From IMG/VR virus record IMGVR_UViG_3300034012_000235, positions 1 to 58,209 of that record: a stretch of DNA of 58,209 nucleotides, one strand, 5' to 3'. Below the pieces are notes generated by a model. That model saw only the letters and a program-made list of their open reading frames with translations, was not told where the DNA came from and searched no databases. Below, piece by piece: positions 1 to 58,209 of the stretch (positions are counted from its first letter, which is position 1; each line of letters begins with the position of its first letter). The stretch comes from a virus. Its lineage: Duplodnaviria; Caudoviricetes. Both the position numbers and the translations under genes were made by a program.

Positions 1-67
1 TTACGCCGCAGGGTGCTGCCGCGATACCGGGCCACGCCAAGATTGTAAGCAAAGTCGGCCATAGCAC
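1..67. repeat. 67-bp direct repeat identical to 58143-58209 (circular-assembly overlap)
   Basis: Bases 1-67 match the last 67 bases exactly; the endolysin frame continues across the join. Confidence 0.95.
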
Positions 68-341
68 CAAGGGCTTTGGGGTAAGCAATCAAGCTCGGCG
101 AAGCCTTCAAAACCCCTGCCAGATAGTTTGTCTGTAGCTCAGACAGCAACCACTCGTCCGCAATCTCCTTGGTGATCTCGGGATGCTCCATCGTCACCTT
201 GGTGCCGTCTGGCTTGAAAACGGTCCCATATCCAATCGTTGGGTAGCCCGCTGGGCAGATGTACGGCTTCAGCCGCAGCCCTTCGAAGGGCCGACACAGA
301 GCAGCAGCAATGTCTACCGCCTCACTTACTGGACCGCTCAT
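1..341 (-). CDS. Endolysin, GH24 lysozyme, 5' part (joins 58142..58016; 155 aa total)
   Basis: Manual translation from ATG at 341: MSGPVSEAVDIAAALCRPFEGLRLKPYICPAGYPTIGYG; E-x8-C-x5-T catalytic pattern; FAYNLG motif; 341+127 nt = 156 codons. Confidence 0.9.
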   Translation of the reverse strand, partial: MSGPVSEAVDIAAALCRPFEGLRLKPYICPAGYPTIGYGTVFKPDGTKVTMEHPEITKEIADEWLLSELQTNYLAGVLKASPSLIAYPKALGAMADFAYNLGVARYRGSTLRR

Positions 342-795
342 ACACCCGTCCGACAAACCAGAAGGAGATGATCATGTTGAAGACGGCGAGATCGTCTGCG
401 CCCCACATCGTGACCAGCACCTCCTTCCAGTTTCCGTTTTGGTCCATGGCGATCAGGAAGGCAGCAATCTTCACAGAGGCGTACAGGGCCAGGAAGGAGT
501 AGGTGACCATCGGGCGCACCAGCGCTGAGATCGCGGAGACAAACCACCCGGCATTCTTGGCGGTCTCGGACTGCTCCTTGAACGCCTGGGCCATCGTGTC
601 CATCTCGGCCATCGTCATCTGCGCTTCGACCTGCCGCATGGCGATCTCACCACGGATCTTGGCAAACTCCATCTCGGCTTCAACCATGCGAAGCTCATGC
701 GCCCGTTCATTCTTCTTGTCAAAGAGTTTGAACACCTCTGGCGCAAGGCGCAGGATACCCCCAAACAAACCACCGATTAGCGACTCAAACATCAC
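322..795 (-). CDS. Putative holin (3TM / GTA-holin-like)
   Basis: Hydrophobic segments, SALVRPMVTY and IISFWFVGR motifs; directly upstream of the endolysin. Confidence 0.7.
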   Translation of the reverse strand: MMFESLIGGLFGGILRLAPEVFKLFDKKNERAHELRMVEAEMEFAKIRGEIAMRQVEAQMTMAEMDTMAQAFKEQSETAKNAGWFVSAISALVRPMVTYSFLALYASVKIAAFLIAMDQNGNWKEVLVTMWGADDLAVFNMIISFWFVGRVYERSSK

Positions 796-1064
796 TTAGC
801 CCCTTTGATACGTTCGCGCTCTTCAAGCAGCCGGACCTTGACCTGAAGCTCGTTGATATGCGCCATCAGTTGCTCTTTGAGGATGGCACGCTTCTCAGCA
901 GAGATTGGACTATCAGTTGGCACGCCGGTAGATGTGATGAGCGCAGGCATGGAACCTTCGATCTTGGTCAGACGCTCAGAGAAAGAGTTCACCTGCCCAA
1001 GAAGCCATGCCAAAGCCGCAACCACGATTGGTATGATGGCTTTTAGAGTGTCGGCCCAGGTCAT
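792..1064 (-). CDS. Membrane-anchored coiled-coil protein in the lysis region
   Basis: N-terminal TM segment IIPIVVAALAWLLG, C-terminal heptads; overlaps holin start. Confidence 0.6.
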   Translation of the reverse strand: MTWADTLKAIIPIVVAALAWLLGQVNSFSERLTKIEGSMPALITSTGVPTDSPISAEKRAILKEQLMAHINELQVKVRLLEERERIKGAK

Positions 1065-1067
1065 AGG

Positions 1068-1430
1068 TCAGATCGTCACATTGCCCGTGATGGTCACGTT
1101 GCCCGGTATCGTACCGTTCGGCGACGGCGGTGGGGGTGGGGGTGGGGGTGGGGGTGGGGGTGGGGGTGGGGGTGTTGGTGTTGGTGGTGTTGGTGCTGGC
1201 GGGTCGGTGTGAATGGGATAATCCACCCACTGCGTCTCGCTCTGGCTCCACTTCCACACATAGCCCTCGACCGGCGCGGGCTCCACAGGCCGCACCACCC
1301 ACCCAGGTGGGCACCACCAGACTGTTTCCTCGCCGGGTCCAGGCAGCGGAGGCTCAGGCACCTCCACCCAGCCGGGTGTGCCGTCCGTCTCAGGCTTCGG
1401 GATGGAGCCGTTTTTGCTGTAGAGCGTCAT
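1068..1430 (-). CDS. Proline-rich fibre-associated protein (likely start MTLYSK at 1430)
   Basis: ATG overlaps the upstream stop; Trp/Pro-rich N-domain typical of fibre-adjacent genes; poly-Pro tail. Confidence 0.65.
   Translation of the reverse strand: MTLYSKNGSIPKPETDGTPGWVEVPEPPLPGPGEETVWWCPPGWVVRPVEPAPVEGYVWKWSQSETQWVDYPIHTDPPAPTPPTPTPPPPPPPPPPPPPPPPSPNGTIPGNVTITGNVTI
1131..1172. repeat. (TGGGGG)7 perfect hexamer repeat encoding poly-proline
   Basis: Seven exact copies read directly from the sequence. Confidence 0.95.
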
Positions 1431-1834
1431 GCGTAGAACCCCGTTGGCGTCCATTTCCAATCCAGAGGACGCTCAGCCCACCCGCCAATACCCGAACCCT
1501 TGATGTAGCCCGGAATCTCTTTCCTGCGCTTCTCCACAACTGCCAGCGCAGCAGGCAGACCTTGCTTGACAGTCGTTTCCTTGGAAATTGCCACCAAGTT
1601 GTGGTAAGCCTCGCCGTCCCAGAACGGGCCGACATGCACAGTCTTTTCCGTGTTGCGGTCAATTTCAATGTCGTTGATATGCCGCCCGTAGCCGTTGGCC
1701 TTTAGCCATTCGTCAGTGGGTTCTTTCGGGCCGTCATAGACCAGTACACCAACCTCGTCATCCTCACCGTCGTATTCAGTGGGGTAGTCGGTGTCGATGC
1801 ACTTCTGATCGCAGTGTCGAATGAGGAATGTCAT
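1427..1834 (-). CDS. Hypothetical protein (135 aa)
   Basis: ORF coupled by 4-nt overlaps to both neighbours. Confidence 0.6.
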   Translation of the reverse strand: MTFLIRHCDQKCIDTDYPTEYDGEDDEVGVLVYDGPKEPTDEWLKANGYGRHINDIEIDRNTEKTVHVGPFWDGEAYHNLVAISKETTVKQGLPAALAVVEKRRKEIPGYIKGSGIGGWAERPLDWKWTPTGFYA

Positions 1835-4800
1835 AGCGTCGGGAAGGCTGAGGTGGGGGTAGAAGTCGTGCGGGCGTATCCGTTGGTGATGCGGACATCC
1901 TGCAAGTAGCCGTTCAACACAGCACCGGCCACGCGGTCAGCGCCAACATACAGCACGTTGGTTTGGTTGAAGTTGTCGTTCACCGCGCCCGCGCTGGTGG
2001 CGTCAGTGGCTCCATCCAGAATAACCCGCAGGTTGCCCGATGCCGTGCCAGACCGAACCACAGCAAAGTAGTACCAAGTGCCGGATGCCAGAGAGGTAGC
2101 GCCTGTCAGTTGCGTGGCGGTGTAGCTGAACTGCAGCTTGTTGCCCGAGGTGACGTTTACCGACCAGCCCGTGGTGGCCGTGCCCTTACTCACCAGCCCG
2201 TAGGCCACGCCTGTTGCAGTCAGGTAGACCCAGCCTTCAATGGTGAAGTCGCCTGTGCCAATGCGCAGTTCTGGCTTGTCAATGACGGCCACATAGTCGC
2301 CCGTACCATCAAACGACATGCTGGTTGGTGACCACTTCGCCTGCGTGGTGCTGACCTGCGCATTGCCCACTGTCTGACCATTGTTGATCGTGGCCGCGTC
2401 AAAGATGCCTGCGTTGGTGAAGTTCAGCAGCAGGCTGGTGTTCGTGATTGCTGTGACGGGAGAGATGGGCGGGGTGAATGCGCTGGTGTAGACGGCGGTG
2501 CCGACCACAACCCGTGCATTAGATATATAACCTGTATAGTTATCAGCAAAAGACCCTGTGTTGCTACCAAAAAATATTGTTGTGTTTGCGTTTACCCAAC
2601 TTACAGTTCCTGACGCAATAGAAACACCATTTAGATAAATTGCTGTGGTGCTGCCACTTTTGACTAAAGCAATGTGCTGCCACGAATTTAACGTCGGTGA
2701 AACTACAGATGCAAGAACATTACCAGTACCAAACTGATTTATTGCAAAAGCATTACTGGCGCCGGACGGAATTAAGCCATATATGTTGCCAGACGAAGGC
2801 GTAACCACAATATATCTAGCGCCACCACTATTTAAACTTTGGCTATAAAACCATGCCTCGATTGTCCAGTCACCAGTAGAAAGATTAAAAACAGAACTTT
2901 GTGGAGGAACCAAAGAGTCCCCCGTCCCATCAAAATACGCCGTGCCAGGGTACGCCTTCAGCACATAGTTGCTGAACGGCTGGAATGTTCTCGGGGTCGA
3001 ATTGCCGTTGACCGTGATAGCAAACTTGTTGATGCTGTTGTCAACGAAGCGATTGTCTTGGCAGGCCAGTAGCGAAGTGTTGGTGATGGCGGTGAGGGGA
3101 GTTGTGGGGACGGTGATGGTCGAAGACGCAGCGTTGTACGCGGATGAGCCTTTAAGAACACGGGCGTTAGAAATATAACCCTGCAACTGCCGCGTAGAAG
3201 CATTTGCGAACCACTGTCCACCGATTGTCATCGTTCCGCCAGCCCCAACGGTGGCCGACGTAGTAGCAGTTGCTACGCGGGTTCCGTTTACAAACAACGA
3301 AAGCGTTGATCCGCTACGGCAAGCGACAGCGTGTACCCACTGATTAATTGGGAATAGTGTTGTGTCAACAATAGTGTTTGCAGCCCCTGTTGCATACGCA
3401 AGCGCAAGGTATCCAGACGGATCAAGTTGAAAGCTGCATGTAGCTGAGCCAGTTGCGCCAGCAACACCATAGCTTATAATTCCTTGAACAAACGTATTAG
3501 TTTGCCTAGTTGCAAACACCCACGCTTCATAACTAAAGTCCCCGTTTCCAATTTCAAACGCAGCGTTATTGGCAAGGGTGAGTTCATCACCGTTCCCATC
3601 AAAATACCCACTGTAGTACCCCACAGCATTGTATGGGTCGAAGGGCGAGACGGCGCGGGTAACGGTATTGCCGTTGACAGTGATGGTGAAGTTGTTAGTG
3701 CTGTTGTCAACGAACGTACTGCTCTGGCAAGTGAGCAGGCTGGTGTTGGTGATTGCGGTGAGGGGGGCTGCAGGCGGGATGAAGTTGGCTGTGTAGACGG
3801 CGGTGCCTTTGACGATGCGGACATTGGAGATGTAGCCTGTAGCTAGCTGAGTGCCCCCGCTTGAAGCGCCAATAGTCAACGCATTTGTTGCATTAGCAAG
3901 TGCGCTAGAACTTGTTGTAGATCCGCTTCCGGCAGCAGCGCCATTCAAATAAAGTTGGAATGTAGTCCCGGAACGTACAAACGCAACGTGATTCCAAGCA
4001 TTTAGGTCTAACGCTGATGTTGATACAAGGTCAAACAAAACTGTTGACCCATTACTTGATGTTGCGGCGCGTAAAAATCTGCTTGAGTTATTGCTTGTAA
4101 ACAATACCCACGCTAACCCGCTTCCACCTCCTACCCCATCCCATTGACCAACAATAATTTGTTGAGCGTTTGAGGTGGTTGGGTAATACCAAGCCTCAAT
4201 TGTAAAATCGCCTGTCCCAAAATCCCAAGCAGCGTTATCTGGGACACTCAGGTAATCCCCCGTCCCATCAAAATACCCGCTCCACCCGTAAGCAACGGGG
4301 GCGTAAGGCTGGGGGATATTCAGCGGCGCGAACTTGCTGATGCGCGTGTCACCATTCACCGTGATGGCAAAGGCGTTGGTGCTGTTGTCAATGAAGCGGT
4401 TGTCCTGCAAGCACAGCAGGCTGGTGTTCGTGATGGCGGTGAGGGGCGTGGTCGGCGGGGTGAAGTTGGCGGTGTAGACGGCAGTGCCCACAACCATACG
4501 GGCATTTGCAATATATCCAGTAAACAGTAGTTCGGTAGTGCCCCCAACCGCACCTACTACAACGGCTTGTGTCAAATCCTGTACCGCGCCTGTTTGTGTG
4601 TAAGTCCCAACAGAAGTGCCGTTGTGGTATAGCGTAAATGTGTTGCTGTTTCTGACTAAAGCCACATGCAGCCACACGTTGTTTGGAACTGTAGCCGTTA
4701 TTACGCTTTGCCGCCAAGTGCCTCCAATAGTAGCAGAAAAATCTCCAGCCGCAAACCCCCATCCAGTTGCAGATACAGCTGGGCGTCTGTTGATAATTGA

Positions 4801-5130
4801 CCCAATAGTGCCGCTTGTTTGGTAAATCCACGCCTCTAAAGTAAAATTACTTGAGGCCAAATTAAACGCTGCATTACTTGCCAATGAAAGCGTATCCCCC
4901 GTCCCATCAAAGAACCCGCTCCAGTACCCGCTGGGCATGTACGGATTGAACGACCCCTGCGTGGTGTCGCCGTTGCGGGTTATGCTGAAGTTGTTGGTGC
5001 TGCTGTCGAGGAACGTGTTGTTCTGAGCGCCGTTGGTTGCGCTGGTGTTCAGCAGCAGGGTGACATAGCGGAAAAACGCGTCCGTGGCCGCCTTCAGGGA
5101 CGCAACAACGCCGTGCAGTACGCCGCTCAT
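1831..5130 (-). CDS. Fibre / receptor-binding protein with five LamG (concanavalin A-like) domains
   Basis: Five modules, each FDG[TN]GD...[DN]-[FW]-[TS]-x-E-x-W...W-x-[HY]...GY[IL]-x-[ND]-x-R; PLTAITNTSLL-type linkers. Confidence 0.85.
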   Translation of the reverse strand: MSGVLHGVVASLKAATDAFFRYVTLLLNTSATNGAQNNTFLDSSTNNFSITRNGDTTQGSFNPYMPSGYWSGFFDGTGDTLSLASNAAFNLASSNFTLEAWIYQTSGTIGSIINRRPAVSATGWGFAAGDFSATIGGTWRQSVITATVPNNVWLHVALVRNSNTFTLYHNGTSVGTYTQTGAVQDLTQAVVVGAVGGTTELLFTGYIANARMVVGTAVYTANFTPPTTPLTAITNTSLLCLQDNRFIDNSTNAFAITVNGDTRISKFAPLNIPQPYAPVAYGWSGYFDGTGDYLSVPDNAAWDFGTGDFTIEAWYYPTTSNAQQIIVGQWDGVGGGSGLAWVLFTSNNSSRFLRAATSSNGSTVLFDLVSTSALDLNAWNHVAFVRSGTTFQLYLNGAAAGSGSTTSSSALANATNALTIGASSGGTQLATGYISNVRIVKGTAVYTANFIPPAAPLTAITNTSLLTCQSSTFVDNSTNNFTITVNGNTVTRAVSPFDPYNAVGYYSGYFDGNGDELTLANNAAFEIGNGDFSYEAWVFATRQTNTFVQGIISYGVAGATGSATCSFQLDPSGYLALAYATGAANTIVDTTLFPINQWVHAVACRSGSTLSLFVNGTRVATATTSATVGAGGTMTIGGQWFANASTRQLQGYISNARVLKGSSAYNAASSTITVPTTPLTAITNTSLLACQDNRFVDNSINKFAITVNGNSTPRTFQPFSNYVLKAYPGTAYFDGTGDSLVPPQSSVFNLSTGDWTIEAWFYSQSLNSGGARYIVVTPSSGNIYGLIPSGASNAFAINQFGTGNVLASVVSPTLNSWQHIALVKSGSTTAIYLNGVSIASGTVSWVNANTTIFFGSNTGSFADNYTGYISNARVVVGTAVYTSAFTPPISPVTAITNTSLLLNFTNAGIFDAATINNGQTVGNAQVSTTQAKWSPTSMSFDGTGDYVAVIDKPELRIGTGDFTIEGWVYLTATGVAYGLVSKGTATTGWSVNVTSGNKLQFSYTATQLTGATSLASGTWYYFAVVRSGTASGNLRVILDGATDATSAGAVNDNFNQTNVLYVGADRVAGAVLNGYLQDVRITNGYARTTSTPTSAFPTL

Positions 5131-5132
5131 GG

Positions 5133-6407
5133 TCAGGTAAGCCCGTTGCCAGAGATGATCCAGCTTGTGCTGGTTACTTTGATTGCCGTCGCTATACCGT
5201 AAGCTGCCAGCGTTCTACTGCCAGTTGTGCCTACGCCCGCGAGGTACATCGTATCTGTGGTGATAGCGATGGTCACGGTGTTGATCATGTTGACGAACGT
5301 GATCGTGGTGCCCACTGGAAACGCCACCGAGCCGTTGGCTGGGATCGTGAACGTGCGGGCGTTGTTGTCCGTAATCGGGTGAACAATCGAATCCCCTGCG
5401 TCACCTGCTACCAGTGTGTAATTGGCGCTCTGCGAGTTTTGGGGCATCCCGGTGTAGCCCACCGAGTCCACCACGTTGGTCGCAGGAACCACAGACCCAC
5501 CAAATGTCTGCGTTCCAGTAAAGGTCTGCGCCGCATCCGTCCGGGCAATCGTTGCGCTCGTTGTCGGGAACGTCATCGTTGTCGAATCAGTTCCGCTCAG
5601 CGTCAGGGTGTTGTTAAGCGTAAACGTCTTGCCGTCAGCAATCGTGACTGTTGCACTCGTTGCCGGTGCGGTAAACGCAACCTTGTTGATGCTGGTGGCA
5701 GTAGCCACGCCAAGTGACGGTGTGGTCAGGCTTGGACTTGTTGCGAATACCAGCGATCCAGAACCCGTCTCGTCCGTCACCGCCGCCGCAAGGTTTGCCG
5801 AACTTGGCGTTCCAAGGAAAGTGGCGACTCCAGTACCTAGACCAGAAATTCCTGTGCTGACTGGCAAAGCTGTTGCGTTTGTCAGATCGCCAGATGATGG
5901 CGTACCCAAAGCTCCGCCATTGACAACAAACGCACCGGCAGTCCCCGTATTGACTCCAAGGGCAGTTACTACACCAGTACCCGTCGTGACCGTTGACGGA
6001 GCCGCTCCAGCGCCGCCGCCAACTACAAGAGCATTTGCAGCCAATGCAGCAGAACTTGTGATCGCAGAAGTGCTGCTGAAGTACGGAACACCGCCAGAAG
6101 TCCCAGAGGCGAGTCCAGTACCACCTTGAGCGACTGTGACAGTAGCCGCCTGCTTGATCAGCTTGCCAGTAACTCCGTCAAATGCAGCCAAGTTGTTGTT
6201 TGTCGCAGAAGCAGGGCCTACAACATCCCCGTTTGCGCCTGCTTTACTCGCAATAACTTGAACAACACCGCCGCTGTCCTTGTAAAACAGCTTGCCATCA
6301 GCGGTGTTAATTGCAAGCTCACCCGCGGCTAAGTTGCCTGCAATTGGCGCAGCACTTGCCGTAGAAGAGTTGTAAAGCTGAATCGGGGTGTATCCAGTTT
6401 GTGCCAT
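5133..6407 (-). CDS. Tail fibre / fibre-base structural protein
   Basis: N-terminal GELAINTADGKLFYKD motif, Gly/Thr/Ala-rich shaft, C-terminal W-I-I-S-G-N-G-L domain. Confidence 0.75.
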   Translation of the reverse strand: MAQTGYTPIQLYNSSTASAAPIAGNLAAGELAINTADGKLFYKDSGGVVQVIASKAGANGDVVGPASATNNNLAAFDGVTGKLIKQAATVTVAQGGTGLASGTSGGVPYFSSTSAITSSAALAANALVVGGGAGAAPSTVTTGTGVVTALGVNTGTAGAFVVNGGALGTPSSGDLTNATALPVSTGISGLGTGVATFLGTPSSANLAAAVTDETGSGSLVFATSPSLTTPSLGVATATSINKVAFTAPATSATVTIADGKTFTLNNTLTLSGTDSTTMTFPTTSATIARTDAAQTFTGTQTFGGSVVPATNVVDSVGYTGMPQNSQSANYTLVAGDAGDSIVHPITDNNARTFTIPANGSVAFPVGTTITFVNMINTVTIAITTDTMYLAGVGTTGSRTLAAYGIATAIKVTSTSWIISGNGLT

Positions 6408-7796
6408 TTAGAAGGTTCCTCCAGAGATGCCAGACCATACCGGAGTACCGGCACCAGCAGATGTCAATACTTGCCCAGCAGTGCCATTCGAAATAAACGA
6501 AGTGGCTCCAGCGGCTGTTTGATACGGGATTTGACTTGCTGCCCCACCCGCAAGGTTTGAAGCGGTCGTGGCCGATCCTGCAGTCGTAGCAGAGCCAACA
6601 GACAGAGTTGATTGCGCCACATACTGCGGTGCGCTCAGCCCTGCAACCAGCACATACGTTGATGTGCCTAGCGTTAGAGCCGAAGTAAGGCCAGGGCTTG
6701 TCTGATAAAGCAGCGCCCCAGAAGTGCCGTTGGCAATGTTGTTGGCCGTAATTGCACTTGTTGCAGAGCCTGCAGTTGCCGCAGACCCCGCAGATGTTGC
6801 ATAACCGACTGACAAGCTAGATTGAGCTACATACTCAGGTGCCGAGGCTCCAGCCGCCAGAACATAGGTTGCAGTTCCTAAAGCCAGTTTAGATAACGCC
6901 GTGGCACTAGATGCATACAGCAAATCACCGACAGAATAAGAACTAAGCCCAGTTCCGCCGCTGTCTGCGTCAAGTGTTCCACCTAATGTCAATACGCCAA
7001 CACTTGTGATCGGACCGCCAGTAAAAGTCAGGCCCGTTGTGCCGCCAGAGGCATCTACAGAGACAACCCCATAACCGGAAATGATCTGACCCCAAGCACC
7101 AGATGCATAGCCTTCAAATGTCCCGATATCCGTGTTGTATCGAAACATGCCATTAGTGGCACCAGATGGCCGATCAGCCGTCCCACCAACAGGAACCTTG
7201 ACGTATTCAACCCCAGGCAGCGTTGGGTTGTCAGAGATTCCAATCGTAGGATTGCCAAGAGCGCCGCTGCCGTTAGCTACGTCAATCTCATTGGCCGTTC
7301 CCTGAATCGTTCGAGGGACAATTGATCCATTGTTCGGAAGCGCGACCAAACCAGCGCCTGAAGCAGTCGCCAACGAAGCAACTTGGCCCGTCAGAGAGAA
7401 AGTAGGATTCCCTGAGATGCCATTGCCGTTAGAAACAGACAATCCAGAGCCGCTTGTCTGGAATGATCTTGAGACAACAGAAGACGCAGAATCCTTGACA
7501 ACAAAGCCCGTAGAAGCAGCTTCTAGGCTTCCAGAAGCCCTGTTCAGCGTGATCCGGTAGAAGGATTGAGCCCCGCCATCCGTCAGGCCAACGCCAAGAC
7601 CGCTAGACAGGTATCGGCTGTTAGGGAGGGATGCCTCTGTATTGAGCGTCAGAAACGTCTGAGTCTGACTGGGAGAAGCCGCAATCGCACCCGTAGTCGT
7701 CTGGACTGTCTGCCCGTTCTGGACAATCGGTACAGACTCCGTACCAGTGATTGGTCCAGCAGCAGGCAATTGAACGATTGTGACTTGTGCGCTCAT
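6408..7796 (-). CDS. Tail fibre-like structural protein
   Basis: G/S/T-rich; GTADRP...GMFRYNTD fibre motif; GGTG repeats; ends GGTF. Confidence 0.7.
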   Translation of the reverse strand: MSAQVTIVQLPAAGPITGTESVPIVQNGQTVQTTTGAIAASPSQTQTFLTLNTEASLPNSRYLSSGLGVGLTDGGAQSFYRITLNRASGSLEAASTGFVVKDSASSVVSRSFQTSGSGLSVSNGNGISGNPTFSLTGQVASLATASGAGLVALPNNGSIVPRTIQGTANEIDVANGSGALGNPTIGISDNPTLPGVEYVKVPVGGTADRPSGATNGMFRYNTDIGTFEGYASGAWGQIISGYGVVSVDASGGTTGLTFTGGPITSVGVLTLGGTLDADSGGTGLSSYSVGDLLYASSATALSKLALGTATYVLAAGASAPEYVAQSSLSVGYATSAGSAATAGSATSAITANNIANGTSGALLYQTSPGLTSALTLGTSTYVLVAGLSAPQYVAQSTLSVGSATTAGSATTASNLAGGAASQIPYQTAAGATSFISNGTAGQVLTSAGAGTPVWSGISGGTF

Positions 7797-8137
7797 TCTG
7801 GACTCGGTACAAGGATGTCAAGATTCCCGTTGTTCTCAGGAGTCTGCGTGTTTTGCTGAGTTGACAAGAATGTGTTGTTACCTTCTTGCGTCAAGATTCC
7901 GTTTGGCGGAACAGCCACGCTGACATCTGGCCTGGGGAACCGAATCGTGATTCGCTCCGTCTTCCTAGCAGGTAGTCTATACGGATCGAAGTTGTCTGCA
8001 CACCCCTCGTTGCAGACCTGCAAGCCAGGGAAATTCGGGTCAGACCTCATCACCGAATGAGCACGCTTCATGCGACACCTGTCGCAAACTGCGATTGCAA
8101 GGTCAGAGTTCCCACGGGTATCAAGAAAGCGCGGCAT
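7793..8137 (-). CDS. Cys-rich (Zn-binding-like) virion-region protein
   Basis: CDRC...CNEGC motif, RFPRPD; position between adaptor and fibres. Confidence 0.65.
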   Translation of the reverse strand: MPRFLDTRGNSDLAIAVCDRCRMKRAHSVMRSDPNFPGLQVCNEGCADNFDPYRLPARKTERITIRFPRPDVSVAVPPNGILTQEGNNTFLSTQQNTQTPENNGNLDILVPSPE

Positions 8138-8140
8138 ACG

Positions 8141-9202
8141 TCACCTTGTGTAGCACGCTATGCCGGGCGCGAAAAATATTGGCGCCTTGTCGCGCTCTTC
8201 CTGCTCGGCTTGGTTCAGGTACTTCTCAGCCTGCCCCTCAAGGTACTGAATCCGCGCCACATCAACCCCAGGAAGCTCCAGGCTCATCTGGTGAGCCAGC
8301 ATGCTTTGGATGGCAAGAAACCATCTCTGGGGGATCTCAAGCTCTCCTGACAGATCGCCCACATCCATGATCTGCCTGGAATACCAGACCGTCATCTGTA
8401 CGAATGGGTCAGAAGGAACCGGCCACAGATACATCTTAGGCACTGGGATCGTGCGATCAAACCAGAACTGGAACGGCTGATTAGCCGTGAAGTTCTTGTT
8501 TGGCAGGTTGGTGTAGTCATCACGATTCAACCGCGCCATCGTGATCTCAGTAGAGTTGTTGCCCAAGTACAACTCACGCACACTGATCGTGCTGCCGCCA
8601 GTGGCACGCATTCTGTAGTACGGAACACTCTGCCCAGGATCAACGTCATACCACAACCATTGACCATCTACCCATGCCGCAGGGCCAGGGTTGTACAGTG
8701 TGTTCCACGTTATGTTGTCGCTTGAATACTCAAAGACAACATTGGTCGTGCCAGTTGAGGCAGGCATGACACCAATCGAGCCGATGTACACGGGATCAGT
8801 CGATCCGTAGTTGATCGCCACATTCCCGTTGGGGGAAGTCTGCGTGAAGATCGTGTCGATGTTGCTATCAAAGGCGTTTGCGACCGTTCCACCGGCACTT
8901 GATGAATAGCTACCAGAGGGCCTATTCATCCTGCGATACAGCACATTCAGCGCATCATTGGCGCCAAGAGGCAAGTCATAGATGTACTTGTCGGCCTGCA
9001 GACCAATCACAGTCTTGTTGATGGCCCAATACTGGATGCCGATGTTGATCAGGTTGGACAGCAGGAAAAACAACGACTCTTTGGCCGACAGAACCTGCTC
9101 AGAAGTCAATTCTTCTGCCAGTTTCCCGCACCTACGGGCACCGTGATCAATCAGAGTCTGGACAGAAATGACCGTCTGACCAACAGTTCCCGAGTAAGCC
9201 AT
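8141..9202 (-). CDS. Head-tail adaptor-like protein with an inserted beta domain
   Basis: LNRDDYTNLPNK...P-x-Q-F-W-F-D-R...LWPVP motifs; position after the capsid module. Confidence 0.65.
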   Translation of the reverse strand: MAYSGTVGQTVISVQTLIDHGARRCGKLAEELTSEQVLSAKESLFFLLSNLINIGIQYWAINKTVIGLQADKYIYDLPLGANDALNVLYRRMNRPSGSYSSSAGGTVANAFDSNIDTIFTQTSPNGNVAINYGSTDPVYIGSIGVMPASTGTTNVVFEYSSDNITWNTLYNPGPAAWVDGQWLWYDVDPGQSVPYYRMRATGGSTISVRELYLGNNSTEITMARLNRDDYTNLPNKNFTANQPFQFWFDRTIPVPKMYLWPVPSDPFVQMTVWYSRQIMDVGDLSGELEIPQRWFLAIQSMLAHQMSLELPGVDVARIQYLEGQAEKYLNQAEQEERDKAPIFFAPGIACYTR

Positions 9203-9205
9203 TGT

Positions 9206-9382
9206 TTACTCTCTTCCAAAGAGACGCTTGACCGTATCTGTCTCCCAAATACGGATTCCAGTCCAAACAATCGTAAACAAAGCTGCGATGGCAGGTAGGA
9301 ACTCCATAAGCGTCCCCAAAACTGTAGCGACGGATAGAGCATCGACTACATGCTTGGTGGAATCTGACAGTTCTTGCTTCAT
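9206..9382 (-). CDS. Small membrane protein (holin-like)
   Basis: 58 aa from ATG 9382; two hydrophobic segments; IRIWETDTV. Confidence 0.6.
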   Translation of the reverse strand: MKQELSDSTKHVVDALSVATVLGTLMEFLPAIAALFTIVWTGIRIWETDTVKRLFGRE

Positions 9383-9900
9383 CACCACCCCGGACAGTTC
9401 CAACGCTTCATCGAAGCCCTTGATCGGCTTCCCTTCTCGCTCTTTTCAGCGATAGAGCCCATTCTCGCGCAGAACGAGTCTCTACGGGAACCCCCTTCAG
9501 GCTGAGGCGCTTTGAGGTTGCTACCAGTCTCTCGGTTGTACTTCTCTCGACCCTTCTGGGTCAAACCAGCGCCGCGCTCCACAGGCATCTTCTCGCCTCG
9601 GCCCACTGCAAGGGATACCCCTCCGCTCTTCATTTTTTTCTCAGAAAACATCTTCTCAACCATGCCCAGCCGTTGAGGCTTAGTCGTCACATCGTTGATG
9701 ATTTCCAATCGTTGGGCTTTGCTTTTGGACGGCTCATAGAACCCAGCTTTTTTCAAAGACTGGACTACGCCGCCATCCTTCATTTCTTTGTCGGCCTTGA
9801 CAAATTCTTTCCCGACCTTTTGTGGCACACCACCAAAGCCGCCCTTAGTGTGAGCGGCCGCTTGCATCAAACGATGCTGGGCTGGTGACTTGCTTGGCAT
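9382..9900 (-). CDS. Basic virion-region protein built of three segments joined at MKxGG
   Basis: MPSKSPAQHRLM... / MKDGG... / MKSGG...SFCARM...RWNC. Confidence 0.75.
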   Translation of the reverse strand: MPSKSPAQHRLMQAAAHTKGGFGGVPQKVGKEFVKADKEMKDGGVVQSLKKAGFYEPSKSKAQRLEIINDVTTKPQRLGMVEKMFSEKKMKSGGVSLAVGRGEKMPVERGAGLTQKGREKYNRETGSNLKAPQPEGGSRRDSFCARMGSIAEKSEKGSRSRASMKRWNCPGW

Positions 9901-9902
9901 GA

Positions 9903-10307
9903 TCAGGCGTATGACTTAACCATCTCAAGGACGATGGTGTATTCATCTCCCGCAGATGCGTCCGAGGTGCTAAACAAGATGTCTCCATTCTTGCCTGCTC
10001 CGGCATTGTTGGTCAATCCACCAAACTTTTCAAAGTCAAAGGTGTACAAACTATTTTGCGGAATGGTTTGAATGAGTACATCTGCTGTTGCATCCCAGTA
10101 CATCAACACCTCCATACCGTGGGTAGCTGCATGAATTTTTGTAATAGTTACGCCAGTGCAGGCTAAACCAGATGCACTTGATGTCAAAGCAGAAACATCT
10201 ACCTTCAAAACTTTGTTTTCACCAGTACCGTCAGAAATGTTGGTGAATTTCATGATTGCCATCCGCTCACCATCTATGAGCGTTTGACTTGCGACTGCAT
10301 CAGCCAT
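9903..10307 (-). CDS. Virion structural protein (134 aa)
   Basis: Beta-rich ORF with GAGGT SD, within the head module. Confidence 0.7.
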   Translation of the reverse strand: MADAVASQTLIDGERMAIMKFTNISDGTGENKVLKVDVSALTSSASGLACTGVTITKIHAATHGMEVLMYWDATADVLIQTIPQNSLYTFDFEKFGGLTNNAGAGKNGDILFSTSDASAGDEYTIVLEMVKSYA

Positions 10308-10326
10308 TTCTAGTACCTCAAAGGAG

Positions 10327-10350
10327 AAGCGGGGGCCTAAGCCCCCACTT
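10327..10350 (-). terminator. GC-rich hairpin (GGGGGC-UUAG-GCCCCC) after the 323-aa gene; weak terminator or mRNA stabiliser
   Basis: Stem 10331-36/10341-46; only a broken U-tract (CUUCUCCUU) follows. Confidence 0.55.
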
Positions 10351-10353
10351 GGT

Positions 10354-11325
10354 TCAGCAGGTAACGGCCCCGCCGCGCTTCTTTGGAGTGACTGTTACAG
10401 ACTTTTCAGTCTTTGTCACTGCCCCAGGCGCACTAGCCGCCTTCGCTGGCGAGAAGACTTCCTTCAGCTTACGAGGAATTGACGAGATCAAGTTACCAAC
10501 GCCTTGCGACATGGCCTTGTTCTCTTCAGCCTGACTCTTCTCCCAGGCCTTGTAAGCCCGTTCGTTTCGTGCAGTCTGAATCGTATCCTCAACCCCCTTG
10601 GGAGGGGTTTCAGCCTTACCGCCAGAAGCCATCTTTACCGAGCCGCCCTTCTTGTAAGCGCCTGCACGGTCAGTTGCTCCAGCCGGGGGCGGAGCAGGCT
10701 TCTTGCCTTGGGGCATCGCCACGGGACGACCTGAGTCAACAAGCCCCCCCGTGGCGTAGGCTTTTTTTGCTGAGCCACCTTCCTTGTAGCCGCCAGCGTT
10801 TGCCTTCGCCACGCCACCAGTAGCATAGCCACCGCCATTGCCCATCTTCACATCACCAGTTTTGGCGGGTGAGTGATCAGGCTTTGCGGTGTCTACCTTG
10901 GTGGTTTTGCCAACCTTGGACTTGATGATGCCGCCATCCTTGTAGCCACCTTGCCCATCCACCACGCCACCCGTCTTCAGGCCCTTGTGAGCCTTAGAGG
11001 CAGGCTTTGCAGCATGTTCAGACAGAGTGTCGCCACCTTCCTTCATCATGCGACCAGCCATGCCCACAGGAGCCGCGGGAGCAGCGCCAGCAGGCATAGC
11101 CTTCATTGCACGGCGCCGAGCAGCCATAGAAGGCTTCCCAGGCGCTGCAGCAGGCATCATCCCGCCACGGGCAGGCGCACCACGCATAGCAGGACCAGCA
11201 GTAGGCGCAGCGGCAAGCGCCCCACCCATCTGCATCTTCTTCTCCACCGCGCCACCACTCTTGAGCTTCAGTTCGACTGAAGGCTCAGTGGTGGTCATCT
11301 TCACCATCGGCTTGAATTGACCCAT
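10354..11325 (-). CDS. Low-complexity Lys/Gly/Ala-rich protein with about 11 xxxGG motifs
   Basis: LKSGG, MQMGG, MKEGG, LKTGG, YKDGG, YATGG x2, YKEGG, YKKGG, MASGG, KKRGG. Confidence 0.8.
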   Translation of the reverse strand: MGQFKPMVKMTTTEPSVELKLKSGGAVEKKMQMGGALAAAPTAGPAMRGAPARGGMMPAAAPGKPSMAARRRAMKAMPAGAAPAAPVGMAGRMMKEGGDTLSEHAAKPASKAHKGLKTGGVVDGQGGYKDGGIIKSKVGKTTKVDTAKPDHSPAKTGDVKMGNGGGYATGGVAKANAGGYKEGGSAKKAYATGGLVDSGRPVAMPQGKKPAPPPAGATDRAGAYKKGGSVKMASGGKAETPPKGVEDTIQTARNERAYKAWEKSQAEENKAMSQGVGNLISSIPRKLKEVFSPAKAASAPGAVTKTEKSVTVTPKKRGGAVTC

Positions 11326-11327
11326 GA

Positions 11328-12017
11328 TTAACGCTCCTTCGCAACGAAGACGTAGTCAATCGTCATGGTCTTGGCAACAGCCTCGCCATTCTGGATCGCA
11401 AACGAAACCGTCAGTTCTTCGTCATCGGGCAGATTCGTGGTCACTGAAGAACCCGTCACTACGCCGTTAACCGAATACTCAATCACTGACGCACCGTCAT
11501 AGGCAAACCCGAGGGTAATGAAGGTGTCGTTAGCCAGAGTCGTTACGCTGCTCGTCGTAGCGGTTCCGTTCTTTTCAACCAGCAGGTTGACCGTAGTTGA
11601 CCCGTCAGCCTTGATGAAGAACACGCCATCCGACACATCCAGGGGAGTTGCATCAGTGATCTGAAGACCCATCACAACATCCGACTGGGTGGCATCGCTG
11701 ACCTTGAAGCGAGCTTCAAAGAACAGACGCTTGCCAGCGGCGAACAAGAAAGACTCGCCTACCTTTTGCAGCGCAACCAGATCATCGTCTGCCGCGGTGT
11801 TGGTTAGAAGAAGAAGACCACCATCACCGTTCGCAAGAGCTTGGGTGGCACCGGCTTGAGTCTCCGTTACCGTCCAATCTGCTGCGGTGTAATAGTCAAA
11901 ATCCTCAAAGTACGTATGAAACTTGGTCGCCGCGGGTTGCCCCATATCAGCAAGGGGGGAATCCTCACCAACATTGGTAACGCCATTCGGGAACCGAGTA
12001 ATGATGAAATTACTCAT
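11328..12017 (-). CDS. Capsid-associated / decoration protein
   Basis: TRFPNGVTNV N-terminus, beta-sandwich-like body, immediately after the major capsid gene. Confidence 0.6.
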   Translation of the reverse strand: MSNFIITRFPNGVTNVGEDSPLADMGQPAATKFHTYFEDFDYYTAADWTVTETQAGATQALANGDGGLLLLTNTAADDDLVALQKVGESFLFAAGKRLFFEARFKVSDATQSDVVMGLQITDATPLDVSDGVFFIKADGSTTVNLLVEKNGTATTSSVTTLANDTFITLGFAYDGASVIEYSVNGVVTGSSVTTNLPDDEELTVSFAIQNGEAVAKTMTIDYVFVAKER

Positions 12018-12035
12018 CTCGATCTCCTGTAGAGC

Positions 12036-12051
12036 GGGGGCCGAAGCCCCC
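12036..12051 (-). terminator. UUCG hairpin (GGGGGC-UUCG-GCCCCC) after the major capsid gene
   Basis: Perfect 6-bp stem with UUCG loop on the minus strand; no U-tract. Confidence 0.55.
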
Positions 12052-12059
12052 TCTGAGAT

Positions 12060-12974
12060 TTAGACTCCCGGCGTGCCGTACATGGCGCGAGGATCGGTGA
12101 AGCCGACGTCGTAACGCTCGGTGGCCTTGTAGCGCATCGAGTCAGTTTCGAAGTCACCTTCCATCGTCTTCTCCAGCTTGCGGCGCATCAGCAGCTTCAT
12201 GCCTTCCGGAGCATCGGTCTGCACCCACCATGCGGAGGGGTTGGTCAGACGCGACAGAACAGCGGCACCCTCGTCCAGCAAGCCGATAGACTTGATGGGG
12301 TTGATGTCGTTGTTCGCGTTGCCAGCACGCAGAACGCTCTTCAGCAGCACTTCAGCTTGGAAGACGTTGCCAGGAGCCACCACCAGTTGGCGGGGAACCA
12401 GACGGATCTTCTTGCCGTTGTTGTCCACAGCCTGACGGATCTGAATCAGCATCTGCTCCAGAGAGGTCTGGGACAGGTTAGCTGCAGTCGTCAGCAGGTT
12501 GGAGAACGTGCCGCTCACGATGGGGTGAGAAGCGCTGTTCAACTGCACACCGTCGCCGCCAGGATACGAGCTATTGAAAGCGCGGTTCAGCACGTTGGCC
12601 GACAGCGTTTCCTTCGTCTCGATCAGCGACTGGGCAAGGTGACGGGCGTACACCTGACCAATACGGATGTGATCGCCGTCCTCAACGAGCACCTTGGTCA
12701 GCGCGAAGGCCAGACCGTACACGCTGTAGACATAGCGCTTCAGGAACAGAACACCACCCTGCTGGTACGAAACCGGAGTGCCGTCAGGCAACTGCGGAGC
12801 CGCGCCAAAGCCGTACAGAACCGGCTCTTCGTGGTAGTTACGGGGGATACCTTCTTGTTCGCGGAAAACACGCGACCACTCATCGGTACGTTGGTCATAC
12901 ACGCCATCGAAGCATTCGTTGAGGATAGGCTCAACGATTGAACGAAAGTCGGTACTGCGCATCGGGGCTGCCAT
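12060..12974 (-). CDS. Major capsid protein (Mu gpT-like, HK97 fold)
   Basis: 304 aa; LVVAP, DFETDSMRYKATERY, DPRAMYGTPG motifs; head-module position. Confidence 0.88.
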   Translation of the reverse strand: MAAPMRSTDFRSIVEPILNECFDGVYDQRTDEWSRVFREQEGIPRNYHEEPVLYGFGAAPQLPDGTPVSYQQGGVLFLKRYVYSVYGLAFALTKVLVEDGDHIRIGQVYARHLAQSLIETKETLSANVLNRAFNSSYPGGDGVQLNSASHPIVSGTFSNLLTTAANLSQTSLEQMLIQIRQAVDNNGKKIRLVPRQLVVAPGNVFQAEVLLKSVLRAGNANNDINPIKSIGLLDEGAAVLSRLTNPSAWWVQTDAPEGMKLLMRRKLEKTMEGDFETDSMRYKATERYDVGFTDPRAMYGTPGV

Positions 12975-12989
12975 GATCTGCCCTCCTTA

Positions 12990-13592
12990 TTAAACAGCCG
13001 TACCAGCAACACCGGCGAATTGATATTCGGCGATGGTTGCACGGACGATTACGTAAGTGTCTCCCCAAGCATTGTCGGGGTACGGGGCAATGTCAATGAT
13101 GCGCATTTGCGCAGTGTTGGGCGAAGCCACCAACGTGGTTGACAGCGTTGCCGCAGACAGGCCAGTGGTCGTAGAACCAGCAGTCGTGTTGCTCAGATCA
13201 GCTTCAGCACCAATAGAGGTCTGAGCCAGCGTGCCGTCAGCCTGGATTTCATACACGATGTTGGCATCGTTGTAGAAATAGGCGACGACAGAACCGACTT
13301 GGAACGACTCGTTCGCAGGCCAGTAGTTAGACACACGCCGACGGCCAGTCGAGTCAGTCCACTCAACACCCGCAAAGGCGCCGAGGAACGCATCGCCAGC
13401 AGCGGCAACCACGATATAGCCGCCAGTGTCCATCTTGACGGGCTGACCCTTCAGGATAGTCGTGGCATAGCCAGCAGAGACGTTGCCGCTCGTAGAGACA
13501 GCTTGAATACCGTTAGCCAGCGCCTGTGCGCGATCCAGACCAGAGGGATGGAACGCAGGACGCAAGCCGAACGGAGCATTAGTCGCAGACAT
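12990..13592 (-). CDS. Capsid cement / decoration protein
   Basis: NAPFGLRP N-terminus, YEIQAD; directly upstream of the major capsid gene. Confidence 0.65.
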   Translation of the reverse strand: MSATNAPFGLRPAFHPSGLDRAQALANGIQAVSTSGNVSAGYATTILKGQPVKMDTGGYIVVAAAGDAFLGAFAGVEWTDSTGRRRVSNYWPANESFQVGSVVAYFYNDANIVYEIQADGTLAQTSIGAEADLSNTTAGSTTTGLSAATLSTTLVASPNTAQMRIIDIAPYPDNAWGDTYVIVRATIAEYQFAGVAGTAV

Positions 13593-13609
13593 AATTTACT
13601 CCTTTGCCC

Positions 13610-14152
13610 TCACCCATGAAAGATTGGGGTTTGGACGTTTCGGTCAAAATCGCCAAAGCCTTCGCCTTCAACCTTGCCCAAGCTCTTGCCTGAGCTATCG
13701 CGTGCGCCTTGCAGATTCTCAACTTGGACACGGATCTTGTCCGCCTCTTCGTTGGGCATCTCATGGTGCATTTGCAGCATGATGTCCTGATAGACCTCCA
13801 TAGGGATCTTGTACAGGCGCATCTCGTTGCATGCGATGAAACCTATGTCTTCGCCAGACTTGACGCGGTAATTGTCGAACCCAGGGAACTCATCCGCTTT
13901 CACGGGAACGTACCCAAGTCGCATCCGCTTATCAATGCTGTCGTAGGCATTGGTGGTCGATAGCCAGCAAAGGTGCCACCCAGGCATTTCGGGTGTCTTT
14001 GGCAGCGCACTTTGTGTCCACTCATCGCTCCACATCTTCCGACGTTCCTGCGCTGACATGAACTTTTCCTCTGGGGCTCGACGGGATGCGTCCTCACTAG
14101 CGCGAGTTTCGCGGCCACCGGCAGACAGAGACTTTTTAAGACGAGAATCCAT
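13610..14152 (-). CDS. Conserved head-module protein
   Basis: PGWHLCWLS...RLGYVPV motif; between scaffold and capsid genes. Confidence 0.7.
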   Translation of the reverse strand: MDSRLKKSLSAGGRETRASEDASRRAPEEKFMSAQERRKMWSDEWTQSALPKTPEMPGWHLCWLSTTNAYDSIDKRMRLGYVPVKADEFPGFDNYRVKSGEDIGFIACNEMRLYKIPMEVYQDIMLQMHHEMPNEEADKIRVQVENLQGARDSSGKSLGKVEGEGFGDFDRNVQTPIFHG

Positions 14153-14156
14153 TTGT

Positions 14157-15089
14157 TTAACCTCGGTTGTTTCGTGCTTCTTGGGCGTAACGCTTGATCA
14201 TCTTTGCGCGTTTTACTGGGTCATCCCAGAATCCCGCGTCCTTCATTGCTCTGACCATTTCTGGCTCAAGCACCAAAGTGTTGCCTTGTCGGCCACCAGT
14301 TGATTCGCGTCCCGATCCAGTTACAAAACTCCTTGGCCTCCTTTTGGGTTCGTCTTGTGATTGAGTATAACGATGCGGCAAGCGTTTCTGCAAGCGGGCG
14401 TCAAGTTCTTCCCAGTAGTCTGCAGAAGCAGGGTCGTAGCCCTCTTTTGCTAGCTTGGCGTCAATAATCTTGGCGATCTCGCTGTCTTCATCATTGCCAT
14501 TCGGGTCATACCAAGAATTGGCTTCCATCCAACTCTTCGCATGCCGCAGCATCTTCGGATCAGCTTGAGGCTCCTCTTGCGTCTTCTCCGCACGGGTTTT
14601 CAGAGCCTGCATGGACTCAAACTTGCGCAGAGCCTCTTCATATCCCTTGTTTGCCTGGGAATATGCGTCACCATTTGAGTTGTTAATCGCCTCTCGACGC
14701 TTGGCATCGAAATACTTCAGGCGCAACTCTTCGTCTTGAATAGCCTTGTCAAGTCGAGCCAACTCAAAGCTCTGGCTCTTCTTCTCAACTTCGGCTAGAC
14801 GCTTGCGGAACTCTTCGTTCTCACGTTGAAGCGACACCAACCGCTGGTCTTTCTCTTCGTTGGTGCGCTTGATGTATTCCTTCTTGGCCTTGCGGCGATT
14901 CCTGCGGGCTTCTCGCACCGCATCCGTATCACCGGGCTGGTCAGCATCTCCGTCGTCTTGAGCTACCTGAACTTCTGGTTCGTCAGAAGAATCTTCAGTA
15001 ACAAGCTCATCAGGCAGTTCTACGATTGCAGAACCGTCTTTCTCTTCAGTAACGGGGATGTCTTCAACTTTTTCTTTATCTGTGATCAT
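14157..15089 (-). CDS. Scaffolding protein
   Basis: Acidic N-terminus, long coiled coil, W-x-x-x-N-x-W-Y motif, basic C-terminus; position after portal/GroES. Confidence 0.7.
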   Translation of the reverse strand: MITDKEKVEDIPVTEEKDGSAIVELPDELVTEDSSDEPEVQVAQDDGDADQPGDTDAVREARRNRRKAKKEYIKRTNEEKDQRLVSLQRENEEFRKRLAEVEKKSQSFELARLDKAIQDEELRLKYFDAKRREAINNSNGDAYSQANKGYEEALRKFESMQALKTRAEKTQEEPQADPKMLRHAKSWMEANSWYDPNGNDEDSEIAKIIDAKLAKEGYDPASADYWEELDARLQKRLPHRYTQSQDEPKRRPRSFVTGSGRESTGGRQGNTLVLEPEMVRAMKDAGFWDDPVKRAKMIKRYAQEARNNRG

Positions 15090-15520
15090 AGGAAAGCCTT
15101 CATTGCCAGGGGGTCACCAGTAAGTTTGGCGATGATTTCATGGTCATTCAGCACCATGAACAGGGCGGGATCTTCAAGATCATCATCACCGGGGACTTTG
15201 ACTTCCCAGCGATCACCACCCCACTTGGGCACTCGGATGTAGTCTCCAGGGACACACCAAGAACCTTCAGGCCACGCAACCATCGTGTCGCGGTGCTTGA
15301 ACGCTAAGGGACCGATCTCGATCACCTTTGCCACCATGTTCTGCCACTTCTCGGTTTCCTTGGTTTCTTCCACCAAGATAATCCCGGCACTTGTTGCCTT
15401 CTTTTTGGTACGGCGCAACTGCACAAGAATACGCCCACCTAGAGGTTTTGCACCGGGGTCCACGCTCGGAAATGCCCAAGCCATCTCAGCCGCGTTAGCA
15501 GCTTCCGGTTGATTACTCAT
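15086..15520 (-). CDS. groES: GroES-like co-chaperonin
   Basis: KPLGGRILV, TSAGIILV mobile loop, VIEIGPLAF, LNDHEIIA. Confidence 0.85.
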   Translation of the reverse strand: MSNQPEAANAAEMAWAFPSVDPGAKPLGGRILVQLRRTKKKATSAGIILVEETKETEKWQNMVAKVIEIGPLAFKHRDTMVAWPEGSWCVPGDYIRVPKWGGDRWEVKVPGDDDLEDPALFMVLNDHEIIAKLTGDPLAMKAFL

Positions 15521-15692
15521 CGTCTTCCTTCATCAAGTTTTCTAGTATGTCCAGGGCTTCTTTGAGCCCCGAGTAATGCCCGACCATGCGTTGATAAGAC
15601 TCCCAGTTAGCAGCATTGCCAACTGCAAGAGATACAGCAATCTCAGATTGCCGTGCCTTGATCCCGCCGATCAGGTCCGAAAGTGTTGCCAT
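15513..15692 (-). CDS. Small helical protein (59 aa; not in ORF track)
   Basis: Manual translation MATLSDLIGGIKARQSEIAVSLAVGNAANWESYQRMVGHYSGLKEALDILENLMKEDDE; abuts both neighbours. Confidence 0.7.
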   Translation of the reverse strand: MATLSDLIGGIKARQSEIAVSLAVGNAANWESYQRMVGHYSGLKEALDILENLMKEDDE

Positions 15693-15839
15693 TCACTTCT
15701 TCTTAGTTGCCTGTGATAGACCTCCTTGCTTGGGTTTGTCGCCACCTTGCATGGTTTGCCCGGTAATCGGGGCACCCGCTGCCATACGCTTGTGCTGGGG
15801 CACAAGAACGCTCTTCTGCTCTTGATCACTGGTAGCCAT
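15693..15839 (-). CDS. Small basic protein (48 aa; not in ORF track)
   Basis: Manual translation MATSDQEQKSVLVPQHKRMAAGAPITGQTMQGGDKPKQGGLSQATKKK; AAGGA SD. Confidence 0.65.
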   Translation of the reverse strand: MATSDQEQKSVLVPQHKRMAAGAPITGQTMQGGDKPKQGGLSQATKKK

Positions 15840-18372
15840 ACTGGTTTCCTTTCGTTGAAAAGTCCATGACGGTCTTGTCTTGGTCGTGTCTCAACCTAGC
15901 CGCATCCCGCGTCAAACGGGCCGTCTCGATGCGCTCCTTCATCTGCTGGTCACCCTTAGCGATAGCCAGCTTCAGTTGGAGATCCTCCATAGCCAGAGCC
16001 TGCTCATCCTGCAGCTTCTTCATCTGCATCTGAATGTCAGACTCCAACTCTTGTCCCTTCAGTTGCATCTCTGCCTGATCGCGGGCCTTACGGCGCTCCG
16101 TCTCAGCCATAGAGGTCTGCAACAACACTTGTCCATCAGGCGTCAGTTCAGGCTTCGGCTTGAACTGCTGCATCGTCTGAACCATCTTCTGGATCACAGG
16201 CATGATGCCCGCCAGCGTCTGCTCCGTATCCATGACCACATGCTGCGCTGCAACACCGATGATCTTGTCGATAGGCTTCGGATCAGCCAGCAGTGCGTAC
16301 TCTTCGGGCTTCTCACCCAAAGACTTCTGCACATAGCCGTTCATGCGGTTCAAATACCACAAGGCCAAGTGCTGCTTGATGTGCTCCATTGCCTTTGGCA
16401 GGTAGTTCGGAGCAATCAGAGGGCTTCCACCAAACACCGGGTCTTTGGCGTAGTCCAAGTGCGCCTGAATGTGGCCCAGGTGATCCTGCTCCGGGTAAGC
16501 GTAGGCTGACTGACCAATAGTCATCGCCACGTTCTCGTTTGCGGCGTCTTGCTTCTCAGGAGAAGGCGTATCAGGCATCAACTCATTGATCTGAGGCACC
16601 TTGATCTGCTTCAGGAACCGCATGACCACCGCTTTGCGGTTAAACAGGTCAGGATTCTTCTCCATGATGGTCATGACCGCTTGGGTCTGAGCCATCCGCT
16701 GGGTTTCAGAGAAGATATGCGGGTCAGAAACAGGAATAACGTCAGTAGAACGAGCAAAGTCGTCCCGCTTGATGTCCAAATCCTCTACAACCTCGCCGCG
16801 GCGCATGTCCTCCAGATACCAGCGGTTGATACGCTGCAAAATCTTGAGAACTCGGCCCTGAGACTTGTGCAAACGGGCGTGAATGCTTGAGAAAACCGCT
16901 GCACCCTGCTCAATCAGGGCCTGCGTCGTCCCAACAGGCGCATTTGCGTTGACATCGGCAATCTTTTCTTCCGATGTGGTCACCACACCCTTGGCAGCAC
17001 TCGTCAACCAGCCCAGAAGCTCGAACAAAACCGGGCTTGGCGGGTTGAAAGGCATCGGCATTGCCAGCTTGCGCACATCATCAACACCGGGAGCCGCCTC
17101 AATCTCCGCAACTTGCGTCACTTCGACCTGCTGAGACTGACCCGACACCTTAGCTCCCTTGAGCTTCAGGAGCGTTGCAGCGTTGTTGATGTGGGCAGAG
17201 TCCAGCAAGGCCCGCAAAGCGCCTGTAGCGGCCGCGGAGAGGCCTCCAATGAGGTGCGGCAGGCCAACAGCATAGGCTCCGCGCCACGGGATGAACTTGA
17301 ACTCGACAATCCAGTCGAGCTTCGTCATCGTGTCGTCGCCCTCTTCCCAATTCCGGTACAGACCAACGACTTCTGAGTCCAAGTCATCGATCATCAGGAT
17401 GTAAGGAGCCGACTCACCCTTCGTAACCGGGTCGTCTTCCAGTTCCAGCCATGTGTAGATGTGATACACGCGGCGGATGCCGTCTTCGTTGTCGTTCTCT
17501 GACTTGCCTTCGATCTTGTTCGTGGCCTTCTGAGCGCCAGTAGGCTCAGGATCCATCGTTGCCCGGATGAAACTGACGTCTCGGTACATGCCCGAGTCAA
17601 TCCGACGCTTGAACTCGTAGTCGGAAATGTCGTCAACCTCCGTTACACGCTGGGCAGTGTAGAAACTGCCCGCGGCAAATGGCAGAAGTACGTTGTCAAT
17701 CGGCAGGAACTGGGCACAAGGACGCTTCTTCTTGTCGTCGTACCAAAGTTTCAGGTATTGCGAACCACCGAGAGGCAACTGAGTGAGCATCTGCTCCTGC
17801 TCATCAGCAAATTCCTCGACCTGATCGGTCAACTGCCAGTTCATGAAGTCACGTTTGCGCTCGGCAATCGCAACTTTCTCCTCGTCCACATCACCCAGAA
17901 TCTGAGTACGGGTCGGGCCATCAGGCGGAAACAGTTCTTTGAACGCCCTTGCAGCGAAATCCACGCAGGCTTCGGCCATCACAGGGTGGACAACCTTGGA
18001 TGCACCGTTGAAATTAGCACCACCGGGAGCGTCATTACCCAATCCAGTACGGCGGATACCCTCTTCGTACTGCTTGTCCCGCTGCTTTCGAGCCTCTTTG
18101 TCCTTCTCAACCAGTTGGATGTACCGCAAGGCCATCGAACCCAGGTCAAGAGAATCAATTACATCGCCGTCAGCTAGGTTCTGATAGAAGTCTTCATCCT
18201 CCATCGGACCTTTGCCTTCCATCCGGACAATTGCAGAGCCATCAGGAAGCTCCTCAATCTCGGATTCATCAAGGTCTAGTTCAACCTCAACAGGCTCATC
18301 AGGTGCTGGCCCCCCTTGTTCGCCCCCCACAAAGCGGTTGAACTCGGGATCAATCGGGAATTCGGTTGCCAT
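15826..18372 (-). CDS. Portal protein (P22-like, long C-terminal coiled coil)
   Basis: 848 aa; HPVMAEACVDF, FMNWQLT, APVGTTQALIEQG motifs; downstream of terL. Confidence 0.88.
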   Translation of the reverse strand: MATEFPIDPEFNRFVGGEQGGPAPDEPVEVELDLDESEIEELPDGSAIVRMEGKGPMEDEDFYQNLADGDVIDSLDLGSMALRYIQLVEKDKEARKQRDKQYEEGIRRTGLGNDAPGGANFNGASKVVHPVMAEACVDFAARAFKELFPPDGPTRTQILGDVDEEKVAIAERKRDFMNWQLTDQVEEFADEQEQMLTQLPLGGSQYLKLWYDDKKKRPCAQFLPIDNVLLPFAAGSFYTAQRVTEVDDISDYEFKRRIDSGMYRDVSFIRATMDPEPTGAQKATNKIEGKSENDNEDGIRRVYHIYTWLELEDDPVTKGESAPYILMIDDLDSEVVGLYRNWEEGDDTMTKLDWIVEFKFIPWRGAYAVGLPHLIGGLSAAATGALRALLDSAHINNAATLLKLKGAKVSGQSQQVEVTQVAEIEAAPGVDDVRKLAMPMPFNPPSPVLFELLGWLTSAAKGVVTTSEEKIADVNANAPVGTTQALIEQGAAVFSSIHARLHKSQGRVLKILQRINRWYLEDMRRGEVVEDLDIKRDDFARSTDVIPVSDPHIFSETQRMAQTQAVMTIMEKNPDLFNRKAVVMRFLKQIKVPQINELMPDTPSPEKQDAANENVAMTIGQSAYAYPEQDHLGHIQAHLDYAKDPVFGGSPLIAPNYLPKAMEHIKQHLALWYLNRMNGYVQKSLGEKPEEYALLADPKPIDKIIGVAAQHVVMDTEQTLAGIMPVIQKMVQTMQQFKPKPELTPDGQVLLQTSMAETERRKARDQAEMQLKGQELESDIQMQMKKLQDEQALAMEDLQLKLAIAKGDQQMKERIETARLTRDAARLRHDQDKTVMDFSTKGNQYGYQ

Positions 18373-18374
18373 GA

Positions 18375-21300
18375 TTAGATTATCGCCTTGTTAAGCACAC
18401 TCAATCCAGACTTTTTAACTTCACCACCCTTTTTGTAACCTCTGATTTGCTTTAGGCGGTTGTAATACTCGCCCAATTGGTTGATGTATTGATCGTCAAC
18501 AACCTGATGAGGGAACAACTTCTGGATGGTTGGAGTGAAATCCTGTGGGCGCTTGGTTGCCTTTATATGTGCCGAGGCATCAGGGAAGGCCAACTCAATA
18601 GGAGTCAGTTCCTTAGTGTGCCCCAGCGCTTGTCCAGCAATGTCGTGAGAGTAAGTCTTGTGAGAAGAGCCAGGAATTAGACTGGCTCCAGGCTTCATGC
18701 GGCCAACAGAGAGTCCAGTCATGCTGTGCTCCATGTTGCGCAGGGAAGGCTCCATGATTGCGTACTCGATCTCCTTACCACTGGGGATACCCAGCGGCGC
18801 AGTAATCGACTCCTTCTTCATGCGATCATTAAACCACTTGCGAAGCTCAGGGTTTTCTTGCGTTGCCTTGTAAGCCTGCTGATAGTCTTCGATCCCAGGG
18901 AAGTCAGGGAACGTGATCCGTACCTTCTCTTTGGTCTTGGGGTTGATCTTCTCGTACCCCTCGCGGATCATCTTATTGAACATCTCCGCGGCTTTGGGGT
19001 GGACGTTAGACGCCTGAATCGCCAGCAGGTTTGCATCTGCAAAGTGCTGGGCAAAGTTCATGGCGTCATGGCCCATCGCCAAGTGCTGCGCCAGAATCTC
19101 CGGCGTCTCATACATATTGGCAAGGTCGGTCACCTTGTTCTGGAAAATCTGTGCAGGCCCCTCGTTAGAAGCCCAGAACCTCGGGTCATCTAAGTCTTGC
19201 TTGCCAAGACCATACTTGGCCCCGCCCTCCTGCACAGATCCAATAGGCAGACCTTCAACCTCCATCAGCATCTGATCGGCCACCGAGATGTCCCCAGGCA
19301 GGGCAATCCGCACTTGCCCGACTTCTTCAGGGACCACAGCCGACTGCATGACTTCCTTGGTGGGCTGAATATCCACCTGCATCTTCTGGAGCTTGTCAGC
19401 CTCCTTTACCGACCGACCAGCAAGGTTTGCTGCGATCTTGTCGGACTGGCGCACATGCTGCCCCATCTGCTGACGGGCAACACGCTCTGCAGTCTTGGTG
19501 ATCTCTTGCGGAGGTAGGTTAGGAGCCCGCGGCAGCTTTAGTGGCAAGGCTTGGTAGTTGCCAATCGTCTTAGCACCCTTCAGGAGCTTGGCAAGACCAC
19601 CGCCTGCCATGTGAGCTTCTTGCCTAGCGTCTGCCATACGCAAGGCTTGCATGAATGCCTTCTCATCATCCATGCCTGTTGACTTGAGCTTTGCAGCAAT
19701 AGCGTCTGTGTCTGTGACTAGACCGCCTTTAGCGTAAGCCTGCCCAGTCTCTGGGTTCTTGCCGGTTTCAATGGTGTACAGCTTGTCAGCGAAAGACTTT
19801 GCTTCTTCGGGCGTCAAATGCTCAGGGACATCATGGCCCGCTGCCTTCAGCTTGTTCAGATCGATGGCATCAAACATCTCAGCCCGCTCACGCAGCTTGG
19901 TGTTTTTGTAGTCTCCGATGCTTCCCCATTTGCCGCTCTTCACGAAGTCTTGCACCATCGGCAAGTATTCTTCCTTTGGTGCGCGGTTTCCTTTGCCTTT
20001 GATTTGAATGATTTCGTCAGGGGGCATCCCATATCGCTTGAGATACTCCTGTTCCACTAATTCAAACATTCTGTCGGAGTCCTCCACGCGAGTTGGCTCT
20101 CGACCAGCAAAGTGACGCCTCTTAATCTCGTTCCTTAATTCGTCTCTCTCTTTTTTGGGCAATCTTGATACAGCGCCCTCAAGAATCCCAGGCTCAACCT
20201 CAATCGTCACATGAGGCTCACCCTTCTTGTCTCGCAAGGAATAGATTCGGGACTTGCCTGACTCCACATCAGGGCAGTAGCCACCTACGCAGTGGCCCAT
20301 CACATCGCCTTCGTACTTCAGAGCTTCTTCTAGCGTTTCCCGCGGCCAAGTCGCTGGATTGCGCCCTTCGGCCTCCAGTTTCTTGATCAGAGCCTTACGC
20401 TCCTCAAGGGGCATCGTCTTATCACTTGGAGCCTTCAACTGCACCCACTGCATACCTTTCTCGGGGTACTCTTTGTAGGTGAAGGTGGCAGGGTTACGAG
20501 CCTTTGCTGCATCAGCTTCTGCCTTCTGTGCAGCACGCCACTCGTTGATCTTGGCAACACGCTCTACAGCCTGCGCCATCGTTACCTTCTTCAGGTCTTC
20601 AGGCTTCCAGCGAAGATTGGCAGGTAGATCAGAGTCAGCACGGGTTGCGTTGCGCAGTTCGTCAATCAGGTGATCGAAGCCAAGACCTTCCACTGAAGCA
20701 CGCCTTGGCTCATAAACTTTTGAACCGGGATCTACTTTGGCAAGCCAAGGATCTCGCTCTACTACCTCTTTAGGCCAAGTTTGGGAAATCTCTCCTGCTG
20801 TCCACGGCTTGATTGCAACATCAGTTGAATCTTCCCAAGCCCTTGCGGCTTCGCTTACGCCATATCTAGGGTAGCCCTGCACATTTCTCTCAGCAGGCGC
20901 TCTGTATCTGTTAACCCCAACCTGCCCAGGATCAACGTGCAGAACACCGCGTTCAGCCAAAGCCCTCACCGGGTCTTCCGGTGTACCCATCTCGTTCTTG
21001 ATGTACTTGTTGAGCTTAGTATTGATCCAATCCTCAACGGCAACATCCGGCTTGAGCGCAGCAAACGATCTATTGACTGTCTCAGCGGTTTCGGGCGAAA
21101 GACGTTGCAGCACATCTGGAGGATATGTTGCCTCCATCTCTTGCATCGTCTCGCTTGCAGGTCGCCCACGCGCCCCAGGCTTTGGAACAAGCGGCTTAGT
21201 AGCCCCCTCAACACTCCCACTCAACCAGTTACCACCCTTGGGCTTGATCACAGACGGAGCCAACCCACTCTTCAGTAGGTAGCCCTCTGCCATCTCAGCA

Positions 21301-21746
21301 GCCTTCGGCCCCAGAGCCTTTCCTGCGGCCTTAGCGCCTTTCAAGGCACCTCTGGCTAGGGTAGTGCTACCCATGCCCCCAGTAAGCGCTCCTAGGCCCG
21401 ATGCGAACTTGGCAGCAGGCCTCTCATCGCCCCCAGGCAACCACTCTTGATAGAACTCAGACGTAGGCAGGGCTGGCTCTTCAGGAACTTTCACACCGCC
21501 TGGGCCAAAGGCGAAGTTAATCCCCATCCTGCCTAGAGCCTCGATGTCCCCAGGCAACCCAAGAGTTCCAGCTACCCAGCCTCTTGCAAGCTGGGCAGGC
21601 ATGTTCACATCACGGGAGGCGTTCAGCTTCTCAGCACGCTTACCAGATGAAGGCATAACGCCGAATGCGGCACCACCCTTACCAGTAACACCTCGTCTGC
21701 GGGCAGCCTCAATAAGCGCCTGCCTGTCCTGCTCGGGTAATTCCAT
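18375..21746 (-). CDS. Large multidomain (polyvalent-type) protein with a PcfJ-like domain
   Basis: EGDVMGHCVGGY...IYSLRD...PHVTIEV...QIKGKGN matches the PcfJ-like pattern; a second ~380-aa domain follows; AGGAG SD. Confidence 0.7.
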   Translation of the reverse strand: MELPEQDRQALIEAARRRGVTGKGGAAFGVMPSSGKRAEKLNASRDVNMPAQLARGWVAGTLGLPGDIEALGRMGINFAFGPGGVKVPEEPALPTSEFYQEWLPGGDERPAAKFASGLGALTGGMGSTTLARGALKGAKAAGKALGPKAAEMAEGYLLKSGLAPSVIKPKGGNWLSGSVEGATKPLVPKPGARGRPASETMQEMEATYPPDVLQRLSPETAETVNRSFAALKPDVAVEDWINTKLNKYIKNEMGTPEDPVRALAERGVLHVDPGQVGVNRYRAPAERNVQGYPRYGVSEAARAWEDSTDVAIKPWTAGEISQTWPKEVVERDPWLAKVDPGSKVYEPRRASVEGLGFDHLIDELRNATRADSDLPANLRWKPEDLKKVTMAQAVERVAKINEWRAAQKAEADAAKARNPATFTYKEYPEKGMQWVQLKAPSDKTMPLEERKALIKKLEAEGRNPATWPRETLEEALKYEGDVMGHCVGGYCPDVESGKSRIYSLRDKKGEPHVTIEVEPGILEGAVSRLPKKERDELRNEIKRRHFAGREPTRVEDSDRMFELVEQEYLKRYGMPPDEIIQIKGKGNRAPKEEYLPMVQDFVKSGKWGSIGDYKNTKLRERAEMFDAIDLNKLKAAGHDVPEHLTPEEAKSFADKLYTIETGKNPETGQAYAKGGLVTDTDAIAAKLKSTGMDDEKAFMQALRMADARQEAHMAGGGLAKLLKGAKTIGNYQALPLKLPRAPNLPPQEITKTAERVARQQMGQHVRQSDKIAANLAGRSVKEADKLQKMQVDIQPTKEVMQSAVVPEEVGQVRIALPGDISVADQMLMEVEGLPIGSVQEGGAKYGLGKQDLDDPRFWASNEGPAQIFQNKVTDLANMYETPEILAQHLAMGHDAMNFAQHFADANLLAIQASNVHPKAAEMFNKMIREGYEKINPKTKEKVRITFPDFPGIEDYQQAYKATQENPELRKWFNDRMKKESITAPLGIPSGKEIEYAIMEPSLRNMEHSMTGLSVGRMKPGASLIPGSSHKTYSHDIAGQALGHTKELTPIELAFPDASAHIKATKRPQDFTPTIQKLFPHQVVDDQYINQLGEYYNRLKQIRGYKKGGEVKKSGLSVLNKAII

Positions 21747-21772
21747 GCCTGCTCCTAACGTGCGGCTGAATC

Positions 21773-22009
21773 TTAACCCCTGCCTATCTCTTTAAGCAAA
21801 CGAGGACCAGCCGTGTAATGGAAGCGCCAAGACTTGGTTGCAGGATCTCTCTTGCGGGTTCTGACAACCCATCCCTTCTCCTGCGCATACTGCAACGTCC
21901 TCCTGACGCTGCCAGGATCCATACCCCACTTCAACCCTATGTCATGGTTCGTTAGCTCTTCTTCAGGGTTGACCGCAAAGAACACACACAGCGGAGTAAC
22001 TATGCTCAA
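21773..22009 (-). CDS. Winged-helix DNA-binding protein
   Basis: LTNHDIGLKWGMDPGSVRRTLQYAQEKGWVVR HTH plus wing. Confidence 0.65.
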   Translation of the reverse strand: MSIVTPLCVFFAVNPEEELTNHDIGLKWGMDPGSVRRTLQYAQEKGWVVRTRKRDPATKSWRFHYTAGPRLLKEIGRG

Positions 22010-22042
22010 GGTAAGGTCCGGGAACTTGATGGGGCGGCAAGT

Positions 22043-22351
22043 CTATGCCAGAAGGATTGACTGCAAGTGCTGGCGCTCAGCTTCACCCAAGTCTTTGATG
22101 GTCGGATCTTGGCCGTTTAAGAACCGCACAGCAACCTTGGCGTACTTCTTCGCCTTCTTGCCCTTCTTGTGCGTCATGGCCTCTTGAAGCTGCCTGCCCT
22201 GACTTTCAGTGATCAGCCGACCCTTGTTCTCAACATACCAACCAGACTTTAGCGGATACGCTATCCCAAGAATCTTGGCCTCAACCCTCGTCAACGAAAC
22301 AATGCCGTTGAGCCGCTGATACTTTGCTTGTAGGTACTCGCCGACTGTCAT
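22043..22351 (-). CDS. Basic hypothetical protein downstream of the structured RNA
   Basis: 102 aa; LTRVEAKILGIAYPLKSGW motif; Lys-rich patch. Confidence 0.7.
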   Translation of the reverse strand: MTVGEYLQAKYQRLNGIVSLTRVEAKILGIAYPLKSGWYVENKGRLITESQGRQLQEAMTHKKGKKAKKYAKVAVRFLNGQDPTIKDLGEAERQHLQSILLA

Positions 22352-22737
22352 CTCTATCTCAATAACTACTTAGTAGTTCTCCACCGAATACCACTTAGCT
22401 ACTTCTCTTCAACACCCAAGCGGTTCCGAACGGCCCTCCCCTTTCCTCGCCTAGACGAGGTTCGGTTCAGGCTTACCCAGTGCGGACACGGTAGACCCTT
22501 GACAGCCGTTCGGGTCATGGACGCTATCTACCCCATCCATCTGCGCGGTGTTGCAGACCCTAATCCCACCAGTACCGCTTCTCACTCAGGACGCTGACGA
22601 TGCCGGTAGGCCTGTCCATCACTGAGCCAGTCAGAGCAGAAACGACAAAGCCCTAGAGTGGCCACCCGGTGGAACCCCTCTCGGGGCAGAGAGGGCGGAT
22701 GGTCGCTCTAGGGCTCTTAGTCGGGTTCCACACCAAC
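22352..22737 (-). ncRNA. Candidate large structured non-coding RNA or leader (~385 nt)
   Basis: No ORF of 60 aa or more; about ten complementary segments including long-range and pseudoknot pairings; several pairs are G-U only on the minus strand; preceded by a sigma70 promoter. Confidence 0.65.
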
Positions 22738-22743
22738 AGGGAC

Positions 22744-22773
22744 AGTATAGGCACTGAGCCCTGCAGGTGTCAA
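22744..22773 (-). promoter_or_regulatory. Sigma70-type promoter TTGACA-N18-TATACT
   Basis: TGTCAA 22768-73 and AGTATA 22744-49 on the plus strand. Confidence 0.75.
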
Positions 22774-22777
22774 GCGG

Positions 22778-22969
22778 TCAAATCATGTAGGGGCAATACT
22801 CAGTGAACAGTTGCTGCACGCAGTTGCGCTGTGAGTCGCAGTACACGCCCAGCCAGCGCACCCCGTTCATGGTGTTGACCATGTTGCAGGACCTCAACGA
22901 CATGAACGCCAGCGCAGGGCCAGACGCCAACAGCGCCACCAGGATCACAGGCACATAGAACTTCTTCAT
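22778..22969 (-). CDS. Small exported Cys-rich protein
   Basis: Signal peptide MKKFYVPVILVALLASGPALA, 42-aa mature part with 4 Cys; AGGAG SD. Confidence 0.7.
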   Translation of the reverse strand: MKKFYVPVILVALLASGPALAFMSLRSCNMVNTMNGVRWLGVYCDSQRNCVQQLFTEYCPYMI

Positions 22970-22979
22970 CTCATTCTCC

Positions 22980-23156
22980 TTAACACGGTTGGTGATGTAC
23001 CCATACTTCGTTGCCAGTTTCTGGGCACTTAAAGTCTAACCTAGGAAAGCACCAACACAAAGGGGACATCACATGCCCCTCTCCCAAGAAGTGCGTCCTG
23101 ACAACAGGCTCACTCGGAATATGGGTTGGTTCTTCTTTGTCTGCCAGTGTCTGCAT
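22980..23156 (-). CDS. Small His/Cys protein (start uncertain)
   Basis: H-x5-CWCFP...WVHH motif; overlaps the terL end. Confidence 0.5.
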   Translation of the reverse strand: MQTLADKEEPTHIPSEPVVRTHFLGEGHVMSPLCWCFPRLDFKCPETGNEVWVHHQPC

Positions 23157-24528
23157 AGTCTTCTTCATCCCAGTCATCTCTCGGTGGCGGATCAACCTCA
23201 AGCCAGCCAGCGTCACGCAAGAACCGCAGGGCCTGCGTGGCAGAGTCAACGAAGTCATCGTGCGTTGTCTCAGGGAAGCTGCAGATCTGACTGACGAACC
23301 CTTCAGCCCAATCCCTGACGTAGCCCTTCCTCTGGGATGACTCAGGTATCCACACCCGGCCGCGGCTGATGATGTTGCTGACGATGTTCAGGCGCTGCAG
23401 CTTGTCAGCCTTGCCGGGGTTATACGCCCTCACAGGCAGATGCGCTCTCTGCAGGTCTTGGATCAGAGAAATGCCTGCGGACTTGTCCTCGATGAGTATG
23501 AGATCCACGCGCTTCTTCTCTTTGCCCTCACCGAAGATCGTCTCGTACTCGTCGATAACCTTCGGTCGCAGGTCGGGATACTGCATCCTCTCCTGCCAGC
23601 AATCAATAAGCATCGCAGACATAGGCCCGTCAAGTGGCTTAAAGACTCCCCAGGTCGTACAGGCAGTTGGGTCATTCTGTGTCTTCTCGCTGGTGGCGCA
23701 GTCGTAGGACTGTACGATGTACTCGAACTTCGGGAAGGCCTTGCCATCAGGCCACAGCTTGAACATGCTGCGCTGCACAATGCCACCCTCTTCAGGGTCA
23801 ATGATCTCAGCATGGATCTCCTGCCTGCCCAGCTTCGTCCCCTCGTACTGCAGGATCTGCTTCTGGAAGGACGGCGCTAGGTTCGCCAGATTGGCGTAGG
23901 TGCTGGCAGTCGTCAGGGCTACATCATCACCCTCACGCCCCACCAGTTCAACGATCAGGTCCTTCGGCCGCGGGGTGGTGGTGGCGACGATGCGGGTTCT
24001 GGTTCCCAGGCGGACGGAGAACTGGATCTGGTCCCAGGCTTCCTGCAGGTACTCCCAGGCAGCAAGCTCATCCAGCCATGCCCCATGGAACTGCGGACCC
24101 CGGAAGCGCTCAGGCTCAGACGCCGGAATCCCCTTAATAAGTGAGCCGTTGGTCAGCTTGAGTTCGTGGTGCTGCTTGTTGTAGTCAGCAATCAGCGGGG
24201 CAGGAATGACGTTCAGAAGGCCGCTATCGCCCTCGAAGCACGTAGCCTTGACGTCAGCACTGGTCGGCGCTCCAACGAGCCAGCGTGTCCCTGGCTCAGT
24301 CCAGGCCCACCAACCTACCTGCTCAGCGGCCGTCCGCGTCTTGCCTGCACCGCGTCCAGCTAGAAGCAGCCAGATCGTCCACCAGTCGCCCGGAGGTGGC
24401 ATCTGGTGCTTGTGTGCCTTCTCGATCCAGTTAGCCCTCCAGAGGTACGCTAGACGCTTCTCAGGGGGTAGTGTCTTGAGAGCCTGCAGGACGTCAGGCT
24501 GCTGGAAGGCCGTGGCTAGATCACTCAC
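23110..24528 (-). CDS. terL: Terminase large subunit
   Basis: Walker A AGRGAGKT, Walker B AWLDE, TTTPR motif III, RNase H-like domain QSYD...IEDK...HDDFVDS. Confidence 0.95.
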   Translation of the reverse strand: MSDLATAFQQPDVLQALKTLPPEKRLAYLWRANWIEKAHKHQMPPPGDWWTIWLLLAGRGAGKTRTAAEQVGWWAWTEPGTRWLVGAPTSADVKATCFEGDSGLLNVIPAPLIADYNKQHHELKLTNGSLIKGIPASEPERFRGPQFHGAWLDELAAWEYLQEAWDQIQFSVRLGTRTRIVATTTPRPKDLIVELVGREGDDVALTTASTYANLANLAPSFQKQILQYEGTKLGRQEIHAEIIDPEEGGIVQRSMFKLWPDGKAFPKFEYIVQSYDCATSEKTQNDPTACTTWGVFKPLDGPMSAMLIDCWQERMQYPDLRPKVIDEYETIFGEGKEKKRVDLILIEDKSAGISLIQDLQRAHLPVRAYNPGKADKLQRLNIVSNIISRGRVWIPESSQRKGYVRDWAEGFVSQICSFPETTHDDFVDSATQALRFLRDAGWLEVDPPPRDDWDEEDYADTGRQRRTNPYSE

Positions 24529-25084
24529 CGGCAGTCTTGCGCAGTTCAGCGTTGGTCACCAGAGCCTCCAGCAGCTTATCCGCCTTAATCTCAGCTTCGA
24601 CTTTGATCGGGGACTCAGCGTCACCCGCAACAGCGATCCTGTCGCCGTAGCGTTTAGGGTTCCATTTAGCTAGCAGCTTCAGCGTGATCTCAGCCCGAGC
24701 CTTCACCAACTGCACATAGCCCGGATCAATCCGGCCGCCACCCTCAGTCAGCATGCGCTCAGGCTCGTCATACATCTCAGCGTAGGCCTTCTCAGCCATT
24801 GCGTCCTGTCCAGCTTCCCGCGCCTGGGCGATGCGTTCCGAAAGCGTGGCGTCCCGCGACATCCACTGATACACAGCAGTCCAAGCTGGCATGTGATCGT
24901 CTCTGCAGATCTGACGCAGTGGCTCACCGTTACTAAGTCTTTGGCAGATCTCTGCTGCAAGCTCAGGCGTGTACTTGGAGGGCCTGCCGATCTTCTTGGG
25001 AGTCTTTGGAAGTGCTGAAGCCACCTCAGCCTTGATTTCTGGCTTTGGTGGCTCCTGGGCTGTTTGAGTGGCTTTGCGGGGCAT
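24521..25084 (-). CDS. terS: Terminase small subunit (Sf6 gp1-like)
   Basis: GRPSKYTPELAAEICQRLSNGEPLRQIC HTH, KWNPKRYGD; overlaps terL start. Confidence 0.9.
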   Translation of the reverse strand: MPRKATQTAQEPPKPEIKAEVASALPKTPKKIGRPSKYTPELAAEICQRLSNGEPLRQICRDDHMPAWTAVYQWMSRDATLSERIAQAREAGQDAMAEKAYAEMYDEPERMLTEGGGRIDPGYVQLVKARAEITLKLLAKWNPKRYGDRIAVAGDAESPIKVEAEIKADKLLEALVTNAELRKTAGE

Positions 25085-25122
25085 GTTGGGCTCCAGCGTT
25101 TAATCTGGAGTTGATTCTATTC

Positions 25123-25374
25123 TCAGTTTGCCAGCCAATAGTCAACCCATTCAGGGCGAAGGCGTTTCTGGACTTCGCGCTCAAGGTCGTCCCACTGCTC
25201 TTCAGTGATGTCGTCTTCTGTGATCTTGCCGTTGACCATAACGACGAACGCGCCGTCTTCGTCGTACTCTACTGTGCGCTTGATGGCGTTCAGGGTGATG
25301 TCGAACTTGAGTTCGGTCACTTCGGGGGTTTCGGGCCTGTCGGCGTCGAAGGAGGAGATGTATCCGTACAGCAT
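25123..25374 (-). CDS. Acidic hypothetical early protein
   Basis: 83 aa with AAGGAG SD. Confidence 0.7.
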   Translation of the reverse strand: MLYGYISSFDADRPETPEVTELKFDITLNAIKRTVEYDEDGAFVVMVNGKITEDDITEEQWDDLEREVQKRLRPEWVDYWLAN

Positions 25375-25385
25375 GGTCTTGCTCC

Positions 25386-25559
25386 TTAGATGTCTTGGTA
25401 CTGGGCGCGGATGGCTTCGGCTTGTTCCTTAGTCTGACCAAAGTATTGATGGCCGGACTTGCCTTCTGCGCACCAGTCATTGATGCCGTACTCAATCTGG
25501 CGCTCAATGTTGAGATCAGAGAAGGACGGGTTGCAGACTTCGTATGCTTGACGGTTCAT
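25386..25559 (-). CDS. Hypothetical early protein (57 aa; not in ORF track)
   Basis: Manual translation MNRQAYEVCNPSFSDLNIERQIEYGINDW...; AGGAG SD after the promoter. Confidence 0.65.
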   Translation of the reverse strand: MNRQAYEVCNPSFSDLNIERQIEYGINDWCAEGKSGHQYFGQTKEQAEAIRAQYQDI

Positions 25560-25582
25560 GATTCGCTCCTGTTTCGCTGTTA

Positions 25583-25634
25583 ACTGCTTCAGTGCAGTGA
25601 CGCTAGTGTAAGCGATGCTTCAAGAGAGTGTCTA
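25583..25634 (-). promoter_or_regulatory. Early promoter plus hairpin, copy 1 (TAGACA-N18-TACACT)
   Basis: 21 of 22 nt identical to 27165-27186; ACTGC/GCAGT hairpin just downstream. Confidence 0.7.
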
Positions 25635-25643
25635 TAGGATGCC

Positions 25644-25877
25644 CTACTTTTTTGTGGGGTCAATCACCAGAGTCGCCTGTCCTGCGACAGCCCATCGGTT
25701 TGTCGTAGGCTTAAAGACACACTCCGCCCAGTGATCTTTGTAGCGCTTGAAGTAGCGCTTCCTTCCCTCTGGGCAGGGTTGCTTGTTGATGTCTTCTGTC
25801 ACCACCAGAATGGACTTGCGGTCCTCAATGATCGTGCAGGGAGTCTTGTCTCCCCAGGTCAGGATGACGCCTTTCAT
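25644..25877 (-). CDS. Hypothetical protein
   Basis: MKGVILTWGDK...; start overlaps the upstream stop. Confidence 0.6.
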   Translation of the reverse strand: MKGVILTWGDKTPCTIIEDRKSILVVTEDINKQPCPEGRKRYFKRYKDHWAECVFKPTTNRWAVAGQATLVIDPTKK

Positions 25878-26155
25878 TTGAGTCTCTCTGCGTAATGCCA
25901 GATGCTGGTGACTTGTTCGATTGCGTTCTGGGGTTTCCACCGCGGGTTCTTGGGCTCTCGATTAACAGTCTTGGGTTGTGTTTCGCTGGCAACGTAGATC
26001 GCCGAATTGTGGTCGTTGCCTACGTTTTTTAAGAAGCCTCTACGCGAAAGCTGGTAGACGTACCACCGGCTCACACCAAAAGCATCTACAAGTTCTGCTG
26101 CAGTGCGGGCTTTTTCTTTACAGGCCGCAATGACCTTCTGCTGCATGTCAGTCAT
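25874..26155 (-). CDS. Winged-helix protein
   Basis: RTAAELVDAFGVSRWYVYQLSRRGFL; start MTDMQQ at 26155. Confidence 0.6.
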   Translation of the reverse strand: MTDMQQKVIAACKEKARTAAELVDAFGVSRWYVYQLSRRGFLKNVGNDHNSAIYVASETQPKTVNREPKNPRWKPQNAIEQVTSIWHYAERLK

Positions 26156-26357
26156 ATTTGCCGTTTCCCCAGATACCTGGGCGGAAGTTATGGCAGAAGA
26201 CGATTGGATCCCCGTGGCCCTCAACGATTTTTGAGGAGCCCGTAGGAATCCACGAAGGCGCGTCGATGATGTCTTCGCACGCGAAGTCAGCGCCGAAGCC
26301 CCATTTCCGGTCCAGGCCTTCAACCCATTCGTTGCCTGTGCGATGTGTCGTGTTCAT
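26148..26357 (-). CDS. Hypothetical protein
   Basis: 69 aa in a coupled gene chain. Confidence 0.5.
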   Translation of the reverse strand: MNTTHRTGNEWVEGLDRKWGFGADFACEDIIDAPSWIPTGSSKIVEGHGDPIVFCHNFRPGIWGNGKYD

Positions 26358-26503
26358 CAGAATAGTCCTTCAGGTAGTTCGCTGTGGGGGATGGGGTCTG
26401 GCCTTGTGGGAGGGATGTCATCCGTCTTTGAGGGACTGACTGTTCCGAAAGGCCAGACAGGAGGGGCGTTAGGTGCCCTGGTCCCGTCTGGTTTGGTGTA
26501 CAT
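26357..26503 (-). CDS. Pro-rich small protein (48 aa; not in ORF track)
   Basis: MYTKPDGTRAPNAPPVWPFG...EGLF; 1-nt overlaps with both neighbours. Confidence 0.55.
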   Translation of the reverse strand: MYTKPDGTRAPNAPPVWPFGTVSPSKTDDIPPTRPDPIPHSELPEGLF

Positions 26504-26796
26504 CAGACTGACAGCGCTGTGGCGTAAGCCTCTACAGCCTCAAGCACCTCAAGGCCACCAACGCAGAAGTGACTGCCCTGCCGAGGATCGTCTTCGCCAT
26601 CGTCAAACTGGGAGTGCGTTACCCAGTAGCCGTCTTGATCACGCTCCAAATTAATGCCGTGCTTTGCAGCAAGACGCCGAGCCTTGGCAAGCGCCTCTTT
26701 TTCTGAACGACGGCGCTCGACTCTTGCGACAACCAATGAGGGCTTGCGCCCGAAGATCGCATCGAGTTGGACTTGAAGCTGTTGCATGTTGTTCAT
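26503..26796 (-). CDS. Hypothetical early protein
   Basis: 97 aa with GAGGGG SD. Confidence 0.65.
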   Translation of the reverse strand: MNNMQQLQVQLDAIFGRKPSLVVARVERRRSEKEALAKARRLAAKHGINLERDQDGYWVTHSQFDDGEDDPRQGSHFCVGGLEVLEAVEAYATALSV

Positions 26797-26805
26797 GATT
26801 TCCCC

Positions 26806-27132
26806 TCAGATGGCAGTGGTCTTGATGCTGTACACAGCGGTGGTCTTGGTGTGCTTGGCGATCATGTCGGCAGGGATGCTGAGTTCCTTGGCGATAGCCT
26901 TCCAGTCAACGGTGCTGCGGTTGGACTCGGTGTAAGCAGCAACATACGAAGCGCCAACCAACACCTTCTGACCAGACATTGAGGCCACATCCTTGAGTTC
27001 GTCCTTGATGGCATCGGCTTGCTTGGTCAACTCAGCGATCTTGGCGTTGAGAGCACCGAGCGTGTCGATCTTGACGCACTGCTCAACTCCGTTGAAGAAC
27101 TCAACTTGTGCGGGGGTCAGGGCTGCATTCAT
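26806..27132 (-). CDS. Hypothetical early protein with a coiled coil
   Basis: IDTLGALNAKIAELTKQADAIKDEL...RSTVDWKA; first gene after promoter copy 2. Confidence 0.7.
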   Translation of the reverse strand: MNAALTPAQVEFFNGVEQCVKIDTLGALNAKIAELTKQADAIKDELKDVASMSGQKVLVGASYVAAYTESNRSTVDWKAIAKELSIPADMIAKHTKTTAVYSIKTTAI

Positions 27133-27153
27133 TTCGCTATCCTTCACTGATCT

Positions 27154-27205
27154 ACTGCAACATCGCAGTGATGCTAGTGTAAGCGACAGTTTAAGTTGGC
27201 ATCAA
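27154..27205 (-). promoter_or_regulatory. Early promoter plus hairpin, copy 2 (TTGATG-N18-TACACT)
   Basis: Homologous to 25583-25634. Confidence 0.7.
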
Positions 27206-27216
27206 TAGGTTCCCGA

Positions 27217-27513
27217 CTACTTTGTGTGGTTAATCAACTCCAGAGTCTCCGCTAGTAGCTCTGCCTCCGTCACACCGTAGTGCCTGACGAAGGCCTTGGT
27301 GCCCATACCGTGGATACCCTCATTGCCGCGATGATGGTTCACGCAGAGTGGCACCACACTCATGTGGCCGCTACGCTTTCCCATGCCTGCACCATGCCGC
27401 GGGTGATGCAACTCCACCGTCCCCGGCTCATGCGGGGGATAGATACGCCTGCAGATAGCGCAGCCCAGTTCAGCTACGCGGCTCATGTGTTTCTTCTCTG
27501 CCAGTGTGGTCAT
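27217..27513 (-). CDS. Ref-like (recombination enhancement) HNH-family nuclease
   Basis: VAELGCAIC...ELHHPR...PLCVNHHRG...GIH. Confidence 0.75.
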   Translation of the reverse strand: MTTLAEKKHMSRVAELGCAICRRIYPPHEPGTVELHHPRHGAGMGKRSGHMSVVPLCVNHHRGNEGIHGMGTKAFVRHYGVTEAELLAETLELINHTK

Positions 27514-27839
27514 AGGACTGCCTTGATCTCCTGCCTGCTGCTGGCCTCTCTTGACCTCCACACGCCAATGCGTGCCTCTGCTGCTACCAGCCCCCACCTG
27601 ATCTCTTCTTCGGCCTCTACAGCGGCTTTAAGGCCCTCCAGCAGGGCAATGTACTCAGGGTCGGCGTATGCCTCACGCTCCTGTGCGGCCGCTGTCTGGT
27701 GACCGTTGACCTGGGCCTGCTGCATCAAGATCGACCTCTTTGATCGACGGAATTCTTCAAGGTACACCCTCTCGGCCTTAGCTTTGGCGTACTTCTTGCC
27801 ATGCTTAAAGATGTACTCGATTGCGTCATCTGGTTCCAT
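27510..27839 (-). CDS. Conserved helical phage protein
   Basis: AKAKAERVYLEEFR...AQEREAYADPEY...WRSREAS. Confidence 0.7.
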   Translation of the reverse strand: MEPDDAIEYIFKHGKKYAKAKAERVYLEEFRRSKRSILMQQAQVNGHQTAAAQEREAYADPEYIALLEGLKAAVEAEEEIRWGLVAAEARIGVWRSREASSRQEIKAVL

Positions 27840-27975
27840 GCCTGCGCTCCGATTCAATCAACAAGGCCTCCGCGAGGTCATACACATCGTCGGGATAGAC
27901 ATGCTTCTGCCCGCTAACGACCCCGGCGTGCATGATGAAGATCGCAAAGACATCCAACAGAGTCGGCTCTTTCAC
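27826..27975 (-). CDS. Small hypothetical protein
   Basis: GTG start overlapping the RuvC-like stop; TLLDVFA...YDLAEALL. Confidence 0.5.
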   Translation of the reverse strand: MKEPTLLDVFAIFIMHAGVVSGQKHVYPDDVYDLAEALLIESERRHGTR

Positions 27976-28430
27976 AACTCTTGGCGTCTGATCCACTCCG
28001 CCAGCAGCAGTGCCTCTGCTACGCCGTGGTCTTTTTTGCGGGTGAGGGGTGCTGTCTTCCATAGTTGCCTCGCAAGTTCCAAACTGGTGGATTTTTCTGC
28101 TGTCACGCCCATGTCCGCCTTCCACCTTTGCGGCCGAACGATGAACCACGGGTCACGGAATAGCTCTGTAACGGCTTCTATGGCCCCTACAGCACGCGCA
28201 AACGTGAAGGTTGAGGCTACCCCCTGCTTCGGCATGGAATGAACGTCCTCAACAACAAATATCGCGTCGTTGCTTCCGATCACTTGTCCAAGCTGATCCC
28301 GCAACTGGATAGCCTTGATCCGGCCGCCATCGTTAGGGATTGGTCCGCAGGCAACGTAATCACCGTGATGATTGATCACGCCCCAGGCACCAGAGACGGC
28401 TCCGGGGTCTAGCCCGATGAAGAGTCTCAT
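27972..28430 (-). CDS. RuvC-like Holliday junction resolvase
   Basis: IGLDPG...VVEDVHSMPKQGVASTFTF...PQRWK...DHGVAEALLLA. Confidence 0.8.
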   Translation of the reverse strand: MRLFIGLDPGAVSGAWGVINHHGDYVACGPIPNDGGRIKAIQLRDQLGQVIGSNDAIFVVEDVHSMPKQGVASTFTFARAVGAIEAVTELFRDPWFIVRPQRWKADMGVTAEKSTSLELARQLWKTAPLTRKKDHGVAEALLLAEWIRRQEL

Positions 28431-28705
28431 TGCCGCTGGGTAGGAATGCGGTTGCGGATTGCCTCTGCAGCATTGCGCAGGGCAGTGCAGAGTTCGCCCT
28501 CGTCTTCCTTCGTCGCCAGTTCGTCCACCAGATCAGCGCAGGCACCGCGCTCGATCATCACCACTTGTTTGCTGGTCTGGATCGCAACAGACATGATCTC
28601 GGCTTTCGCCGCGGCCAGTGCTTCTGTGAACTCCTGCTCGGTAAAGAGCTTCTGCCCCAGGCCTTGCGCGAAGAACTTTCGCTGGAAATCGCTCATCTCA
28701 GTCAT
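28427..28705 (-). CDS. Hypothetical protein
   Basis: 92 aa; ERGACADL motif; AGGAG SD. Confidence 0.65.
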   Translation of the reverse strand: MTEMSDFQRKFFAQGLGQKLFTEQEFTEALAAAKAEIMSVAIQTSKQVVMIERGACADLVDELATKEDEGELCTALRNAAEAIRNRIPTQRQ

Positions 28706-28919
28706 ACCACTCTCCTTTTTTTCCTTTGTTGCCTAACGACCACTGCTTCTTCGTGTCACGCTCAAGCGTAGATGTCGGATGCAGCTTCTTGAATCGCTCC
28801 AGCCATTCGTGCGCTGCTTGCTTGTCTTTGATCCGGTACTGAATAAGCCACCGGACGAGGCACTGATGCTTGAAAGTTAACAGTGACTCGTTCGTAGGCG
28901 TCGGTGTTGTCTGGCTCAC
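28698..28919 (-). CDS. Hypothetical protein (start uncertain)
   Basis: HQCLVRWLI...QWSLGNKG..GEW; coupled to the next gene. Confidence 0.55.
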   Translation of the reverse strand: MSQTTPTPTNESLLTFKHQCLVRWLIQYRIKDKQAAHEWLERFKKLHPTSTLERDTKKQWSLGNKGKKGEWYD

Positions 28920-29004
28920 AAAGCCTCTCCATCGTCATGTGACTCTCCTTCCAGTAGTACGCGCAGTTGTCTCGCTTCAGGCACCAGCCACCCATGCAGT
29001 TCAT
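28762..29004 (-). CDS. Cys-rich hypothetical protein
   Basis: CMGGWC...C...ERLC; coupled to the upstream gene; 3' half overlaps the next ORF. Confidence 0.5.
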   Translation of the reverse strand: MNCMGGWCLKRDNCAYYWKESHMTMERLCEPDNTDAYERVTVNFQASVPRPVAYSVPDQRQASSARMAGAIQEAASDIYA

Positions 29005-29693
29005 TTGGACTCCATGTACTCGCGTACTTTCTCAAGAGACTCACGCTTTAAGTCTTCAGTTCTGACGATCTCTTTGTTAACCGCGGGTTCATGGTTCACG
29101 GGAGACTTGATAGAAATCTTCAAGGCCTTCAGCTTCTCAATGGCTGCTGCTTTCGCGCTTGAACTCGACGCCTGCGCACCCAGCAACTTAGGTTGATCGT
29201 TCATGCTAAGCAAACCAGCAGCTTGAGCCGCCTGCATCTCAACCACTCGCCTGTCTTTGTCAAAACCCTCCGAAACGATCCACTCTGGCCTTCCAGAAAG
29301 ATTCAAGCCATCGTAAACAGCTTTGAATGCCATGCGGGCACCAACCTTGTCTCCGTCTTGGTAAACAGCCCTGCAGCGCTCCCAGGCGTACATGATCTCG
29401 TTCGTCCAGACCACAGTCTGGTTTTCATCCATTGCCTTCAAGGCAAGAGCCCAAGCCTCATCAGCAGTTGGATGACCTACCCAACACATCTTGATGAACT
29501 CAGGCAAGGTAGGAGGAAACGTCTTTGTCCGGCAGGCATCAATCCCAGACTGAAGTTCTTGAGGAGTCATCTTGCGAATCTCTGCATCCCACTCAGTCTT
29601 GATCTCGTTCATCGTCAGACCAAGGTTGGCGTACCTGTCTGCCCAGAGCTTGCCGTAGCGAACCAGAAAAAAGTGAAACAGCTTGTCAACCAT
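29001..29693 (-). CDS. Lambda P-like helicase loader / replication protein
   Basis: FPPTLPEFIKMC...PTADEAW...GDKVGARMAF; follows the initiator gene. Confidence 0.65.
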   Translation of the reverse strand: MVDKLFHFFLVRYGKLWADRYANLGLTMNEIKTEWDAEIRKMTPQELQSGIDACRTKTFPPTLPEFIKMCWVGHPTADEAWALALKAMDENQTVVWTNEIMYAWERCRAVYQDGDKVGARMAFKAVYDGLNLSGRPEWIVSEGFDKDRRVVEMQAAQAAGLLSMNDQPKLLGAQASSSSAKAAAIEKLKALKISIKSPVNHEPAVNKEIVRTEDLKRESLEKVREYMESK

Positions 29694-29696
29694 GAT

Positions 29697-30416
29697 TTAC
29701 TCCATGTCAATGACTTGAGTGTCAGAACGCAACCAGTCGTACTTGTCGGCAATAGGCTTCTGTCTCTCGTTAGGCTTCAGCCAAGAAGCCTCCAAGCCTT
29801 GAGACCCTCTGCGACACCAGACAGCAAGGAACTCCGACAGAGACATCCCGGCCTTCTCTGCTTCGTTACGAGCACCATCAATGACGGTCTGGGTTACGGT
29901 TGCACGCTTGGTCTTGCGTAGCTGAACCCAATCAACCCACACCTGTTGATCGACATCGGGAGGGCAGGCGATAGCCTGCTGGCGCTTTACCTTTGGTTCT
30001 TGGTTGCTGGTTGTTGGTTCATGGTTCTTGGTTGTTGGTTCATGGTTAGGGTTACGGCTGGGTTCGTCTGGGATGCCGCTGGCATCCGACTGGGAACCCA
30101 GTGGGTTCTTTGGCCTACCTCCAAGACTGCCGTTTCGCTTGTTTCTTTCGGCAAGCTGCTTGAACCTACAGATTTCCTGCTCACAACGGTCTTTTGTGTA
30201 CCCATCTGGGGTGCAGGCAAAGAAGTCATTGAGCACCAACTCAACCACTTCGGTTGCCACTCGCAACCGTCTGGAAACCCACTGGGTATCGAGCGGTATT
30301 GGCTTCTCACTGGTGTAGTACATATCGAGCAGACGTCGATACGCCAAGTCTTCCTCGTTTGAGAGGTGACTGGTGGAGGACAGATAGTCCCCGACATGGA
30401 ACTGGTAGTAATGCAT
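29697..30416 (-). CDS. Replication initiator (DUF1376/YdaU N-domain, lambda O-like)
   Basis: MHYYQFHVGDY...EDLAYRRLLDMYY; GGRP; internal iteron-like repeats; true start at 30416 with GAGGTG SD. Confidence 0.8.
   Translation of the reverse strand: MHYYQFHVGDYLSSTSHLSNEEDLAYRRLLDMYYTSEKPIPLDTQWVSRRLRVATEVVELVLNDFFACTPDGYTKDRCEQEICRFKQLAERNKRNGSLGGRPKNPLGSQSDASGIPDEPSRNPNHEPTTKNHEPTTSNQEPKVKRQQAIACPPDVDQQVWVDWVQLRKTKRATVTQTVIDGARNEAEKAGMSLSEFLAVWCRRGSQGLEASWLKPNERQKPIADKYDWLRSDTQVIDME
29992..30108. repeat. Putative replication origin: TGGTT repeat array and AACCCA.TGGGTT palindrome inside the initiator gene
   Basis: Run of TGGTT units at 29993-30047; GAACCCAGTGGGTTC near 30094-30108; a related AACCCACTGGGT near 30276. 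Confidence 0.6.
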
Positions 30417-30512
30417 GAACACCTCTAGCTCCACCTCTGAAGGAAACCGACGGCAGGCGGAGGTGTGACGCTTTTCGGGGAGGTAGCTACTCCTGCCCCT
30501 AGCCGGGTTTCG
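30417..30512 (-). promoter_or_regulatory. Structured cis-regulatory RNA leader of the initiator gene
   Basis: GAAACC/GGTTTC and CGGC/GCCG closing stems, two inner hairpins, loop CACCTC complementary to two downstream GAGGTG. Confidence 0.65.
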
Positions 30513-30519
30513 CAACACT

Positions 30520-30855
30520 TTAAGCCAACTCTGCCGGTTGCTGCAACTTTTTCTTGCCTACTCTTCCGGCCGCAGCGTTCTTGATCGACCTATCGTGGCG
30601 CTTCTCAATGTCGAACTGCCACTCGATGTGGACCCACTGATTGTGCTCGTTCAACAGGAAGAACCTCACAAGAACCGGGATGATGCAGTCCCAGTCCAGG
30701 CCTATCACCCTGCAAAGCTCTGCCTCATCGTTAGGCAGCGGCCCCTCCTCCTGATAGTACACATCCATCAGCCTGCGGTAGGCGAGATCCTCAGCATCAG
30801 GCAGACCGTAGGTCTCAATCTGATACGCCTTGAAATCAAACTTGTACCAGTTCAT
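30520..30855 (-). CDS. Short DUF1376-only paralogue
   Basis: MNWYKFDFKAY...EDLAYRRLMDVYY; aligns with the initiator N-terminus. Confidence 0.75.
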   Translation of the reverse strand: MNWYKFDFKAYQIETYGLPDAEDLAYRRLMDVYYQEEGPLPNDEAELCRVIGLDWDCIIPVLVRFFLLNEHNQWVHIEWQFDIEKRHDRSIKNAAAGRVGKKKLQQPAELA

Positions 30856-31058
30856 GGGGCACCAAAGATGTCTGGACGAAGTTCCATCCGATCCACCGCA
30901 CCTTCAGTGACTTGATGGATAGCGGTAGCCAGAGCCGGGGAACAAGGGACTCGTCCGTTGACTAGCAGGGACATCCAAGTCTCACTCACGCCGATTGTCC
31001 GAGCCAGCTTCTGCTGAGACCCTCGGCCTTGAGACTTCAACCATTCACGCAGGGACAT
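30852..31058 (-). CDS. Cro / YdaS-like HTH regulator
   Basis: QQKLARTIGVSETWMSLLVNG...ELRPDIFG; GGAGG SD; start at 31058. Confidence 0.8.
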   Translation of the reverse strand: MSLREWLKSQGRGSQQKLARTIGVSETWMSLLVNGRVPCSPALATAIHQVTEGAVDRMELRPDIFGAP

Positions 31059-31080
31059 AGAACCTCCAAAGTTTGATGTG

Positions 31081-31109
31081 ATCTTACACAAGTGTCTGAG
31101 TGTTGTAAA
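31081..31109 (-). promoter_or_regulatory. Leftward sigma70 promoter TTTACA-N17-TAAGAT
   Basis: ATCTTA 31081-86 and TGTAAA 31104-09 on the plus strand. Confidence 0.7.
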
Positions 31110-31114
31110 GGGTA

Positions 31115-31143
31115 TTGTATTGTTTCGTTAAACGCACTATGAT
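31115..31143 (+). promoter_or_regulatory. Rightward sigma70 promoter TTGTAT-N17-TATGAT
   Basis: Direct read; heads the only plus-strand operon. Confidence 0.7.
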
Positions 31144-31169
31144 CTGGGCACTTTGAAGGAGCGAAGGCA

Positions 31170-31304
31170 ATGACGTTAGACGAAGAAATCAGCGAAATGA
31201 TGCAAGACCTCCGGAAGAGACTGTCCGAAGCACTTGATCGGGCAGAAGCTGGTGAAGCTACAGCGCAAGACTGGATGCTGATCCGTAGACAACTTGGACT
31301 TTAA
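31170..31304 (+). CDS. Small helical early protein (44 aa; not in ORF track)
   Basis: MTLDEEISEMMQDLRKRLSEALDRAEAGEATAQDWMLIRRQLGL; AAGGAG SD. Confidence 0.65.
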   Translation: MTLDEEISEMMQDLRKRLSEALDRAEAGEATAQDWMLIRRQLGL

Positions 31305-31313
31305 GGAAACATC

Positions 31314-31970
31314 ATGGGACTCACAGCAAAAGCCTCTAGCGAATCATCATCATTCAAGCCTGTCCCCGCAGGCATGCACCTTGCCCGGTGCTATCGCATC
31401 ATCGATCTCGGGACTCAGACCACTGAGTGGCGGGGGAAGGAAAAGAAGAACTACAAGATCATGATGCTGTGGGAAGTCCACGGCGAAGACGATCACGGGG
31501 CGGCTCTGGTCACTGACCGCAACGAGCCGATGAGCATCTCCAAGAACTACACGATGAGCTTGGGCGAGATATCCACCCTGCGGGCTGACCTGAAGTCTTG
31601 GCGTGGCCGTGACTTCACTGAAGAAGAACTCCGCGGATTCCAGTTGAAGAACGTCCTGGGCGCGTGGTGCATGCTGACTGTTGCACGCACGACTGGTAAT
31701 GACGGCAAAGAGTATTCCAACGTCATGAGCGTCAACCCCGTACCTGCATCGATCAAGAAGGCCGGTCTTCCTGACGGGTTCAATGAGTTGGCAGTCTTTG
31801 ATCTGGACAGCCCTGACATGGCGCTGTTCGATACCTTCAGCGAGAAGCTCAAGGCAAAGATTCAAAACTCTCCTGAGTGGAAGGCTAAGGGCTCTGCATC
31901 GGAACAGTATCAGAAGCAGCAGAACGCCTCTGCATTCTCGGACGATGACGAGAATTCGATCCCGTTTTGA
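31314..31970 (+). CDS. Putative ssDNA-binding protein
   Basis: PAGMHLARCYRIIDLGTQ...; acidic C-terminal tip DDDENSIPF. Confidence 0.7.
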   Translation: MGLTAKASSESSSFKPVPAGMHLARCYRIIDLGTQTTEWRGKEKKNYKIMMLWEVHGEDDHGAALVTDRNEPMSISKNYTMSLGEISTLRADLKSWRGRDFTEEELRGFQLKNVLGAWCMLTVARTTGNDGKEYSNVMSVNPVPASIKKAGLPDGFNELAVFDLDSPDMALFDTFSEKLKAKIQNSPEWKAKGSASEQYQKQQNASAFSDDDENSIPF

Positions 31971-31999
31971 GTTAACCAAACAATAAATAGGAGAAGCGA

Positions 32000-32308
32000 A
32001 TGAGTTTTAACTTTCTGCACTTAGAGATCATTCGCTGGGCGGAAGCCCGGCAGATCATCCCCAACTCAACCCCCCAGGCTCAACTGTTGAAGACGATGGA
32101 AGAGCTTGGAGAACTCGTAGGCGCAGTAGTCCGCGGCAACCGGGCTGGCGCTATCGATGGGTTCGGGGATGTTCTGGTTACGTTGATCATTGCCTCAGAC
32201 TTGATGGACATTGACCTTCTGAAGGCCCTTGAGTCTTCTTACAACGAGATCAAAGACCGCAAGGGCACCATGATGCCTAACGGTGTCTTTGTGAAGGAGG
32301 ACAAATGA
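32000..32308 (+). CDS. MazG-like nucleotide pyrophosphohydrolase
   Basis: KTMEELGEL...DGFGDVLVTL...YNEIKDRKG. Confidence 0.85.
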   Translation: MSFNFLHLEIIRWAEARQIIPNSTPQAQLLKTMEELGELVGAVVRGNRAGAIDGFGDVLVTLIIASDLMDIDLLKALESSYNEIKDRKGTMMPNGVFVKEDK

Positions 32309-32499
32309 ACGCTTGGGCCAAGATCAAGGCGTTGTTCCAACCGCCTTCTGCTGAAGTGCTGGCTGCGCAAGAGTACGACCATGCCCGCAGAGCCCTTCTA
32401 GAGGCTCACAGCGCCCGCGAATACGCTGAGGCAATGGTGACGTACCACCAGAACCGCATCGAACGTCTGAAGGCCACGTTGGCTGGGGAGGGAGCATGA
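32305..32499 (+). CDS. Hypothetical protein
   Basis: PSAEVLAAQE...YHQNRIERL; coupled. Confidence 0.65.
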   Translation: MNAWAKIKALFQPPSAEVLAAQEYDHARRALLEAHSAREYAEAMVTYHQNRIERLKATLAGEGA

Positions 32500-32744
32500 A
32501 AGAAGAAACCTACATCTTTGACGACGGCACCGAGCCGACCGTCCGCCGCATGCCCAAGGGGTGTGACCAACAAGGCCGGTATCCCGAGGCCGCTGAGGCG
32601 GCGACCGAGATCGGTCAGGACGAGCCCAATTTTTACGGGCGAGAGTTCTGGAAGTCGGAGGTCATCGACGCTCTGATTTTCGCCATCGGCTTGGTGGCGT
32701 GCGCTGGCGCTGTGGTGCTGGTGTTTGGTGGGGGTGCGGCATGA
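32496..32744 (+). CDS. Hypothetical membrane protein
   Basis: GCDQQGRYPEAAEAATE, C-terminal TM segment. Confidence 0.65.
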   Translation: MKEETYIFDDGTEPTVRRMPKGCDQQGRYPEAAEAATEIGQDEPNFYGREFWKSEVIDALIFAIGLVACAGAVVLVFGGGAA

Positions 32745-32875
32745 AACAGAAGTACGAAGGCCAAGGACTTGAGCGGTTTTTGCGCACCCTGATTACCTTC
32801 GCCATCGTCGGCATGGTGTCGGTGCTGGGGTGGACTGTTTACTCGATTTGGGGGGCCGTGACATGTCCGACCTGA
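32741..32875 (+). CDS. Small membrane protein (44 aa; not in ORF track)
   Basis: MKQKYEGQGLERFLRTLITFAIVGMVSVLGWTVYSIWGAVTCPT; ATGA overlap. Confidence 0.55.
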   Translation: MKQKYEGQGLERFLRTLITFAIVGMVSVLGWTVYSIWGAVTCPT

Positions 32876-33231
32876 GAGACGCTGCGCGTCAGGCGCTGGA
32901 GGCGTTGAAACTTGCCATCGGCGTGTTGTCTGATGAGGACGAAACTGAGAGCAATGCGGTGCGGGCGTCTATCAAGGCTCTCAAAGCTGCGCTGGAGCAG
33001 CCGGATCAGGCCGAGCCGGTGGATGCAGAAGCCGCGCTACGGTTCGCACTGGCCCAGCGAGATTGGGCATTCAAACAATTGCAGGCGCAACCGGACCGCC
33101 GCGAGTGGCGAGGGTTGACGGAGGAAGAGATTGCCAAGTGCTGGCACGACACGCCCGGTCAGCAGGGCGGATGGAATCTGGCGTTCACCCGCGCCATCGA
33201 GGCCGCTTTAAGGAGCAAGAACCATGAGTGA
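32863..33231 (+). CDS. Hypothetical protein
   Basis: LRDAARQALEAL...WRGLTEEEI...RAIEAALRSKN. Confidence 0.65.
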   Translation: MSDLRDAARQALEALKLAIGVLSDEDETESNAVRASIKALKAALEQPDQAEPVDAEAALRFALAQRDWAFKQLQAQPDRREWRGLTEEEIAKCWHDTPGQQGGWNLAFTRAIEAALRSKNHE

Positions 33232-33454
33232 ACAACCCGAAGCCCTGCGGTTGGCTGATCAGCTGATAGCGTATCTGGGCGGGAATACGGCAGCGCAAGC
33301 CGCCGCCGAACTGCGCCGCCTGCACGCCCTGAACGGGGAACTGCTGGAGGCGTTGAAGCAAGCATTTGAAGAATGCATTTGGCCGAATGAGCGGTTATCC
33401 GATGTGCATGACAAAGCCCGCGCCGCCATCGCACGGGCGGAGGGGAAGGTATGA
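33224..33454 (+). CDS. Hypothetical protein
   Basis: QPEALRLAD...AAAELRRLH...ARAAIARAEG. Confidence 0.65.
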   Translation: MSEQPEALRLADQLIAYLGGNTAAQAAAELRRLHALNGELLEALKQAFEECIWPNERLSDVHDKARAAIARAEGKV

Positions 33455-33657
33455 CCCGCGACGACATCATCAATCTGGCACGCCAGCACGGCAAGCCCGT
33501 ACAGGAGCAGAACGCCGAAGTCGAATACCTGTTCACGCTTGAGGGCGTCAACGCGCTGCTCGCTGCCGAGCGCGAGGCGTGTGCGAAGGTGGTAGAGCAC
33601 TACCGCAGCGACTGGGACATGGCGGACACTATCCGCGCAAGGGGGCAGGAAGCATGA
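33451..33657 (+). CDS. Hypothetical protein
   Basis: MTRDDII...AEREACAK...IRARG. Confidence 0.65.
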   Translation: MTRDDIINLARQHGKPVQEQNAEVEYLFTLEGVNALLAAEREACAKVVEHYRSDWDMADTIRARGQEA

Positions 33658-33851
33658 AAGTCACACTTGAATTCAACCTGCCGGAAGAGAAGCAAGAATC
33701 AGAACTAGCTATGAACGCCGGAGAACTGTACTCCACGCTCAATCAAGTGAATCACATTCTGAGGGCTTGCCTCAAGCACGATGGTGATGCGAGAGACGCA
33801 GCCACTGGATGCCGCTCTTTGATCTCTGATGTTCTCGGGAGGTTTGAATGA
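33654..33851 (+). CDS. Hypothetical protein
   Basis: MKVTLEFNLPEE; ATGA overlap. Confidence 0.65.
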   Translation: MKVTLEFNLPEEKQESELAMNAGELYSTLNQVNHILRACLKHDGDARDAATGCRSLISDVLGRFE

Positions 33852-34072
33852 ACCTCACTGATTGGTTCCCTGGCTCAGCCAAGCCCGTTCGCAGGGGCGT
33901 GTACCAGCGGCAGTACCCACACTTCTCCAAGACAACCGTACCCCAGTATTGCTATTGGAACGGCAAAAGATGGGGCATGGGTGAGCATTCCGTAGAACAG
34001 GCCATGCGGCATGAGGATGCGTTCATGGTCGCACCCCGTCAATGTCTTCCTTGGAGAGGAGTTCTGAAGTGA
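33848..34072 (+). CDS. Hypothetical protein
   Basis: LTDWFPGSAKPVRRGVY...WRG. Confidence 0.65.
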   Translation: MNLTDWFPGSAKPVRRGVYQRQYPHFSKTTVPQYCYWNGKRWGMGEHSVEQAMRHEDAFMVAPRQCLPWRGVLK

Positions 34073-34314
34073 AGTACAAGAACTTGGAGTTCTGCCAGAA
34101 GGATGGACGAGATCCAGAGATTATCTGCTGGGTTAAGCAAGAAGGCCGTGATCCGTTTTGCTACACCGTTCTTTGGTGGAGGCGAGGTAAAGAAGGGTGG
34201 CACATTGAGTTCGTAGATGCCCGCCCGCTTGAGCAGGAAAGAGAAGACATCTGGAACCTGATGAAGTACGGCCAGTCCGTCTTGGATGCCATGTTTGAAC
34301 TGGAGCAAGCATGA
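34069..34314 (+). CDS. Hypothetical protein
   Basis: GTGA overlap start; KYKNLEF...FCYTV. Confidence 0.55.
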   Translation: MKYKNLEFCQKDGRDPEIICWVKQEGRDPFCYTVLWWRRGKEGWHIEFVDARPLEQEREDIWNLMKYGQSVLDAMFELEQA

Positions 34315-34523
34315 TCAGCAGCAACATCTACAAGTACAAGCCGCAAGACTTTGCACGCTGTGAGAGCAATCCTTCGCTTGATCAATGTAAGAAGTGCGGC
34401 AGAAACGTACACATGAATCCTGTGCACCCCGACAGCGTATGGCAGACATGGATAGGACCGTGGACAGGTCACGGGCCTTGCCCTAATGGAGATTTCATGG
34501 AGATCAAGAATGCTGACAGCTAA
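34311..34523 (+). CDS. Cys-rich hypothetical protein
   Basis: DFARC...CKKC...C; coupled. Confidence 0.55.
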   Translation: MISSNIYKYKPQDFARCESNPSLDQCKKCGRNVHMNPVHPDSVWQTWIGPWTGHGPCPNGDFMEIKNADS

Positions 34524-35262
34524 AGAGACGTCTCAAACAGGCCACTGGTATTCCAGAAACGGAGAACCTACCTACACAATCTTGGGGAAGAACGGGAAGA
34601 TCCGCAACACAACGCTCAGAGACGCTAGGGAATTCAACCTCGTCCCCAGTGTCACCACGATCCTGAACGTGGCTGCAAAGCCTGCTCTGACGAAGTGGTT
34701 GCAGACTCAGGTTCTGCTGGCTGCGCTGACTCTTCCGAAGATCGACAACGAGTCAGAGGACGACTACATCGAGCGAATCCTTGAGGACTCCAAAGCTCAA
34801 GGTCGCGCAGCAGCAGATGCAGGCACTGACATCCACGCCTCGATACAGGGCTTCTACGAGGGTCAGGGGCATGGCAGGCATGAACCCCATGTCATCGCCT
34901 GTAAAGAGGCTCTAGAGGGCTTCTACGGCCCCCAGGAGTGGGTTGCTGAAAGATCCTTCGCCCATGAACTTGGGTACGGCGGGAAGGTTGACCTTCATGC
35001 CTCCAACATCGTGGTTGATGTGAAGACCAAAGACTTCACTGATCCCGCGAAAGTGGATGCTTACGAGGAGAATTTGATGCAGCTATCGGCCTATCGTGTA
35101 GGTCTTGGCATGCCTGACGCAAGATGCGCAAACATCTTCGTGTCTAGGTCCGTCCCAGGCTTGGTAACGATGCGTCATTGGACGCAAGAAGAACTACAAA
35201 AGGGGTTCTTGATGTTCACCAAACTTTTGGAATTCTGGCAACTGAGGAGTGACTACAAGTGA
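34510..35262 (+). CDS. PD-(D/E)XK exonuclease-like protein
   Basis: PSVTTIL...GTDIH...YGGKVDL...DVKT...QLSAY. Confidence 0.8.
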   Translation: MLTAKETSQTGHWYSRNGEPTYTILGKNGKIRNTTLRDAREFNLVPSVTTILNVAAKPALTKWLQTQVLLAALTLPKIDNESEDDYIERILEDSKAQGRAAADAGTDIHASIQGFYEGQGHGRHEPHVIACKEALEGFYGPQEWVAERSFAHELGYGGKVDLHASNIVVDVKTKDFTDPAKVDAYEENLMQLSAYRVGLGMPDARCANIFVSRSVPGLVTMRHWTQEELQKGFLMFTKLLEFWQLRSDYK

Positions 35263-35474
35263 AACAAGTATCCGCATTCGCTACTGCAGACGGCAAACTG
35301 TTTGAGTCTGCAGAGCAAGCTCATAGGCATGAGTTCATGCTGGCCCGAGAAGACACGGTCAACGAATTCATCACAAGTCAGTCGAACAACTACAAGTCGA
35401 TTGCTCAACGGGCCATCGTCAAGAACACCATCCTCAACTGGGAACTCTGGAAGATTCGCAATGACATTGAGTGA
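35259..35474 (+). CDS. Hypothetical protein
   Basis: AFATADGKLFES...A..HE; GAGGAG SD. Confidence 0.65.
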   Translation: MKQVSAFATADGKLFESAEQAHRHEFMLAREDTVNEFITSQSNNYKSIAQRAIVKNTILNWELWKIRNDIE

Positions 35475-35679
35475 CGACCTCATCAAACAAATCTACTTCT
35501 ACACAGACTCTTTGAACCCCAAGGGGCCGGTAGGAGAAGTAGACATCCTAGATTTCGGCCGCAAGATCGAGGCGGTGTGCAGGATTCAGCACGCAAAAGA
35601 AGAACATACTCGCTGCGTAGAAATCGTCTCGCACATGAATAAGGAAGTCGCCAAAGCTCTGGAGAATCAGCGCCCATAA
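35461..35679 (+). CDS. Hypothetical protein
   Basis: MTLSDDLIKQIYFY...; last gene of the plus-strand operon. Confidence 0.6.
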   Translation: MTLSDDLIKQIYFYTDSLNPKGPVGEVDILDFGRKIEAVCRIQHAKEEHTRCVEIVSHMNKEVAKALENQRP

Positions 35680-35709
35680 AAAACCCCCACCCCGGTGAAA
35701 GGGTGGGGG
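35678..35709 (-). terminator. Intrinsic terminator of the late (minus-strand) transcript
   Basis: CCCCCACCC/GGGTGGGGG 9-bp stem followed by U6 on the minus strand, at the convergent gene boundary. Confidence 0.8.
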
Positions 35710-35767
35710 AACATACCGCTAAATTGGCAACTGCGGTAATTCAGGCGGGAGACGCAGCCTGAATTCT

Positions 35768-36967
35768 TTACGGGCGGGACATCCTGAATGATGGCCGCGA
35801 AGCCTCTACCATCTCTTGGTAAGTGGCTTCCGGCATCTTTGGTGCTTCCCGCATTTTCCGACGACCGGCCGCAATCAGCGGAGGAATGGTCGCCATCGGA
35901 ATTCCTACTGGTGCCGTAGCAGGGTGAAGGGAAAGCCCAGTACCCAAAGTACCAATCCCACGAAGAGCGATATCAGCATAGTCTGGTCTTTCCTTGGCAA
36001 GCTCTTCCTGAATAGCGCCTACGTCTGTACCCATGCTGTAGCCAGCAAGAGGATAGGAAAGCACCGGCAGTGCTCTTGCTACTCCACCAATGGCACTGGA
36101 TGCTTTAGTGCCTGTCTCAGCCATCTTGCGGAATAGCTGGGTCACTTCTTCCAGAGCCCCTGCAGGCTTAGGCGTTGTGGGAATAGGCTGAGTAGGAGGC
36201 AGCGGTCTTACAGGGCCACCTTGAGGCTGAACGTACTGTGCCCGCGGACCTCCACCGACAGAAGGCTCAGGCGTCATCAAGCCCCCATACCTAGGGTTCT
36301 CAATGAACCTGTCGCTGGGGAACCTCTCTGACAGCAGGTTCATCGCTTCTCGCCGTTGCGTAGTCAGATCATGAACCCCGCCAGCCTGCTTGGTCATGTC
36401 CGTGGCACGCTGCGCCTCGATGTCCGTCAGACCAAACGCCTTTCCATAGTTCTGTACCGCAGAACCACCAGCAGGAGGACGGAGAGGAGCACCACCAGCA
36501 GGCTGATTCACCGGAGCACCACTCGGACCCAGAATGCTCGGGGCAGCAACAGGAGGAGCGACAGGAGGAGCAGCGGGCCTTGCCGCGGCAGGCGCTGTCC
36601 TAGCAACACCCTGCGCAGCACCCTGAGCGCCCTTCTCCAGAATTGATGCCGGCCCCATCTTGCGGGATTCAAGCACTCCAGCAAGGAGGCCTGCCCCAGC
36701 ACCAGCAACACCTGGGCTCATGGCCTCAAGCTCTTGCTTCGCCATCCCCTTGAGTTCATCCACCTTGCTAGGAAGAGCTTCTGGAGCAGGTTCTTCAGCA
36801 GGCTCAGGTTTGGCGTCAATCTCTCGCCCCGGCAGCTTGCCAGTCTTCTTGGCTTGATACTCTAAGTAAGCAAGTTTCTGCTTCGCCTCTTCGCTCAGGC
36901 CCTCTGGTGCCATGAACTCGATTCGCGTGCCGTCTGGAGCCGTAGCTCGATAAAGTTTGTTTGCCAT
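35768..36967 (-). CDS. Putative internal virion / ejection protein
   Basis: Ala/Gly/Pro-rich with hydrophobic Gly-rich helices; last gene of the ejection cluster. Confidence 0.55.
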   Translation of the reverse strand: MANKLYRATAPDGTRIEFMAPEGLSEEAKQKLAYLEYQAKKTGKLPGREIDAKPEPAEEPAPEALPSKVDELKGMAKQELEAMSPGVAGAGAGLLAGVLESRKMGPASILEKGAQGAAQGVARTAPAAARPAAPPVAPPVAAPSILGPSGAPVNQPAGGAPLRPPAGGSAVQNYGKAFGLTDIEAQRATDMTKQAGGVHDLTTQRREAMNLLSERFPSDRFIENPRYGGLMTPEPSVGGGPRAQYVQPQGGPVRPLPPTQPIPTTPKPAGALEEVTQLFRKMAETGTKASSAIGGVARALPVLSYPLAGYSMGTDVGAIQEELAKERPDYADIALRGIGTLGTGLSLHPATAPVGIPMATIPPLIAAGRRKMREAPKMPEATYQEMVEASRPSFRMSRP

Positions 36968-36977
36968 GTTTCAGACC

Positions 36978-38480
36978 TTAATCAAACTTGAACTTAGGCT
37001 GTTGCCCTGGCTTTCCAGGCGTTCCAGGCATCGAGGGAACAGGCATAGTCTCTAGCAACTTAGCCAGCTTGGCATCGTAGTCAGATACCAGCTTGTCGTA
37101 CTCGTCAGACCTCTTGAACTCGCTGACGCTGCGGTATCTGTCTTTGGATTCTTCCCAAAGTCTGGCAATTTGCCTTTCAACCTGACCCCGCGCAATCAGT
37201 GCTTTTGCTTTCATCTGCAATGTTGCAGGCGTGTCTTCACTTGTCATTGCAGTAGCAGCAAACAGCCTGCGCTCAAAGTCAGACACTTGGCCTTGACCCT
37301 TAGCCAGTTGTGATGCTTCTAGCTGAGACTGAGCAAACAGCATCGCCCCGTACTGATACCGAGCGATCTCTTGAGGAGTCAGCTTCATGTTCCGCAAGAC
37401 ATCCTGAATCACTGGAATACCAATAGAGTAGTCTCCTACCCTTGCTGCGTTCTCAGCTATCTTTGCAAGCTGAGAAGTCCAACTTGGGTTGTTCAAGATA
37501 CCAAACATCCGCGATGCAGCAGGATCTTCAGCAAGCGTTAGGACTTGATTGCCTACCCTGATTCTTTCTCCTGCCTGATTTCCACGGGTGATAATCTCTT
37601 TTCGCAGTTCCGTCTCTGTCTTGGCTTCGTCTTCCGCAATGATCTTGCCGCGCCCGCGCTCCTGCTCAAGCTCTTCCGCAGAAGCGATTCGTGACGTACC
37701 TGTAGGACCCTTGACTATGCGGTCTGCAAGACTCTTGTAGCCTGCAGCATCACCAGAACGCTCAAGCGCTGCAAGGCGCATGGCGTCTTCTTGCGATACC
37801 GGATAAGTCCCTGAATAGCCACGAATCTGGATGTTGACTTGCTCGGCTTTCGGGACAGGGAAAGCTCTTCCTGCACCGTAGTCGAAGACATAGCCCTCTT
37901 TTGTCTCACGCTGCTTGCGTGAGTAGTCATCCCACTCCTTTAGCGCCTGCCCAAGAGGTTTGCCTTCCATCTGAGCATTACGCAAGAACTGCTCTCTGGT
38001 CATTGACAGAGGCATCGGGGGAGCTATCTGAAACCCTTGCGGTTCGGCAGCAGCAGGAGGAGCGCCAGGAGGAACTGCCCCAGCGGGCGCAGCAGGAGCA
38101 CCACCGGGAGCACCAGCGGGAGAAGCAGCGCTAGGAGCATTTAGTCCAGGCTTGAGAGCTTGCTCATACGCCTGCGACATCTGTTTCTGACGCTCAAGCT
38201 GCATGCCTTGCTGGGCAAGACTCAACTGAGCTTGGGCAAGCGCCTGATCTTCCTTAGCCCGCGTCTCTTCTGCGCCCCGCAGCTTCCCCGCGGCCATCCC
38301 CAGAGACTCTCCGAATCCACCAGTACGGGTAGGGGCCAAGAAGCCTTCAGCCATCGCAAGCAGAGCAGGATCAAACATCCTGTTCTTTCTCGCATCCAGC
38401 GACTGCATCACCCGATCAAGAGCCTCTTGGTACTTCCTTTGAGACTCTTCATCAGGAGCGTAGATTGCTTTATCAGCCAT
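36978..38480 (-). CDS. Putative internal virion / ejection protein
   Basis: GFLAPTRTGGFGESLG, helical body, GQVSDFER; ejection-cluster position. Confidence 0.6.
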   Translation of the reverse strand: MADKAIYAPDEESQRKYQEALDRVMQSLDARKNRMFDPALLAMAEGFLAPTRTGGFGESLGMAAGKLRGAEETRAKEDQALAQAQLSLAQQGMQLERQKQMSQAYEQALKPGLNAPSAASPAGAPGGAPAAPAGAVPPGAPPAAAEPQGFQIAPPMPLSMTREQFLRNAQMEGKPLGQALKEWDDYSRKQRETKEGYVFDYGAGRAFPVPKAEQVNIQIRGYSGTYPVSQEDAMRLAALERSGDAAGYKSLADRIVKGPTGTSRIASAEELEQERGRGKIIAEDEAKTETELRKEIITRGNQAGERIRVGNQVLTLAEDPAASRMFGILNNPSWTSQLAKIAENAARVGDYSIGIPVIQDVLRNMKLTPQEIARYQYGAMLFAQSQLEASQLAKGQGQVSDFERRLFAATAMTSEDTPATLQMKAKALIARGQVERQIARLWEESKDRYRSVSEFKRSDEYDKLVSDYDAKLAKLLETMPVPSMPGTPGKPGQQPKFKFD

Positions 38481-38492
38481 GTTTGCCTCTTA

Positions 38493-39497
38493 TCAATCGC
38501 CGGGTTCGCCGTAATCGTACACAGGGTTGGATGTGTCCGGAGGCGTATAAATATCTCTTCCTCGACTTGGGTCGCTATATGCTCTCGTAATCAACTCTGC
38601 GGTTTCTTGTGGCGTAGCGGTTCCACTTGTAATCTTTGACCACAGTGACTGCAGTCGATCACCAGCAGTACCAGCGGTAGCAGAACCAAGCACACCCAGC
38701 AATCCAGTTGCAGTGGCAAGCGGAGACGTTTGATATGCACCAGCCTCCGGTCCAACAAACTTCTGCACGTTAGAGATGGGGACTTGATAGCCCCGCATCA
38801 AACCGGCCACGTTGGCAGCTTGAGTCAATGGGTAATCAAGCATGCTCTGCTGGTACTTCTGACGCTCTGCTCCTGCCTTCGTCATGGCTTGAGCACCCGT
38901 CAACCCGAGTTCTTGCTCTTTGCCAGCAATCTCCGATTGAGCCCTCGATGCGGCAGTCTGACCCGTCATCTCATCGATTGCAGCCTTCAGAGCACCTTCG
39001 TATCCCTTCGAGAGAGCACCGTACTGCTGGCCCGTCAGGTTAGATTGAACATCCGCCATCGACTGCCCTAGGGCTCCAGCGTAGCGCTGACTGCCAAGAC
39101 CACCAGAACCTACAAAACCAGCTTTCAGGGAGGGGAGCAAGTTACGTTGGACGTTCTGCTGGCTCAACCTCGCCATCTCATCCACCACATTTGTGGTGTA
39201 CGGATTCATCAACGCAGAGATACGCTCAGGAGTAATGCCTTGCGCAGCAGATGCAGCAGTCTGCCCCGCAGCAGTCAGCCCAGGCTGATACGCTTTGGCA
39301 GCGTCTGGGATGGCTCCATACCCTTGAGTCTGCAGAGGATCATATGCAGCGATCCCTTGCTCTGGAGTTCTACCAAGAGCCGACTGCCCCGTCTGGGACA
39401 GTTGCGTCAGGTAGTTGGTGTAGTAATCCGGCGCCGTCTGGGTGGTCGTCGTCGTCTTGGTGATATCCGGCAGCGGAGCGCCTTGGGTGATACTCAT
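38493..39497 (-). CDS. Putative ejection / pilot protein
   Basis: MNPYTTNVVD, GGLGSQR, Gln/Ala/Gly-rich; follows the giant gene. Confidence 0.6.
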   Translation of the reverse strand: MSITQGAPLPDITKTTTTTQTAPDYYTNYLTQLSQTGQSALGRTPEQGIAAYDPLQTQGYGAIPDAAKAYQPGLTAAGQTAASAAQGITPERISALMNPYTTNVVDEMARLSQQNVQRNLLPSLKAGFVGSGGLGSQRYAGALGQSMADVQSNLTGQQYGALSKGYEGALKAAIDEMTGQTAASRAQSEIAGKEQELGLTGAQAMTKAGAERQKYQQSMLDYPLTQAANVAGLMRGYQVPISNVQKFVGPEAGAYQTSPLATATGLLGVLGSATAGTAGDRLQSLWSKITSGTATPQETAELITRAYSDPSRGRDIYTPPDTSNPVYDYGEPGD

Positions 39498-39499
39498 GT

Positions 39500-42400
39500 T
39501 TAACCCCTAGCAGACTTTTGCTTGCTGGTCTTCTTGAGGTACTCAAGAGGCGACTTGGCAGGCGGTGGGAGATCCTTCGGACCAGACGACCTCGCGTGAG
39601 CACGGATGGAGTGCATCATGTCGTAGAGTTTATCTGATCCAGCCTTCGTTGATCCATTTCCTAATGCAGCAACTACGTCTGCAGGAAACACAAATTCACC
39701 ATCGGCCAGCATCGCAGGAATGTCGTCAGACTGCCCATCCCCAGGACCAGTCACTGCATCCCCGTGGCGGAAGTCAACACGGGCCTTGCCTGAGTGGTGA
39801 ACCACATTCAATCCACCCTTCGCGTACTTGCCGTATCGGGTTCCACCGCCAGAAGCAAACAGCGGAGTCGCAAGTCCACCAGCCTTGAATCCAAACGGAC
39901 TCTGCTGCTCTTGTGACTTGTTCTCTCCATACGGATCGAGCAGAGCATCGATGCTGGTCTCTTTCCCGTATGCGTAGCGGTCAGGCTGAGTTTGTTGTTG
40001 CTGCTGCGGTGCCATAGTGGTTTGCTGCTGTGTAGATGGAGTGAAATCACCCTTCTCGACCTGCGAGAAGAATGCTGCCAAGGGGCCAAGGAACTTAGAT
40101 TGCCCAGATGTTTGAAGCGGAGAGACAGTAGGCGCAGCTTGTGTTTTGGACGGACCCGCTGCAGGCTGCAGCATCTCCAAGCCAGTCTGACGCCGCTGCA
40201 GAGCTAGTCGTGCCGCCTTGTCTTTTTCTTCGTCAGCTATACGCTGACGCTCCATCTGCTGAAGCTGCCCAGTCAGATCCGTTTTCAGGCCAGAAATTTC
40301 GCCAAACAAACCAGTCGGCGCCCACCGGCTTCCGGGAGCAAACTCAGGAGGCTCACCACTACCCGTAGTCGCTCTATTGAGGAAGTCGTAATCAGACTGG
40401 TCGATCTTCCCGTCACGGTTAACGTCATACGTTAAGTCAGGGGCCGTTGTGACTTCACCCTTGATAACACTGTTGACGTAATCTAGATCGGCTTGGGTAA
40501 CTGCTTGTGCAGGTTTGCCAAGCAACGTAGACGCCTCGTCAATCTGCTTCTGAAGCGCAGTTTGACCACTTGTGATTTGTCCAGAAAGTTGAGTCTTGGC
40601 CTCAGTGATCTGGCCTTGAAGATTCTGAGCAGTAGTGCCCAGTTGAGTAGCAACATCTCCAATAGCGCGAGACAGCGCCTGATCCCGAGACAGACCCTGA
40701 GCCTCATACTCCGAAGCCCTGGTATTGATCCTAGCCTCAGCATCAGACAGAGCCGTCCCCAGCCCTTCTAGGCCGGTCGTAATCTGTTGCCCTAATGCAG
40801 TCTGAGACGCCTCGATCTCTGCCCGCAGATCGGAAGCGGTAGCCCCAAGCTGGGACAGAATGTCAGCCCTGCTCGTACCAAGATCAGTTGCAACCTGAGT
40901 CAATCCGGCCTGGATCGCCTGATACCGAGTGAGACCCCGAGCTTCTGCTGCGGCAATCGCATCATTCAGGCGACTCTCGGTGGAGGTGATCTGCTGACCA
41001 AGTGTCTGTTGAGAGGCTTGGATCTCTGAGCTAAGAGCAGACTGCGTTTGACCAAGTTGAGTCAACAGATCCTGGCGAGTAGTTCCCAGGTCAGATGCGA
41101 CTTGATCAAGACCAGACTGGATGGCCTGATCTCGCGTCATGCCACGCGCTTCTGCCGCGGCAATTGCTTGAGTCAGGCGCTGCTCAGTAGACTCAATCTG
41201 CTGGCCCAGAGCCGTCTGAGAAGCCTCGATCTCTCCACGAAGGGTAGATTCAGTCGTCCCAATCTGGCTGATCAAATCGGCCTTGGTCGTCCCAAGATCC
41301 GCAGCTACCGTGTTCAGCGCAGACTGCAGAGCTTGATCTCTGCTCATGCCACTGGCTTCCGCCGCGGCAATTGCGCTTTGCAGTCTTGACTCGACATCGC
41401 CCAGTTGCGATGTGAACTGCGACCTGAGAGCCTGCTCTGTGGTACCCAATTGAGTCAGCAGATCCGCCTTGGTAGTACCAAGATCAGAAGCCACAGAGTT
41501 GATTGCAGCAGTGATCGCTTGGTCACGGCTCATCCCCGCAGCTTCTGCGGCAGCAATGGCACTGGAGAGCCGCTGCTCTACATTGCCAATCTGCGTTTCA
41601 ACGCCGCCCAACCCGGCTTGAAGCTCTTGCCTGAGAGTCTGTTCAGACTTGCCGATCTGACCTAGAAGGTCATTCTTCGTGACGCCCAGGTCAGAAGCTA
41701 CTGAATCAATTGCCGCTGTCAGAGCCTGATCTCTGCTCAACCCAGAGGCTTCTGCGGCAGCTATGGCATCTTGCAGGCGCTTCTCTACGCCCGTCAATTC
41801 TTTTCTGACGCCACCAAGCTCAGTAGCAAATTGAGTGCGCAGCGTTTCTTCGCTCTTGCCAATCTGAGACAACAAGTCCGTCTTGGCAATTCCAAGATCG
41901 CCAGCTACTGCTTGGATCGCTGCATCTAGTGCAGCATCACCTTGCAATCCTGCCGCCTTGGCATCAGCAATAGCCTGAGTAAGCCGCGTCTCTACGCCGC
42001 CCAGTTCTTCCCTTACTCCGCCAAGTTCAGTTGCAAAGTCAGTACGAAGAGTTTGCTCCGTCTTCCCAATCTGACCAAGCAACGATTCTTTGGTAACACC
42101 AAGGTCAGCCGCAACTGACTGAATGGCTTGATTCAGCGCAGCATCACCAGCCAACCCTGAAGCCTTGGCCGCTGCAATTGCGTCCTGTAGGCGGGTTTCT
42201 ACGTTCCCAATCTCAGTAGTGACAGCACCTAATTGGGTTGAGAAGTCAGTTCTAAGTTGTTCTTCTGTCTTGCCAATTTGACCCAGCAAGTCCTGCTTGG
42301 TAGTGCCAAGCTCCGAGGATACCGAGTTAATCGCAGCTTGAAGTGCCGCATCGCCTTGTAGCCCTGATGCTTTGGCTGCAGCAATAGCCGCAGTGAGTCT

Positions 42401-45400
42401 GGACTCAACATTGCCAAGCTCTGCAGTAACTCCACCCAGTTGCGTAGAGAACTCAGTCCGCAACGCAGCTTCAGTAGTACCAAGCTGAGACAGCAGGTTC
42501 TCGCGGGTAGTTCCAAGATCACCGGCAACGCTCTGAATTGCCGCCTGCAAAGCAGCATCACCCTGAAGCCCAGAAGCCTTAGCAGCATCAATGGCCGCGG
42601 TAAGTCGAGACTCGACGTTCCCAAGTTCAGCTTGAACCTGACCCAGTTGTGTAGAGAAGTCTGTCCTGAGTTGCGTCTCAGTCTTCCCAAGCTGGCCCAA
42701 CAGGGCTTCCTTGGTGGTCCCCAATTCAGAGGACACAGAGTTGATCGCCGCTTGCAGTGCAGCATCACCTTGCAGGCCAGACGCCTTGGCGGCATCAATT
42801 GCAGCACTCAGTCGTGTCTCTACATTGCCGAGTTCAGTAGTTACAGCACCCAGTTGCGTAGCAAAGTCGGACCTGAGTTGAGTTTCGGTCTTCCCGATCT
42901 GCCCCAGCAGAGCTTCTCTGGTCGTTCCGAGATCGCCAGCAACAGACTCAATAGCCGCATTCAGCGCAGCATCTCCAGCAAGCCCGCTTGTCTTAGCTGC
43001 CTCGATGGCAGTATTCAGCCTTATCTCTACGTTGCCAAGTTCGGTAGTAACCGCGCCGAGTTGAGTAGAGAAGTCACTACGCAACTGCGCTTCTGTTTTA
43101 CCGATTTGGCCGAGCAATGCCTCCTTACTGGTGCCCAGATCCGCCGCAACTGCACTAATCGCAGATTGCAACGCAGCATCACTCGACATCCCTTGAGACT
43201 TCGCAGATTCAATAGCTGCGGTCAGTCGGCCTTCAACATTGCCAAGCTCTGTACTGATGGAACCCAGTTGCGTAGCGAATTCAGTACGCAGTTGGTTTTC
43301 AGTCTTTCCAATCTGGCCTAACAGAACCTCTCTGCTGGTCCCCAAATCAATCGCAACAGCGTCAATTGCGGACTGCAGGGCTACATCACCTTGCAGACCT
43401 TCGGCCTTAGCAGACTCAATAGCAGCAGTAAGCCTTGACTCCATTGCTGGATCAACGCCACCAGTAGCCAGTTGGTTAATCTTCTGCGCCAAAGAGTTAT
43501 ATCGCGCCGTATCAAGAGACTCTGCAGCCTTCCCGCTTAGGTCAGCCTCCAAGTATTTGCCGACCAGCGCCTGGACATCTGCCTCCGTGGGATCAGGCAA
43601 TCCAAGCTGCCTATACGCTTCGCGCACTTCTTCAGCAGCAACCACCAACGGATCAGCAAAGCTCTCAACAGCAGTTTTGGTAGATGCTTCAATGGGATTC
43701 GCAGTTGTGGCAACGAAGCGATTGATCTCTTCTTGTGTGGGATTGGTGTACCCAACTGCCTCAAGCATCGCACGGGCTTCTGCCTCCGTGACCTGACGCT
43801 CACCCACATAAGTTTGAGTGCGTCCTCCAAGCTCAGACTCTGCATACTGACCAACAAACTGATCCGCCGCTTGTAATGCAAGTTCAGGCGTGTAGCCAGC
43901 AGCGATAAGACTATCAACCGCCTCTTGGCGCATCACAGCCAGCGGATCTGCAAACTGTCGCGTCAGTGTTTCAGCCTCCGATTGATCTCTTTGACCAATA
44001 AAGTCAGCCGCCTGCTCATCTGTCAGCGTGACGCCCTGCTGCGCTGCAGCAGCCTTGACTTCTTGAATATCGATGTAGTTGCGGTCTACGTAGTTAGATA
44101 CCGCTGCAACCAAATCTGCTTCGCTCTTGACCCCAGCGAATGACTCAATGGTCTGCGTGTCAGGATTGAAGTAGCCATACTGCTTAAACGCATCAGCGGC
44201 TTCTTTGGTCGTGACGGCAGCATCATCAAACTTGACATCAACCGCAGTCGCAAGATCGGAACCTTGAAGACCAAGGCTCTGCAAGTTCTGCGTTAGCGTT
44301 TGCGCGTCAGGCGATTGCGTGACAGACAAGGCAATATTGCCAATGTCTGCGTTGTCGTAGCCAGTGCCAGCAAGGTTATCAAGATTGGTCTTGTAGGCCG
44401 TCAGGCTGAAGTTGGGGTCCGCAGTGGCAACATCAGCCACGCGGCTGAGATCGCTTAGCGATACCTGAGCATCGCCAACCTTCGCCGTGATGGCATCAAA
44501 GTTAAACGATCCCGGCTGGATCTGTTTAACTCCGCTCAGATACTCACTGAGGGTGACAACATTGCCGTTTACATCACGGGCAACGGGCAGGTTTTGGCTG
44601 ATCGCACTCGGTGCCATCAAGCCGCTGGCAACACCCATCTCCAAGATGCCGCCAATTGCTCCGGCGTTACGAGACTGCTGCCAGTCCACTTGGCCGAAGG
44701 AGTTGTACTGCATGGAAGCGTTCTCAACGAACTCGCTTCCCCAGCCCTCGGCGTACTGCTTGGCTGCCATACCAGCAAACTGAGGGGCGGTGATCTTGCC
44801 CACATCCCCCATGAACGTCTTGACCAAAGACGCATCTGCGACACCAGATAACAAGCCAGCAGCCAGCGCACCTTGAGCGCCCGCCTTCCAGCCTTGTGTC
44901 ATTGCTTGGTCGTGCGTTCCACCTTGCTTGCGGATGTTGTCGTAGGTCTCGCCAAAGTTGGCACCAAAAGACTCTGCGCCGTTTAAGAAGACGTTGGTTC
45001 CAGTTGCTGTTGCGTATGCAAGACCCTTACCTGCGACACCCAAAGCCAGACGGCCCATGCCGCCAGATGCAAGCAAAAGAGGTATTTCCTGTACGCCCTC
45101 TTTGCCCAGCATGGTCAAAGCGCCAGCAGGGTTATCGGCAATAGCCTTAACTGTTGCGCCTAGCGTGCCCCAAACACCCTTTGCGTCCGAGATGGATTTG
45201 AGGATGTTTTCTTCTTGCTGCTTGGTGCCGGCAGATTGGATGCTTGATCCGTACTCTGATACCTTTTTTGCAGCTTGTGCCGCAGCGTTGTCCCTGCTTA
45301 CAAGCCCAGTAGCAAAAGCCGCATCACTGAATATCTTGACCAGTTCTCCAGTACCTTGCAATGTCACAGACACCGCATCTACCAATCCTTGCTTCTGTCC

Positions 45401-48400
45401 AGTTGTCAGGCCGCTGGACTTAATAAAGTCCACAAGGTACTTGGAAGTGTCGATGATTGACTCACCAACACCAGATGTTTTTGGATCAAGTTTTGACGCC
45501 GTCTCCAAGTACAACAAAGGATCAGCAGACCTTGGATCTTCGGGTGACAACTGTTGAATCTGCCGCGCAAGATCCAAGTCTTCAAATATTCCCTTAAGAA
45601 CCCCCTCTGTTTTATCGTTAATGACGTAAGCAATACTGCCATCAGACAAAACTATTTGTGATGCCGAATTGTCTTCAAGAGCCTCTTTGGCTGTTGCAAG
45701 TCTTACGCCAGAAAATCCTTTGATTTCATCCAAAGCACTCTGAGATAGATCTGCTTTGTTTTCGTCAACTATGGCAGTGCCGCGAATGTCCACTCTAAAC
45801 GGCCCACCAGCCTGTGCATCTCGCACCTCTTGTGCGCTGCGCGTGTTGTTGTTCAGGAAGTCTTGAGCAGATGCCGCCTTGATCTGGCTGACATCATTGC
45901 CGTAAACAGCATGGACGCCTGCACGAATCTGTGCGATCTGATCTTGCGACAGGTCGGCCATCGACAGACCATTGGCTTCGACTACGCGCTGGATCAGCTT
46001 GGCCGTCTCTTGTTGAAGCCTTCCATCAAAAGCCGCAGCAAGGTTACTGTCATTGACTAAATAAGGCTTGTTGTTGAAGATGTAATTGTTGTAACCCGCA
46101 GCCTTAGCAGCAGCCTCTGTGGCCGCTTGGTTCATTGCTGGATCGCCTTCATAGGTCACCGCACGAACGTCTGCCAACCGCTGAGCATATGTCTCGGCAG
46201 TTGCCTCAGAACCGCGCATCATCATCTGAAGATGATCTGCCGTGAGATCCTTTTCAGACAATCCAGCTTTCTTCCAGAGGTCTACAGCCTCTTGGCCGTC
46301 AGTGCTGTTTTTGTCGGCAACAAACTCGTTGTACTTGCCAGCGATGATGTTCTTGGTGTCGGCCTCTGATCGACCCAGCAAGTCCACCATCTCATCATTG
46401 GTCAGCGCTATCTGGCCCTTGCCAATGTCTCGCAAGAACTGATCAAGCTCATCAGAACTAACATTACCCCTGTCGTAGGCGATATTGCCAACCTCAGTTC
46501 TTGCTGAAGACTCAGACAGGCCAATAAGGCCCATGAGTTCAGCCTCAGTGGGCTCTGTGCCTACGTTTTGCCGCCAGAACTGCCGAGCTTCTGCCTCCGT
46601 CGTGTACAGCGCATTGGCGGCTGCAGTCGGATTCTGGCTGTTAAACAGGTAGTCAAGAGCGCTCTGATTGAGCGTTCCGCCTTGACCTTCCAAGACATTA
46701 GCCGCTTGCGTGAGCTTAGTGATCCTGTCTTGGGCCTGCATCTCGTTCAAGCCCAGAAGACTATTCTTCTGTTCTTGCGTCAGCGGCAGACGATTGCCTG
46801 CGGTGCCCTGGATGATTTGATCAAGCTCTGCAGCGTCAGTCTTGTCCTTGTCGTAAATAAAACTAGCGGCTTGCTGCTCTGACAAGCCAACCATTTGACC
46901 AAGCTCAGCCTCTGTAGGCTCGGTGCCAAACGATGATCTCCAGAATGCCCGCGCCTCATCAAGACTTGTGGCAAGCGTGTCTACATATCTGGCCGGATCA
47001 CTTTGCCGCAGGACTTCACTTAATTGGGAATCAGAAAGCTGCTGACCACCAGTGTCTTGGCTGTAGGCGCTTTGCGCGTTGCGAATGACAGAAGACTTTT
47101 GGTCTTGTACTACTTGGGCTGCAGCCGCCTCATCTCTTCCCGTGATCTGCTGTATTTCGCTGCTTGTTGGCTGCCTGCCAAAAGCCTGCTCAAACAATGC
47201 AGTGGCTTCCTGACTGGAGGTACCTGCGCGATCTACGTTCCCAACCAAGTCACCATTGGTCGCATACTGAGCAAGCTCATCATCCGTAGGATCTCTGCCT
47301 GTTTGCTCCTTAAACAAAGATTTTGCTGTGGCCGTATCTTCTATGCCTTTTAGAGCAAGCGCAGCGTTCTTCGTTTCTTGTACTTGAAACTCTTGAACTG
47401 CCTTATCTAAATTGTCAGCACTTGTTTTGTACTGACCAACATACTGCTCGTATTGGTTTTTAAGCCCATCTAAAGTGCTGCTATACGAATTAAAAGTCCC
47501 AATGTTTTGGTTATAAAACTCGTTGTATGACTCAATAATTCTATTAGCGTTATTTGCCTTATTATTTAAGTCATTTAACTTCTCTTCCGCCAAACTATAT
47601 GCAAACTCCCATTGTTCGCCTCCGGGGCGCAAAAACGTAGTATAGGAACCATTCTCATCACTATGGTTATAGAACTGATAGCCCTTTGATGTCAAATACG
47701 ATTCGTCGTTTGACCAACCATAGTTGAAGACTTCATTTACCGCGTTATAAAGCCTTTTTGCGTCATCGTAGTCTGCTGTTGCGTTTTGAACGTCTGCATA
47801 CCTATTGTTTATATCCTTAGCAAGATTGTTGTACGCATCAACATAATTTTGTTGTTGCGCCAAATTGCTGTCAATTTGATCCTTTACATTTTTAACATTG
47901 TCGGCTTCTGCTTTTACTTGTGCGCTGTAATCTTTGACGCCGTCTTTGATGTAATTAAGGCCAATGCCTGCGAATGACGTAAGAGCACTTTGCGTAAACG
48001 CATCCTTAGCGGAGCCTCCAAGGATGCCTGTGGCAATAGCTGTCTTTGTCGCCCGCTGGAAAGCGTCTCCAATCTGAGAGCCAGTGGGCTTGCTCAGAAT
48101 GTCAATGTCTTTTGTGAACTCGCCTACAGCAGTGTTGACACCAGCGCTAAGTCCAGCCGTCAAGCCACCTTTGATCAATGCTTCAATTGGATCACGCCCA
48201 CTCAACAGGGCAGATGTACCGCTGCTGATAGCGCCTGCAGCAGCGCCACCCAAGACATTGCCCATGATGACGGCGGTCTTACCACCTACACCTGAAGCAA
48301 TAGCGTTAAACGCTACATCGCTTGCGATGGAGCTTGCAATTCCGCTTCCTACGCCAGCAGTGATACCTCCAAGAACGGCTGACTTCAGAACATCACTGAC

Positions 48401-48568
48401 ACTCCCGCCTTGAACAGCGGTGATGCCACCCGCAATGACAGCAGTGCCAATAGCAGTAGCGGCAACAGTGCTTACGGCACTGCCAACAATTGCCGCGCCA
48501 ATCGCTCCACCGATTGTGGCGGTTAGGCCAGTTGCCGCAGCCGCCCCAAGAAGTAGTGCTGCTGGCAT
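39500..48568 (-). CDS. Giant (3022 aa) internal virion / ejection protein with helical repeats
   Basis: Gly/Ala-rich hydrophobic N-terminus, short PT-x-x-E-[LI] repeats, ~69-aa tandem repeats, C-terminal GPGDGQSDDIPAMLADGEFV domain. Confidence 0.75.
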   Translation of the reverse strand: MPAALLLGAAAATGLTATIGGAIGAAIVGSAVSTVAATAIGTAVIAGGITAVQGGSVSDVLKSAVLGGITAGVGSGIASSIASDVAFNAIASGVGGKTAVIMGNVLGGAAAGAISSGTSALLSGRDPIEALIKGGLTAGLSAGVNTAVGEFTKDIDILSKPTGSQIGDAFQRATKTAIATGILGGSAKDAFTQSALTSFAGIGLNYIKDGVKDYSAQVKAEADNVKNVKDQIDSNLAQQQNYVDAYNNLAKDINNRYADVQNATADYDDAKRLYNAVNEVFNYGWSNDESYLTSKGYQFYNHSDENGSYTTFLRPGGEQWEFAYSLAEEKLNDLNNKANNANRIIESYNEFYNQNIGTFNSYSSTLDGLKNQYEQYVGQYKTSADNLDKAVQEFQVQETKNAALALKGIEDTATAKSLFKEQTGRDPTDDELAQYATNGDLVGNVDRAGTSSQEATALFEQAFGRQPTSSEIQQITGRDEAAAAQVVQDQKSSVIRNAQSAYSQDTGGQQLSDSQLSEVLRQSDPARYVDTLATSLDEARAFWRSSFGTEPTEAELGQMVGLSEQQAASFIYDKDKTDAAELDQIIQGTAGNRLPLTQEQKNSLLGLNEMQAQDRITKLTQAANVLEGQGGTLNQSALDYLFNSQNPTAAANALYTTEAEARQFWRQNVGTEPTEAELMGLIGLSESSARTEVGNIAYDRGNVSSDELDQFLRDIGKGQIALTNDEMVDLLGRSEADTKNIIAGKYNEFVADKNSTDGQEAVDLWKKAGLSEKDLTADHLQMMMRGSEATAETYAQRLADVRAVTYEGDPAMNQAATEAAAKAAGYNNYIFNNKPYLVNDSNLAAAFDGRLQQETAKLIQRVVEANGLSMADLSQDQIAQIRAGVHAVYGNDVSQIKAASAQDFLNNNTRSAQEVRDAQAGGPFRVDIRGTAIVDENKADLSQSALDEIKGFSGVRLATAKEALEDNSASQIVLSDGSIAYVINDKTEGVLKGIFEDLDLARQIQQLSPEDPRSADPLLYLETASKLDPKTSGVGESIIDTSKYLVDFIKSSGLTTGQKQGLVDAVSVTLQGTGELVKIFSDAAFATGLVSRDNAAAQAAKKVSEYGSSIQSAGTKQQEENILKSISDAKGVWGTLGATVKAIADNPAGALTMLGKEGVQEIPLLLASGGMGRLALGVAGKGLAYATATGTNVFLNGAESFGANFGETYDNIRKQGGTHDQAMTQGWKAGAQGALAAGLLSGVADASLVKTFMGDVGKITAPQFAGMAAKQYAEGWGSEFVENASMQYNSFGQVDWQQSRNAGAIGGILEMGVASGLMAPSAISQNLPVARDVNGNVVTLSEYLSGVKQIQPGSFNFDAITAKVGDAQVSLSDLSRVADVATADPNFSLTAYKTNLDNLAGTGYDNADIGNIALSVTQSPDAQTLTQNLQSLGLQGSDLATAVDVKFDDAAVTTKEAADAFKQYGYFNPDTQTIESFAGVKSEADLVAAVSNYVDRNYIDIQEVKAAAAQQGVTLTDEQAADFIGQRDQSEAETLTRQFADPLAVMRQEAVDSLIAAGYTPELALQAADQFVGQYAESELGGRTQTYVGERQVTEAEARAMLEAVGYTNPTQEEINRFVATTANPIEASTKTAVESFADPLVVAAEEVREAYRQLGLPDPTEADVQALVGKYLEADLSGKAAESLDTARYNSLAQKINQLATGGVDPAMESRLTAAIESAKAEGLQGDVALQSAIDAVAIDLGTSREVLLGQIGKTENQLRTEFATQLGSISTELGNVEGRLTAAIESAKSQGMSSDAALQSAISAVAADLGTSKEALLGQIGKTEAQLRSDFSTQLGAVTTELGNVEIRLNTAIEAAKTSGLAGDAALNAAIESVAGDLGTTREALLGQIGKTETQLRSDFATQLGAVTTELGNVETRLSAAIDAAKASGLQGDAALQAAINSVSSELGTTKEALLGQLGKTETQLRTDFSTQLGQVQAELGNVESRLTAAIDAAKASGLQGDAALQAAIQSVAGDLGTTRENLLSQLGTTEAALRTEFSTQLGGVTAELGNVESRLTAAIAAAKASGLQGDAALQAAINSVSSELGTTKQDLLGQIGKTEEQLRTDFSTQLGAVTTEIGNVETRLQDAIAAAKASGLAGDAALNQAIQSVAADLGVTKESLLGQIGKTEQTLRTDFATELGGVREELGGVETRLTQAIADAKAAGLQGDAALDAAIQAVAGDLGIAKTDLLSQIGKSEETLRTQFATELGGVRKELTGVEKRLQDAIAAAEASGLSRDQALTAAIDSVASDLGVTKNDLLGQIGKSEQTLRQELQAGLGGVETQIGNVEQRLSSAIAAAEAAGMSRDQAITAAINSVASDLGTTKADLLTQLGTTEQALRSQFTSQLGDVESRLQSAIAAAEASGMSRDQALQSALNTVAADLGTTKADLISQIGTTESTLRGEIEASQTALGQQIESTEQRLTQAIAAAEARGMTRDQAIQSGLDQVASDLGTTRQDLLTQLGQTQSALSSEIQASQQTLGQQITSTESRLNDAIAAAEARGLTRYQAIQAGLTQVATDLGTSRADILSQLGATASDLRAEIEASQTALGQQITTGLEGLGTALSDAEARINTRASEYEAQGLSRDQALSRAIGDVATQLGTTAQNLQGQITEAKTQLSGQITSGQTALQKQIDEASTLLGKPAQAVTQADLDYVNSVIKGEVTTAPDLTYDVNRDGKIDQSDYDFLNRATTGSGEPPEFAPGSRWAPTGLFGEISGLKTDLTGQLQQMERQRIADEEKDKAARLALQRRQTGLEMLQPAAGPSKTQAAPTVSPLQTSGQSKFLGPLAAFFSQVEKGDFTPSTQQQTTMAPQQQQQTQPDRYAYGKETSIDALLDPYGENKSQEQQSPFGFKAGGLATPLFASGGGTRYGKYAKGGLNVVHHSGKARVDFRHGDAVTGPGDGQSDDIPAMLADGEFVFPADVVAALGNGSTKAGSDKLYDMMHSIRAHARSSGPKDLPPPAKSPLEYLKKTSKQKSARG
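40660..43450 (-). repeat. About 14 degenerate tandem repeats, unit mostly 207 bp (69 aa), within the giant gene
   Basis: GDAAL / SRDQA anchors at about 42969, 42762, 42555, 42348, 42141, 41934 (207-bp spacing) and flanking copies. Confidence 0.85.
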
Positions 48569-48988
48569 TTACAACTCCACCACGTAAACGTTCATCATTT
48601 GGCCCTGGACTTCAGACTGGTACTCTTGGATCTCAAGGTCAACCATTTTTGCCAGCTTGGAGAATTTCTTGTCGGGAGTGTAGGTGTAGGCCACTTTGAC
48701 TCCGATGCCCTTGAGGTAGTTTGTAAGGTCCACAAAGTTCTTTGCCATGTCGCGTGGACGCTTTTCATCGCCCATCGTGTGAACCTCGACCAGTTCTTTA
48801 CCACGCACAAGCACAAGGAAAAGCACATTCCCAAGATGAACTAGCTTGGCACTCTCTTCTTGAACCAAGCCAGCCAAAGCCCCAAGCATTTGCTGGGCTT
48901 CTTCTTCTGTTTTGGTGACGCTACGGCAATACTCAGTGGCAATACGAAGGATTTCGTCTGCCTCTTTCTTGTCAATTTCTTGTGCCAT
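48569..48988 (-). CDS. Hypothetical protein, possibly GNAT-like fold
   Basis: Alpha/beta pattern VEVHT...YLKGIGVKVAYT; sits just before the ejection genes, like T7 gp13 (inference). Confidence 0.55.
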   Translation of the reverse strand: MAQEIDKKEADEILRIATEYCRSVTKTEEEAQQMLGALAGLVQEESAKLVHLGNVLFLVLVRGKELVEVHTMGDEKRPRDMAKNFVDLTNYLKGIGVKVAYTYTPDKKFSKLAKMVDLEIQEYQSEVQGQMMNVYVVEL

Positions 48989-49033
48989 TACGTCAGATTC
49001 CAGAAGTTGCAGACAAGATTGCCACTTGTTGCT

Positions 49034-49375
49034 TTAACTTATTGCGGGGTTGATAGCGCCAATCAGCGCCTGCGCCCAGTCATGCCAGTCATCGTAGTCA
49101 TCGGTTCCTGGGATGGCTTCGTTAGTGAACACATCAATGGCCTTCAATCCATTGCCCCAGAGCTTCCAGTCCGTGTTCTGATTTGGGATCTCCAGATGAT
49201 TGACAGCGTATTGCTCGGCCATCAGGCATGCCCAAGACTCAAAAGAGTGATACCTCGGATCATAGACAAGTGGAGAACTTCCCGCCACCCCTGTTGATGA
49301 GGGAGCAAGGCCAAACGTACCCACCAGCAACGGGGAAAACCCAATGCCAAATAAGGCGACTGACCTTGGAGTCAT
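49034..49375 (-). CDS. Tail-region protein with an apparently added N-terminal segment
   Basis: Hydrophobic leader, G/S linker, then LVYDPRYHSFESWA...DWKLWG...WHDWA. Confidence 0.65.
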   Translation of the reverse strand: MTPRSVALFGIGFSPLLVGTFGLAPSSTGVAGSSPLVYDPRYHSFESWACLMAEQYAVNHLEIPNQNTDWKLWGNGLKAIDVFTNEAIPGTDDYDDWHDWAQALIGAINPAIS

Positions 49376-50883
49376 GTCAGCCTCGTCACTACAGTCGTGA
49401 ATCCATTCGTCTCAATAGACTGAGACAGAGTGCCCACAAACCTACCGTTCTGGGTCACCTGCAACGTATCCGTCAGGGCATACAGAGCCGCAAGGTCTTC
49501 AATCATCTGACCAGGATCGTCCGTTGTGTAAGTCACCCCAGATACCGTCTTGACTGTCACAGTTCCGTTCCTGGCCTCTGTGATGGACTGAACAATATCA
49601 TCCACAGCACGGAAGTTGGTGTTGACCGTCAAGGGCATCGAATCAAGACCATTGAGCTTGTAGATTTGCTGGAGCAGCCTAGCCTGGGCTCTGGTGATCG
49701 TGTACGTTCCAAGCTCTACCGCGGCACTGAAGAATTGGTTTGTGTTGACGTACAGCGGCGGCTGTAGATTGATCGGCCCAGGCGTGACCGTAGGCGAGTA
49801 GAAGACGTTGGTGTTGACCACCAACGGCGGAACCAGCCGCGTGTCAACAGTCGCAGCGTAGAACGTATTGGGGTTCGTGTAGAGCCCCGGATTCAGGAAG
49901 TTCTGAGCCGTGACAGACGCTAAGTAGAACGTCTGTGTGTTGTCGTACCTAGCAGGGTTGAGGCTGTACGTCCCTACAACTGTCGGCGTGTAGAACGTGT
50001 TGACGTTCGTGAACAGCGCAGGCAGAAGCTCATTCGCCGTCGAGATGCTGGGCGAATAGAACGTCTGTGTGTTCGTGTACAGCCCAGGCAGCAGCGTATT
50101 CTGTGTACTGACTGTTGCGCTATAGAACGTCTGCGAGTTGACTACAAGGCTCGGCAGCAAGGCATTTGCTGCATCAACCGTGGCGCTGTAGAAGGTCTGA
50201 GTATTCGTGACCAGCGACGGACTAAGGGTGTATGCGCCCCCAACTGTTGCTGAGTAGAAGGTGTTGGTGTTGGTGTAAAGAGCAGGCGCTAACGTGTTCT
50301 CTGAAAGAACAACGGGCGCGTAGAACGCATTACTGTTGTCATACCTTGCAGGCAGCAACTCATTGCTGGCTACTACTACCGCGGAGTAGAAAGTATTGGT
50401 GTTCGTGTACAGCGCCGGGAACAGATTCTGCGTCGGGCCAGTCTGTGTAATGGTCGCCGAGTAAAACGTCTGTGCGTTGTCGTATCTGCTTGGGCTTAAG
50501 TTGTAAACCGCAGAAACATTTGCTGCATAGAACTGATTGGTGTTGTCGTACCTTGCCGCAGACAAGGTGTTGGTTGCGTCAACAACAGGCGTATAGAACG
50601 CATTTGTGTTGTCGTACCGCGCAGGCGTCAGCGTATTGCTGGATGCAACTGTGGCTGAATAGAAGGTCTGTGTATTGGTGTAAAGAGACGGCGCTAAAGT
50701 GCTGACCGCAGAGACAACAGGCGTGTAGAAGGTATTGCTGTTGTCGTAGCGTACCGGAACCAGCGTATTGCTTGCGGCAACCGTCGCTGCGTCAAAAGTA
50801 TTGACGTTGTCGTACCGCGCAATCTGTGTGAGGGTTTGCGCGGGAGGCCCCGCCCCGGCAGATTGGAGCAGGGTGAGCAGCAT
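49372..50883 (-). CDS. Fibre-like protein with 17 tandem ~22-aa repeats
   Basis: Consensus NTLxPxxYxNxNTFYxxTV, counted manually. Confidence 0.75.
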   Translation of the reverse strand: MLLTLLQSAGAGPPAQTLTQIARYDNVNTFDAATVAASNTLVPVRYDNSNTFYTPVVSAVSTLAPSLYTNTQTFYSATVASSNTLTPARYDNTNAFYTPVVDATNTLSAARYDNTNQFYAANVSAVYNLSPSRYDNAQTFYSATITQTGPTQNLFPALYTNTNTFYSAVVVASNELLPARYDNSNAFYAPVVLSENTLAPALYTNTNTFYSATVGGAYTLSPSLVTNTQTFYSATVDAANALLPSLVVNSQTFYSATVSTQNTLLPGLYTNTQTFYSPSISTANELLPALFTNVNTFYTPTVVGTYSLNPARYDNTQTFYLASVTAQNFLNPGLYTNPNTFYAATVDTRLVPPLVVNTNVFYSPTVTPGPINLQPPLYVNTNQFFSAAVELGTYTITRAQARLLQQIYKLNGLDSMPLTVNTNFRAVDDIVQSITEARNGTVTVKTVSGVTYTTDDPGQMIEDLAALYALTDTLQVTQNGRFVGTLSQSIETNGFTTVVTRLT

Positions 50884-50886
50884 GCT

Positions 50887-51051
50887 TTACGCCAGCGTTT
50901 TAAGCTGGTCCAGCGTCAACTGAGTTTGAGCAATCTGCGAATCCAGCGACACAACTTGGTTCATGTCGCCAACGGACACCGCTGAAGCGCGGGCCGAATT
51001 CAGCGCTGCCAGTTTGTAACTGACCAGTTGAATTAGTTCTGCAATGCTCAT
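50887..51051 (-). CDS. Small coiled-coil protein (54 aa; not in ORF track)
   Basis: MSIAELIQLVSYKLAALNSARASAVSVGDMNQVVSLDSQIAQTQLTLDQLKTLA; ATGA overlap. Confidence 0.7.
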   Translation of the reverse strand: MSIAELIQLVSYKLAALNSARASAVSVGDMNQVVSLDSQIAQTQLTLDQLKTLA

Positions 51052-52673
51052 ACCAGCACCACGCATTCTTGTGCGATTGTGGAAAGATGCGACTGCAAGA
51101 ACACAGTGTCGTAAGTGTCAGTGCCGTCAAGGGCGCAATAACACGCCACCCGATTCCCCAGCGCCGCAGTGCCTGACTGCAAGAAATCCGTAGGCGTAAA
51201 TGCTGACAGGACGCGATTCTCTACGTCAAACCGATACATCTGGCTGATCTGCGAAGCCACGTACAGGTTCATGTAGAACATCCGGCCTTCGTTGTCAAAC
51301 GGGCTGTAACACCCACCCGACCCCGTGGTTGGAAGCGCACCGGGGGAGCCGTCATAAACAATCGCACCCGTCCATGTGCCCGTGATCGCTCCTGCAATGT
51401 CCAGCACATCCAGCGTTGCCGCGCCGCCTCGGAAGAAGTAGCAGAACGACTGCCGACCGTACCTGTTTTGATCCGGTTCAATTCCCCATGAGGGTGCCCA
51501 CATGCCGCCAGCAGCATTCGCAGCAGGAGCCACACCAAAGTACGCTGTGCTCCAGGCGTTGGCAACGATGTTGTTGGTGCCGTTGTTGATGGTTGCGTCG
51601 GTGTAGTTGTACGTGTACACCGTGGTCGTCGCCGTGCTGCGCAGCAGCATGAGATTCGGCAGTTCAATCACGAACTTTGCCGTGGCAGAAGGCGTCACCG
51701 TCCAGTTGGTGCCCAGCGTGTAAACCGGGCTCGGCCCTGCGGTGTGGCTGGCGATGATCCGCCGCTGCCCCACCGCCGTGACGTTGGTTGTGTCTTCAAC
51801 AATCCGGATTTGGAAGTTGCGGTATTCGTTTGCCAGCACTACCGCATCGCCCAACGTGGCCTGACCCGTCAGCGTGCCTGCTGCCGTAGCTGTGGCGGTC
51901 AAGGCAAACCGCTGCACAACCCCAGTGTCGTAGTTGAAAGCCCCCTTGATCATCCCGTCGCCGGGAGAATTGTTATAAGGGACGTACTGCTCATCTAGCA
52001 CCATCAGGCTTGAGTCCGTGCCGATGGTCGCGGGGAGGTTCGTGTTTCCCAGCGAGGCTAGGGTGTTGGTCGCCACTTCAAACGAGCGGAAAATTGTCGC
52101 CGCCAATGCGCCTGCCGACAGCATCATCACCCGACCTGCCACAATTTCGTAGCGTGAGCCAGTAGTGGGCGTAAAGCCGAAAGCTGACAAGACCGTGATC
52201 GTTGGCGTAGTGCCCCCGGTATTGCCCGTGATATACCGTTCAACAGTCTTGCCTGACCCGCCTGCCGCGTTGTCAATAATGCGCAGCTTGTAGCCATACT
52301 CACCCGAGCCGCCTCGGTTAGCAAGCATGTTCACACCCACAGCAGTAGGCAGTGCGGTGGTCAGCACTACAGAAGTCGTTGTGGATCCCGCAGCAATCGT
52401 GCCCACAAGACCAAACGAAGGAACAAACGCCGAGGCTGCCCCAGCACCGAACGTGCCGCCAAGACCGGGGTTCACTGCAAACGCAGACCCCTTCGTGATG
52501 ATGTTGTAGCGGTTGAGAATTGCCGCTGATACCAACTGGTACACAAACGGGTTACGAGAGATGTCATTGCGCAGATCGCTACACACGTTGACCGCAGCAG
52601 CATGGGCAGTTGGCATGGGCGGAACTTGCCGCCACACCAGCGTGTCAATGACCTTCTTAAATGTGTTTGCCAT
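51048..52673 (-). CDS. Beta-rich virion appendage protein
   Basis: 541 aa; internal duplication (YKLRIID...GKTVERYITGNT / FQIRIVED...GQRRIIASHT); propeller-like segments. Confidence 0.65.
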   Translation of the reverse strand: MANTFKKVIDTLVWRQVPPMPTAHAAAVNVCSDLRNDISRNPFVYQLVSAAILNRYNIITKGSAFAVNPGLGGTFGAGAASAFVPSFGLVGTIAAGSTTTSVVLTTALPTAVGVNMLANRGGSGEYGYKLRIIDNAAGGSGKTVERYITGNTGGTTPTITVLSAFGFTPTTGSRYEIVAGRVMMLSAGALAATIFRSFEVATNTLASLGNTNLPATIGTDSSLMVLDEQYVPYNNSPGDGMIKGAFNYDTGVVQRFALTATATAAGTLTGQATLGDAVVLANEYRNFQIRIVEDTTNVTAVGQRRIIASHTAGPSPVYTLGTNWTVTPSATAKFVIELPNLMLLRSTATTTVYTYNYTDATINNGTNNIVANAWSTAYFGVAPAANAAGGMWAPSWGIEPDQNRYGRQSFCYFFRGGAATLDVLDIAGAITGTWTGAIVYDGSPGALPTTGSGGCYSPFDNEGRMFYMNLYVASQISQMYRFDVENRVLSAFTPTDFLQSGTAALGNRVACYCALDGTDTYDTVFLQSHLSTIAQECVVLV

Positions 52674-53078
52674 TTAGGTAATCCTTGCGCGTACGCACTG
52701 CGCCCAGGCCGTGCGGTTGGTGTCGAGCACAGTCATACGGGCGTTGTACGTGTCAATGTTGTTCAAAGAGGTGACGGCAGTGACTGTGGTTACCGTACCC
52801 GACTCCACCAACACCGTGCCCCGCTGCCGCTGCAAACTCTTGTCGTACCCCATCGGGGCGTTCAAGTAGTTCAGCATCCGCACCAGCAGAAGCGCCATGC
52901 TCTGGCGCGTTTCCTCCGCTGCTGCGTCAGACACCGGCATCGGGTTTGCGTCAGAGACATCAACCGCCGTATTGTCCGCGCCAATACCAATTTTCACGCG
53001 CTGGTGCAGTACGCCGCCGATGTCGTCAGCAGCAATTACCGCACCAGAGCCTGGGGTATATCCTACGTTGTCAGCCAT
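52674..53078 (-). CDS. Virion appendage protein
   Basis: IAADDIGGVLHQRVKI...VSDANPMPV; TVTTVT. Confidence 0.65.
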   Translation of the reverse strand: MADNVGYTPGSGAVIAADDIGGVLHQRVKIGIGADNTAVDVSDANPMPVSDAAAEETRQSMALLLVRMLNYLNAPMGYDKSLQRQRGTVLVESGTVTTVTAVTSLNNIDTYNARMTVLDTNRTAWAQCVRARIT

Positions 53079-53116
53079 GGCCTACATTCTATGGTCAACG
53101 ACAGTTTTAACACGGC

Positions 53117-53521
53117 TTAAAGTGCAAAAATGCCTGATGCGTTCCAAGTAACCGTGATATTGCCGCCGTTCGGAGTAACCGGCAGACCCGTCACACCAGT
53201 ATCGATGTACGCCACCAGCGGTGATGTAGCGGCCGTTCCGGTGTCCACATAGATCACCAGCGCCTCAACACTGTTACCAGTCACAGCGGTGTAGGTCACA
53301 TCGGCTCCGTCAAAGACGCCGTTGGTCACCGTCTTGGTGGCACCAATAGTTTGAGCAGTGCCCACAACACCAGTCAACGAAGTCAGGAACTGATCCGCCG
53401 CGTTGTAGGTGTACGTTCCCGTATCGACCAAGGCAACCTTGACCGTTCCAGACAGAAGGTCGGTGTTGGTGGCGGCACCAAGGATAACTTCCTTGTACTT
53501 CGGATAAATGGCGTTTGCCAT
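53117..53521 (-). CDS. Conserved fibre / filament-associated structural protein
   Basis: VKVALVD...GVFDGADVTY...LVAYID..GLPVTPNGGNITVTW; AAGGAG SD. Confidence 0.7.
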   Translation of the reverse strand: MANAIYPKYKEVILGAATNTDLLSGTVKVALVDTGTYTYNAADQFLTSLTGVVGTAQTIGATKTVTNGVFDGADVTYTAVTGNSVEALVIYVDTGTAATSPLVAYIDTGVTGLPVTPNGGNITVTWNASGIFAL

Positions 53522-53540
53522 GATTTACTCCTTCAGGGGA

Positions 53541-55748
53541 TCAATAACCTCGGACGTCACCAATGTCAGCACTCAGGATGACTCGGCCTAGCTGATAGTC
53601 GCCATCAGCCACATTTGACACGAACTTCAACCGCAATTCACGGCGTTGTTCCTTCATGTCAATTTTGTTCGTATTAGGGGCAAATGTATAGGGGGCCGAC
53701 TCAACATCTTGAGATTGTGCGTAGGGCCTGCCCGTCACAATCAAAGACATATCCCCATCTTGGATGAAGTCAGGCTCAACACGCTCAAGCCTCAACCAGT
53801 TGTTCTGACCAACCATTGCAGGCTCAGCAGGGCCACCAGACACCCAGCCAAGATCATTCGTCTCAAAGTAGCTCTCAATGGCCGTTACGTTCGTGCCATC
53901 AATCGCATTGACACCGATCTCATGCTGGTAGACCTTGATCAGATCAGGTCTGGTGCTGAACGTAGCAGTCACAGTTCCAGTACCGGTGGCCGCGGCAGAC
54001 ATCTGAATGCCCTGAGCGTAGAGAGCCGATACAGGAACCGCAAAGCCTGCTCCAGAGCCACCCAAGTTGGTGTTGCTGGCACTCAGCGAATCCCCAAGTT
54101 CATAACCAGCACCGGCATTGGTAACTGTCACAGCAGTCACGGCGCCACCGCTGACAGTAATCGTGGCAAGAGCATTTGCCCCACTGCCGCCAGTAAGAGG
54201 TACGTTCGTGTACGTTGCGTTAGGGTAGCCAGAGCCACCCGTAATGGCACCAAGAGTCTTGATGTTGCTTGCAGTGATAGCAATCACAGAAGCACCACTG
54301 ACGATGTTAGTGCCATCAACCATCTGCCCCAGGGTCACATCTACGTTATAGGTGTCCAACAACAGCACATCACTGCCATTAGTAGTATCCACGCTAGATG
54401 TGCTCGACTCGACTTCTTCAGTTGTCTCCCAACTAGCAGACACTGGGAACGCAAACACCTGAGAGAAGTACCCCGCAGACCGTCTTGCGCCTAACGCCTG
54501 ACCGGCGTCATACCAAGTGTTCTCGCGGATGTTGTAGATGATCGCGTCATTGCACTCAGTGGAGTCCCCCCTAGGGTAGAACCACCAAACTTCACCAAAC
54601 CGAGGAACCTTGGTCACCCATACTTTTTGACGCTGCGAGTAGTTCAGGTTGTCAAAAAAGTAGTTCTGATTCAGGTCGTTAGGGATTTCCTTGACAACGC
54701 CGTTGTACAGCAGGAATCGATCCACACCACACCAGTAATACACGCCGTCGTACTCAATCGCAGACTGGCTGGACAAAATAGAAGACTGGCTTGAGACGAT
54801 GTCGTATCGCCAATACTGAGCCGGAGTCCCCTGACCACCGATGTAGCTCACCTTGACAAGACTATCCAGGCTCCAGAACAAACCACTGGGAGAGTTAGAG
54901 CCACCTCGAACCGGAAGCCCCTGAACGAACTTTCCTGTAGCCACGTTAACTTCATTGGCATCCGCAGACACCCAGTCTTGAGCATTCCCCGCAGAGCAGT
55001 TCCTGATTAGCCCGCTGTTCCCGTAGACAAACACATACGGGTGCAGAGTCACAACACCACCAGAGACCTCAACATTGTTGTTAAACGTCAGGGTCACTGA
55101 ACCAGAGGCAGTGGCATTGTTGGACAGCGTAACCGTCGTAGTGGAGACAGAAACAACAGTTGTGTTATCAGGTATGCCAGTTCCAGTAACAGACTGCCCT
55201 GCACCGATCAACAGATTAGTCGCCGCCAGAGTCACTGTAGGCAAACCACTTGATGTAGTTGCCGTGTCAGTAAACACGCCAATCTGAGACATCGTTAGAC
55301 CATTGATGTCCCCAATCAGGACAGGAGTATTTATCGTTGAGTCCGTCGCCGCTAGGTTCTGCCCAGGATGCGCTACCAACGAAGCGTTGCCTGAGCCATC
55401 TACATCATAGAACCCGTCAAACTGCCACAGGTTTAATGAGCTTGCAGTGAAGTTGTTAAGAGTCAAGTTCGCAACACCAGCGCCAACACCGTTGTCGTCA
55501 ATAACAAGCTGCTGCAGGCCCGATGCATGACCGCTGAAGATGTAGTTGAAGTTGTTCTGGGCATTGACCCAAATGCCCCTGGACGGACCTGTCAGTTGGT
55601 CCGAGATGACTCTATAGCCAGCAATCTTGCGAGGTCTTCCGCGCTGGAAACGAACCCAACGTCCATCGCTATAGAACTGCTTGTCAAAGACAGTTCCATC
55701 CCTCTGGATGCCAGATTTCGTATCTAGGGCAAAGACTTTTTGAGTCAT
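53541..55748 (-). CDS. Tail nozzle / tubular protein B-like (P22 gp10-type)
   Basis: GRWVRFQRGRPRKIAG N-terminus, propeller-like body, EVWWFYP, RVEPDF; inserted beta domains. Confidence 0.7.
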   Translation of the reverse strand: MTQKVFALDTKSGIQRDGTVFDKQFYSDGRWVRFQRGRPRKIAGYRVISDQLTGPSRGIWVNAQNNFNYIFSGHASGLQQLVIDDNGVGAGVANLTLNNFTASSLNLWQFDGFYDVDGSGNASLVAHPGQNLAATDSTINTPVLIGDINGLTMSQIGVFTDTATTSSGLPTVTLAATNLLIGAGQSVTGTGIPDNTTVVSVSTTTVTLSNNATASGSVTLTFNNNVEVSGGVVTLHPYVFVYGNSGLIRNCSAGNAQDWVSADANEVNVATGKFVQGLPVRGGSNSPSGLFWSLDSLVKVSYIGGQGTPAQYWRYDIVSSQSSILSSQSAIEYDGVYYWCGVDRFLLYNGVVKEIPNDLNQNYFFDNLNYSQRQKVWVTKVPRFGEVWWFYPRGDSTECNDAIIYNIRENTWYDAGQALGARRSAGYFSQVFAFPVSASWETTEEVESSTSSVDTTNGSDVLLLDTYNVDVTLGQMVDGTNIVSGASVIAITASNIKTLGAITGGSGYPNATYTNVPLTGGSGANALATITVSGGAVTAVTVTNAGAGYELGDSLSASNTNLGGSGAGFAVPVSALYAQGIQMSAAATGTGTVTATFSTRPDLIKVYQHEIGVNAIDGTNVTAIESYFETNDLGWVSGGPAEPAMVGQNNWLRLERVEPDFIQDGDMSLIVTGRPYAQSQDVESAPYTFAPNTNKIDMKEQRRELRLKFVSNVADGDYQLGRVILSADIGDVRGY

Positions 55749-56990
55749 TTAGAACACACCGCCTTGAACGCCGCCCGTAAAGTTTCCGGTGCCGGTAATC
55801 GACAAGCCTGTTGCAGTGAGCCCGAACCTCTTAGAACCAGTGATCGTGATGCCGAATTCACCAGAGCCTGGGCGATAAACACCCGTTGAGGTTTCGCTTG
55901 CAAAGTTCAGAGACGGAGCGCCAGCAGATCCGTTCGCCAAAGACAGCGCAGTTGCTCCAGCAGCAATCGTGGATGCATTCAACAGGTTTACAGAGTCGCA
56001 CAGCAAGATCACCTGTTGACCAGCAGGAACCGTCGCAGTACCACCACCGGCAATTCCAGTAGTAAATGTGATCGTGTATCCAGAGCCGGTGCCATCAGTC
56101 TGATTCGTGAGGTAGTACACCTGAATCGTCTGCGGCACAGTAACAACTACGTTACCAGTCAGAGTGCCCGTGTACTTTTGAATCGGGTTTGACGCCTCTG
56201 CGGCACTCAATGTATACGATCCATTCGTAACAGCTTTTGTCAACTGAGTGAAGTTGAACTGCGTACTCTTGCCCAGGCCAACCGTAAAGAATGCAGTTCC
56301 TGAGCAGGCAACAATACATGAGTCTGTTGGCTGCAGATCAATTGAGGCCGCGCCGTTGATCAGGTTGCCACCAGAAGGGGCAATTGCCAGCGTCCCGGTT
56401 CCTCCATTCCTGACCAGAACGAACCAGTCATCGCCCAGAGTGGAGACTGAAGTCAGCGTCAGCGTTCCCGCTCCAGCAGTCCATACATAGGTGCTGGCTC
56501 GATCTGAAGACACCGCGGTGTAGTTTGATGAGAACGTATTGACCGGGAACGCAGCATTCAGCGTGTTGCTGATAGCCTTCAGCCCATACCCTGCAAGGGT
56601 GGCTGCATCAGCATTGGACGTTCCTACACCAAACGCAATGATCCCCCACGTTCCCGCGGTGGTGGCATTAGTCTTGATGTAGATGTACTTTGACTCACTC
56701 GCCGCGATAGAAACAATCGTGTTCCCGGCGTAGTCAGTGACAACGAAGGTGTTTGCGCCAATGTTGCGGATCAGGGCATCTTGACCAACAGACGCCTGAT
56801 TGGCGGGCGGCATAGCCAGTTGCAGCGACCCAGCAGTCGCCGTAACGTCCATGATCCGCGCAGCATAGTTGTCTGTCGCGTTACCGTTGATCGGCCACGA
56901 AAGAGTCGTATTGGCCGACAGAGTGATGCTGCGATACGAGACATCCGTTGGCTGGATGACGTTCCCAGTGAATGGACTGTTGAAGCTCAT
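55749..56990 (-). CDS. Tail structural / fibre protein
   Basis: T/G/S-rich; GSAGAPSLNF...TGVYR fibre motif. Confidence 0.65.
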   Translation of the reverse strand: MSFNSPFTGNVIQPTDVSYRSITLSANTTLSWPINGNATDNYAARIMDVTATAGSLQLAMPPANQASVGQDALIRNIGANTFVVTDYAGNTIVSIAASESKYIYIKTNATTAGTWGIIAFGVGTSNADAATLAGYGLKAISNTLNAAFPVNTFSSNYTAVSSDRASTYVWTAGAGTLTLTSVSTLGDDWFVLVRNGGTGTLAIAPSGGNLINGAASIDLQPTDSCIVACSGTAFFTVGLGKSTQFNFTQLTKAVTNGSYTLSAAEASNPIQKYTGTLTGNVVVTVPQTIQVYYLTNQTDGTGSGYTITFTTGIAGGGTATVPAGQQVILLCDSVNLLNASTIAAGATALSLANGSAGAPSLNFASETSTGVYRPGSGEFGITITGSKRFGLTATGLSITGTGNFTGGVQGGVF

Positions 56991-57625
56991 CAGGAATCCT
57001 TCGCAACCGCTTGCCTGTCGCCAATCCTGAGCGTGTCTTCCGTCTTCAGGACATTGACGATTTGATCATATTGTGCCTGCCACATGCCCATTCTTTCGTC
57101 GTTCTTTAGGAACGGCATCGCCTGTAAGAGCGACCCATACAGCAGGGCTTGCGGAGCATATTGGGTGAACCAGTTTGACTGATTTGATGAGTCCAAGGGA
57201 GCTAGGCGCTCGTAGTACAGGACTTCATACACATAGTCATCTGCAGGCGTAGGCGCCACTAACCAGTGCGTGTAATCGTAGTCGCAGTAATACTTTGGAA
57301 CATCTTCCTGTGCGGGATCAGGCCAATACTCACGCAAATACTCGTACTTGCGAAGCAGGACAGGTTGTCTTTGGCCGCCAACGGTGACGTTCATTGAGAC
57401 AGTCTTGCGCCACCGAGCAGGCTTATCAATGGTGGCTTGACCCTCAACCATGTTTGAGGTTGCAACCGTCAGGTTCCCCAAGAACTTCAGGTCTGCCGCC
57501 AAGACTTGCTCGGCCAGCATGATGAAGGTCGGTATCTTGTCAATCGTGGCTTGGTCTGTGCGCTCTAGATAAGTCTCAATGTCAGCAGCCAAGCTGTCAT
57601 ACGTCATCACTGCTGCGACTGGCAT
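56990..57625 (-). CDS. Tail adaptor / tubular protein A-like
   Basis: IPTFIMLAE...APTPAD.Y...NWFT..APQALLYGSL.QAMPFLKND. Confidence 0.75.
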   Translation of the reverse strand: MPVAAVMTYDSLAADIETYLERTDQATIDKIPTFIMLAEQVLAADLKFLGNLTVATSNMVEGQATIDKPARWRKTVSMNVTVGGQRQPVLLRKYEYLREYWPDPAQEDVPKYYCDYDYTHWLVAPTPADDYVYEVLYYERLAPLDSSNQSNWFTQYAPQALLYGSLLQAMPFLKNDERMGMWQAQYDQIVNVLKTEDTLRIGDRQAVAKDS

Positions 57626-57626
57626 A

Positions 57627-58019
57627 TCACCACACCTTTTTCTTGATTGACTCGGGCTGAGACACGAACTGCTTACCCTGTTTCATCCCTTCCCGTTTCG
57701 CCCGAGAAGTGGCTCCGTACTCAGCAGGAGTCAGCTTTTCAATCTTGGCTTTGGGCAGATATCTTTCACCCGTAGCCTCTGAGCCTTGAGTAGAGGGCTT
57801 ACCAGACTTGGTGCCCCATTCCTCTTTGGTCCACTTACTGAGGGAATTATCGGCCTTCTTCTGGCCTTTGTAACCGCCTCCAGAAGCCTTGTACTTCTGG
57901 GTGGCTAGTTGAGCCTTACGAGCGCTCCACTGCCCCGAAGAACCGCCTTTATCGGAGGCCTTGACAGAAGCAACGATGCGCTTCCATTTGCTGGGATCAG
58001 ACTTGACAGCAGTGCTCAT
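57627..58019 (-). CDS. Small highly basic protein
   Basis: GQWSARKAQL...WTKEEWGTKSGKPS...ERYLPK. Confidence 0.75.
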   Translation of the reverse strand: MSTAVKSDPSKWKRIVASVKASDKGGSSGQWSARKAQLATQKYKASGGGYKGQKKADNSLSKWTKEEWGTKSGKPSTQGSEATGERYLPKAKIEKLTPAEYGATSRAKREGMKQGKQFVSQPESIKKKVW

Positions 58020-58142
58020 AGTTGCCCCAGCAGTGCCGCCTCTGCGGCTCTACGCTTGACCAGACCGGGCAGTACTTTGCCGCCACCGCGCACCCACAGG
58101 GCCAACTGCTCCTTGGCACCTTCCCAGTCCTGCTCGTCAATC
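58016..58142 (-). CDS. Endolysin, 3' part (continues from 341..1)
   Basis: ...WVRGGGKVLPGLVKRRAAEAALL GH24 C-terminal motif. Confidence 0.9.
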
Positions 58143-58209
58143 TTACGCCGCAGGGTGCTGCCGCGATACCGGGCCACGCCAAGATTGTAAGCAAAGTCGG
58201 CCATAGCAC

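Follow-up and report, generated by a model that had tools for sequence, protein, structure and literature searches.

Phage T4, with its capsid-targeting sequence (CTS), and P1, with its Dar packaging signals, use short peptides to direct otherwise unrelated proteins into the head, to be injected from there. The prohead protease gp21 removes the T4 CTS, an N-terminal signal that directs its carriers to the scaffold core. Proteolysis of head or tail proteins occurs in T4, lambda and T5, and adenovirus core proteins are processed at (M/I/L)xGG, the consensus of the viral protease being (M/I/L)xGG-x. Double-glycine leaders are cut by C39 peptidases, and the GroES mobile loop binds GroEL through GG and a hydrophobic tripeptide.

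Polyvalent proteins are described, in the parts of Iyer et al. 2017 (PMC5512222) cited here, as large mosaics with ART-PolyVal, LPD23 and ParB_N domains whose genes lie amid those for virion proteins and which are predicted to be packaged into the particle and then injected; autoproteolytic processing has been proposed for them. The same parts describe the MuF / SPP1 gp7 cargo, whose gene lies beside the portal gene and whose product is thought to bind the portal and to be injected. For tape measure proteins (TMPs), the C-terminal region has been proposed as a tail-tip anchor (cited sections of PMC11445458 and PMC10038345). Residues 818-849 of lambda gpH are bound to gpI in cryo-EM (cited section of PMC12617516), and residues 1022-1066 of the JBD30 TMP form a 'hook', a baseplate anchor proposed from the authors' AlphaFold model (cited section of PMC11445458). 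Here we describe a short motif that is shared between TMPs of this kind and several other proteins of a phage genome stretch of 58,209 nucleotides, referred to as the window.

Frequency of the motif in the window

The preliminary description of the window had reported that one pentapeptide pattern, [YMFL][AK]xGG, recurs in four dissimilar proteins. This recurrence was confirmed. There were 19 strict copies compared to 3.4 expected from within-protein residue shuffles, namely two in a 172-aa, nine in a 323-aa, three in an 1123-aa and five in a 3022-aa ORF (per-protein shuffle p <=0.002 in each), and all eight coordinates given earlier translate to pentapeptides as claimed. The strict pattern was absent from the other 32 minus-strand ORFs examined, and a six-frame search of all 259 ORFs of 60 aa or more found it in the four only. 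When the same residue classes were reordered, the top scorer of 35 control patterns reached 11. Codons vary among the copies, and together with the enrichment over shuffles this upholds the earlier view that the peptide, not the DNA, is under selection; the data support the motif as a genuine peptide-level signal. As had been noted, the major capsid protein and the terminase lack it, and the strict form is also missing from the portal of the window. Its carriers are all late proteins, which are probably virion-internal.

It is extremely improbable that the pattern is a composition artefact or chance recurrence in Lys/Gly-rich, low-complexity proteins. K and G are abundant in the 323-aa and 172-aa proteins, the pattern was set post hoc from the data themselves, two of the five copies in the 3022-aa protein look random, and in 33 portal-upstream proteins the reversed pattern is somewhat raised (24 compared to a shuffle mean of 8.4). 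However, shuffles that keep the composition, which bear on the earlier concern that Lys/Gly content alone might explain the motif, never attained the observed counts; the motif emerged again from an unbiased tally centred on GG; and its position, a second point on which the signal had been expected to stand or fall, is conserved in homologues even where the protein bodies are unrelated.

The 172-aa and 323-aa proteins

The major capsid protein (Mu gpT-like; 12060..12974, minus strand; Pfam Phage_capsid_4, E 3.1e-11; no motif) served as the anchor for finding relatives, which comprise 80 IMG/VR loci with a major capsid protein 94-99% identical. The 172-aa protein (9382..9900, minus strand) is a small modular protein with a DUF3008-like N-terminus, an inserted module and a C-terminal DUF6321 domain (Pfam, E 9.4e-15). 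Its two copies, both on the minus strand, are MKDGG (9769-9783) and MKSGG (9619-9633). MKSGG directly precedes the DUF6321 domain in this family, and its K91, G93 and G94 are at least 90% conserved or invariant in an alignment of 30 sequences. Among relatives, 52 of 63 family members carry the motif. Other metagenomic phages contributed 25 DUF6321 proteins of 302-2000 aa, in which 47 copies were present compared to 6.5 expected; nine of the 25 carried none.

The 323-aa protein (10354..11325, minus strand) is a basic (pI 10.2), Lys/Ala/Gly-rich repeat protein of no known family. Its nine strict copies lie on the minus strand at 11251-65, 11032-46, 10966-80, 10930-44, 10813-27, 10774-88, 10744-58, 10642-56 and 10618-32, and the variants MQMGG, PARGG and KKRGG also occur. 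At least 4303 homologues were found at E<=1e-3 (8000 scored), all of them unnamed and without a Pfam family; only one of 50,697 phage records contained one. The motif was present in all 73 family members from relatives, with a mean of 9.2 copies, and 112 members of the family have 7-10 copies each.

The 1123-aa protein and other portal-upstream proteins

The 1123-aa protein (18375..21746, minus strand) is a mosaic, putatively of the 'polyvalent' type. Its gene sits between the large terminase gene (23110-24528) and the portal gene (15826-18372), directly upstream of the latter and with a stop/start overlap, and is therefore encoded, as polyvalent proteins are, among the virion and packaging genes of a portal-terminase phage. 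Module A (about residues 25-682) includes a PcfJ-like domain (Pfam PcfJ, E 1.9e-7, the sole family above the cut-off) and module B spans about residues 707-1120. YAKGG (19722-19736) and MAGGG (19596-19610), on the minus strand, lie on either side of the junction, and YKKGG (18423-18437, minus strand) lies 15 residues before the C-terminus. The motif was found in 22 of 23 homologues in relatives. The C-terminal 100 aa are shared by 31 proteins (246-1620 aa) with PcfJ, ParB_N, LPD23 or ART-PolyVal domains, in which 80 motif copies were counted compared to 6.7 expected. At the same locus in seven relatives, ART-PolyVal was detected in two, LPD23 above the cut-off in one and below it in another, ParB_N weakly, and no family in four. 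Judged from sequence, the gene upstream of the portal appears to code for mosaic 'polyvalent' effector proteins with the motif at module junctions.

In 33 hypervariable portal-upstream proteins, 93 copies were counted compared to 8.4 +/- 2.8 after shuffling (maximum 16 in 300 shuffles), and the 7-residue pattern gave 79 compared to 2.3 expected. Many of these proteins keep the motif without BLAST similarity to that of the window. The unbiased tally covered all 426 distinct GG sites of portal-upstream proteins, 22% of which are preceded by [YMFL][AK]x (3% expected). At position -3, M, F and Y were enriched 5.3-, 3.0- and 2.4-fold, and at -2 A was enriched 2.3-fold. Residues at +1 after GG vary (A 14%, E 10%, G 10%); V at +2, the frequent x-V of the preliminary description, was enriched 4.4-fold although it had not been searched for. 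The placement in linkers and near C-termini was likewise borne out. A copy lies 5-33 residues from the C-terminus in 32 of 34 portal-upstream proteins, and [AKRQ]xGG occurs in the last 46 residues of 32 of 34 (3.1 in shuffles, maximum 9; 5.1 in random internal windows), the C-terminal element being missing from two, but the C-termini share ancestry in many of the 34 (about a dozen tail types distinguished by eye), so that these counts overstate the independent events. Protein P0123 terminates in FAEGGLA, i.e. in the bare motif, and a 171-aa protein of MW202545.1 terminates in FKKGGKVNW.

Like the polyvalent proteins of Iyer et al., those encoded upstream of the portal are large mosaics in a virion-gene setting, and some in relatives have ART-PolyVal, LPD23 or, weakly, ParB_N domains. 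They differ in having a common motif at junctions and termini, for which the main text of PMC5512222, where the words 'linker' and 'glycine' do not occur, gives no counterpart. A megaplasmid LPD23 polyvalent protein, the one such protein checked, has a single match in 4659 aa compared to 0.7 expected, indicating that polyvalent proteins do not use the motif as an all-purpose linker. Like the genes of MuF / SPP1 gp7 head proteins fused to effectors, the gene for the candidate cargo adjoins the portal gene; unlike them, it lies upstream and not downstream of it, no MuF domain was found, and the conserved part is a 7-residue motif with a short tail and not a folded domain.

The motif might instead be an inherited hinge or linker cassette. 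It would then be a flexible connector that forms turns and was dispersed along with shuffled modules; it would be neither cut nor bound to a specific partner, and would be kept for domain-by-domain folding and for threading through the channel of portal and tail. A hinge role is an obvious one for Gly-Gly, the motif sits in linkers between shuffled modules, DUF6321 and 'GGLYANIHAK' modules recur across many phages with the motif at their edges, and a lineage-restricted distribution suits descent and recombination. We nevertheless consider a hinge rather unlikely, as it leaves unexplained the conserved hydrophobic residue at -3 and Val at +2, the copy that almost every portal-upstream protein has at its extreme C-terminus, where there is nothing to link, the proteins terminating in the bare motif, and the roughly ten copies in a protein without folded domains. 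Moreover, the varying codons of the copies show that conservation is not at the level of DNA microhomology.

The 3022-aa protein and tape measure proteins

We interpret the 3022-aa protein (39500..48568, minus strand) as tape-measure-like and either ejected or internal. Like the TMPs lambda gpH, T5 pb2 and JBD30 gp46, it has G-x-G-x-S-D-x-I-P-A-x-L-x-D/N-G-E-F/Y-V in its last ~110 residues, within a module (39533..39769, minus strand) that reads G-x-G-D-G-Q-S-D-D-I-P-A-M-L-A-D-G-E-F-V-F-P-A-D-V-V. As in TMPs, GxGxSDxIPAxLxxGEFV and an adjoining [FY]AxGG are found close to the C-terminal end of this very long, probable virion protein. The motif forms a tandem cluster (39812..39889, minus strand) of FKAGG (39875-89), FASGG (39845-59) and YAKGG (39812-26), with a period of about 10 residues and the form Phi-A-x-G-G-Phi-x-x-P-L. 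In each of the 20 family members fetched, the 75 aa ahead of the module contain 1-4 strict copies, and conservation of the copy 1 GG is at least 90% in a family alignment with a mean column identity of 31%. The two remaining copies, LASGG (45059-45073) and LATGG (43457-43471), are probably due to chance, since the bodies of 20 homologues hold only five strict matches in about 40,000 aa.

The C-terminal 139 aa matched 13,190 cluster representatives at E<=1e-3, in proteins of 97-3022 aa and always C-terminally, and tblastn retrieved 57 phage records, most of them annotated as tape measure protein. The top PDB sequence match of the module was weak, to the JBD30 TMP (8rk3_A, E 0.46). Homologues of the module are present in MW202545.1 and in Caulobacter phage RW gp066c. 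The module is covered by no Pfam or NCBIfam model, and no Pfam TMP model matches the 3022-aa protein; the lambda gpH model, NCBIfam TIGR01541, gave no match in its last 400 aa, while lambda gpH itself scored 448.7 bits over residues 472-813.

Siphophage TMPs with the element by the C-terminal module are those of lambda, JBD30, Klebsiella phage Kpn BU9, Nitrincola phage 1M3-16 and Arthrobacter phage RadFad. FATGG or FASGG lies directly upstream of the module in the first four, and the siting is the same in DSL-LC04, MinM2, MW202545.1 and RW; in RadFad, FATGG lies about 12 residues downstream. Lambda gpH has two to three copies in total, with YATGG downstream of the module and MRDGG seven residues before the protein end, within residues 818-849. 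By module alignment, FASGG of JBD30 lies at about 1019-1023, at the start of the hook. RW gp066c terminates in YMDGGRV. None of the papers cited here names the motif.

The motif adjoins the module after a hydrophobic or Gly-rich stretch, as in lambda-type TMPs. Unlike in those, it is also carried in the window by three other proteins that lack the module. The window phage further differs from the siphophage hosts of such TMPs in looking like a podovirus by its relatives and its SU10-type adaptor; gene content suggests that it may be short-tailed, and no tail tube or chaperone genes were recognised in the window. The tag had been put forward as a genome-wide address label for loading proteins into the head. 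In its simple form the head address is weakened by the presence of the same element beside the TMP module in the siphophage tail lumen, and a genome-wide label does not agree with three further presumed internal proteins (399, 500 and 334 aa) that lack the motif. The parallel with the T4 CTS and the P1 Dar signals, a short peptide on unrelated proteins, is one of analogy. A T4-type CTS, N-terminal and removed by a prohead protease, was rejected: the copies in the window are internal or C-terminal, no protease was seen, and tail-lumen proteins also carry the motif.

Possible cleavage at the motif

A phage or host protease might cut polyprotein-like cargo into modules at the motif, and the 323-aa protein into small peptides. 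BLAST blocks on the 1123-aa protein end at 648-687 and start at 706-748, with motifs 671 and 713 bracketing the module junction, and 16.1% of 361 block endpoints lie within 10 aa of a motif compared to 6.2% at random. According to the cited section of PMC12617516, the cleavage site and protease of lambda gpH are unknown. FATGG occupies gpH residues 733-737, and fragments starting at 713, 723 or 738 would have masses of 14.4, 13.7 and 12.2 kDa, which would place the gpH cut near FATGG within gel error. The autoproteolysis proposed for polyvalent proteins in the cited part of PMC5512222 would also fit.

We consider processing unlikely. The late ORFs gave no match to any protease family, in agreement with the earlier remark that no prohead protease is recognisable, and Pfam scans of 29 ORFs detected no C39 or adenain-like peptidase. 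Two conserved head-module families (180 and 200 aa) show neither an invariant Ser/His/Cys/Asp set nor any match to PDB sequences, and HExxH occurs in only 4 of 34 portal-upstream proteins. Cutting at copies 2-9 residues from the C-terminus or at tandems 8-10 residues apart would release pointless peptides, which weakens the cut-site alternative that had also been offered at first. A hydrophobic residue a few positions ahead of GG is common to the motif, double-glycine (C39) sites and adenovirus (M/I/L)xGG-x sites, but the Phi-[AK]-x-GG spacing exceeds the adenain consensus by one residue. No copy stands in an N-terminal leader, and a double-glycine leader or C39 substrate was accordingly rejected. 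In the cited section of PMC10038345, T5 pb2 is cut after R1127, which is no GG site.

Head proteins and distribution among phages

The portal (15826..18372, minus strand; PHROG portal family, E 3.9e-16) has a half-motif, DGSAIV (18226-18243, minus strand), in its acidic N-terminal arm. DG[SGR][AV]xV was present in 34 of 34 aligned portals, 12 of which also have xGGx(x)V within the first 50 residues; the full motif occurred in 4 of 62 portals of relatives. The same hexapeptide is found at 15021-15038 (minus strand) in a 310-aa scaffold-like protein (14157..15089, minus strand) with an acidic N-terminus and a charged, coiled-coil-like middle. In this family, 58 of 62 distinct members have DG[GS] or [AK]xGG in the first 90 residues, nearly all as EExDG[SG]AxVELP, and 16 of 72 homologues in relatives have a strict EMAxGGxV copy further along. 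No motif was found in the major capsid protein (0/80), terminase (0/21) or GroES-like protein (0/63) of relatives.

The GroES-like (Cpn10) protein of the head module (15086..15520, minus strand; Pfam Cpn10, E 2.5e-6) also lacks the motif in the window, and its mobile-loop region reads TSAGIILV. Its gene is kept in Caulobacter phage RW, CRP-901, HTVC023P and QDWS535, all without motif enrichment. A mimic of the GroES mobile loop was rejected, as +1 after GG is variable with only +2 rich in Val, and relatives that keep GroES are not enriched.

RW66, the homologue of the 3022-aa protein in RW, retains one strict copy, and strict copies were absent from T7 gp14, gp15 and gp16 and from the Mu and HK97 TMPs. 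By these sequence comparisons the motif is lineage-restricted. It would appear to be dispensable in related phages, which counts against a docking function.

Discussion

Tentatively, we prefer to read the motif as a docking or anchor element that can move between virion-internal, ejected proteins, and not purely as a head address. Phi-[A/K]-x-G-G-x-[V/A/I] would be a portable short linear motif, a small strand-turn-strand docking peptide, on proteins that travel inside the virion and exit ahead of or with the DNA. Its oldest and commonest setting may be beside the C-terminal anchor module of lambda-type TMPs and their podovirus counterparts, of which the 3022-aa protein would be one. In this freshwater phage lineage the element may have spread to the junctions and C-termini of portal-upstream polyvalent effectors, to the basic repeat protein (about ten copies) and to small DUF6321 proteins. 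It would let unrelated cargo proteins attach to one shared partner in the virion (the portal or the tail channel) or to one another, and such binding would load the cargo and keep it positioned for ejection.

That the motif binds rather than being cut, and to what partner, we infer from several observations. These are its selection and restriction (19 compared to 3.4, 93 to 8.4, 47 to 6.5 and 80 to 6.7 copies), its persistence while protein bodies change, its terminal position, including proteins ending in the bare motif and lambda MRDGG in the gpI-bound segment, the TMP setting with JBD30 FASGG at the start of the hook, and the DGSAIV half-motif common to the acidic N-termini of the portal and the scaffold-like protein. 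Copies also recur in tandem at a spacing of 8-10 residues, which suggests multivalent binding. Against docking, lambda, Arthrobacter siphophages and aquatic podoviruses would need a conserved receptor or self-pairing; the variable +1 and the acidic or basic context are loose for a specific binding site; and siting at module boundaries suits a cleavage site or a linker equally well.

A more specific proposal, which we think quite unlikely, is a self-sufficient ejection-cargo tag that pairs as a beta-hairpin with DG[S/G]AxV hairpins (on the twelve portal arms and the scaffold) or with itself. Tagged proteins would then be strung on a portal-anchored bundle headed by the 3022-aa protein and leave in a fixed order, the 323-aa protein with its ~10 copies would act as multivalent glue, and the same contact would anchor lambda-type TMPs in the tail tip.

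The motif links the conserved, unexplained Gly-rich C-terminal region of lambda gpH with polyvalent anti-host proteins and, as a third link, with the abundant, unnamed family of the 323-aa protein (at least 4303 members at E<=1e-3). Since lambda has two to three copies, the question is open to test in a standard laboratory phage. If the motif is a docking tag, it would provide a rule by which short-tailed phages load large, fast-evolving effectors into the capsid, and a handle for packaging chosen proteins in phage particles.

Occurrence of the motif in the window

The strict motif [YMFL][AK]xGG (the tag) was matched 19 times in four minus-strand ORFs encoding proteins of 172 aa (9382-9900), 323 aa (10354-11325), 1123 aa (18375-21746) and 3022 aa (the giant, 39500-48568), compared to an expectation of 3.4 matches when the residues of each protein were shuffled. 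The shuffle p value was at most 0.002 for each of the four ORFs singly, and none of 35 order-permuted control patterns exceeded 11 matches, the best score among them. Composition or chance, which the preliminary description had named as a possible source of the motif frequency, was thus excluded by the shuffles and the permuted-pattern controls. Of the 259 ORFs of 60 aa or longer in all six frames, no others contained the strict pattern. Translation returned each pentapeptide at the position originally assigned to it and bore out the claim that codons differ between copies; since they differ, DNA-level repeats or microhomology were ruled out as the source of the motif. Two of the five matches in the giant, at residues 1166 and 1700, are probably due to chance, because the N-terminal bodies of 20 giant homologues held only 5 strict matches in about 40,000 aa.

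Genome organization and relatives

The window comprises a single complete contig, a phage genome with its late genes on the minus strand. In transcription order, the late genes start with the small terminase (Sf6-type), the large terminase (23110-24528) and the 1123-aa protein, all on the minus strand, followed by the portal (15826-18372, minus; PHROG E 3.9e-16). A GroES-like (Cpn10) protein (15086-15520) is encoded within the head-assembly module, with the portal gene on one side and the gene for an acidic, coiled-coil-like scaffold-like protein of 310 aa on the other. Conserved 180-aa and 200-aa proteins are encoded between the scaffold-like gene and the gene for the Mu gpT-like major capsid protein (12060-12974, minus), after which come the genes for the 229-, 323-, 134- and 172-aa proteins and then adaptor-like and fibre genes. 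Genes for an SU10-type adaptor (56990-57625) and tail proteins are located across the window ends and are followed by those for presumed internal proteins of 399, 500 and 334 aa and for the giant. A nozzle-like protein of 735 aa is encoded at 53541-55748. The fibre-like protein of 1099 aa (1831-5130) has five Laminin_G_3 / concanavalin-like lectin domains (E 4.7e-86). Two small basic proteins consist of mini-modules widespread in phages, namely DUF5872 (57627-58019) and a DUF3008-like module plus DUF6321 (9382-9900).

The capsid protein was 88.5% identical to that of uncultured phage MW202545.1, 77% identical to those of Caulobacter phages RW, GB2A, RLK and KcrB, and 38-42% identical to those of Roseobacter phage CRP-901, Pelagibacter phage HTVC023P and others. 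A GroES (Cpn10) homologue is kept in RW, CRP-901, HTVC023P and QDWS535, and a published study lists GroES as a core gene of HTVC023P-type phages (PMC9599517).

Conservation of the motif among related loci

A capsid-protein search of IMG/VR gave 594 related stretches, and 80 loci with 94-99% identical capsid proteins were kept. Every 323-aa homologue at these loci (73 of 73) had the motif, with 9.2 copies on average, and so did 22 of 23 homologues for the 1123-aa protein and 52 of 63 for the 172-aa protein. Such conservation would be expected of a functional element. The motif was found in none of 63 GroES-like and 56 adaptor-like proteins, and in 16 of 72 scaffold-like proteins. The motif had been reported as missing from capsid, portal and terminase; this held for the window's own proteins and for all 80 capsid proteins and 21 terminases, but 4 of the 62 portals of relatives carried it. 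The preliminary description had also named a lack of positional conservation in homologues as a refuting outcome; in the 172-aa family the copy before the DUF6321 domain stays in position.

The gene just 5' of the portal gene, which encodes the 1123-aa protein in the window, is hypervariable, and many of its products without BLAST similarity to the window's protein still carry the motif. Thirty-five ORFs ended next to a portal gene, from which two portal fragments (L019_101_823 and L063_579_1493) were left out. The resulting 33 products (upstream-of-portal proteins; 33,433 aa) held 93 copies compared to 8.4 +/- 2.8 in shuffles (maximum 16, n=300). The seven-residue form Phi-[A/K]-x-G-G-x-[V/A/I] occurred 79 times in the same proteins, with 2.3 expected, while the reversed pattern occurred 24 times, somewhat above shuffles. 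When residues around all 426 distinct GG sites were counted without a preset pattern, the motif emerged again: Met, Phe and Tyr were enriched 5.3-, 3.0- and 2.4-fold at position -3, Ala 2.3-fold at position -2 and Val 4.4-fold two residues after GG, and the motif prefix preceded 22% of the sites vs 3% expected.

Among the relatives with 94-99% identical capsid proteins (loci L006-L085), the portals were only 61-96% identical and the upstream-of-portal gene was often unrelated. The portal and cargo genes seem to form a cassette that is exchanged independently of the capsid gene.

Proteins carrying the motif

ART-PolyVal and LPD23 domains were identified in the upstream-of-portal proteins of relatives. 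In the parts of Iyer et al. 2017 (PMC5512222) that deal with them, these domains are hallmarks of 'polyvalent proteins', for which the authors predict packaging and injection; the main text of that paper does not contain the words 'linker' or 'glycine'. DUF6321 was found as a C-terminal module of large polyvalent-type proteins, beside ART-PolyVal, SLT and NUDIX domains. Twenty-five such large DUF6321 proteins from other metagenomic phages held 47 strict copies compared to 6.5 expected, distributed over 16 proteins with none in the other 9, and typical inter-domain settings were EGYADGGAVHLQSGG or KYAEGGEVKGY.

The 323-aa protein is basic (pI 10.2) and was assigned to no family by Pfam, PHROG and PDB sequence searches, although it falls within a large unnamed group (4303 matches at E<=1e-3 among 8000 scored). 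PDB sequence searches were likewise empty for the tail of the 1123-aa protein and for the 180-aa and 200-aa families. Two ESM Atlas searches, scoring 0.91 to an unnamed viral cluster and 0.76, were uninformative.

No motif enrichment was observed in the six-frame ORFs of RW, CRP-901, HTVC023P and QDWS535 (5, 0, 6 and 3 matches, respectively), T7 gp14, gp15 and gp16 and the Mu and HK97 tape measure proteins had no strict copy, and one megaplasmid LPD23 polyvalent protein, a single case, had 1 match in 4659 aa vs 0.7 expected. The motif is therefore lineage-restricted and not general to ejected or polyvalent proteins. Mimicry of the GroES mobile loop was ruled out, as the hydrophobic tripeptide is absent and GroES is kept by relatives without motif enrichment. 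DNA binding as a common role was also ruled out, with many copies having acidic surroundings, for example EMADGGEV or EGYADGGAV.

Position of the copies within the proteins

Copies were located at module boundaries. In the upstream-of-portal proteins, 16.1% of 361 internal BLAST block ends fell within 10 residues of a copy, compared to 6.2% of random positions. Module A of the 1123-aa protein (residues ~25-682, with a PcfJ-like domain) ends at the copy at residue 671, with copy 713 at the start of module B (~707-1120) and copy 1104 at its end. Neighbouring copies were often spaced by 8, 12 or 23-28 residues. In the 172-aa family, extra copies close each inserted mini-module, and the module 'GGLYANIHAKRERIAxGSGExMRKPGSxGAPT' was present or missing between close relatives.

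This junction position would fit a cleavage site, and the cutting of the lambda tape measure protein gpH is a precedent. However, family searches matched no protease in any late ORF, in agreement with the earlier remark that no prohead protease is recognisable, no catalytic residue is invariant in the 180-aa or the 200-aa family, and HExxH occurs in just 4 of 34 upstream-of-portal proteins. We consider cleavage at the motif unlikely. The HExxH count also ruled out a zincin protease acting in cis.

The looser pattern [AKRQ]xGG was located 5-33 residues from the C-terminus in 32 of 34 upstream-of-portal proteins, compared to 3.1 in shuffles (maximum 9, n=500) and 5.1 in random internal windows. 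As about a dozen tail types, judged by eye, cover all 34 C-termini, independent events are fewer than these counts suggest. The last 100 residues of the 1123-aa protein recur on 31 proteins of 246-1620 aa that differ in their precomputed Pfam domains (PcfJ, ParB_N, LPD23, ART-PolyVal) and hold 80 strict copies vs 6.7 expected. Such mosaic spread fits an inherited hinge, but a hinge leaves the flanking conservation and the terminal copies unexplained, and this reading is doubtful.

At upstream-of-portal C-termini of nine loci (L017, L022, L035, L037, L041, L048, L049, L050 and L058), a second recurrent short module, (Y/F)NTxPDxSDGGxIIxGPxF, is frequently found ahead of the last tag and an amphipathic short tail (LDAMxxAVxxxK or GLSxLxK) frequently behind it. 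Both were shuffled among otherwise unrelated proteins.

The hexapeptide DGSAIV was identical in acidic N-terminal regions of the portal (18226-18243, EELPDGSAIVRM) and the scaffold-like protein (15021-15038, EEKDGSAIVELP) and occurred nowhere else in the proteome. DG[SGR][AV]xV was present in 34 of 34 aligned portals, and 58 of the 62 homologues of the scaffold-like protein fitted the search pattern DG[GS]/[AK]xGG, in almost every case as EExDG[SG]AxVELP. DGSAIV resembles a half-version of the tag (x-D-G-G/S-A-x-V), and it may be an assembly contact common to the portal and the scaffold-like protein.

Connection with tape measure proteins

The last ~110 residues of the giant are homologous to the C-termini of the MW202545.1 639-aa protein and RW gp066c. 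Among phage records, 57 matched the giant's C-terminus, the majority with the annotation tape measure protein (TMP), and a weak PDB match was obtained to the JBD30 TMP (8rk3_A, E 0.46). The C-terminal stretch common with TMPs (the module, 39533-39769) is covered by no Pfam model among those searched; 13,190 relatives were found among 1.84 billion cluster representatives, always C-terminal, in proteins of 97-3022 aa. All 20 fetched relatives had 1-4 strict copies in the 75 residues upstream of the module, in a tandem 10-mer Phi-A-x-G-G-Phi-x-x-P-L. In the giant's family (including P0241-P0390), the C-terminal ~130 residues are nearly identical, and the remainder varies from <100 to ~3000 residues of long Thr/Ala/Asn/Gln-rich and coiled-coil repeat arrays, wholly different between members.

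Copies also lie near this region in known TMPs and related proteins. In lambda gpH, FATGG (733) and YATGG (778), both within the TIGR01541 span, flank the GEFVF segment, and MRDGG is at 842. FATGG stands immediately before GPGTGxSDSI...LSNGEFV in the Kpn BU9 and Nitrincola TMPs and ~12 residues past the module in RadFad, copies lie immediately before the module in DSL-LC04 and MinM2, and HTVC027P has YADGG ~125 residues upstream plus variants. HK97 gp21 (locus L091, 13834-14442), similar to lambda gpI (the hub protein holding the TMP C-terminus), has two strict copies, FAAGG and YAFGG; in the HK97 TMP just the variant FAKGAG occurs, together with IRPGG close to the end.

Passages of the lambda study (PMC12617516) describe gpH as cut in its glycine-rich C-terminal region with release of ~14 kDa, the site and protease being unknown, and gpI as bound by gpH residues 818-849. 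Fragment masses place a 14-kDa cut near residues 713-723, whereas a cut after FATGG would release 12.2 kDa, which is compatible with ~14 kDa within gel error but does not count as evidence. According to parts of the respective papers, T5 pb2 is cut after R1127 and its new C-terminus anchors in the hub (PMC10038345), and residues 1022-1066 of the JBD30 TMP are modelled as an anchoring 'hook' (PMC11445458). By alignment with the giant's C-terminus, FASGG of the JBD30 TMP is at ~1019-1023.

A docking or anchor unit is the reading we tentatively favour, because of the bare terminal copies (protein P0123 ends in FAEGGLA, the MW202545.1 171-aa protein in FKKGGKVNW and RW gp066c in YMDGGRV), the common tandem arrays, the 323-aa protein with ~10 copies and little else, and the motif adjoining the TMP anchor region. 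These features are hard to square with cutting or a mere hinge.

The listed matches of literature searches with motif-variant and module strings were all unrelated papers or PCR primers, and a search for 'DUF6321' gave 0 papers. The main texts or passages of the polyvalent-protein, lambda, T5 and JBD30 papers contain no description of the motif. We class it with a known kind of signal, the short peptides that target or anchor virion-internal proteins, and it can be tested in lambda.

Follow-up and report, generated by a model that had tools for sequence, protein, structure and literature searches.

Among the closest described systems, lambdoid phages have the PR′–tR′ late leaders, with the short StxS transcript in Stx phages, while T4 carries seg and mob as free-standing homing-endonuclease cassettes and the packaging RNA (pRNA) of phi29 multimerises via two complementary loops. 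Another is TerR, the long-stem terminator of plasmid pLS20, which is reported to resist processive antitermination (PMC10325885).

The locus reported here lies in our window—the whole 58,209-nt stretch of DNA analysed, a complete freshwater (lake-water) phage genome with direct terminal repeats. Like the PR′–tR′ leaders, it combines a strong predicted sigma70-type promoter, a terminator-like hairpin within ~100 nt and accessory cargo just downstream; unlike them, it revealed no Q-like factor or site, the unit is optional in its lineage, and the hairpin is far longer, with a conserved 7-nt bulge. The unusually long stem of this intrinsic-terminator-like hairpin recalls TerR, although the organisms differ and the two have no sequence relation. 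Similar to the T4 cassettes, an optional insert with its own predicted promoter and upstream hairpin sits between conserved packaging genes; sister phages have an HNH endonuclease in the slot and a 102-aa ORF in the window has a nuclease-type N-terminal domain, but this ORF carries no nuclease domain. As with phi29 pRNA, finally, a structured phage RNA lies near packaging genes. However, its two short boxes are, in the family, identical direct repeats rather than complementary, no covarying complement was found for them, and many family members sit after replication genes or in chromosomes.

The RNA belongs to a catalogued class. Rfam cmscan matched RF02932 (Betaproteobacteria-1 RNA) at 63.8 bits, the gathering score being 49.4 (E = 1.8e-9; window 22627..22497, minus strand) over the full length of the model (positions 1–120 of 120); a second scan reproduced the match, and none of 14 control genomes gave one. 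The window element is a divergent, phage-borne member of this family. The match bears out the structured non-coding RNA that a first-pass annotation had proposed on the minus strand, and it removes the novelty claimed for the RNA as a class, because a confident Rfam hit was what that annotation itself had named as ending any such claim. ARAGORN recognised no tRNA or tmRNA, with 0 genes in the whole window; no known ribozyme family matched the window RNA at Rfam gathering scores, and BLAST of 21700–23200 against 50,697 phage records returned no match. The family reportedly stems from a 224-motif survey and, to our knowledge, has no known function. Literature searches under ‘Betaproteobacteria-1’ and ‘RF02932’ found no functional study, and the main text of the survey (PMC5737381) lacks the word ‘Betaproteobacteria’.

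In the RF02932 alignment of the window copy, helices P1, P2 and P3 can form with no non-standard pair flagged, and most conserved loop nucleotides of the consensus are kept. The copy departs from the consensus by small insertions, by a remodelled 3′ domain and at the conserved junction GGUGGCGAAG, which is replaced by GGAUGGGGUAG; the score still exceeds the cut-off. The whole RNA module measures ~223 nt (window 22634..22412, minus strand) and consists of the core, whose three helices are tied by loop–loop pairings, followed by a 3′ domain outside the Rfam model (Table 1).

Table 1 Coordinates of the features at the locus (positions in the window)
Feature	Position	Strand	Description
63-aa ORF	22778..22969	(-)	upstream edge of variable slot; hydrophobic N-terminus, several cysteines
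Predicted sigma70-like promoter	22744..22773	(-)	TTGACA-18-TATACT; 11/12 consensus matches
Very long bulged hairpin	22640..22717	(-)	7-nt bulge on 3′ side, then U-rich tract UUUGUCGUUU; intrinsic-terminator-like
RNA core (P1, P2, P3)	22497..22627	(-)	RF02932 covariance-model match
3′ domain, divergent in window	22412..22496	(-)	P4-like hairpin UACC/GGUA, remodelled P5 CCGAAC/GUUCGG, two similar boxes
Box X1	22472..22485	(-)	CCGCACUGGGUAAG; loop of P4-like hairpin
Box X2	22410..22423	(-)	CCGCUUGGGUGUUG; single-stranded tail after P5
102-aa ORF	22043..22351	(-)	N-terminal domain of phage HNH and T5orf172 nucleases, without nuclease domain

The complementary segments from which the first-pass annotation had built a nested fold are all present: AAGCGGT 22418–24 / ACCGCTT 22574–80, CCGAACGGC 22426–34 / GCCGTTCGG 22505–13, GGGTC 22512–16 / GACCC 22556–60, CTCAG 22585–89 / CTGAG 22622–26 and TCTACC 22527–32 / GGTAGA 22490–95. 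The pairs 22450/22455 and 22522/22535 read C/A on the plus strand and are thus G–U solely on the minus strand, as it had noted. By arithmetic, ~0.16 perfect complements of 9 nt and ~2.6 of 7 nt are expected by chance in 290 nt. Run on plain MAFFT alignments, RNAalifold retrieved P3 together with PK1 (the pairing of the P1 loop with the P2 loop) but not P4 and P5, whose columns were misaligned; we therefore used alignment-free self-versus-cross tests.

Homologues upheld one part of the nested fold, namely P1, GGGTC/GACCC and the hairpin 22517–40, and gave no covariation for its two long-range helices. CTCAG/CTGAG is P1, within the Rfam structure, and GGGTC/GACCC is a covarying loop–loop pairing of the P2 loop with the P3 loop (PK2). 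In the self-versus-cross tests—which are crude, are weakened by related sequences and here comprise 32 sequences, with nine atypical members left out (L090, L104, L106, L110 copy 1, L114, L124, L137, L153 and L162)—GGGTC/GACCC had a mean duplex energy of −7.23 kcal/mol in self against −3.78 in cross pairs, with at most 10% of cross pairs as good in 17/32 sequences; the hairpin 22517–40, which corresponds to a pairing crossing P3, gave mean energies of −6.62 versus −5.46 (10/32), and the two long-range helices, AAGCGGT/ACCGCTT and CCGAACGGC/GCCGTTCGG, showed no difference between self and cross (−8.09 vs −8.35 and −6.49 vs −6.37). By eye, neither the proposed TCTACC/GGTAGA pseudoknot nor the hairpin 22541–56 was seen in canonical members. 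PK1 covaries among members, columns 47/76 holding GU 10, CG 7, AU 4, GC 3, UG 2 and UA 1 in 27 sequences. The window can form its P1–P2 loop pairing as CGUCAG/CUGGUG, its P2–P3 loop pairing as GGGUC/GACCC and, in addition, AUGGA/UCCAU between the strand before the GGUGGCGAAG position and the start of the P3 loop; all three loop pairings show covariation in members. Comparison with shuffled controls gave a signal on the minus strand (289 nt: z = −2.08, 5/200 shuffles as good) and none on the plus strand (z = +0.44), with modest thermodynamic support for the fold; the 230-nt RNA module alone reached z = −1.26, with 27/200 shuffles as good.

Beyond the Rfam model, the RF02932 family has a conserved 3′ domain of ~95 nt comprising P4, P5 and two identical, lineage-specific single-stranded boxes (X1 and X2). 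The canonical order—P4, GAAGG, P5 and the two boxes—is captured by a model, R1, built from 35 viral sequences, which found 55 sites at E ≤ 1e-3 in independent genome-contig loci; anchor motifs of the extension were present in 74/80 viral loci. Of 96 distinct sequences, 66% have a P5 of 7 or more contiguous pairs, compared with 23% among cross pairs, and the helix occurs in 47 different sequences; support for P4 was weak (5 or more pairs in 84% of self versus 65% of cross comparisons). Canonical members carry identical 6–12-mers common to X1 and X2. The exact stretch shared by the boxes averaged 6.1 nt, and in 18/32 sequences no more than 10% of cross comparisons reached it. Of 51 viral sequences chosen beforehand because X1 and X2 had 6 nt or more in common, 50 showed boxes of 6–12 nt spaced 46–61 nt apart, the outlier having a spacing of 91 nt.

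The 3′ region of the window, where P5 has an inner hairpin at 22445–60, can be aligned from end to end with the canonical extension in its GCGAUUCC subtype (36 invariant columns, 7 sequences). Its homology to that extension is likely but not proven, since R1 scores this divergent copy at 8.1 bits (E ~0.045) with the helices skipped. The window boxes are weak: their longest common exact stretch is 5 nt, a length reached by 13% of cross comparisons; a gapped likeness between them (CCGCACUGGGU / CCGC-UUGGGU) and a resemblance to the boxes of locus L214 were seen by eye.

No partner for the boxes emerged. In 8-kb loci, they had no exact reverse complement nearby and no consistent G–U-tolerant partner, nor did the 170 nt upstream, the core or the 170 nt downstream contain a covarying complement. 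A complete 44-kb phage contains its own 9-nt box three times in forward orientation and 0 times as reverse complement, and no box target in the window's complete genome was judged beyond chance level; the best candidate, a 10-nt perfect complement in the portal gene (near 16677–16686, minus strand), was dismissed, ~0.1 being expected by chance (arithmetic). Readings of the boxes as CsrA sites, SD mimics, target-site duplications or tRNA-like CCA ends were dropped by eye because none fits all box sequences. Translational bypass of the T4 gene 60 type, which uses matched take-off and landing sites ~50 nt apart, was rejected as well: in 72/108 distinct RNAs, each of the three frames is closed by a stop somewhere from the beginning of the RNA to X1. 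Separately, the sister phage L006 has an unrelated leader that is also box–hairpin–box, with AAGGAATC occurring twice.

In this phage lineage, the RNA sits in an optional, swappable accessory cassette within a hypervariable slot that follows the large terminase gene (terL), in the interval up to the portal gene. The sigma70-like promoter opens the cassette; next come the very long bulged hairpin and its U-tract, then the RNA, an untranslated leader of ~60 nt and lastly the small ORF. L012, L013 and L015 have an empty slot, L005 and L006 one with an HNH endonuclease; homology with L006 stops at 22628. L014 retains 22750..22351 with the ORF swapped, and the RNA is nearly invariant between the window and L002 while the flanks vary. 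The 63-aa ORF, which belongs to no Pfam or PHROG family, is present in the window, L006, L009 and L019 and missing from L002 and L014. Canonical RNA copies lie after terL, behind the same promoter–hairpin unit, in the relatives L063/L212, L070 and L071. Contigs of other runs match 22412–22634 only, with unlike sequence on both sides, which describes the extent of homology. Contigs from two RNA libraries join the module to unlike flanks of at least 106 and 214 nt; these are evidence of homology rather than transcription, and their coverage of 22412–22634 does not mean that the flanks are silent.

A promoter scan of the 1.5-kb region returned 2 sites against 0.9 ± 0.8 in shuffles, one of them being the near-consensus promoter that had been noticed upstream of the RNA (22773..22744, minus strand). 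By eye, the alignment with L002 shows a promoter-like pair, TTGACA ... TATACA, in the same place with a different spacer, and L212 and L071 have TTGACA-18-TAACAT ahead of a similar long hairpin. The window hairpin is exceptionally stable (−53.6 kcal/mol; z = −4.91, 0/200 shuffles as good), with two compensatory pairs relative to L002 and more relative to L212 (by eye). A hairpin with U-tract lies directly upstream of the RNA in 41/75 distinct viral loci, and 16 of these 41 have a promoter just ahead of it, versus 3 in a control window. The locus also accounts for the longest ORF-free stretch, as first described: 22352–22777 is the largest gap in a crude greedy ORF call, the next being 398 nt.

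Across the family, RF02932 RNAs are abundant in phage contigs, and canonical copies occur mostly in Burkholderiales records and many IMG/VR contigs. For the genome-locus set, a pattern scan yielded 80 loci, from which 13 apparent chance matches in coding DNA (L087, L094, L097, L098, L099, L115, L120, L130, L131, L143, L155, L157 and L160) were dropped by eye before counting. At 14 prophage loci, the RNA shares its strand with a Toprim-type gene whose end is no more than ~10 nt away; Pfam confirms helicase and Toprim genes at L128 only, and neighbours were called ParB-like, NinB-like or LysR-like by eye. A co-oriented ORF with an SD-like sequence starts within ~420 nt of the P3 pattern in 25/40 non-redundant members. 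In several Burkholderia/Paraburkholderia loci, the next gene is instead on the opposite strand and LysR-type regulator-like by eye.

The best explanation, which we advance tentatively, is that the RNA would be a portable, co-transcribed leader module of the RF02932 family within a swappable phage cassette. Transcribed together with whichever ORF comes next, its compact pseudoknotted fold would present a lineage-specific, purine-rich single-stranded box twice, first in the loop of P4 and again immediately past P5, a few tens of nucleotides ahead of the ribosome-binding site. One trans-acting partner, as two copies or as a dimer, may bind the identical boxes and would thereby determine how stable the downstream message is or how it is translated, and the long-stem hairpin upstream may limit or insulate transcription entering the cassette. 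We counted in favour of the leader role that no own terminator was seen downstream of X2 (by eye), the Toprim adjacency, the co-oriented ORFs with SD-like sequences, the module borders and the RNA-library contigs that join the module to unlike flanks. Counted against it were the weak window boxes (5 nt exact), the 8.1 bits of R1, the missing box complement, the functionally unrelated genes downstream of the RNA and the Rfam entry type, which is sRNA gene. A leader role cannot be universal, because of the opposite-strand genes in several Burkholderia/Paraburkholderia loci, and neither a conserved helix hiding the ribosome-binding site nor a terminator/antiterminator pair was found.

Next comes a trans-acting stable RNA, which is possible though on balance unlikely: excised from a longer transcript of the phage, in the manner of phage tRNAs, it would serve as a decoy or sponge titrating host or phage RNA or protein via the boxes. 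The Rfam type, the multiply pseudoknotted fold, two identical single-stranded boxes as are typical of multi-site binders, chromosomal copies that in some cases have no co-oriented downstream gene, and the optional presence among near-identical phages, resembling that of accessory genes, all speak for it. Yet the RNA has neither its own terminator nor a conserved processing signal (by eye), the RNA-library contigs extend past both ends, and no complementary target beyond chance was found in the window's genome or the complete 44-kb phage.

HK022 put and Bacillus EAR are processive antitermination RNAs, and an RNA of that kind acting in cis would modify the polymerase transcribing it, for read-through of internal terminators in long phage operons. 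While a pseudoknotted RNA that lies within operons, after replication genes or heading structural genes, and frequently in phages would suit such a role, we regard it as improbable: the cassette is not needed for the operon, because L012, L013 and L015 keep the same downstream genes without it, the RNA is located after rather than before the strong hairpin, and this model leaves the lineage-specific boxes without a function. Still more improbable is catalysis, by self-cleavage or otherwise, with the RNA processing the polycistronic transcript. High conservation of nucleotides in the junction and loops, several pseudoknots and an intergenic position in phages are what such an RNA might display, but the Rfam scan matched no known ribozyme family and the sequence data point to no cleavage site.

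Under the model of the first-pass annotation, RNA and 102-aa protein would make up a dedicated unit, a ribonucleoprotein or the remnant of a nuclease element, with the protein binding the RNA; this now appears very improbable. A small ORF does lie downstream, and its domain is, as had been suspected, fused to HNH elsewhere: the relatives P0012, P0015 and P0019 carry Pfam HNH and have the N-domain alone in common with the 102-aa ORF, P0023 carries MUG113/T5orf172, and W38 is invariant in the alignment. The domain is rare, with 32 remote relatives at E ≤ 1e-3 among 1.84 billion representatives, which speaks for this model. N-domain ORFs follow the RNA in independent contexts, namely in the window and L002, in L156 and L173 (which look like one prophage) and in L250, and the L014 ORF is weakly similar (hhalign probability 40%, E = 2.9e-4). 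The ORF itself showed no Pfam family (E ≤ 0.01), no PHROG family and no HNH catalytic domain; a word-based protein search found one near-identical protein only, a PDB sequence search with profile A4 gave 0 hits at E ≤ 1, and the ESM Atlas yielded only leads below threshold, headed among the structural rows by a GIY-YIG protein (TM 0.45). Three long, eukaryote-like relatives (P0004, P0007 and P0010) are low-complexity Myb-type proteins and were ignored.

Several observations stand against this pairing. The RNA does not run straight into the ORF, as had been thought; the conserved module ends near 22412 and is followed by the untranslated leader. Nor is a self-contained unit supported: RNA and ORF recombine independently, L014 keeping the RNA at 91% identity with a different ORF. 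An N-domain ORF follows the RNA in one of ~67 canonical bacterial (genome) loci and one of 80 viral loci; conversely, one of seven viral loci encoding the N-domain has the RNA upstream, the other six having none at E ≤ 0.1. The RNA also precedes unrelated ORFs, e.g., a small Cys-rich ORF in L070, L071 and L091, and the fusion of the N-domain to DNA nucleases suggests DNA binding. RNA and ORF are separate modules, the ORF being an occasional neighbour. That the window RNA is non-functional, a decaying copy or chance match, is barely credible: the module's fold energy is no better than shuffles (z = −1.26), its core deviates at GGUGGCGAAG and its extension is divergent, but its score exceeds the gathering score by 14 bits across the full model, every pair being standard, and it is near-invariant in L002 despite variable flanks and recurs in other samples with different flanks.

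Returning to the leader module, a bolder and decidedly doubtful extension would be that core, extension, promoter and long-stem hairpin together form a widespread, undescribed phage expression device, whose conserved pseudoknotted scaffold shows two identical lineage-specific single-stranded boxes on either side of a hairpin, ahead of interchangeable accessory genes, and in which the cassette is switched on or off by a co-evolving trans factor (e.g., a host RNA or a dimeric RNA-binding protein) that recognises the two boxes. The box–hairpin–box leader in L006 hints that the logic of such a device may be general.

The window finding is explained as a catalogued RNA family. New are its nature, mainly that of a phage and prophage element, and its extent, a unit of ~220 nt rather than 120 nt; the identical boxes, which differ between lineages; the frequent promoter and extremely long hairpin with U-tract ahead of it; and its behaviour as an exchangeable module before accessory genes, with a hotspot beside the terminase gene. 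If the boxes are not read by a partner, the RNA would be one more orphan structured RNA; if a specific partner reads them, it would represent a new type of phage gene-control module.

Searched from end to end against Rfam, the window yielded a single match: RF02932, the Betaproteobacteria-1 RNA, on the minus strand at 22627..22497 (score, 63.8 bits; gathering score, 49.4 bits; E = 1.8e-9). A repeat scan agreed, the alignment was complete (model positions 1–120) with no pair flagged as non-standard, and none of 14 control genomes matched. The first-pass annotation had put this RNA forward as novel, a claim that, by that annotation's own criterion, does not outlast so confident a match; the family is already catalogued, and we take it to come from a survey of 224 motifs. 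Full-text literature searches for 'Betaproteobacteria-1' and 'RF02932' returned no functional study, and the word 'Betaproteobacteria' is absent from the main text of the 224-motif survey (PMC5737381). The RNA lies in the window's largest ORF-free gap (22352–22777, by a crude ORF call). Thermodynamics by itself would be a weak case for it, with only a modest folding preference for the minus strand (z = −2.08 over 289 nt, 5 of 200 shuffles equally good; plus strand, z = +0.44) and z = −1.26 for the 230-nt RNA module folded alone.

Canonical members were gathered with a pattern derived from the Rfam consensus, yielding 80 bacterial loci from genome contigs (13 discarded by eye as chance matches in coding DNA) and at least 120 matching IMG/VR contigs, of which 80 viral loci were fetched. 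In 27 of these sequences, RNAalifold recovered the core helix P3 and a strongly covarying pairing of the P1 loop, in its 3′ part, with the 5′ part of the P2 loop (columns 47/76: GU 10, CG 7, AU 4, GC 3, UG 2, UA 1). All complementary segments reported earlier exist at their coordinates, and the fold built from them was partly right. CTCAG/CTGAG is P1 of the Rfam structure, and GGGTC/GACCC is a pairing between the P2 and P3 loops, with a mean energy of −7.23 kcal/mol for strands from the same molecule versus −3.78 for strands from different members (self clearly better in 17 of 32); the hairpin at 22517–22540 corresponds to a pairing that crosses P3 (−6.62 versus −5.46; 10 of 32). The two long-range helices of the nested fold showed no covariation (self versus cross, −8.09/−8.35 and −6.49/−6.37), and neither the TCTACC/GGTAGA pairing nor the hairpin at 22541–22556 was seen by eye in canonical members.

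Beyond model position 120, canonical members extend for a further ~95 nt, comprising in order a short helix P4, with GGCUCC and the first of two boxes (X1) in its loop; the conserved sequence GAAGG; the long helix P5; and finally CACC-AA with the second box (X2). At least seven contiguous P5 pairs formed in 66% of 96 distinct sequences, which carry 47 different helix sequences, versus 23% of cross pairs; the same comparison supported P4 weakly. When 35 viral extensions were made into a covariance model, it found 55 sites (E ≤ 1e-3) in the independent genome loci. X1 and X2 are identical within one molecule (6–12-mers) and vary between lineages (for example GGACAGGA, AAAGGCAA, ACGGGAAG and UCCAGCAU); in 18 of 32 sequences, no more than 10% of cross comparisons come up to the self match. 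They lie 46–61 nt apart in 50 of 51 viral sequences, a set limited beforehand to those in which the two share a box of 6 nt or more; the spacing in the sole outlier is 91 nt. No pairing partner was found nearby in the loci, nor did the upstream sequence, the core or the downstream sequence hold a covarying complement; one complete 44-kb phage lacks a reverse-complement copy of its box, and complements of the window's boxes in its own genome did not exceed chance. Bypassing of the gene-60 type is unlikely, since stops close every frame ahead of X1 in 72 of 108 RNAs. By eye, GGCGAAG-P3-tail and GUGAAGG-P5-tail resemble two tandem copies of one module. In a viral variant (L251:1640-1760) the segment separating the P3 tail from the P5 3′ strand is missing, as if by recombination between the two repeats.

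In the window itself the 3′ domain has diverged: it scores only 8.1 bits with the extension model, yet aligns lengthwise with the canonical subtype of locus L214 and others (36 invariant columns in seven sequences). Two metatranscriptome runs, both from one study, yielded contigs whose match to the window spans just 22412–22634, with unlike sequence on both flanks, and we therefore place the module at 22634..22412; these contigs bear on the extent of the shared module, not on transcription.

The window is a complete virus record of 58,209 nt with direct terminal repeats, present in sequencing runs from lake water and freshwater. The RNA had been located 'between terminase and portal', which the gene order (terS, terL, variable slot, winged-helix gene, 1123-aa gene, portal) bears out in a broad sense. 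Elsewhere on the minus strand, a single ORF of 3022 aa (39500–48568) has only faint PHROG matches; some podoviruses have giant virion proteins of about this size. The second largest ORF-free gap (30916–31313, 398 nt), near a coding-strand switch, may hold divergent promoters.

Features of the window and of loci fetched for comparison
Feature	Position	Strand	Remark
terS	25084..24521	minus	
terL	24528..23110	minus	
92-aa ORF	after terL, before variable slot	minus	
Variable slot	22046-22982	minus	between 92-aa ORF and winged-helix gene
Near-consensus sigma70-type promoter (predicted)	22773..22744	minus	TTGACA-18-TATACT
Hairpin, ~70 nt	between promoter and RNA		7-nt bulge on 3′ side, then UUUGUCGUUU
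MarR-like winged-helix gene, 78 aa	after slot	minus	barely passes (27.2 vs cut-off 27 bits)
1123-aa protein	after winged-helix gene	minus	PcfJ-like stretch
Portal	18372..15826	minus	phrog_1216, E = 3.9e-16
Capsid	12974..12060	minus	
Cys-rich ORF family	L070:3872-4072; L071:3624-3824; L091; L003:2921-3145		
Multi-copy RNA loci	L102, L141, L162; L110; L136/L137		L102, L141 and L162 belong to one Paraburkholderia genome; L110 has two copies within 8 kb

Across 80 viral loci with 73–99% identical terL, some of which stop short of the downstream region, the interval directly after terL proved to be a hypervariable slot. Nothing occupies it in L012, L013 and L015, where 22982 is joined straight to 22046; in L002 (the same contig as L007) it holds promoter, hairpin, RNA and 102-aa ORF. 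L014 carries a 91% identical RNA with an 81-aa ORF in place of 22350–22047. L006 and L009 share all sequence as far as the RNA's 5′ edge at 22628 and diverge beyond; L006, like L005, encodes a 215-aa HNH endonuclease after a 250-nt leader, and L009 ends before its cargo is reached. Other cargo occupies the slot in L003, L010, L016 and L018, and a 205-aa ORF in L019, while more distant relatives (L063/L212, L070, L071; terL 77–78% identical) bear canonical RNA copies after terL. The RNA cassette is thus optional, its RNA (22634–22352, including the untranslated leader) and its ORF (22351–22046) being separate modules. The HNH-gene leader (L006:6877-7126) is unrelated to the RNA and has an 8-nt box, AAGGAATC, twice, flanking a G/C-rich hairpin, the second copy ~35 nt ahead of the start codon. 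A moron-like 63-aa ORF (22778–22969, minus), which has several cysteines and an N-terminus resembling a signal peptide, comes and goes independently of the RNA cassette.

The 102-aa protein matched no Pfam or PHROG family, and an exhaustive HMMER search gave 32 relatives (E ≤ 1e-3) with a common N-terminal domain of ~70 aa (W38 invariant; Y6, E24, P33, L34 and G37 nearly so). Since this domain runs on into an HNH domain in P0012, P0015 and P0019 and into a MUG113/T5orf172 domain in P0023, the window's ORF appears to be the targeting-type domain of phage nucleases minus the nuclease; we infer a DNA-binding role. N-domain ORFs follow the RNA in the window and L002, in L156 and L173, in L250 and, weakly, in L014; they are absent after it in ~145 other loci, and the RNA is absent from six of seven other viral loci with the N-domain. 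The proposed RNA–protein coupling thus gives way to recurrent neighbours in one kind of accessory slot, not an obligate pair. A different family of small Cys-rich ORFs (~57–75 aa; HIW-G-DT-C ... C-x2-C) recurs in the same slot or directly 3′ of the RNA: L070, L071 and L091 have it behind the RNA, and L003, whose member matched no PHROG family, has it behind another leader. Paraburkholderia and Caballeronia carry several RNA copies per genome, not obviously in prophages; some adjoin metabolic genes (luciferase-like monooxygenase, OYE-type oxidoreductase), with a small Gly-rich ORF upstream by eye.

The hairpin upstream of the window's RNA is highly stable (−53.6 kcal/mol, z = −4.91, 0 of 200 shuffles equally good), and compensatory changes preserve its pairing in L002 and, by eye, in L212. 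Of 75 distinct viral loci (from 80 fetched of at least 120 contigs), 41 have the same architecture immediately ahead of the RNA, and in 16 of the 41 a sigma70-like promoter, often of 18-nt spacer, lies 0–45 nt before the hairpin (control window: 3). The hairpin resembles an intrinsic terminator placed close to the promoter; a terminator whose unusually long stem confers resistance to processive antitermination, reported in PMC10325885, offers a lead, by analogy, to its role. In the remaining viral loci and 14 prophage loci, the RNA instead sits behind the stop codon of a gene with the same orientation; in the prophages this is a Toprim-type gene, itself downstream of a helicase.

How might the RNA work? 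It is co-oriented with neighbouring genes, has by eye no terminator of its own, ends in many phage copies a few tens of nucleotides 5′ of the next start codon and is exchanged as one with the untranslated leader. We therefore tentatively favour a portable leader that would be transcribed together with the ORF behind it, its fold presenting two identical boxes to a single trans-acting partner that, once bound, might control the message downstream. Against this count some chromosomal copies without a co-oriented downstream gene, as well as our failure to find a helix sequestering the ribosome-binding site or a partner for the boxes. A processed trans-acting RNA or decoy is a less likely reading, and a processive antitermination RNA an improbable one, with a ribozyme marginally behind it; the ribonucleoprotein suggested at first is very improbable, and a non-functional copy hardly credible. 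What had been noticed in the window is thus largely real, short of its novelty and its coupling to a protein, and the remaining interest lies in the orphan RNA family itself, now far better defined in its anatomy and its phage context.
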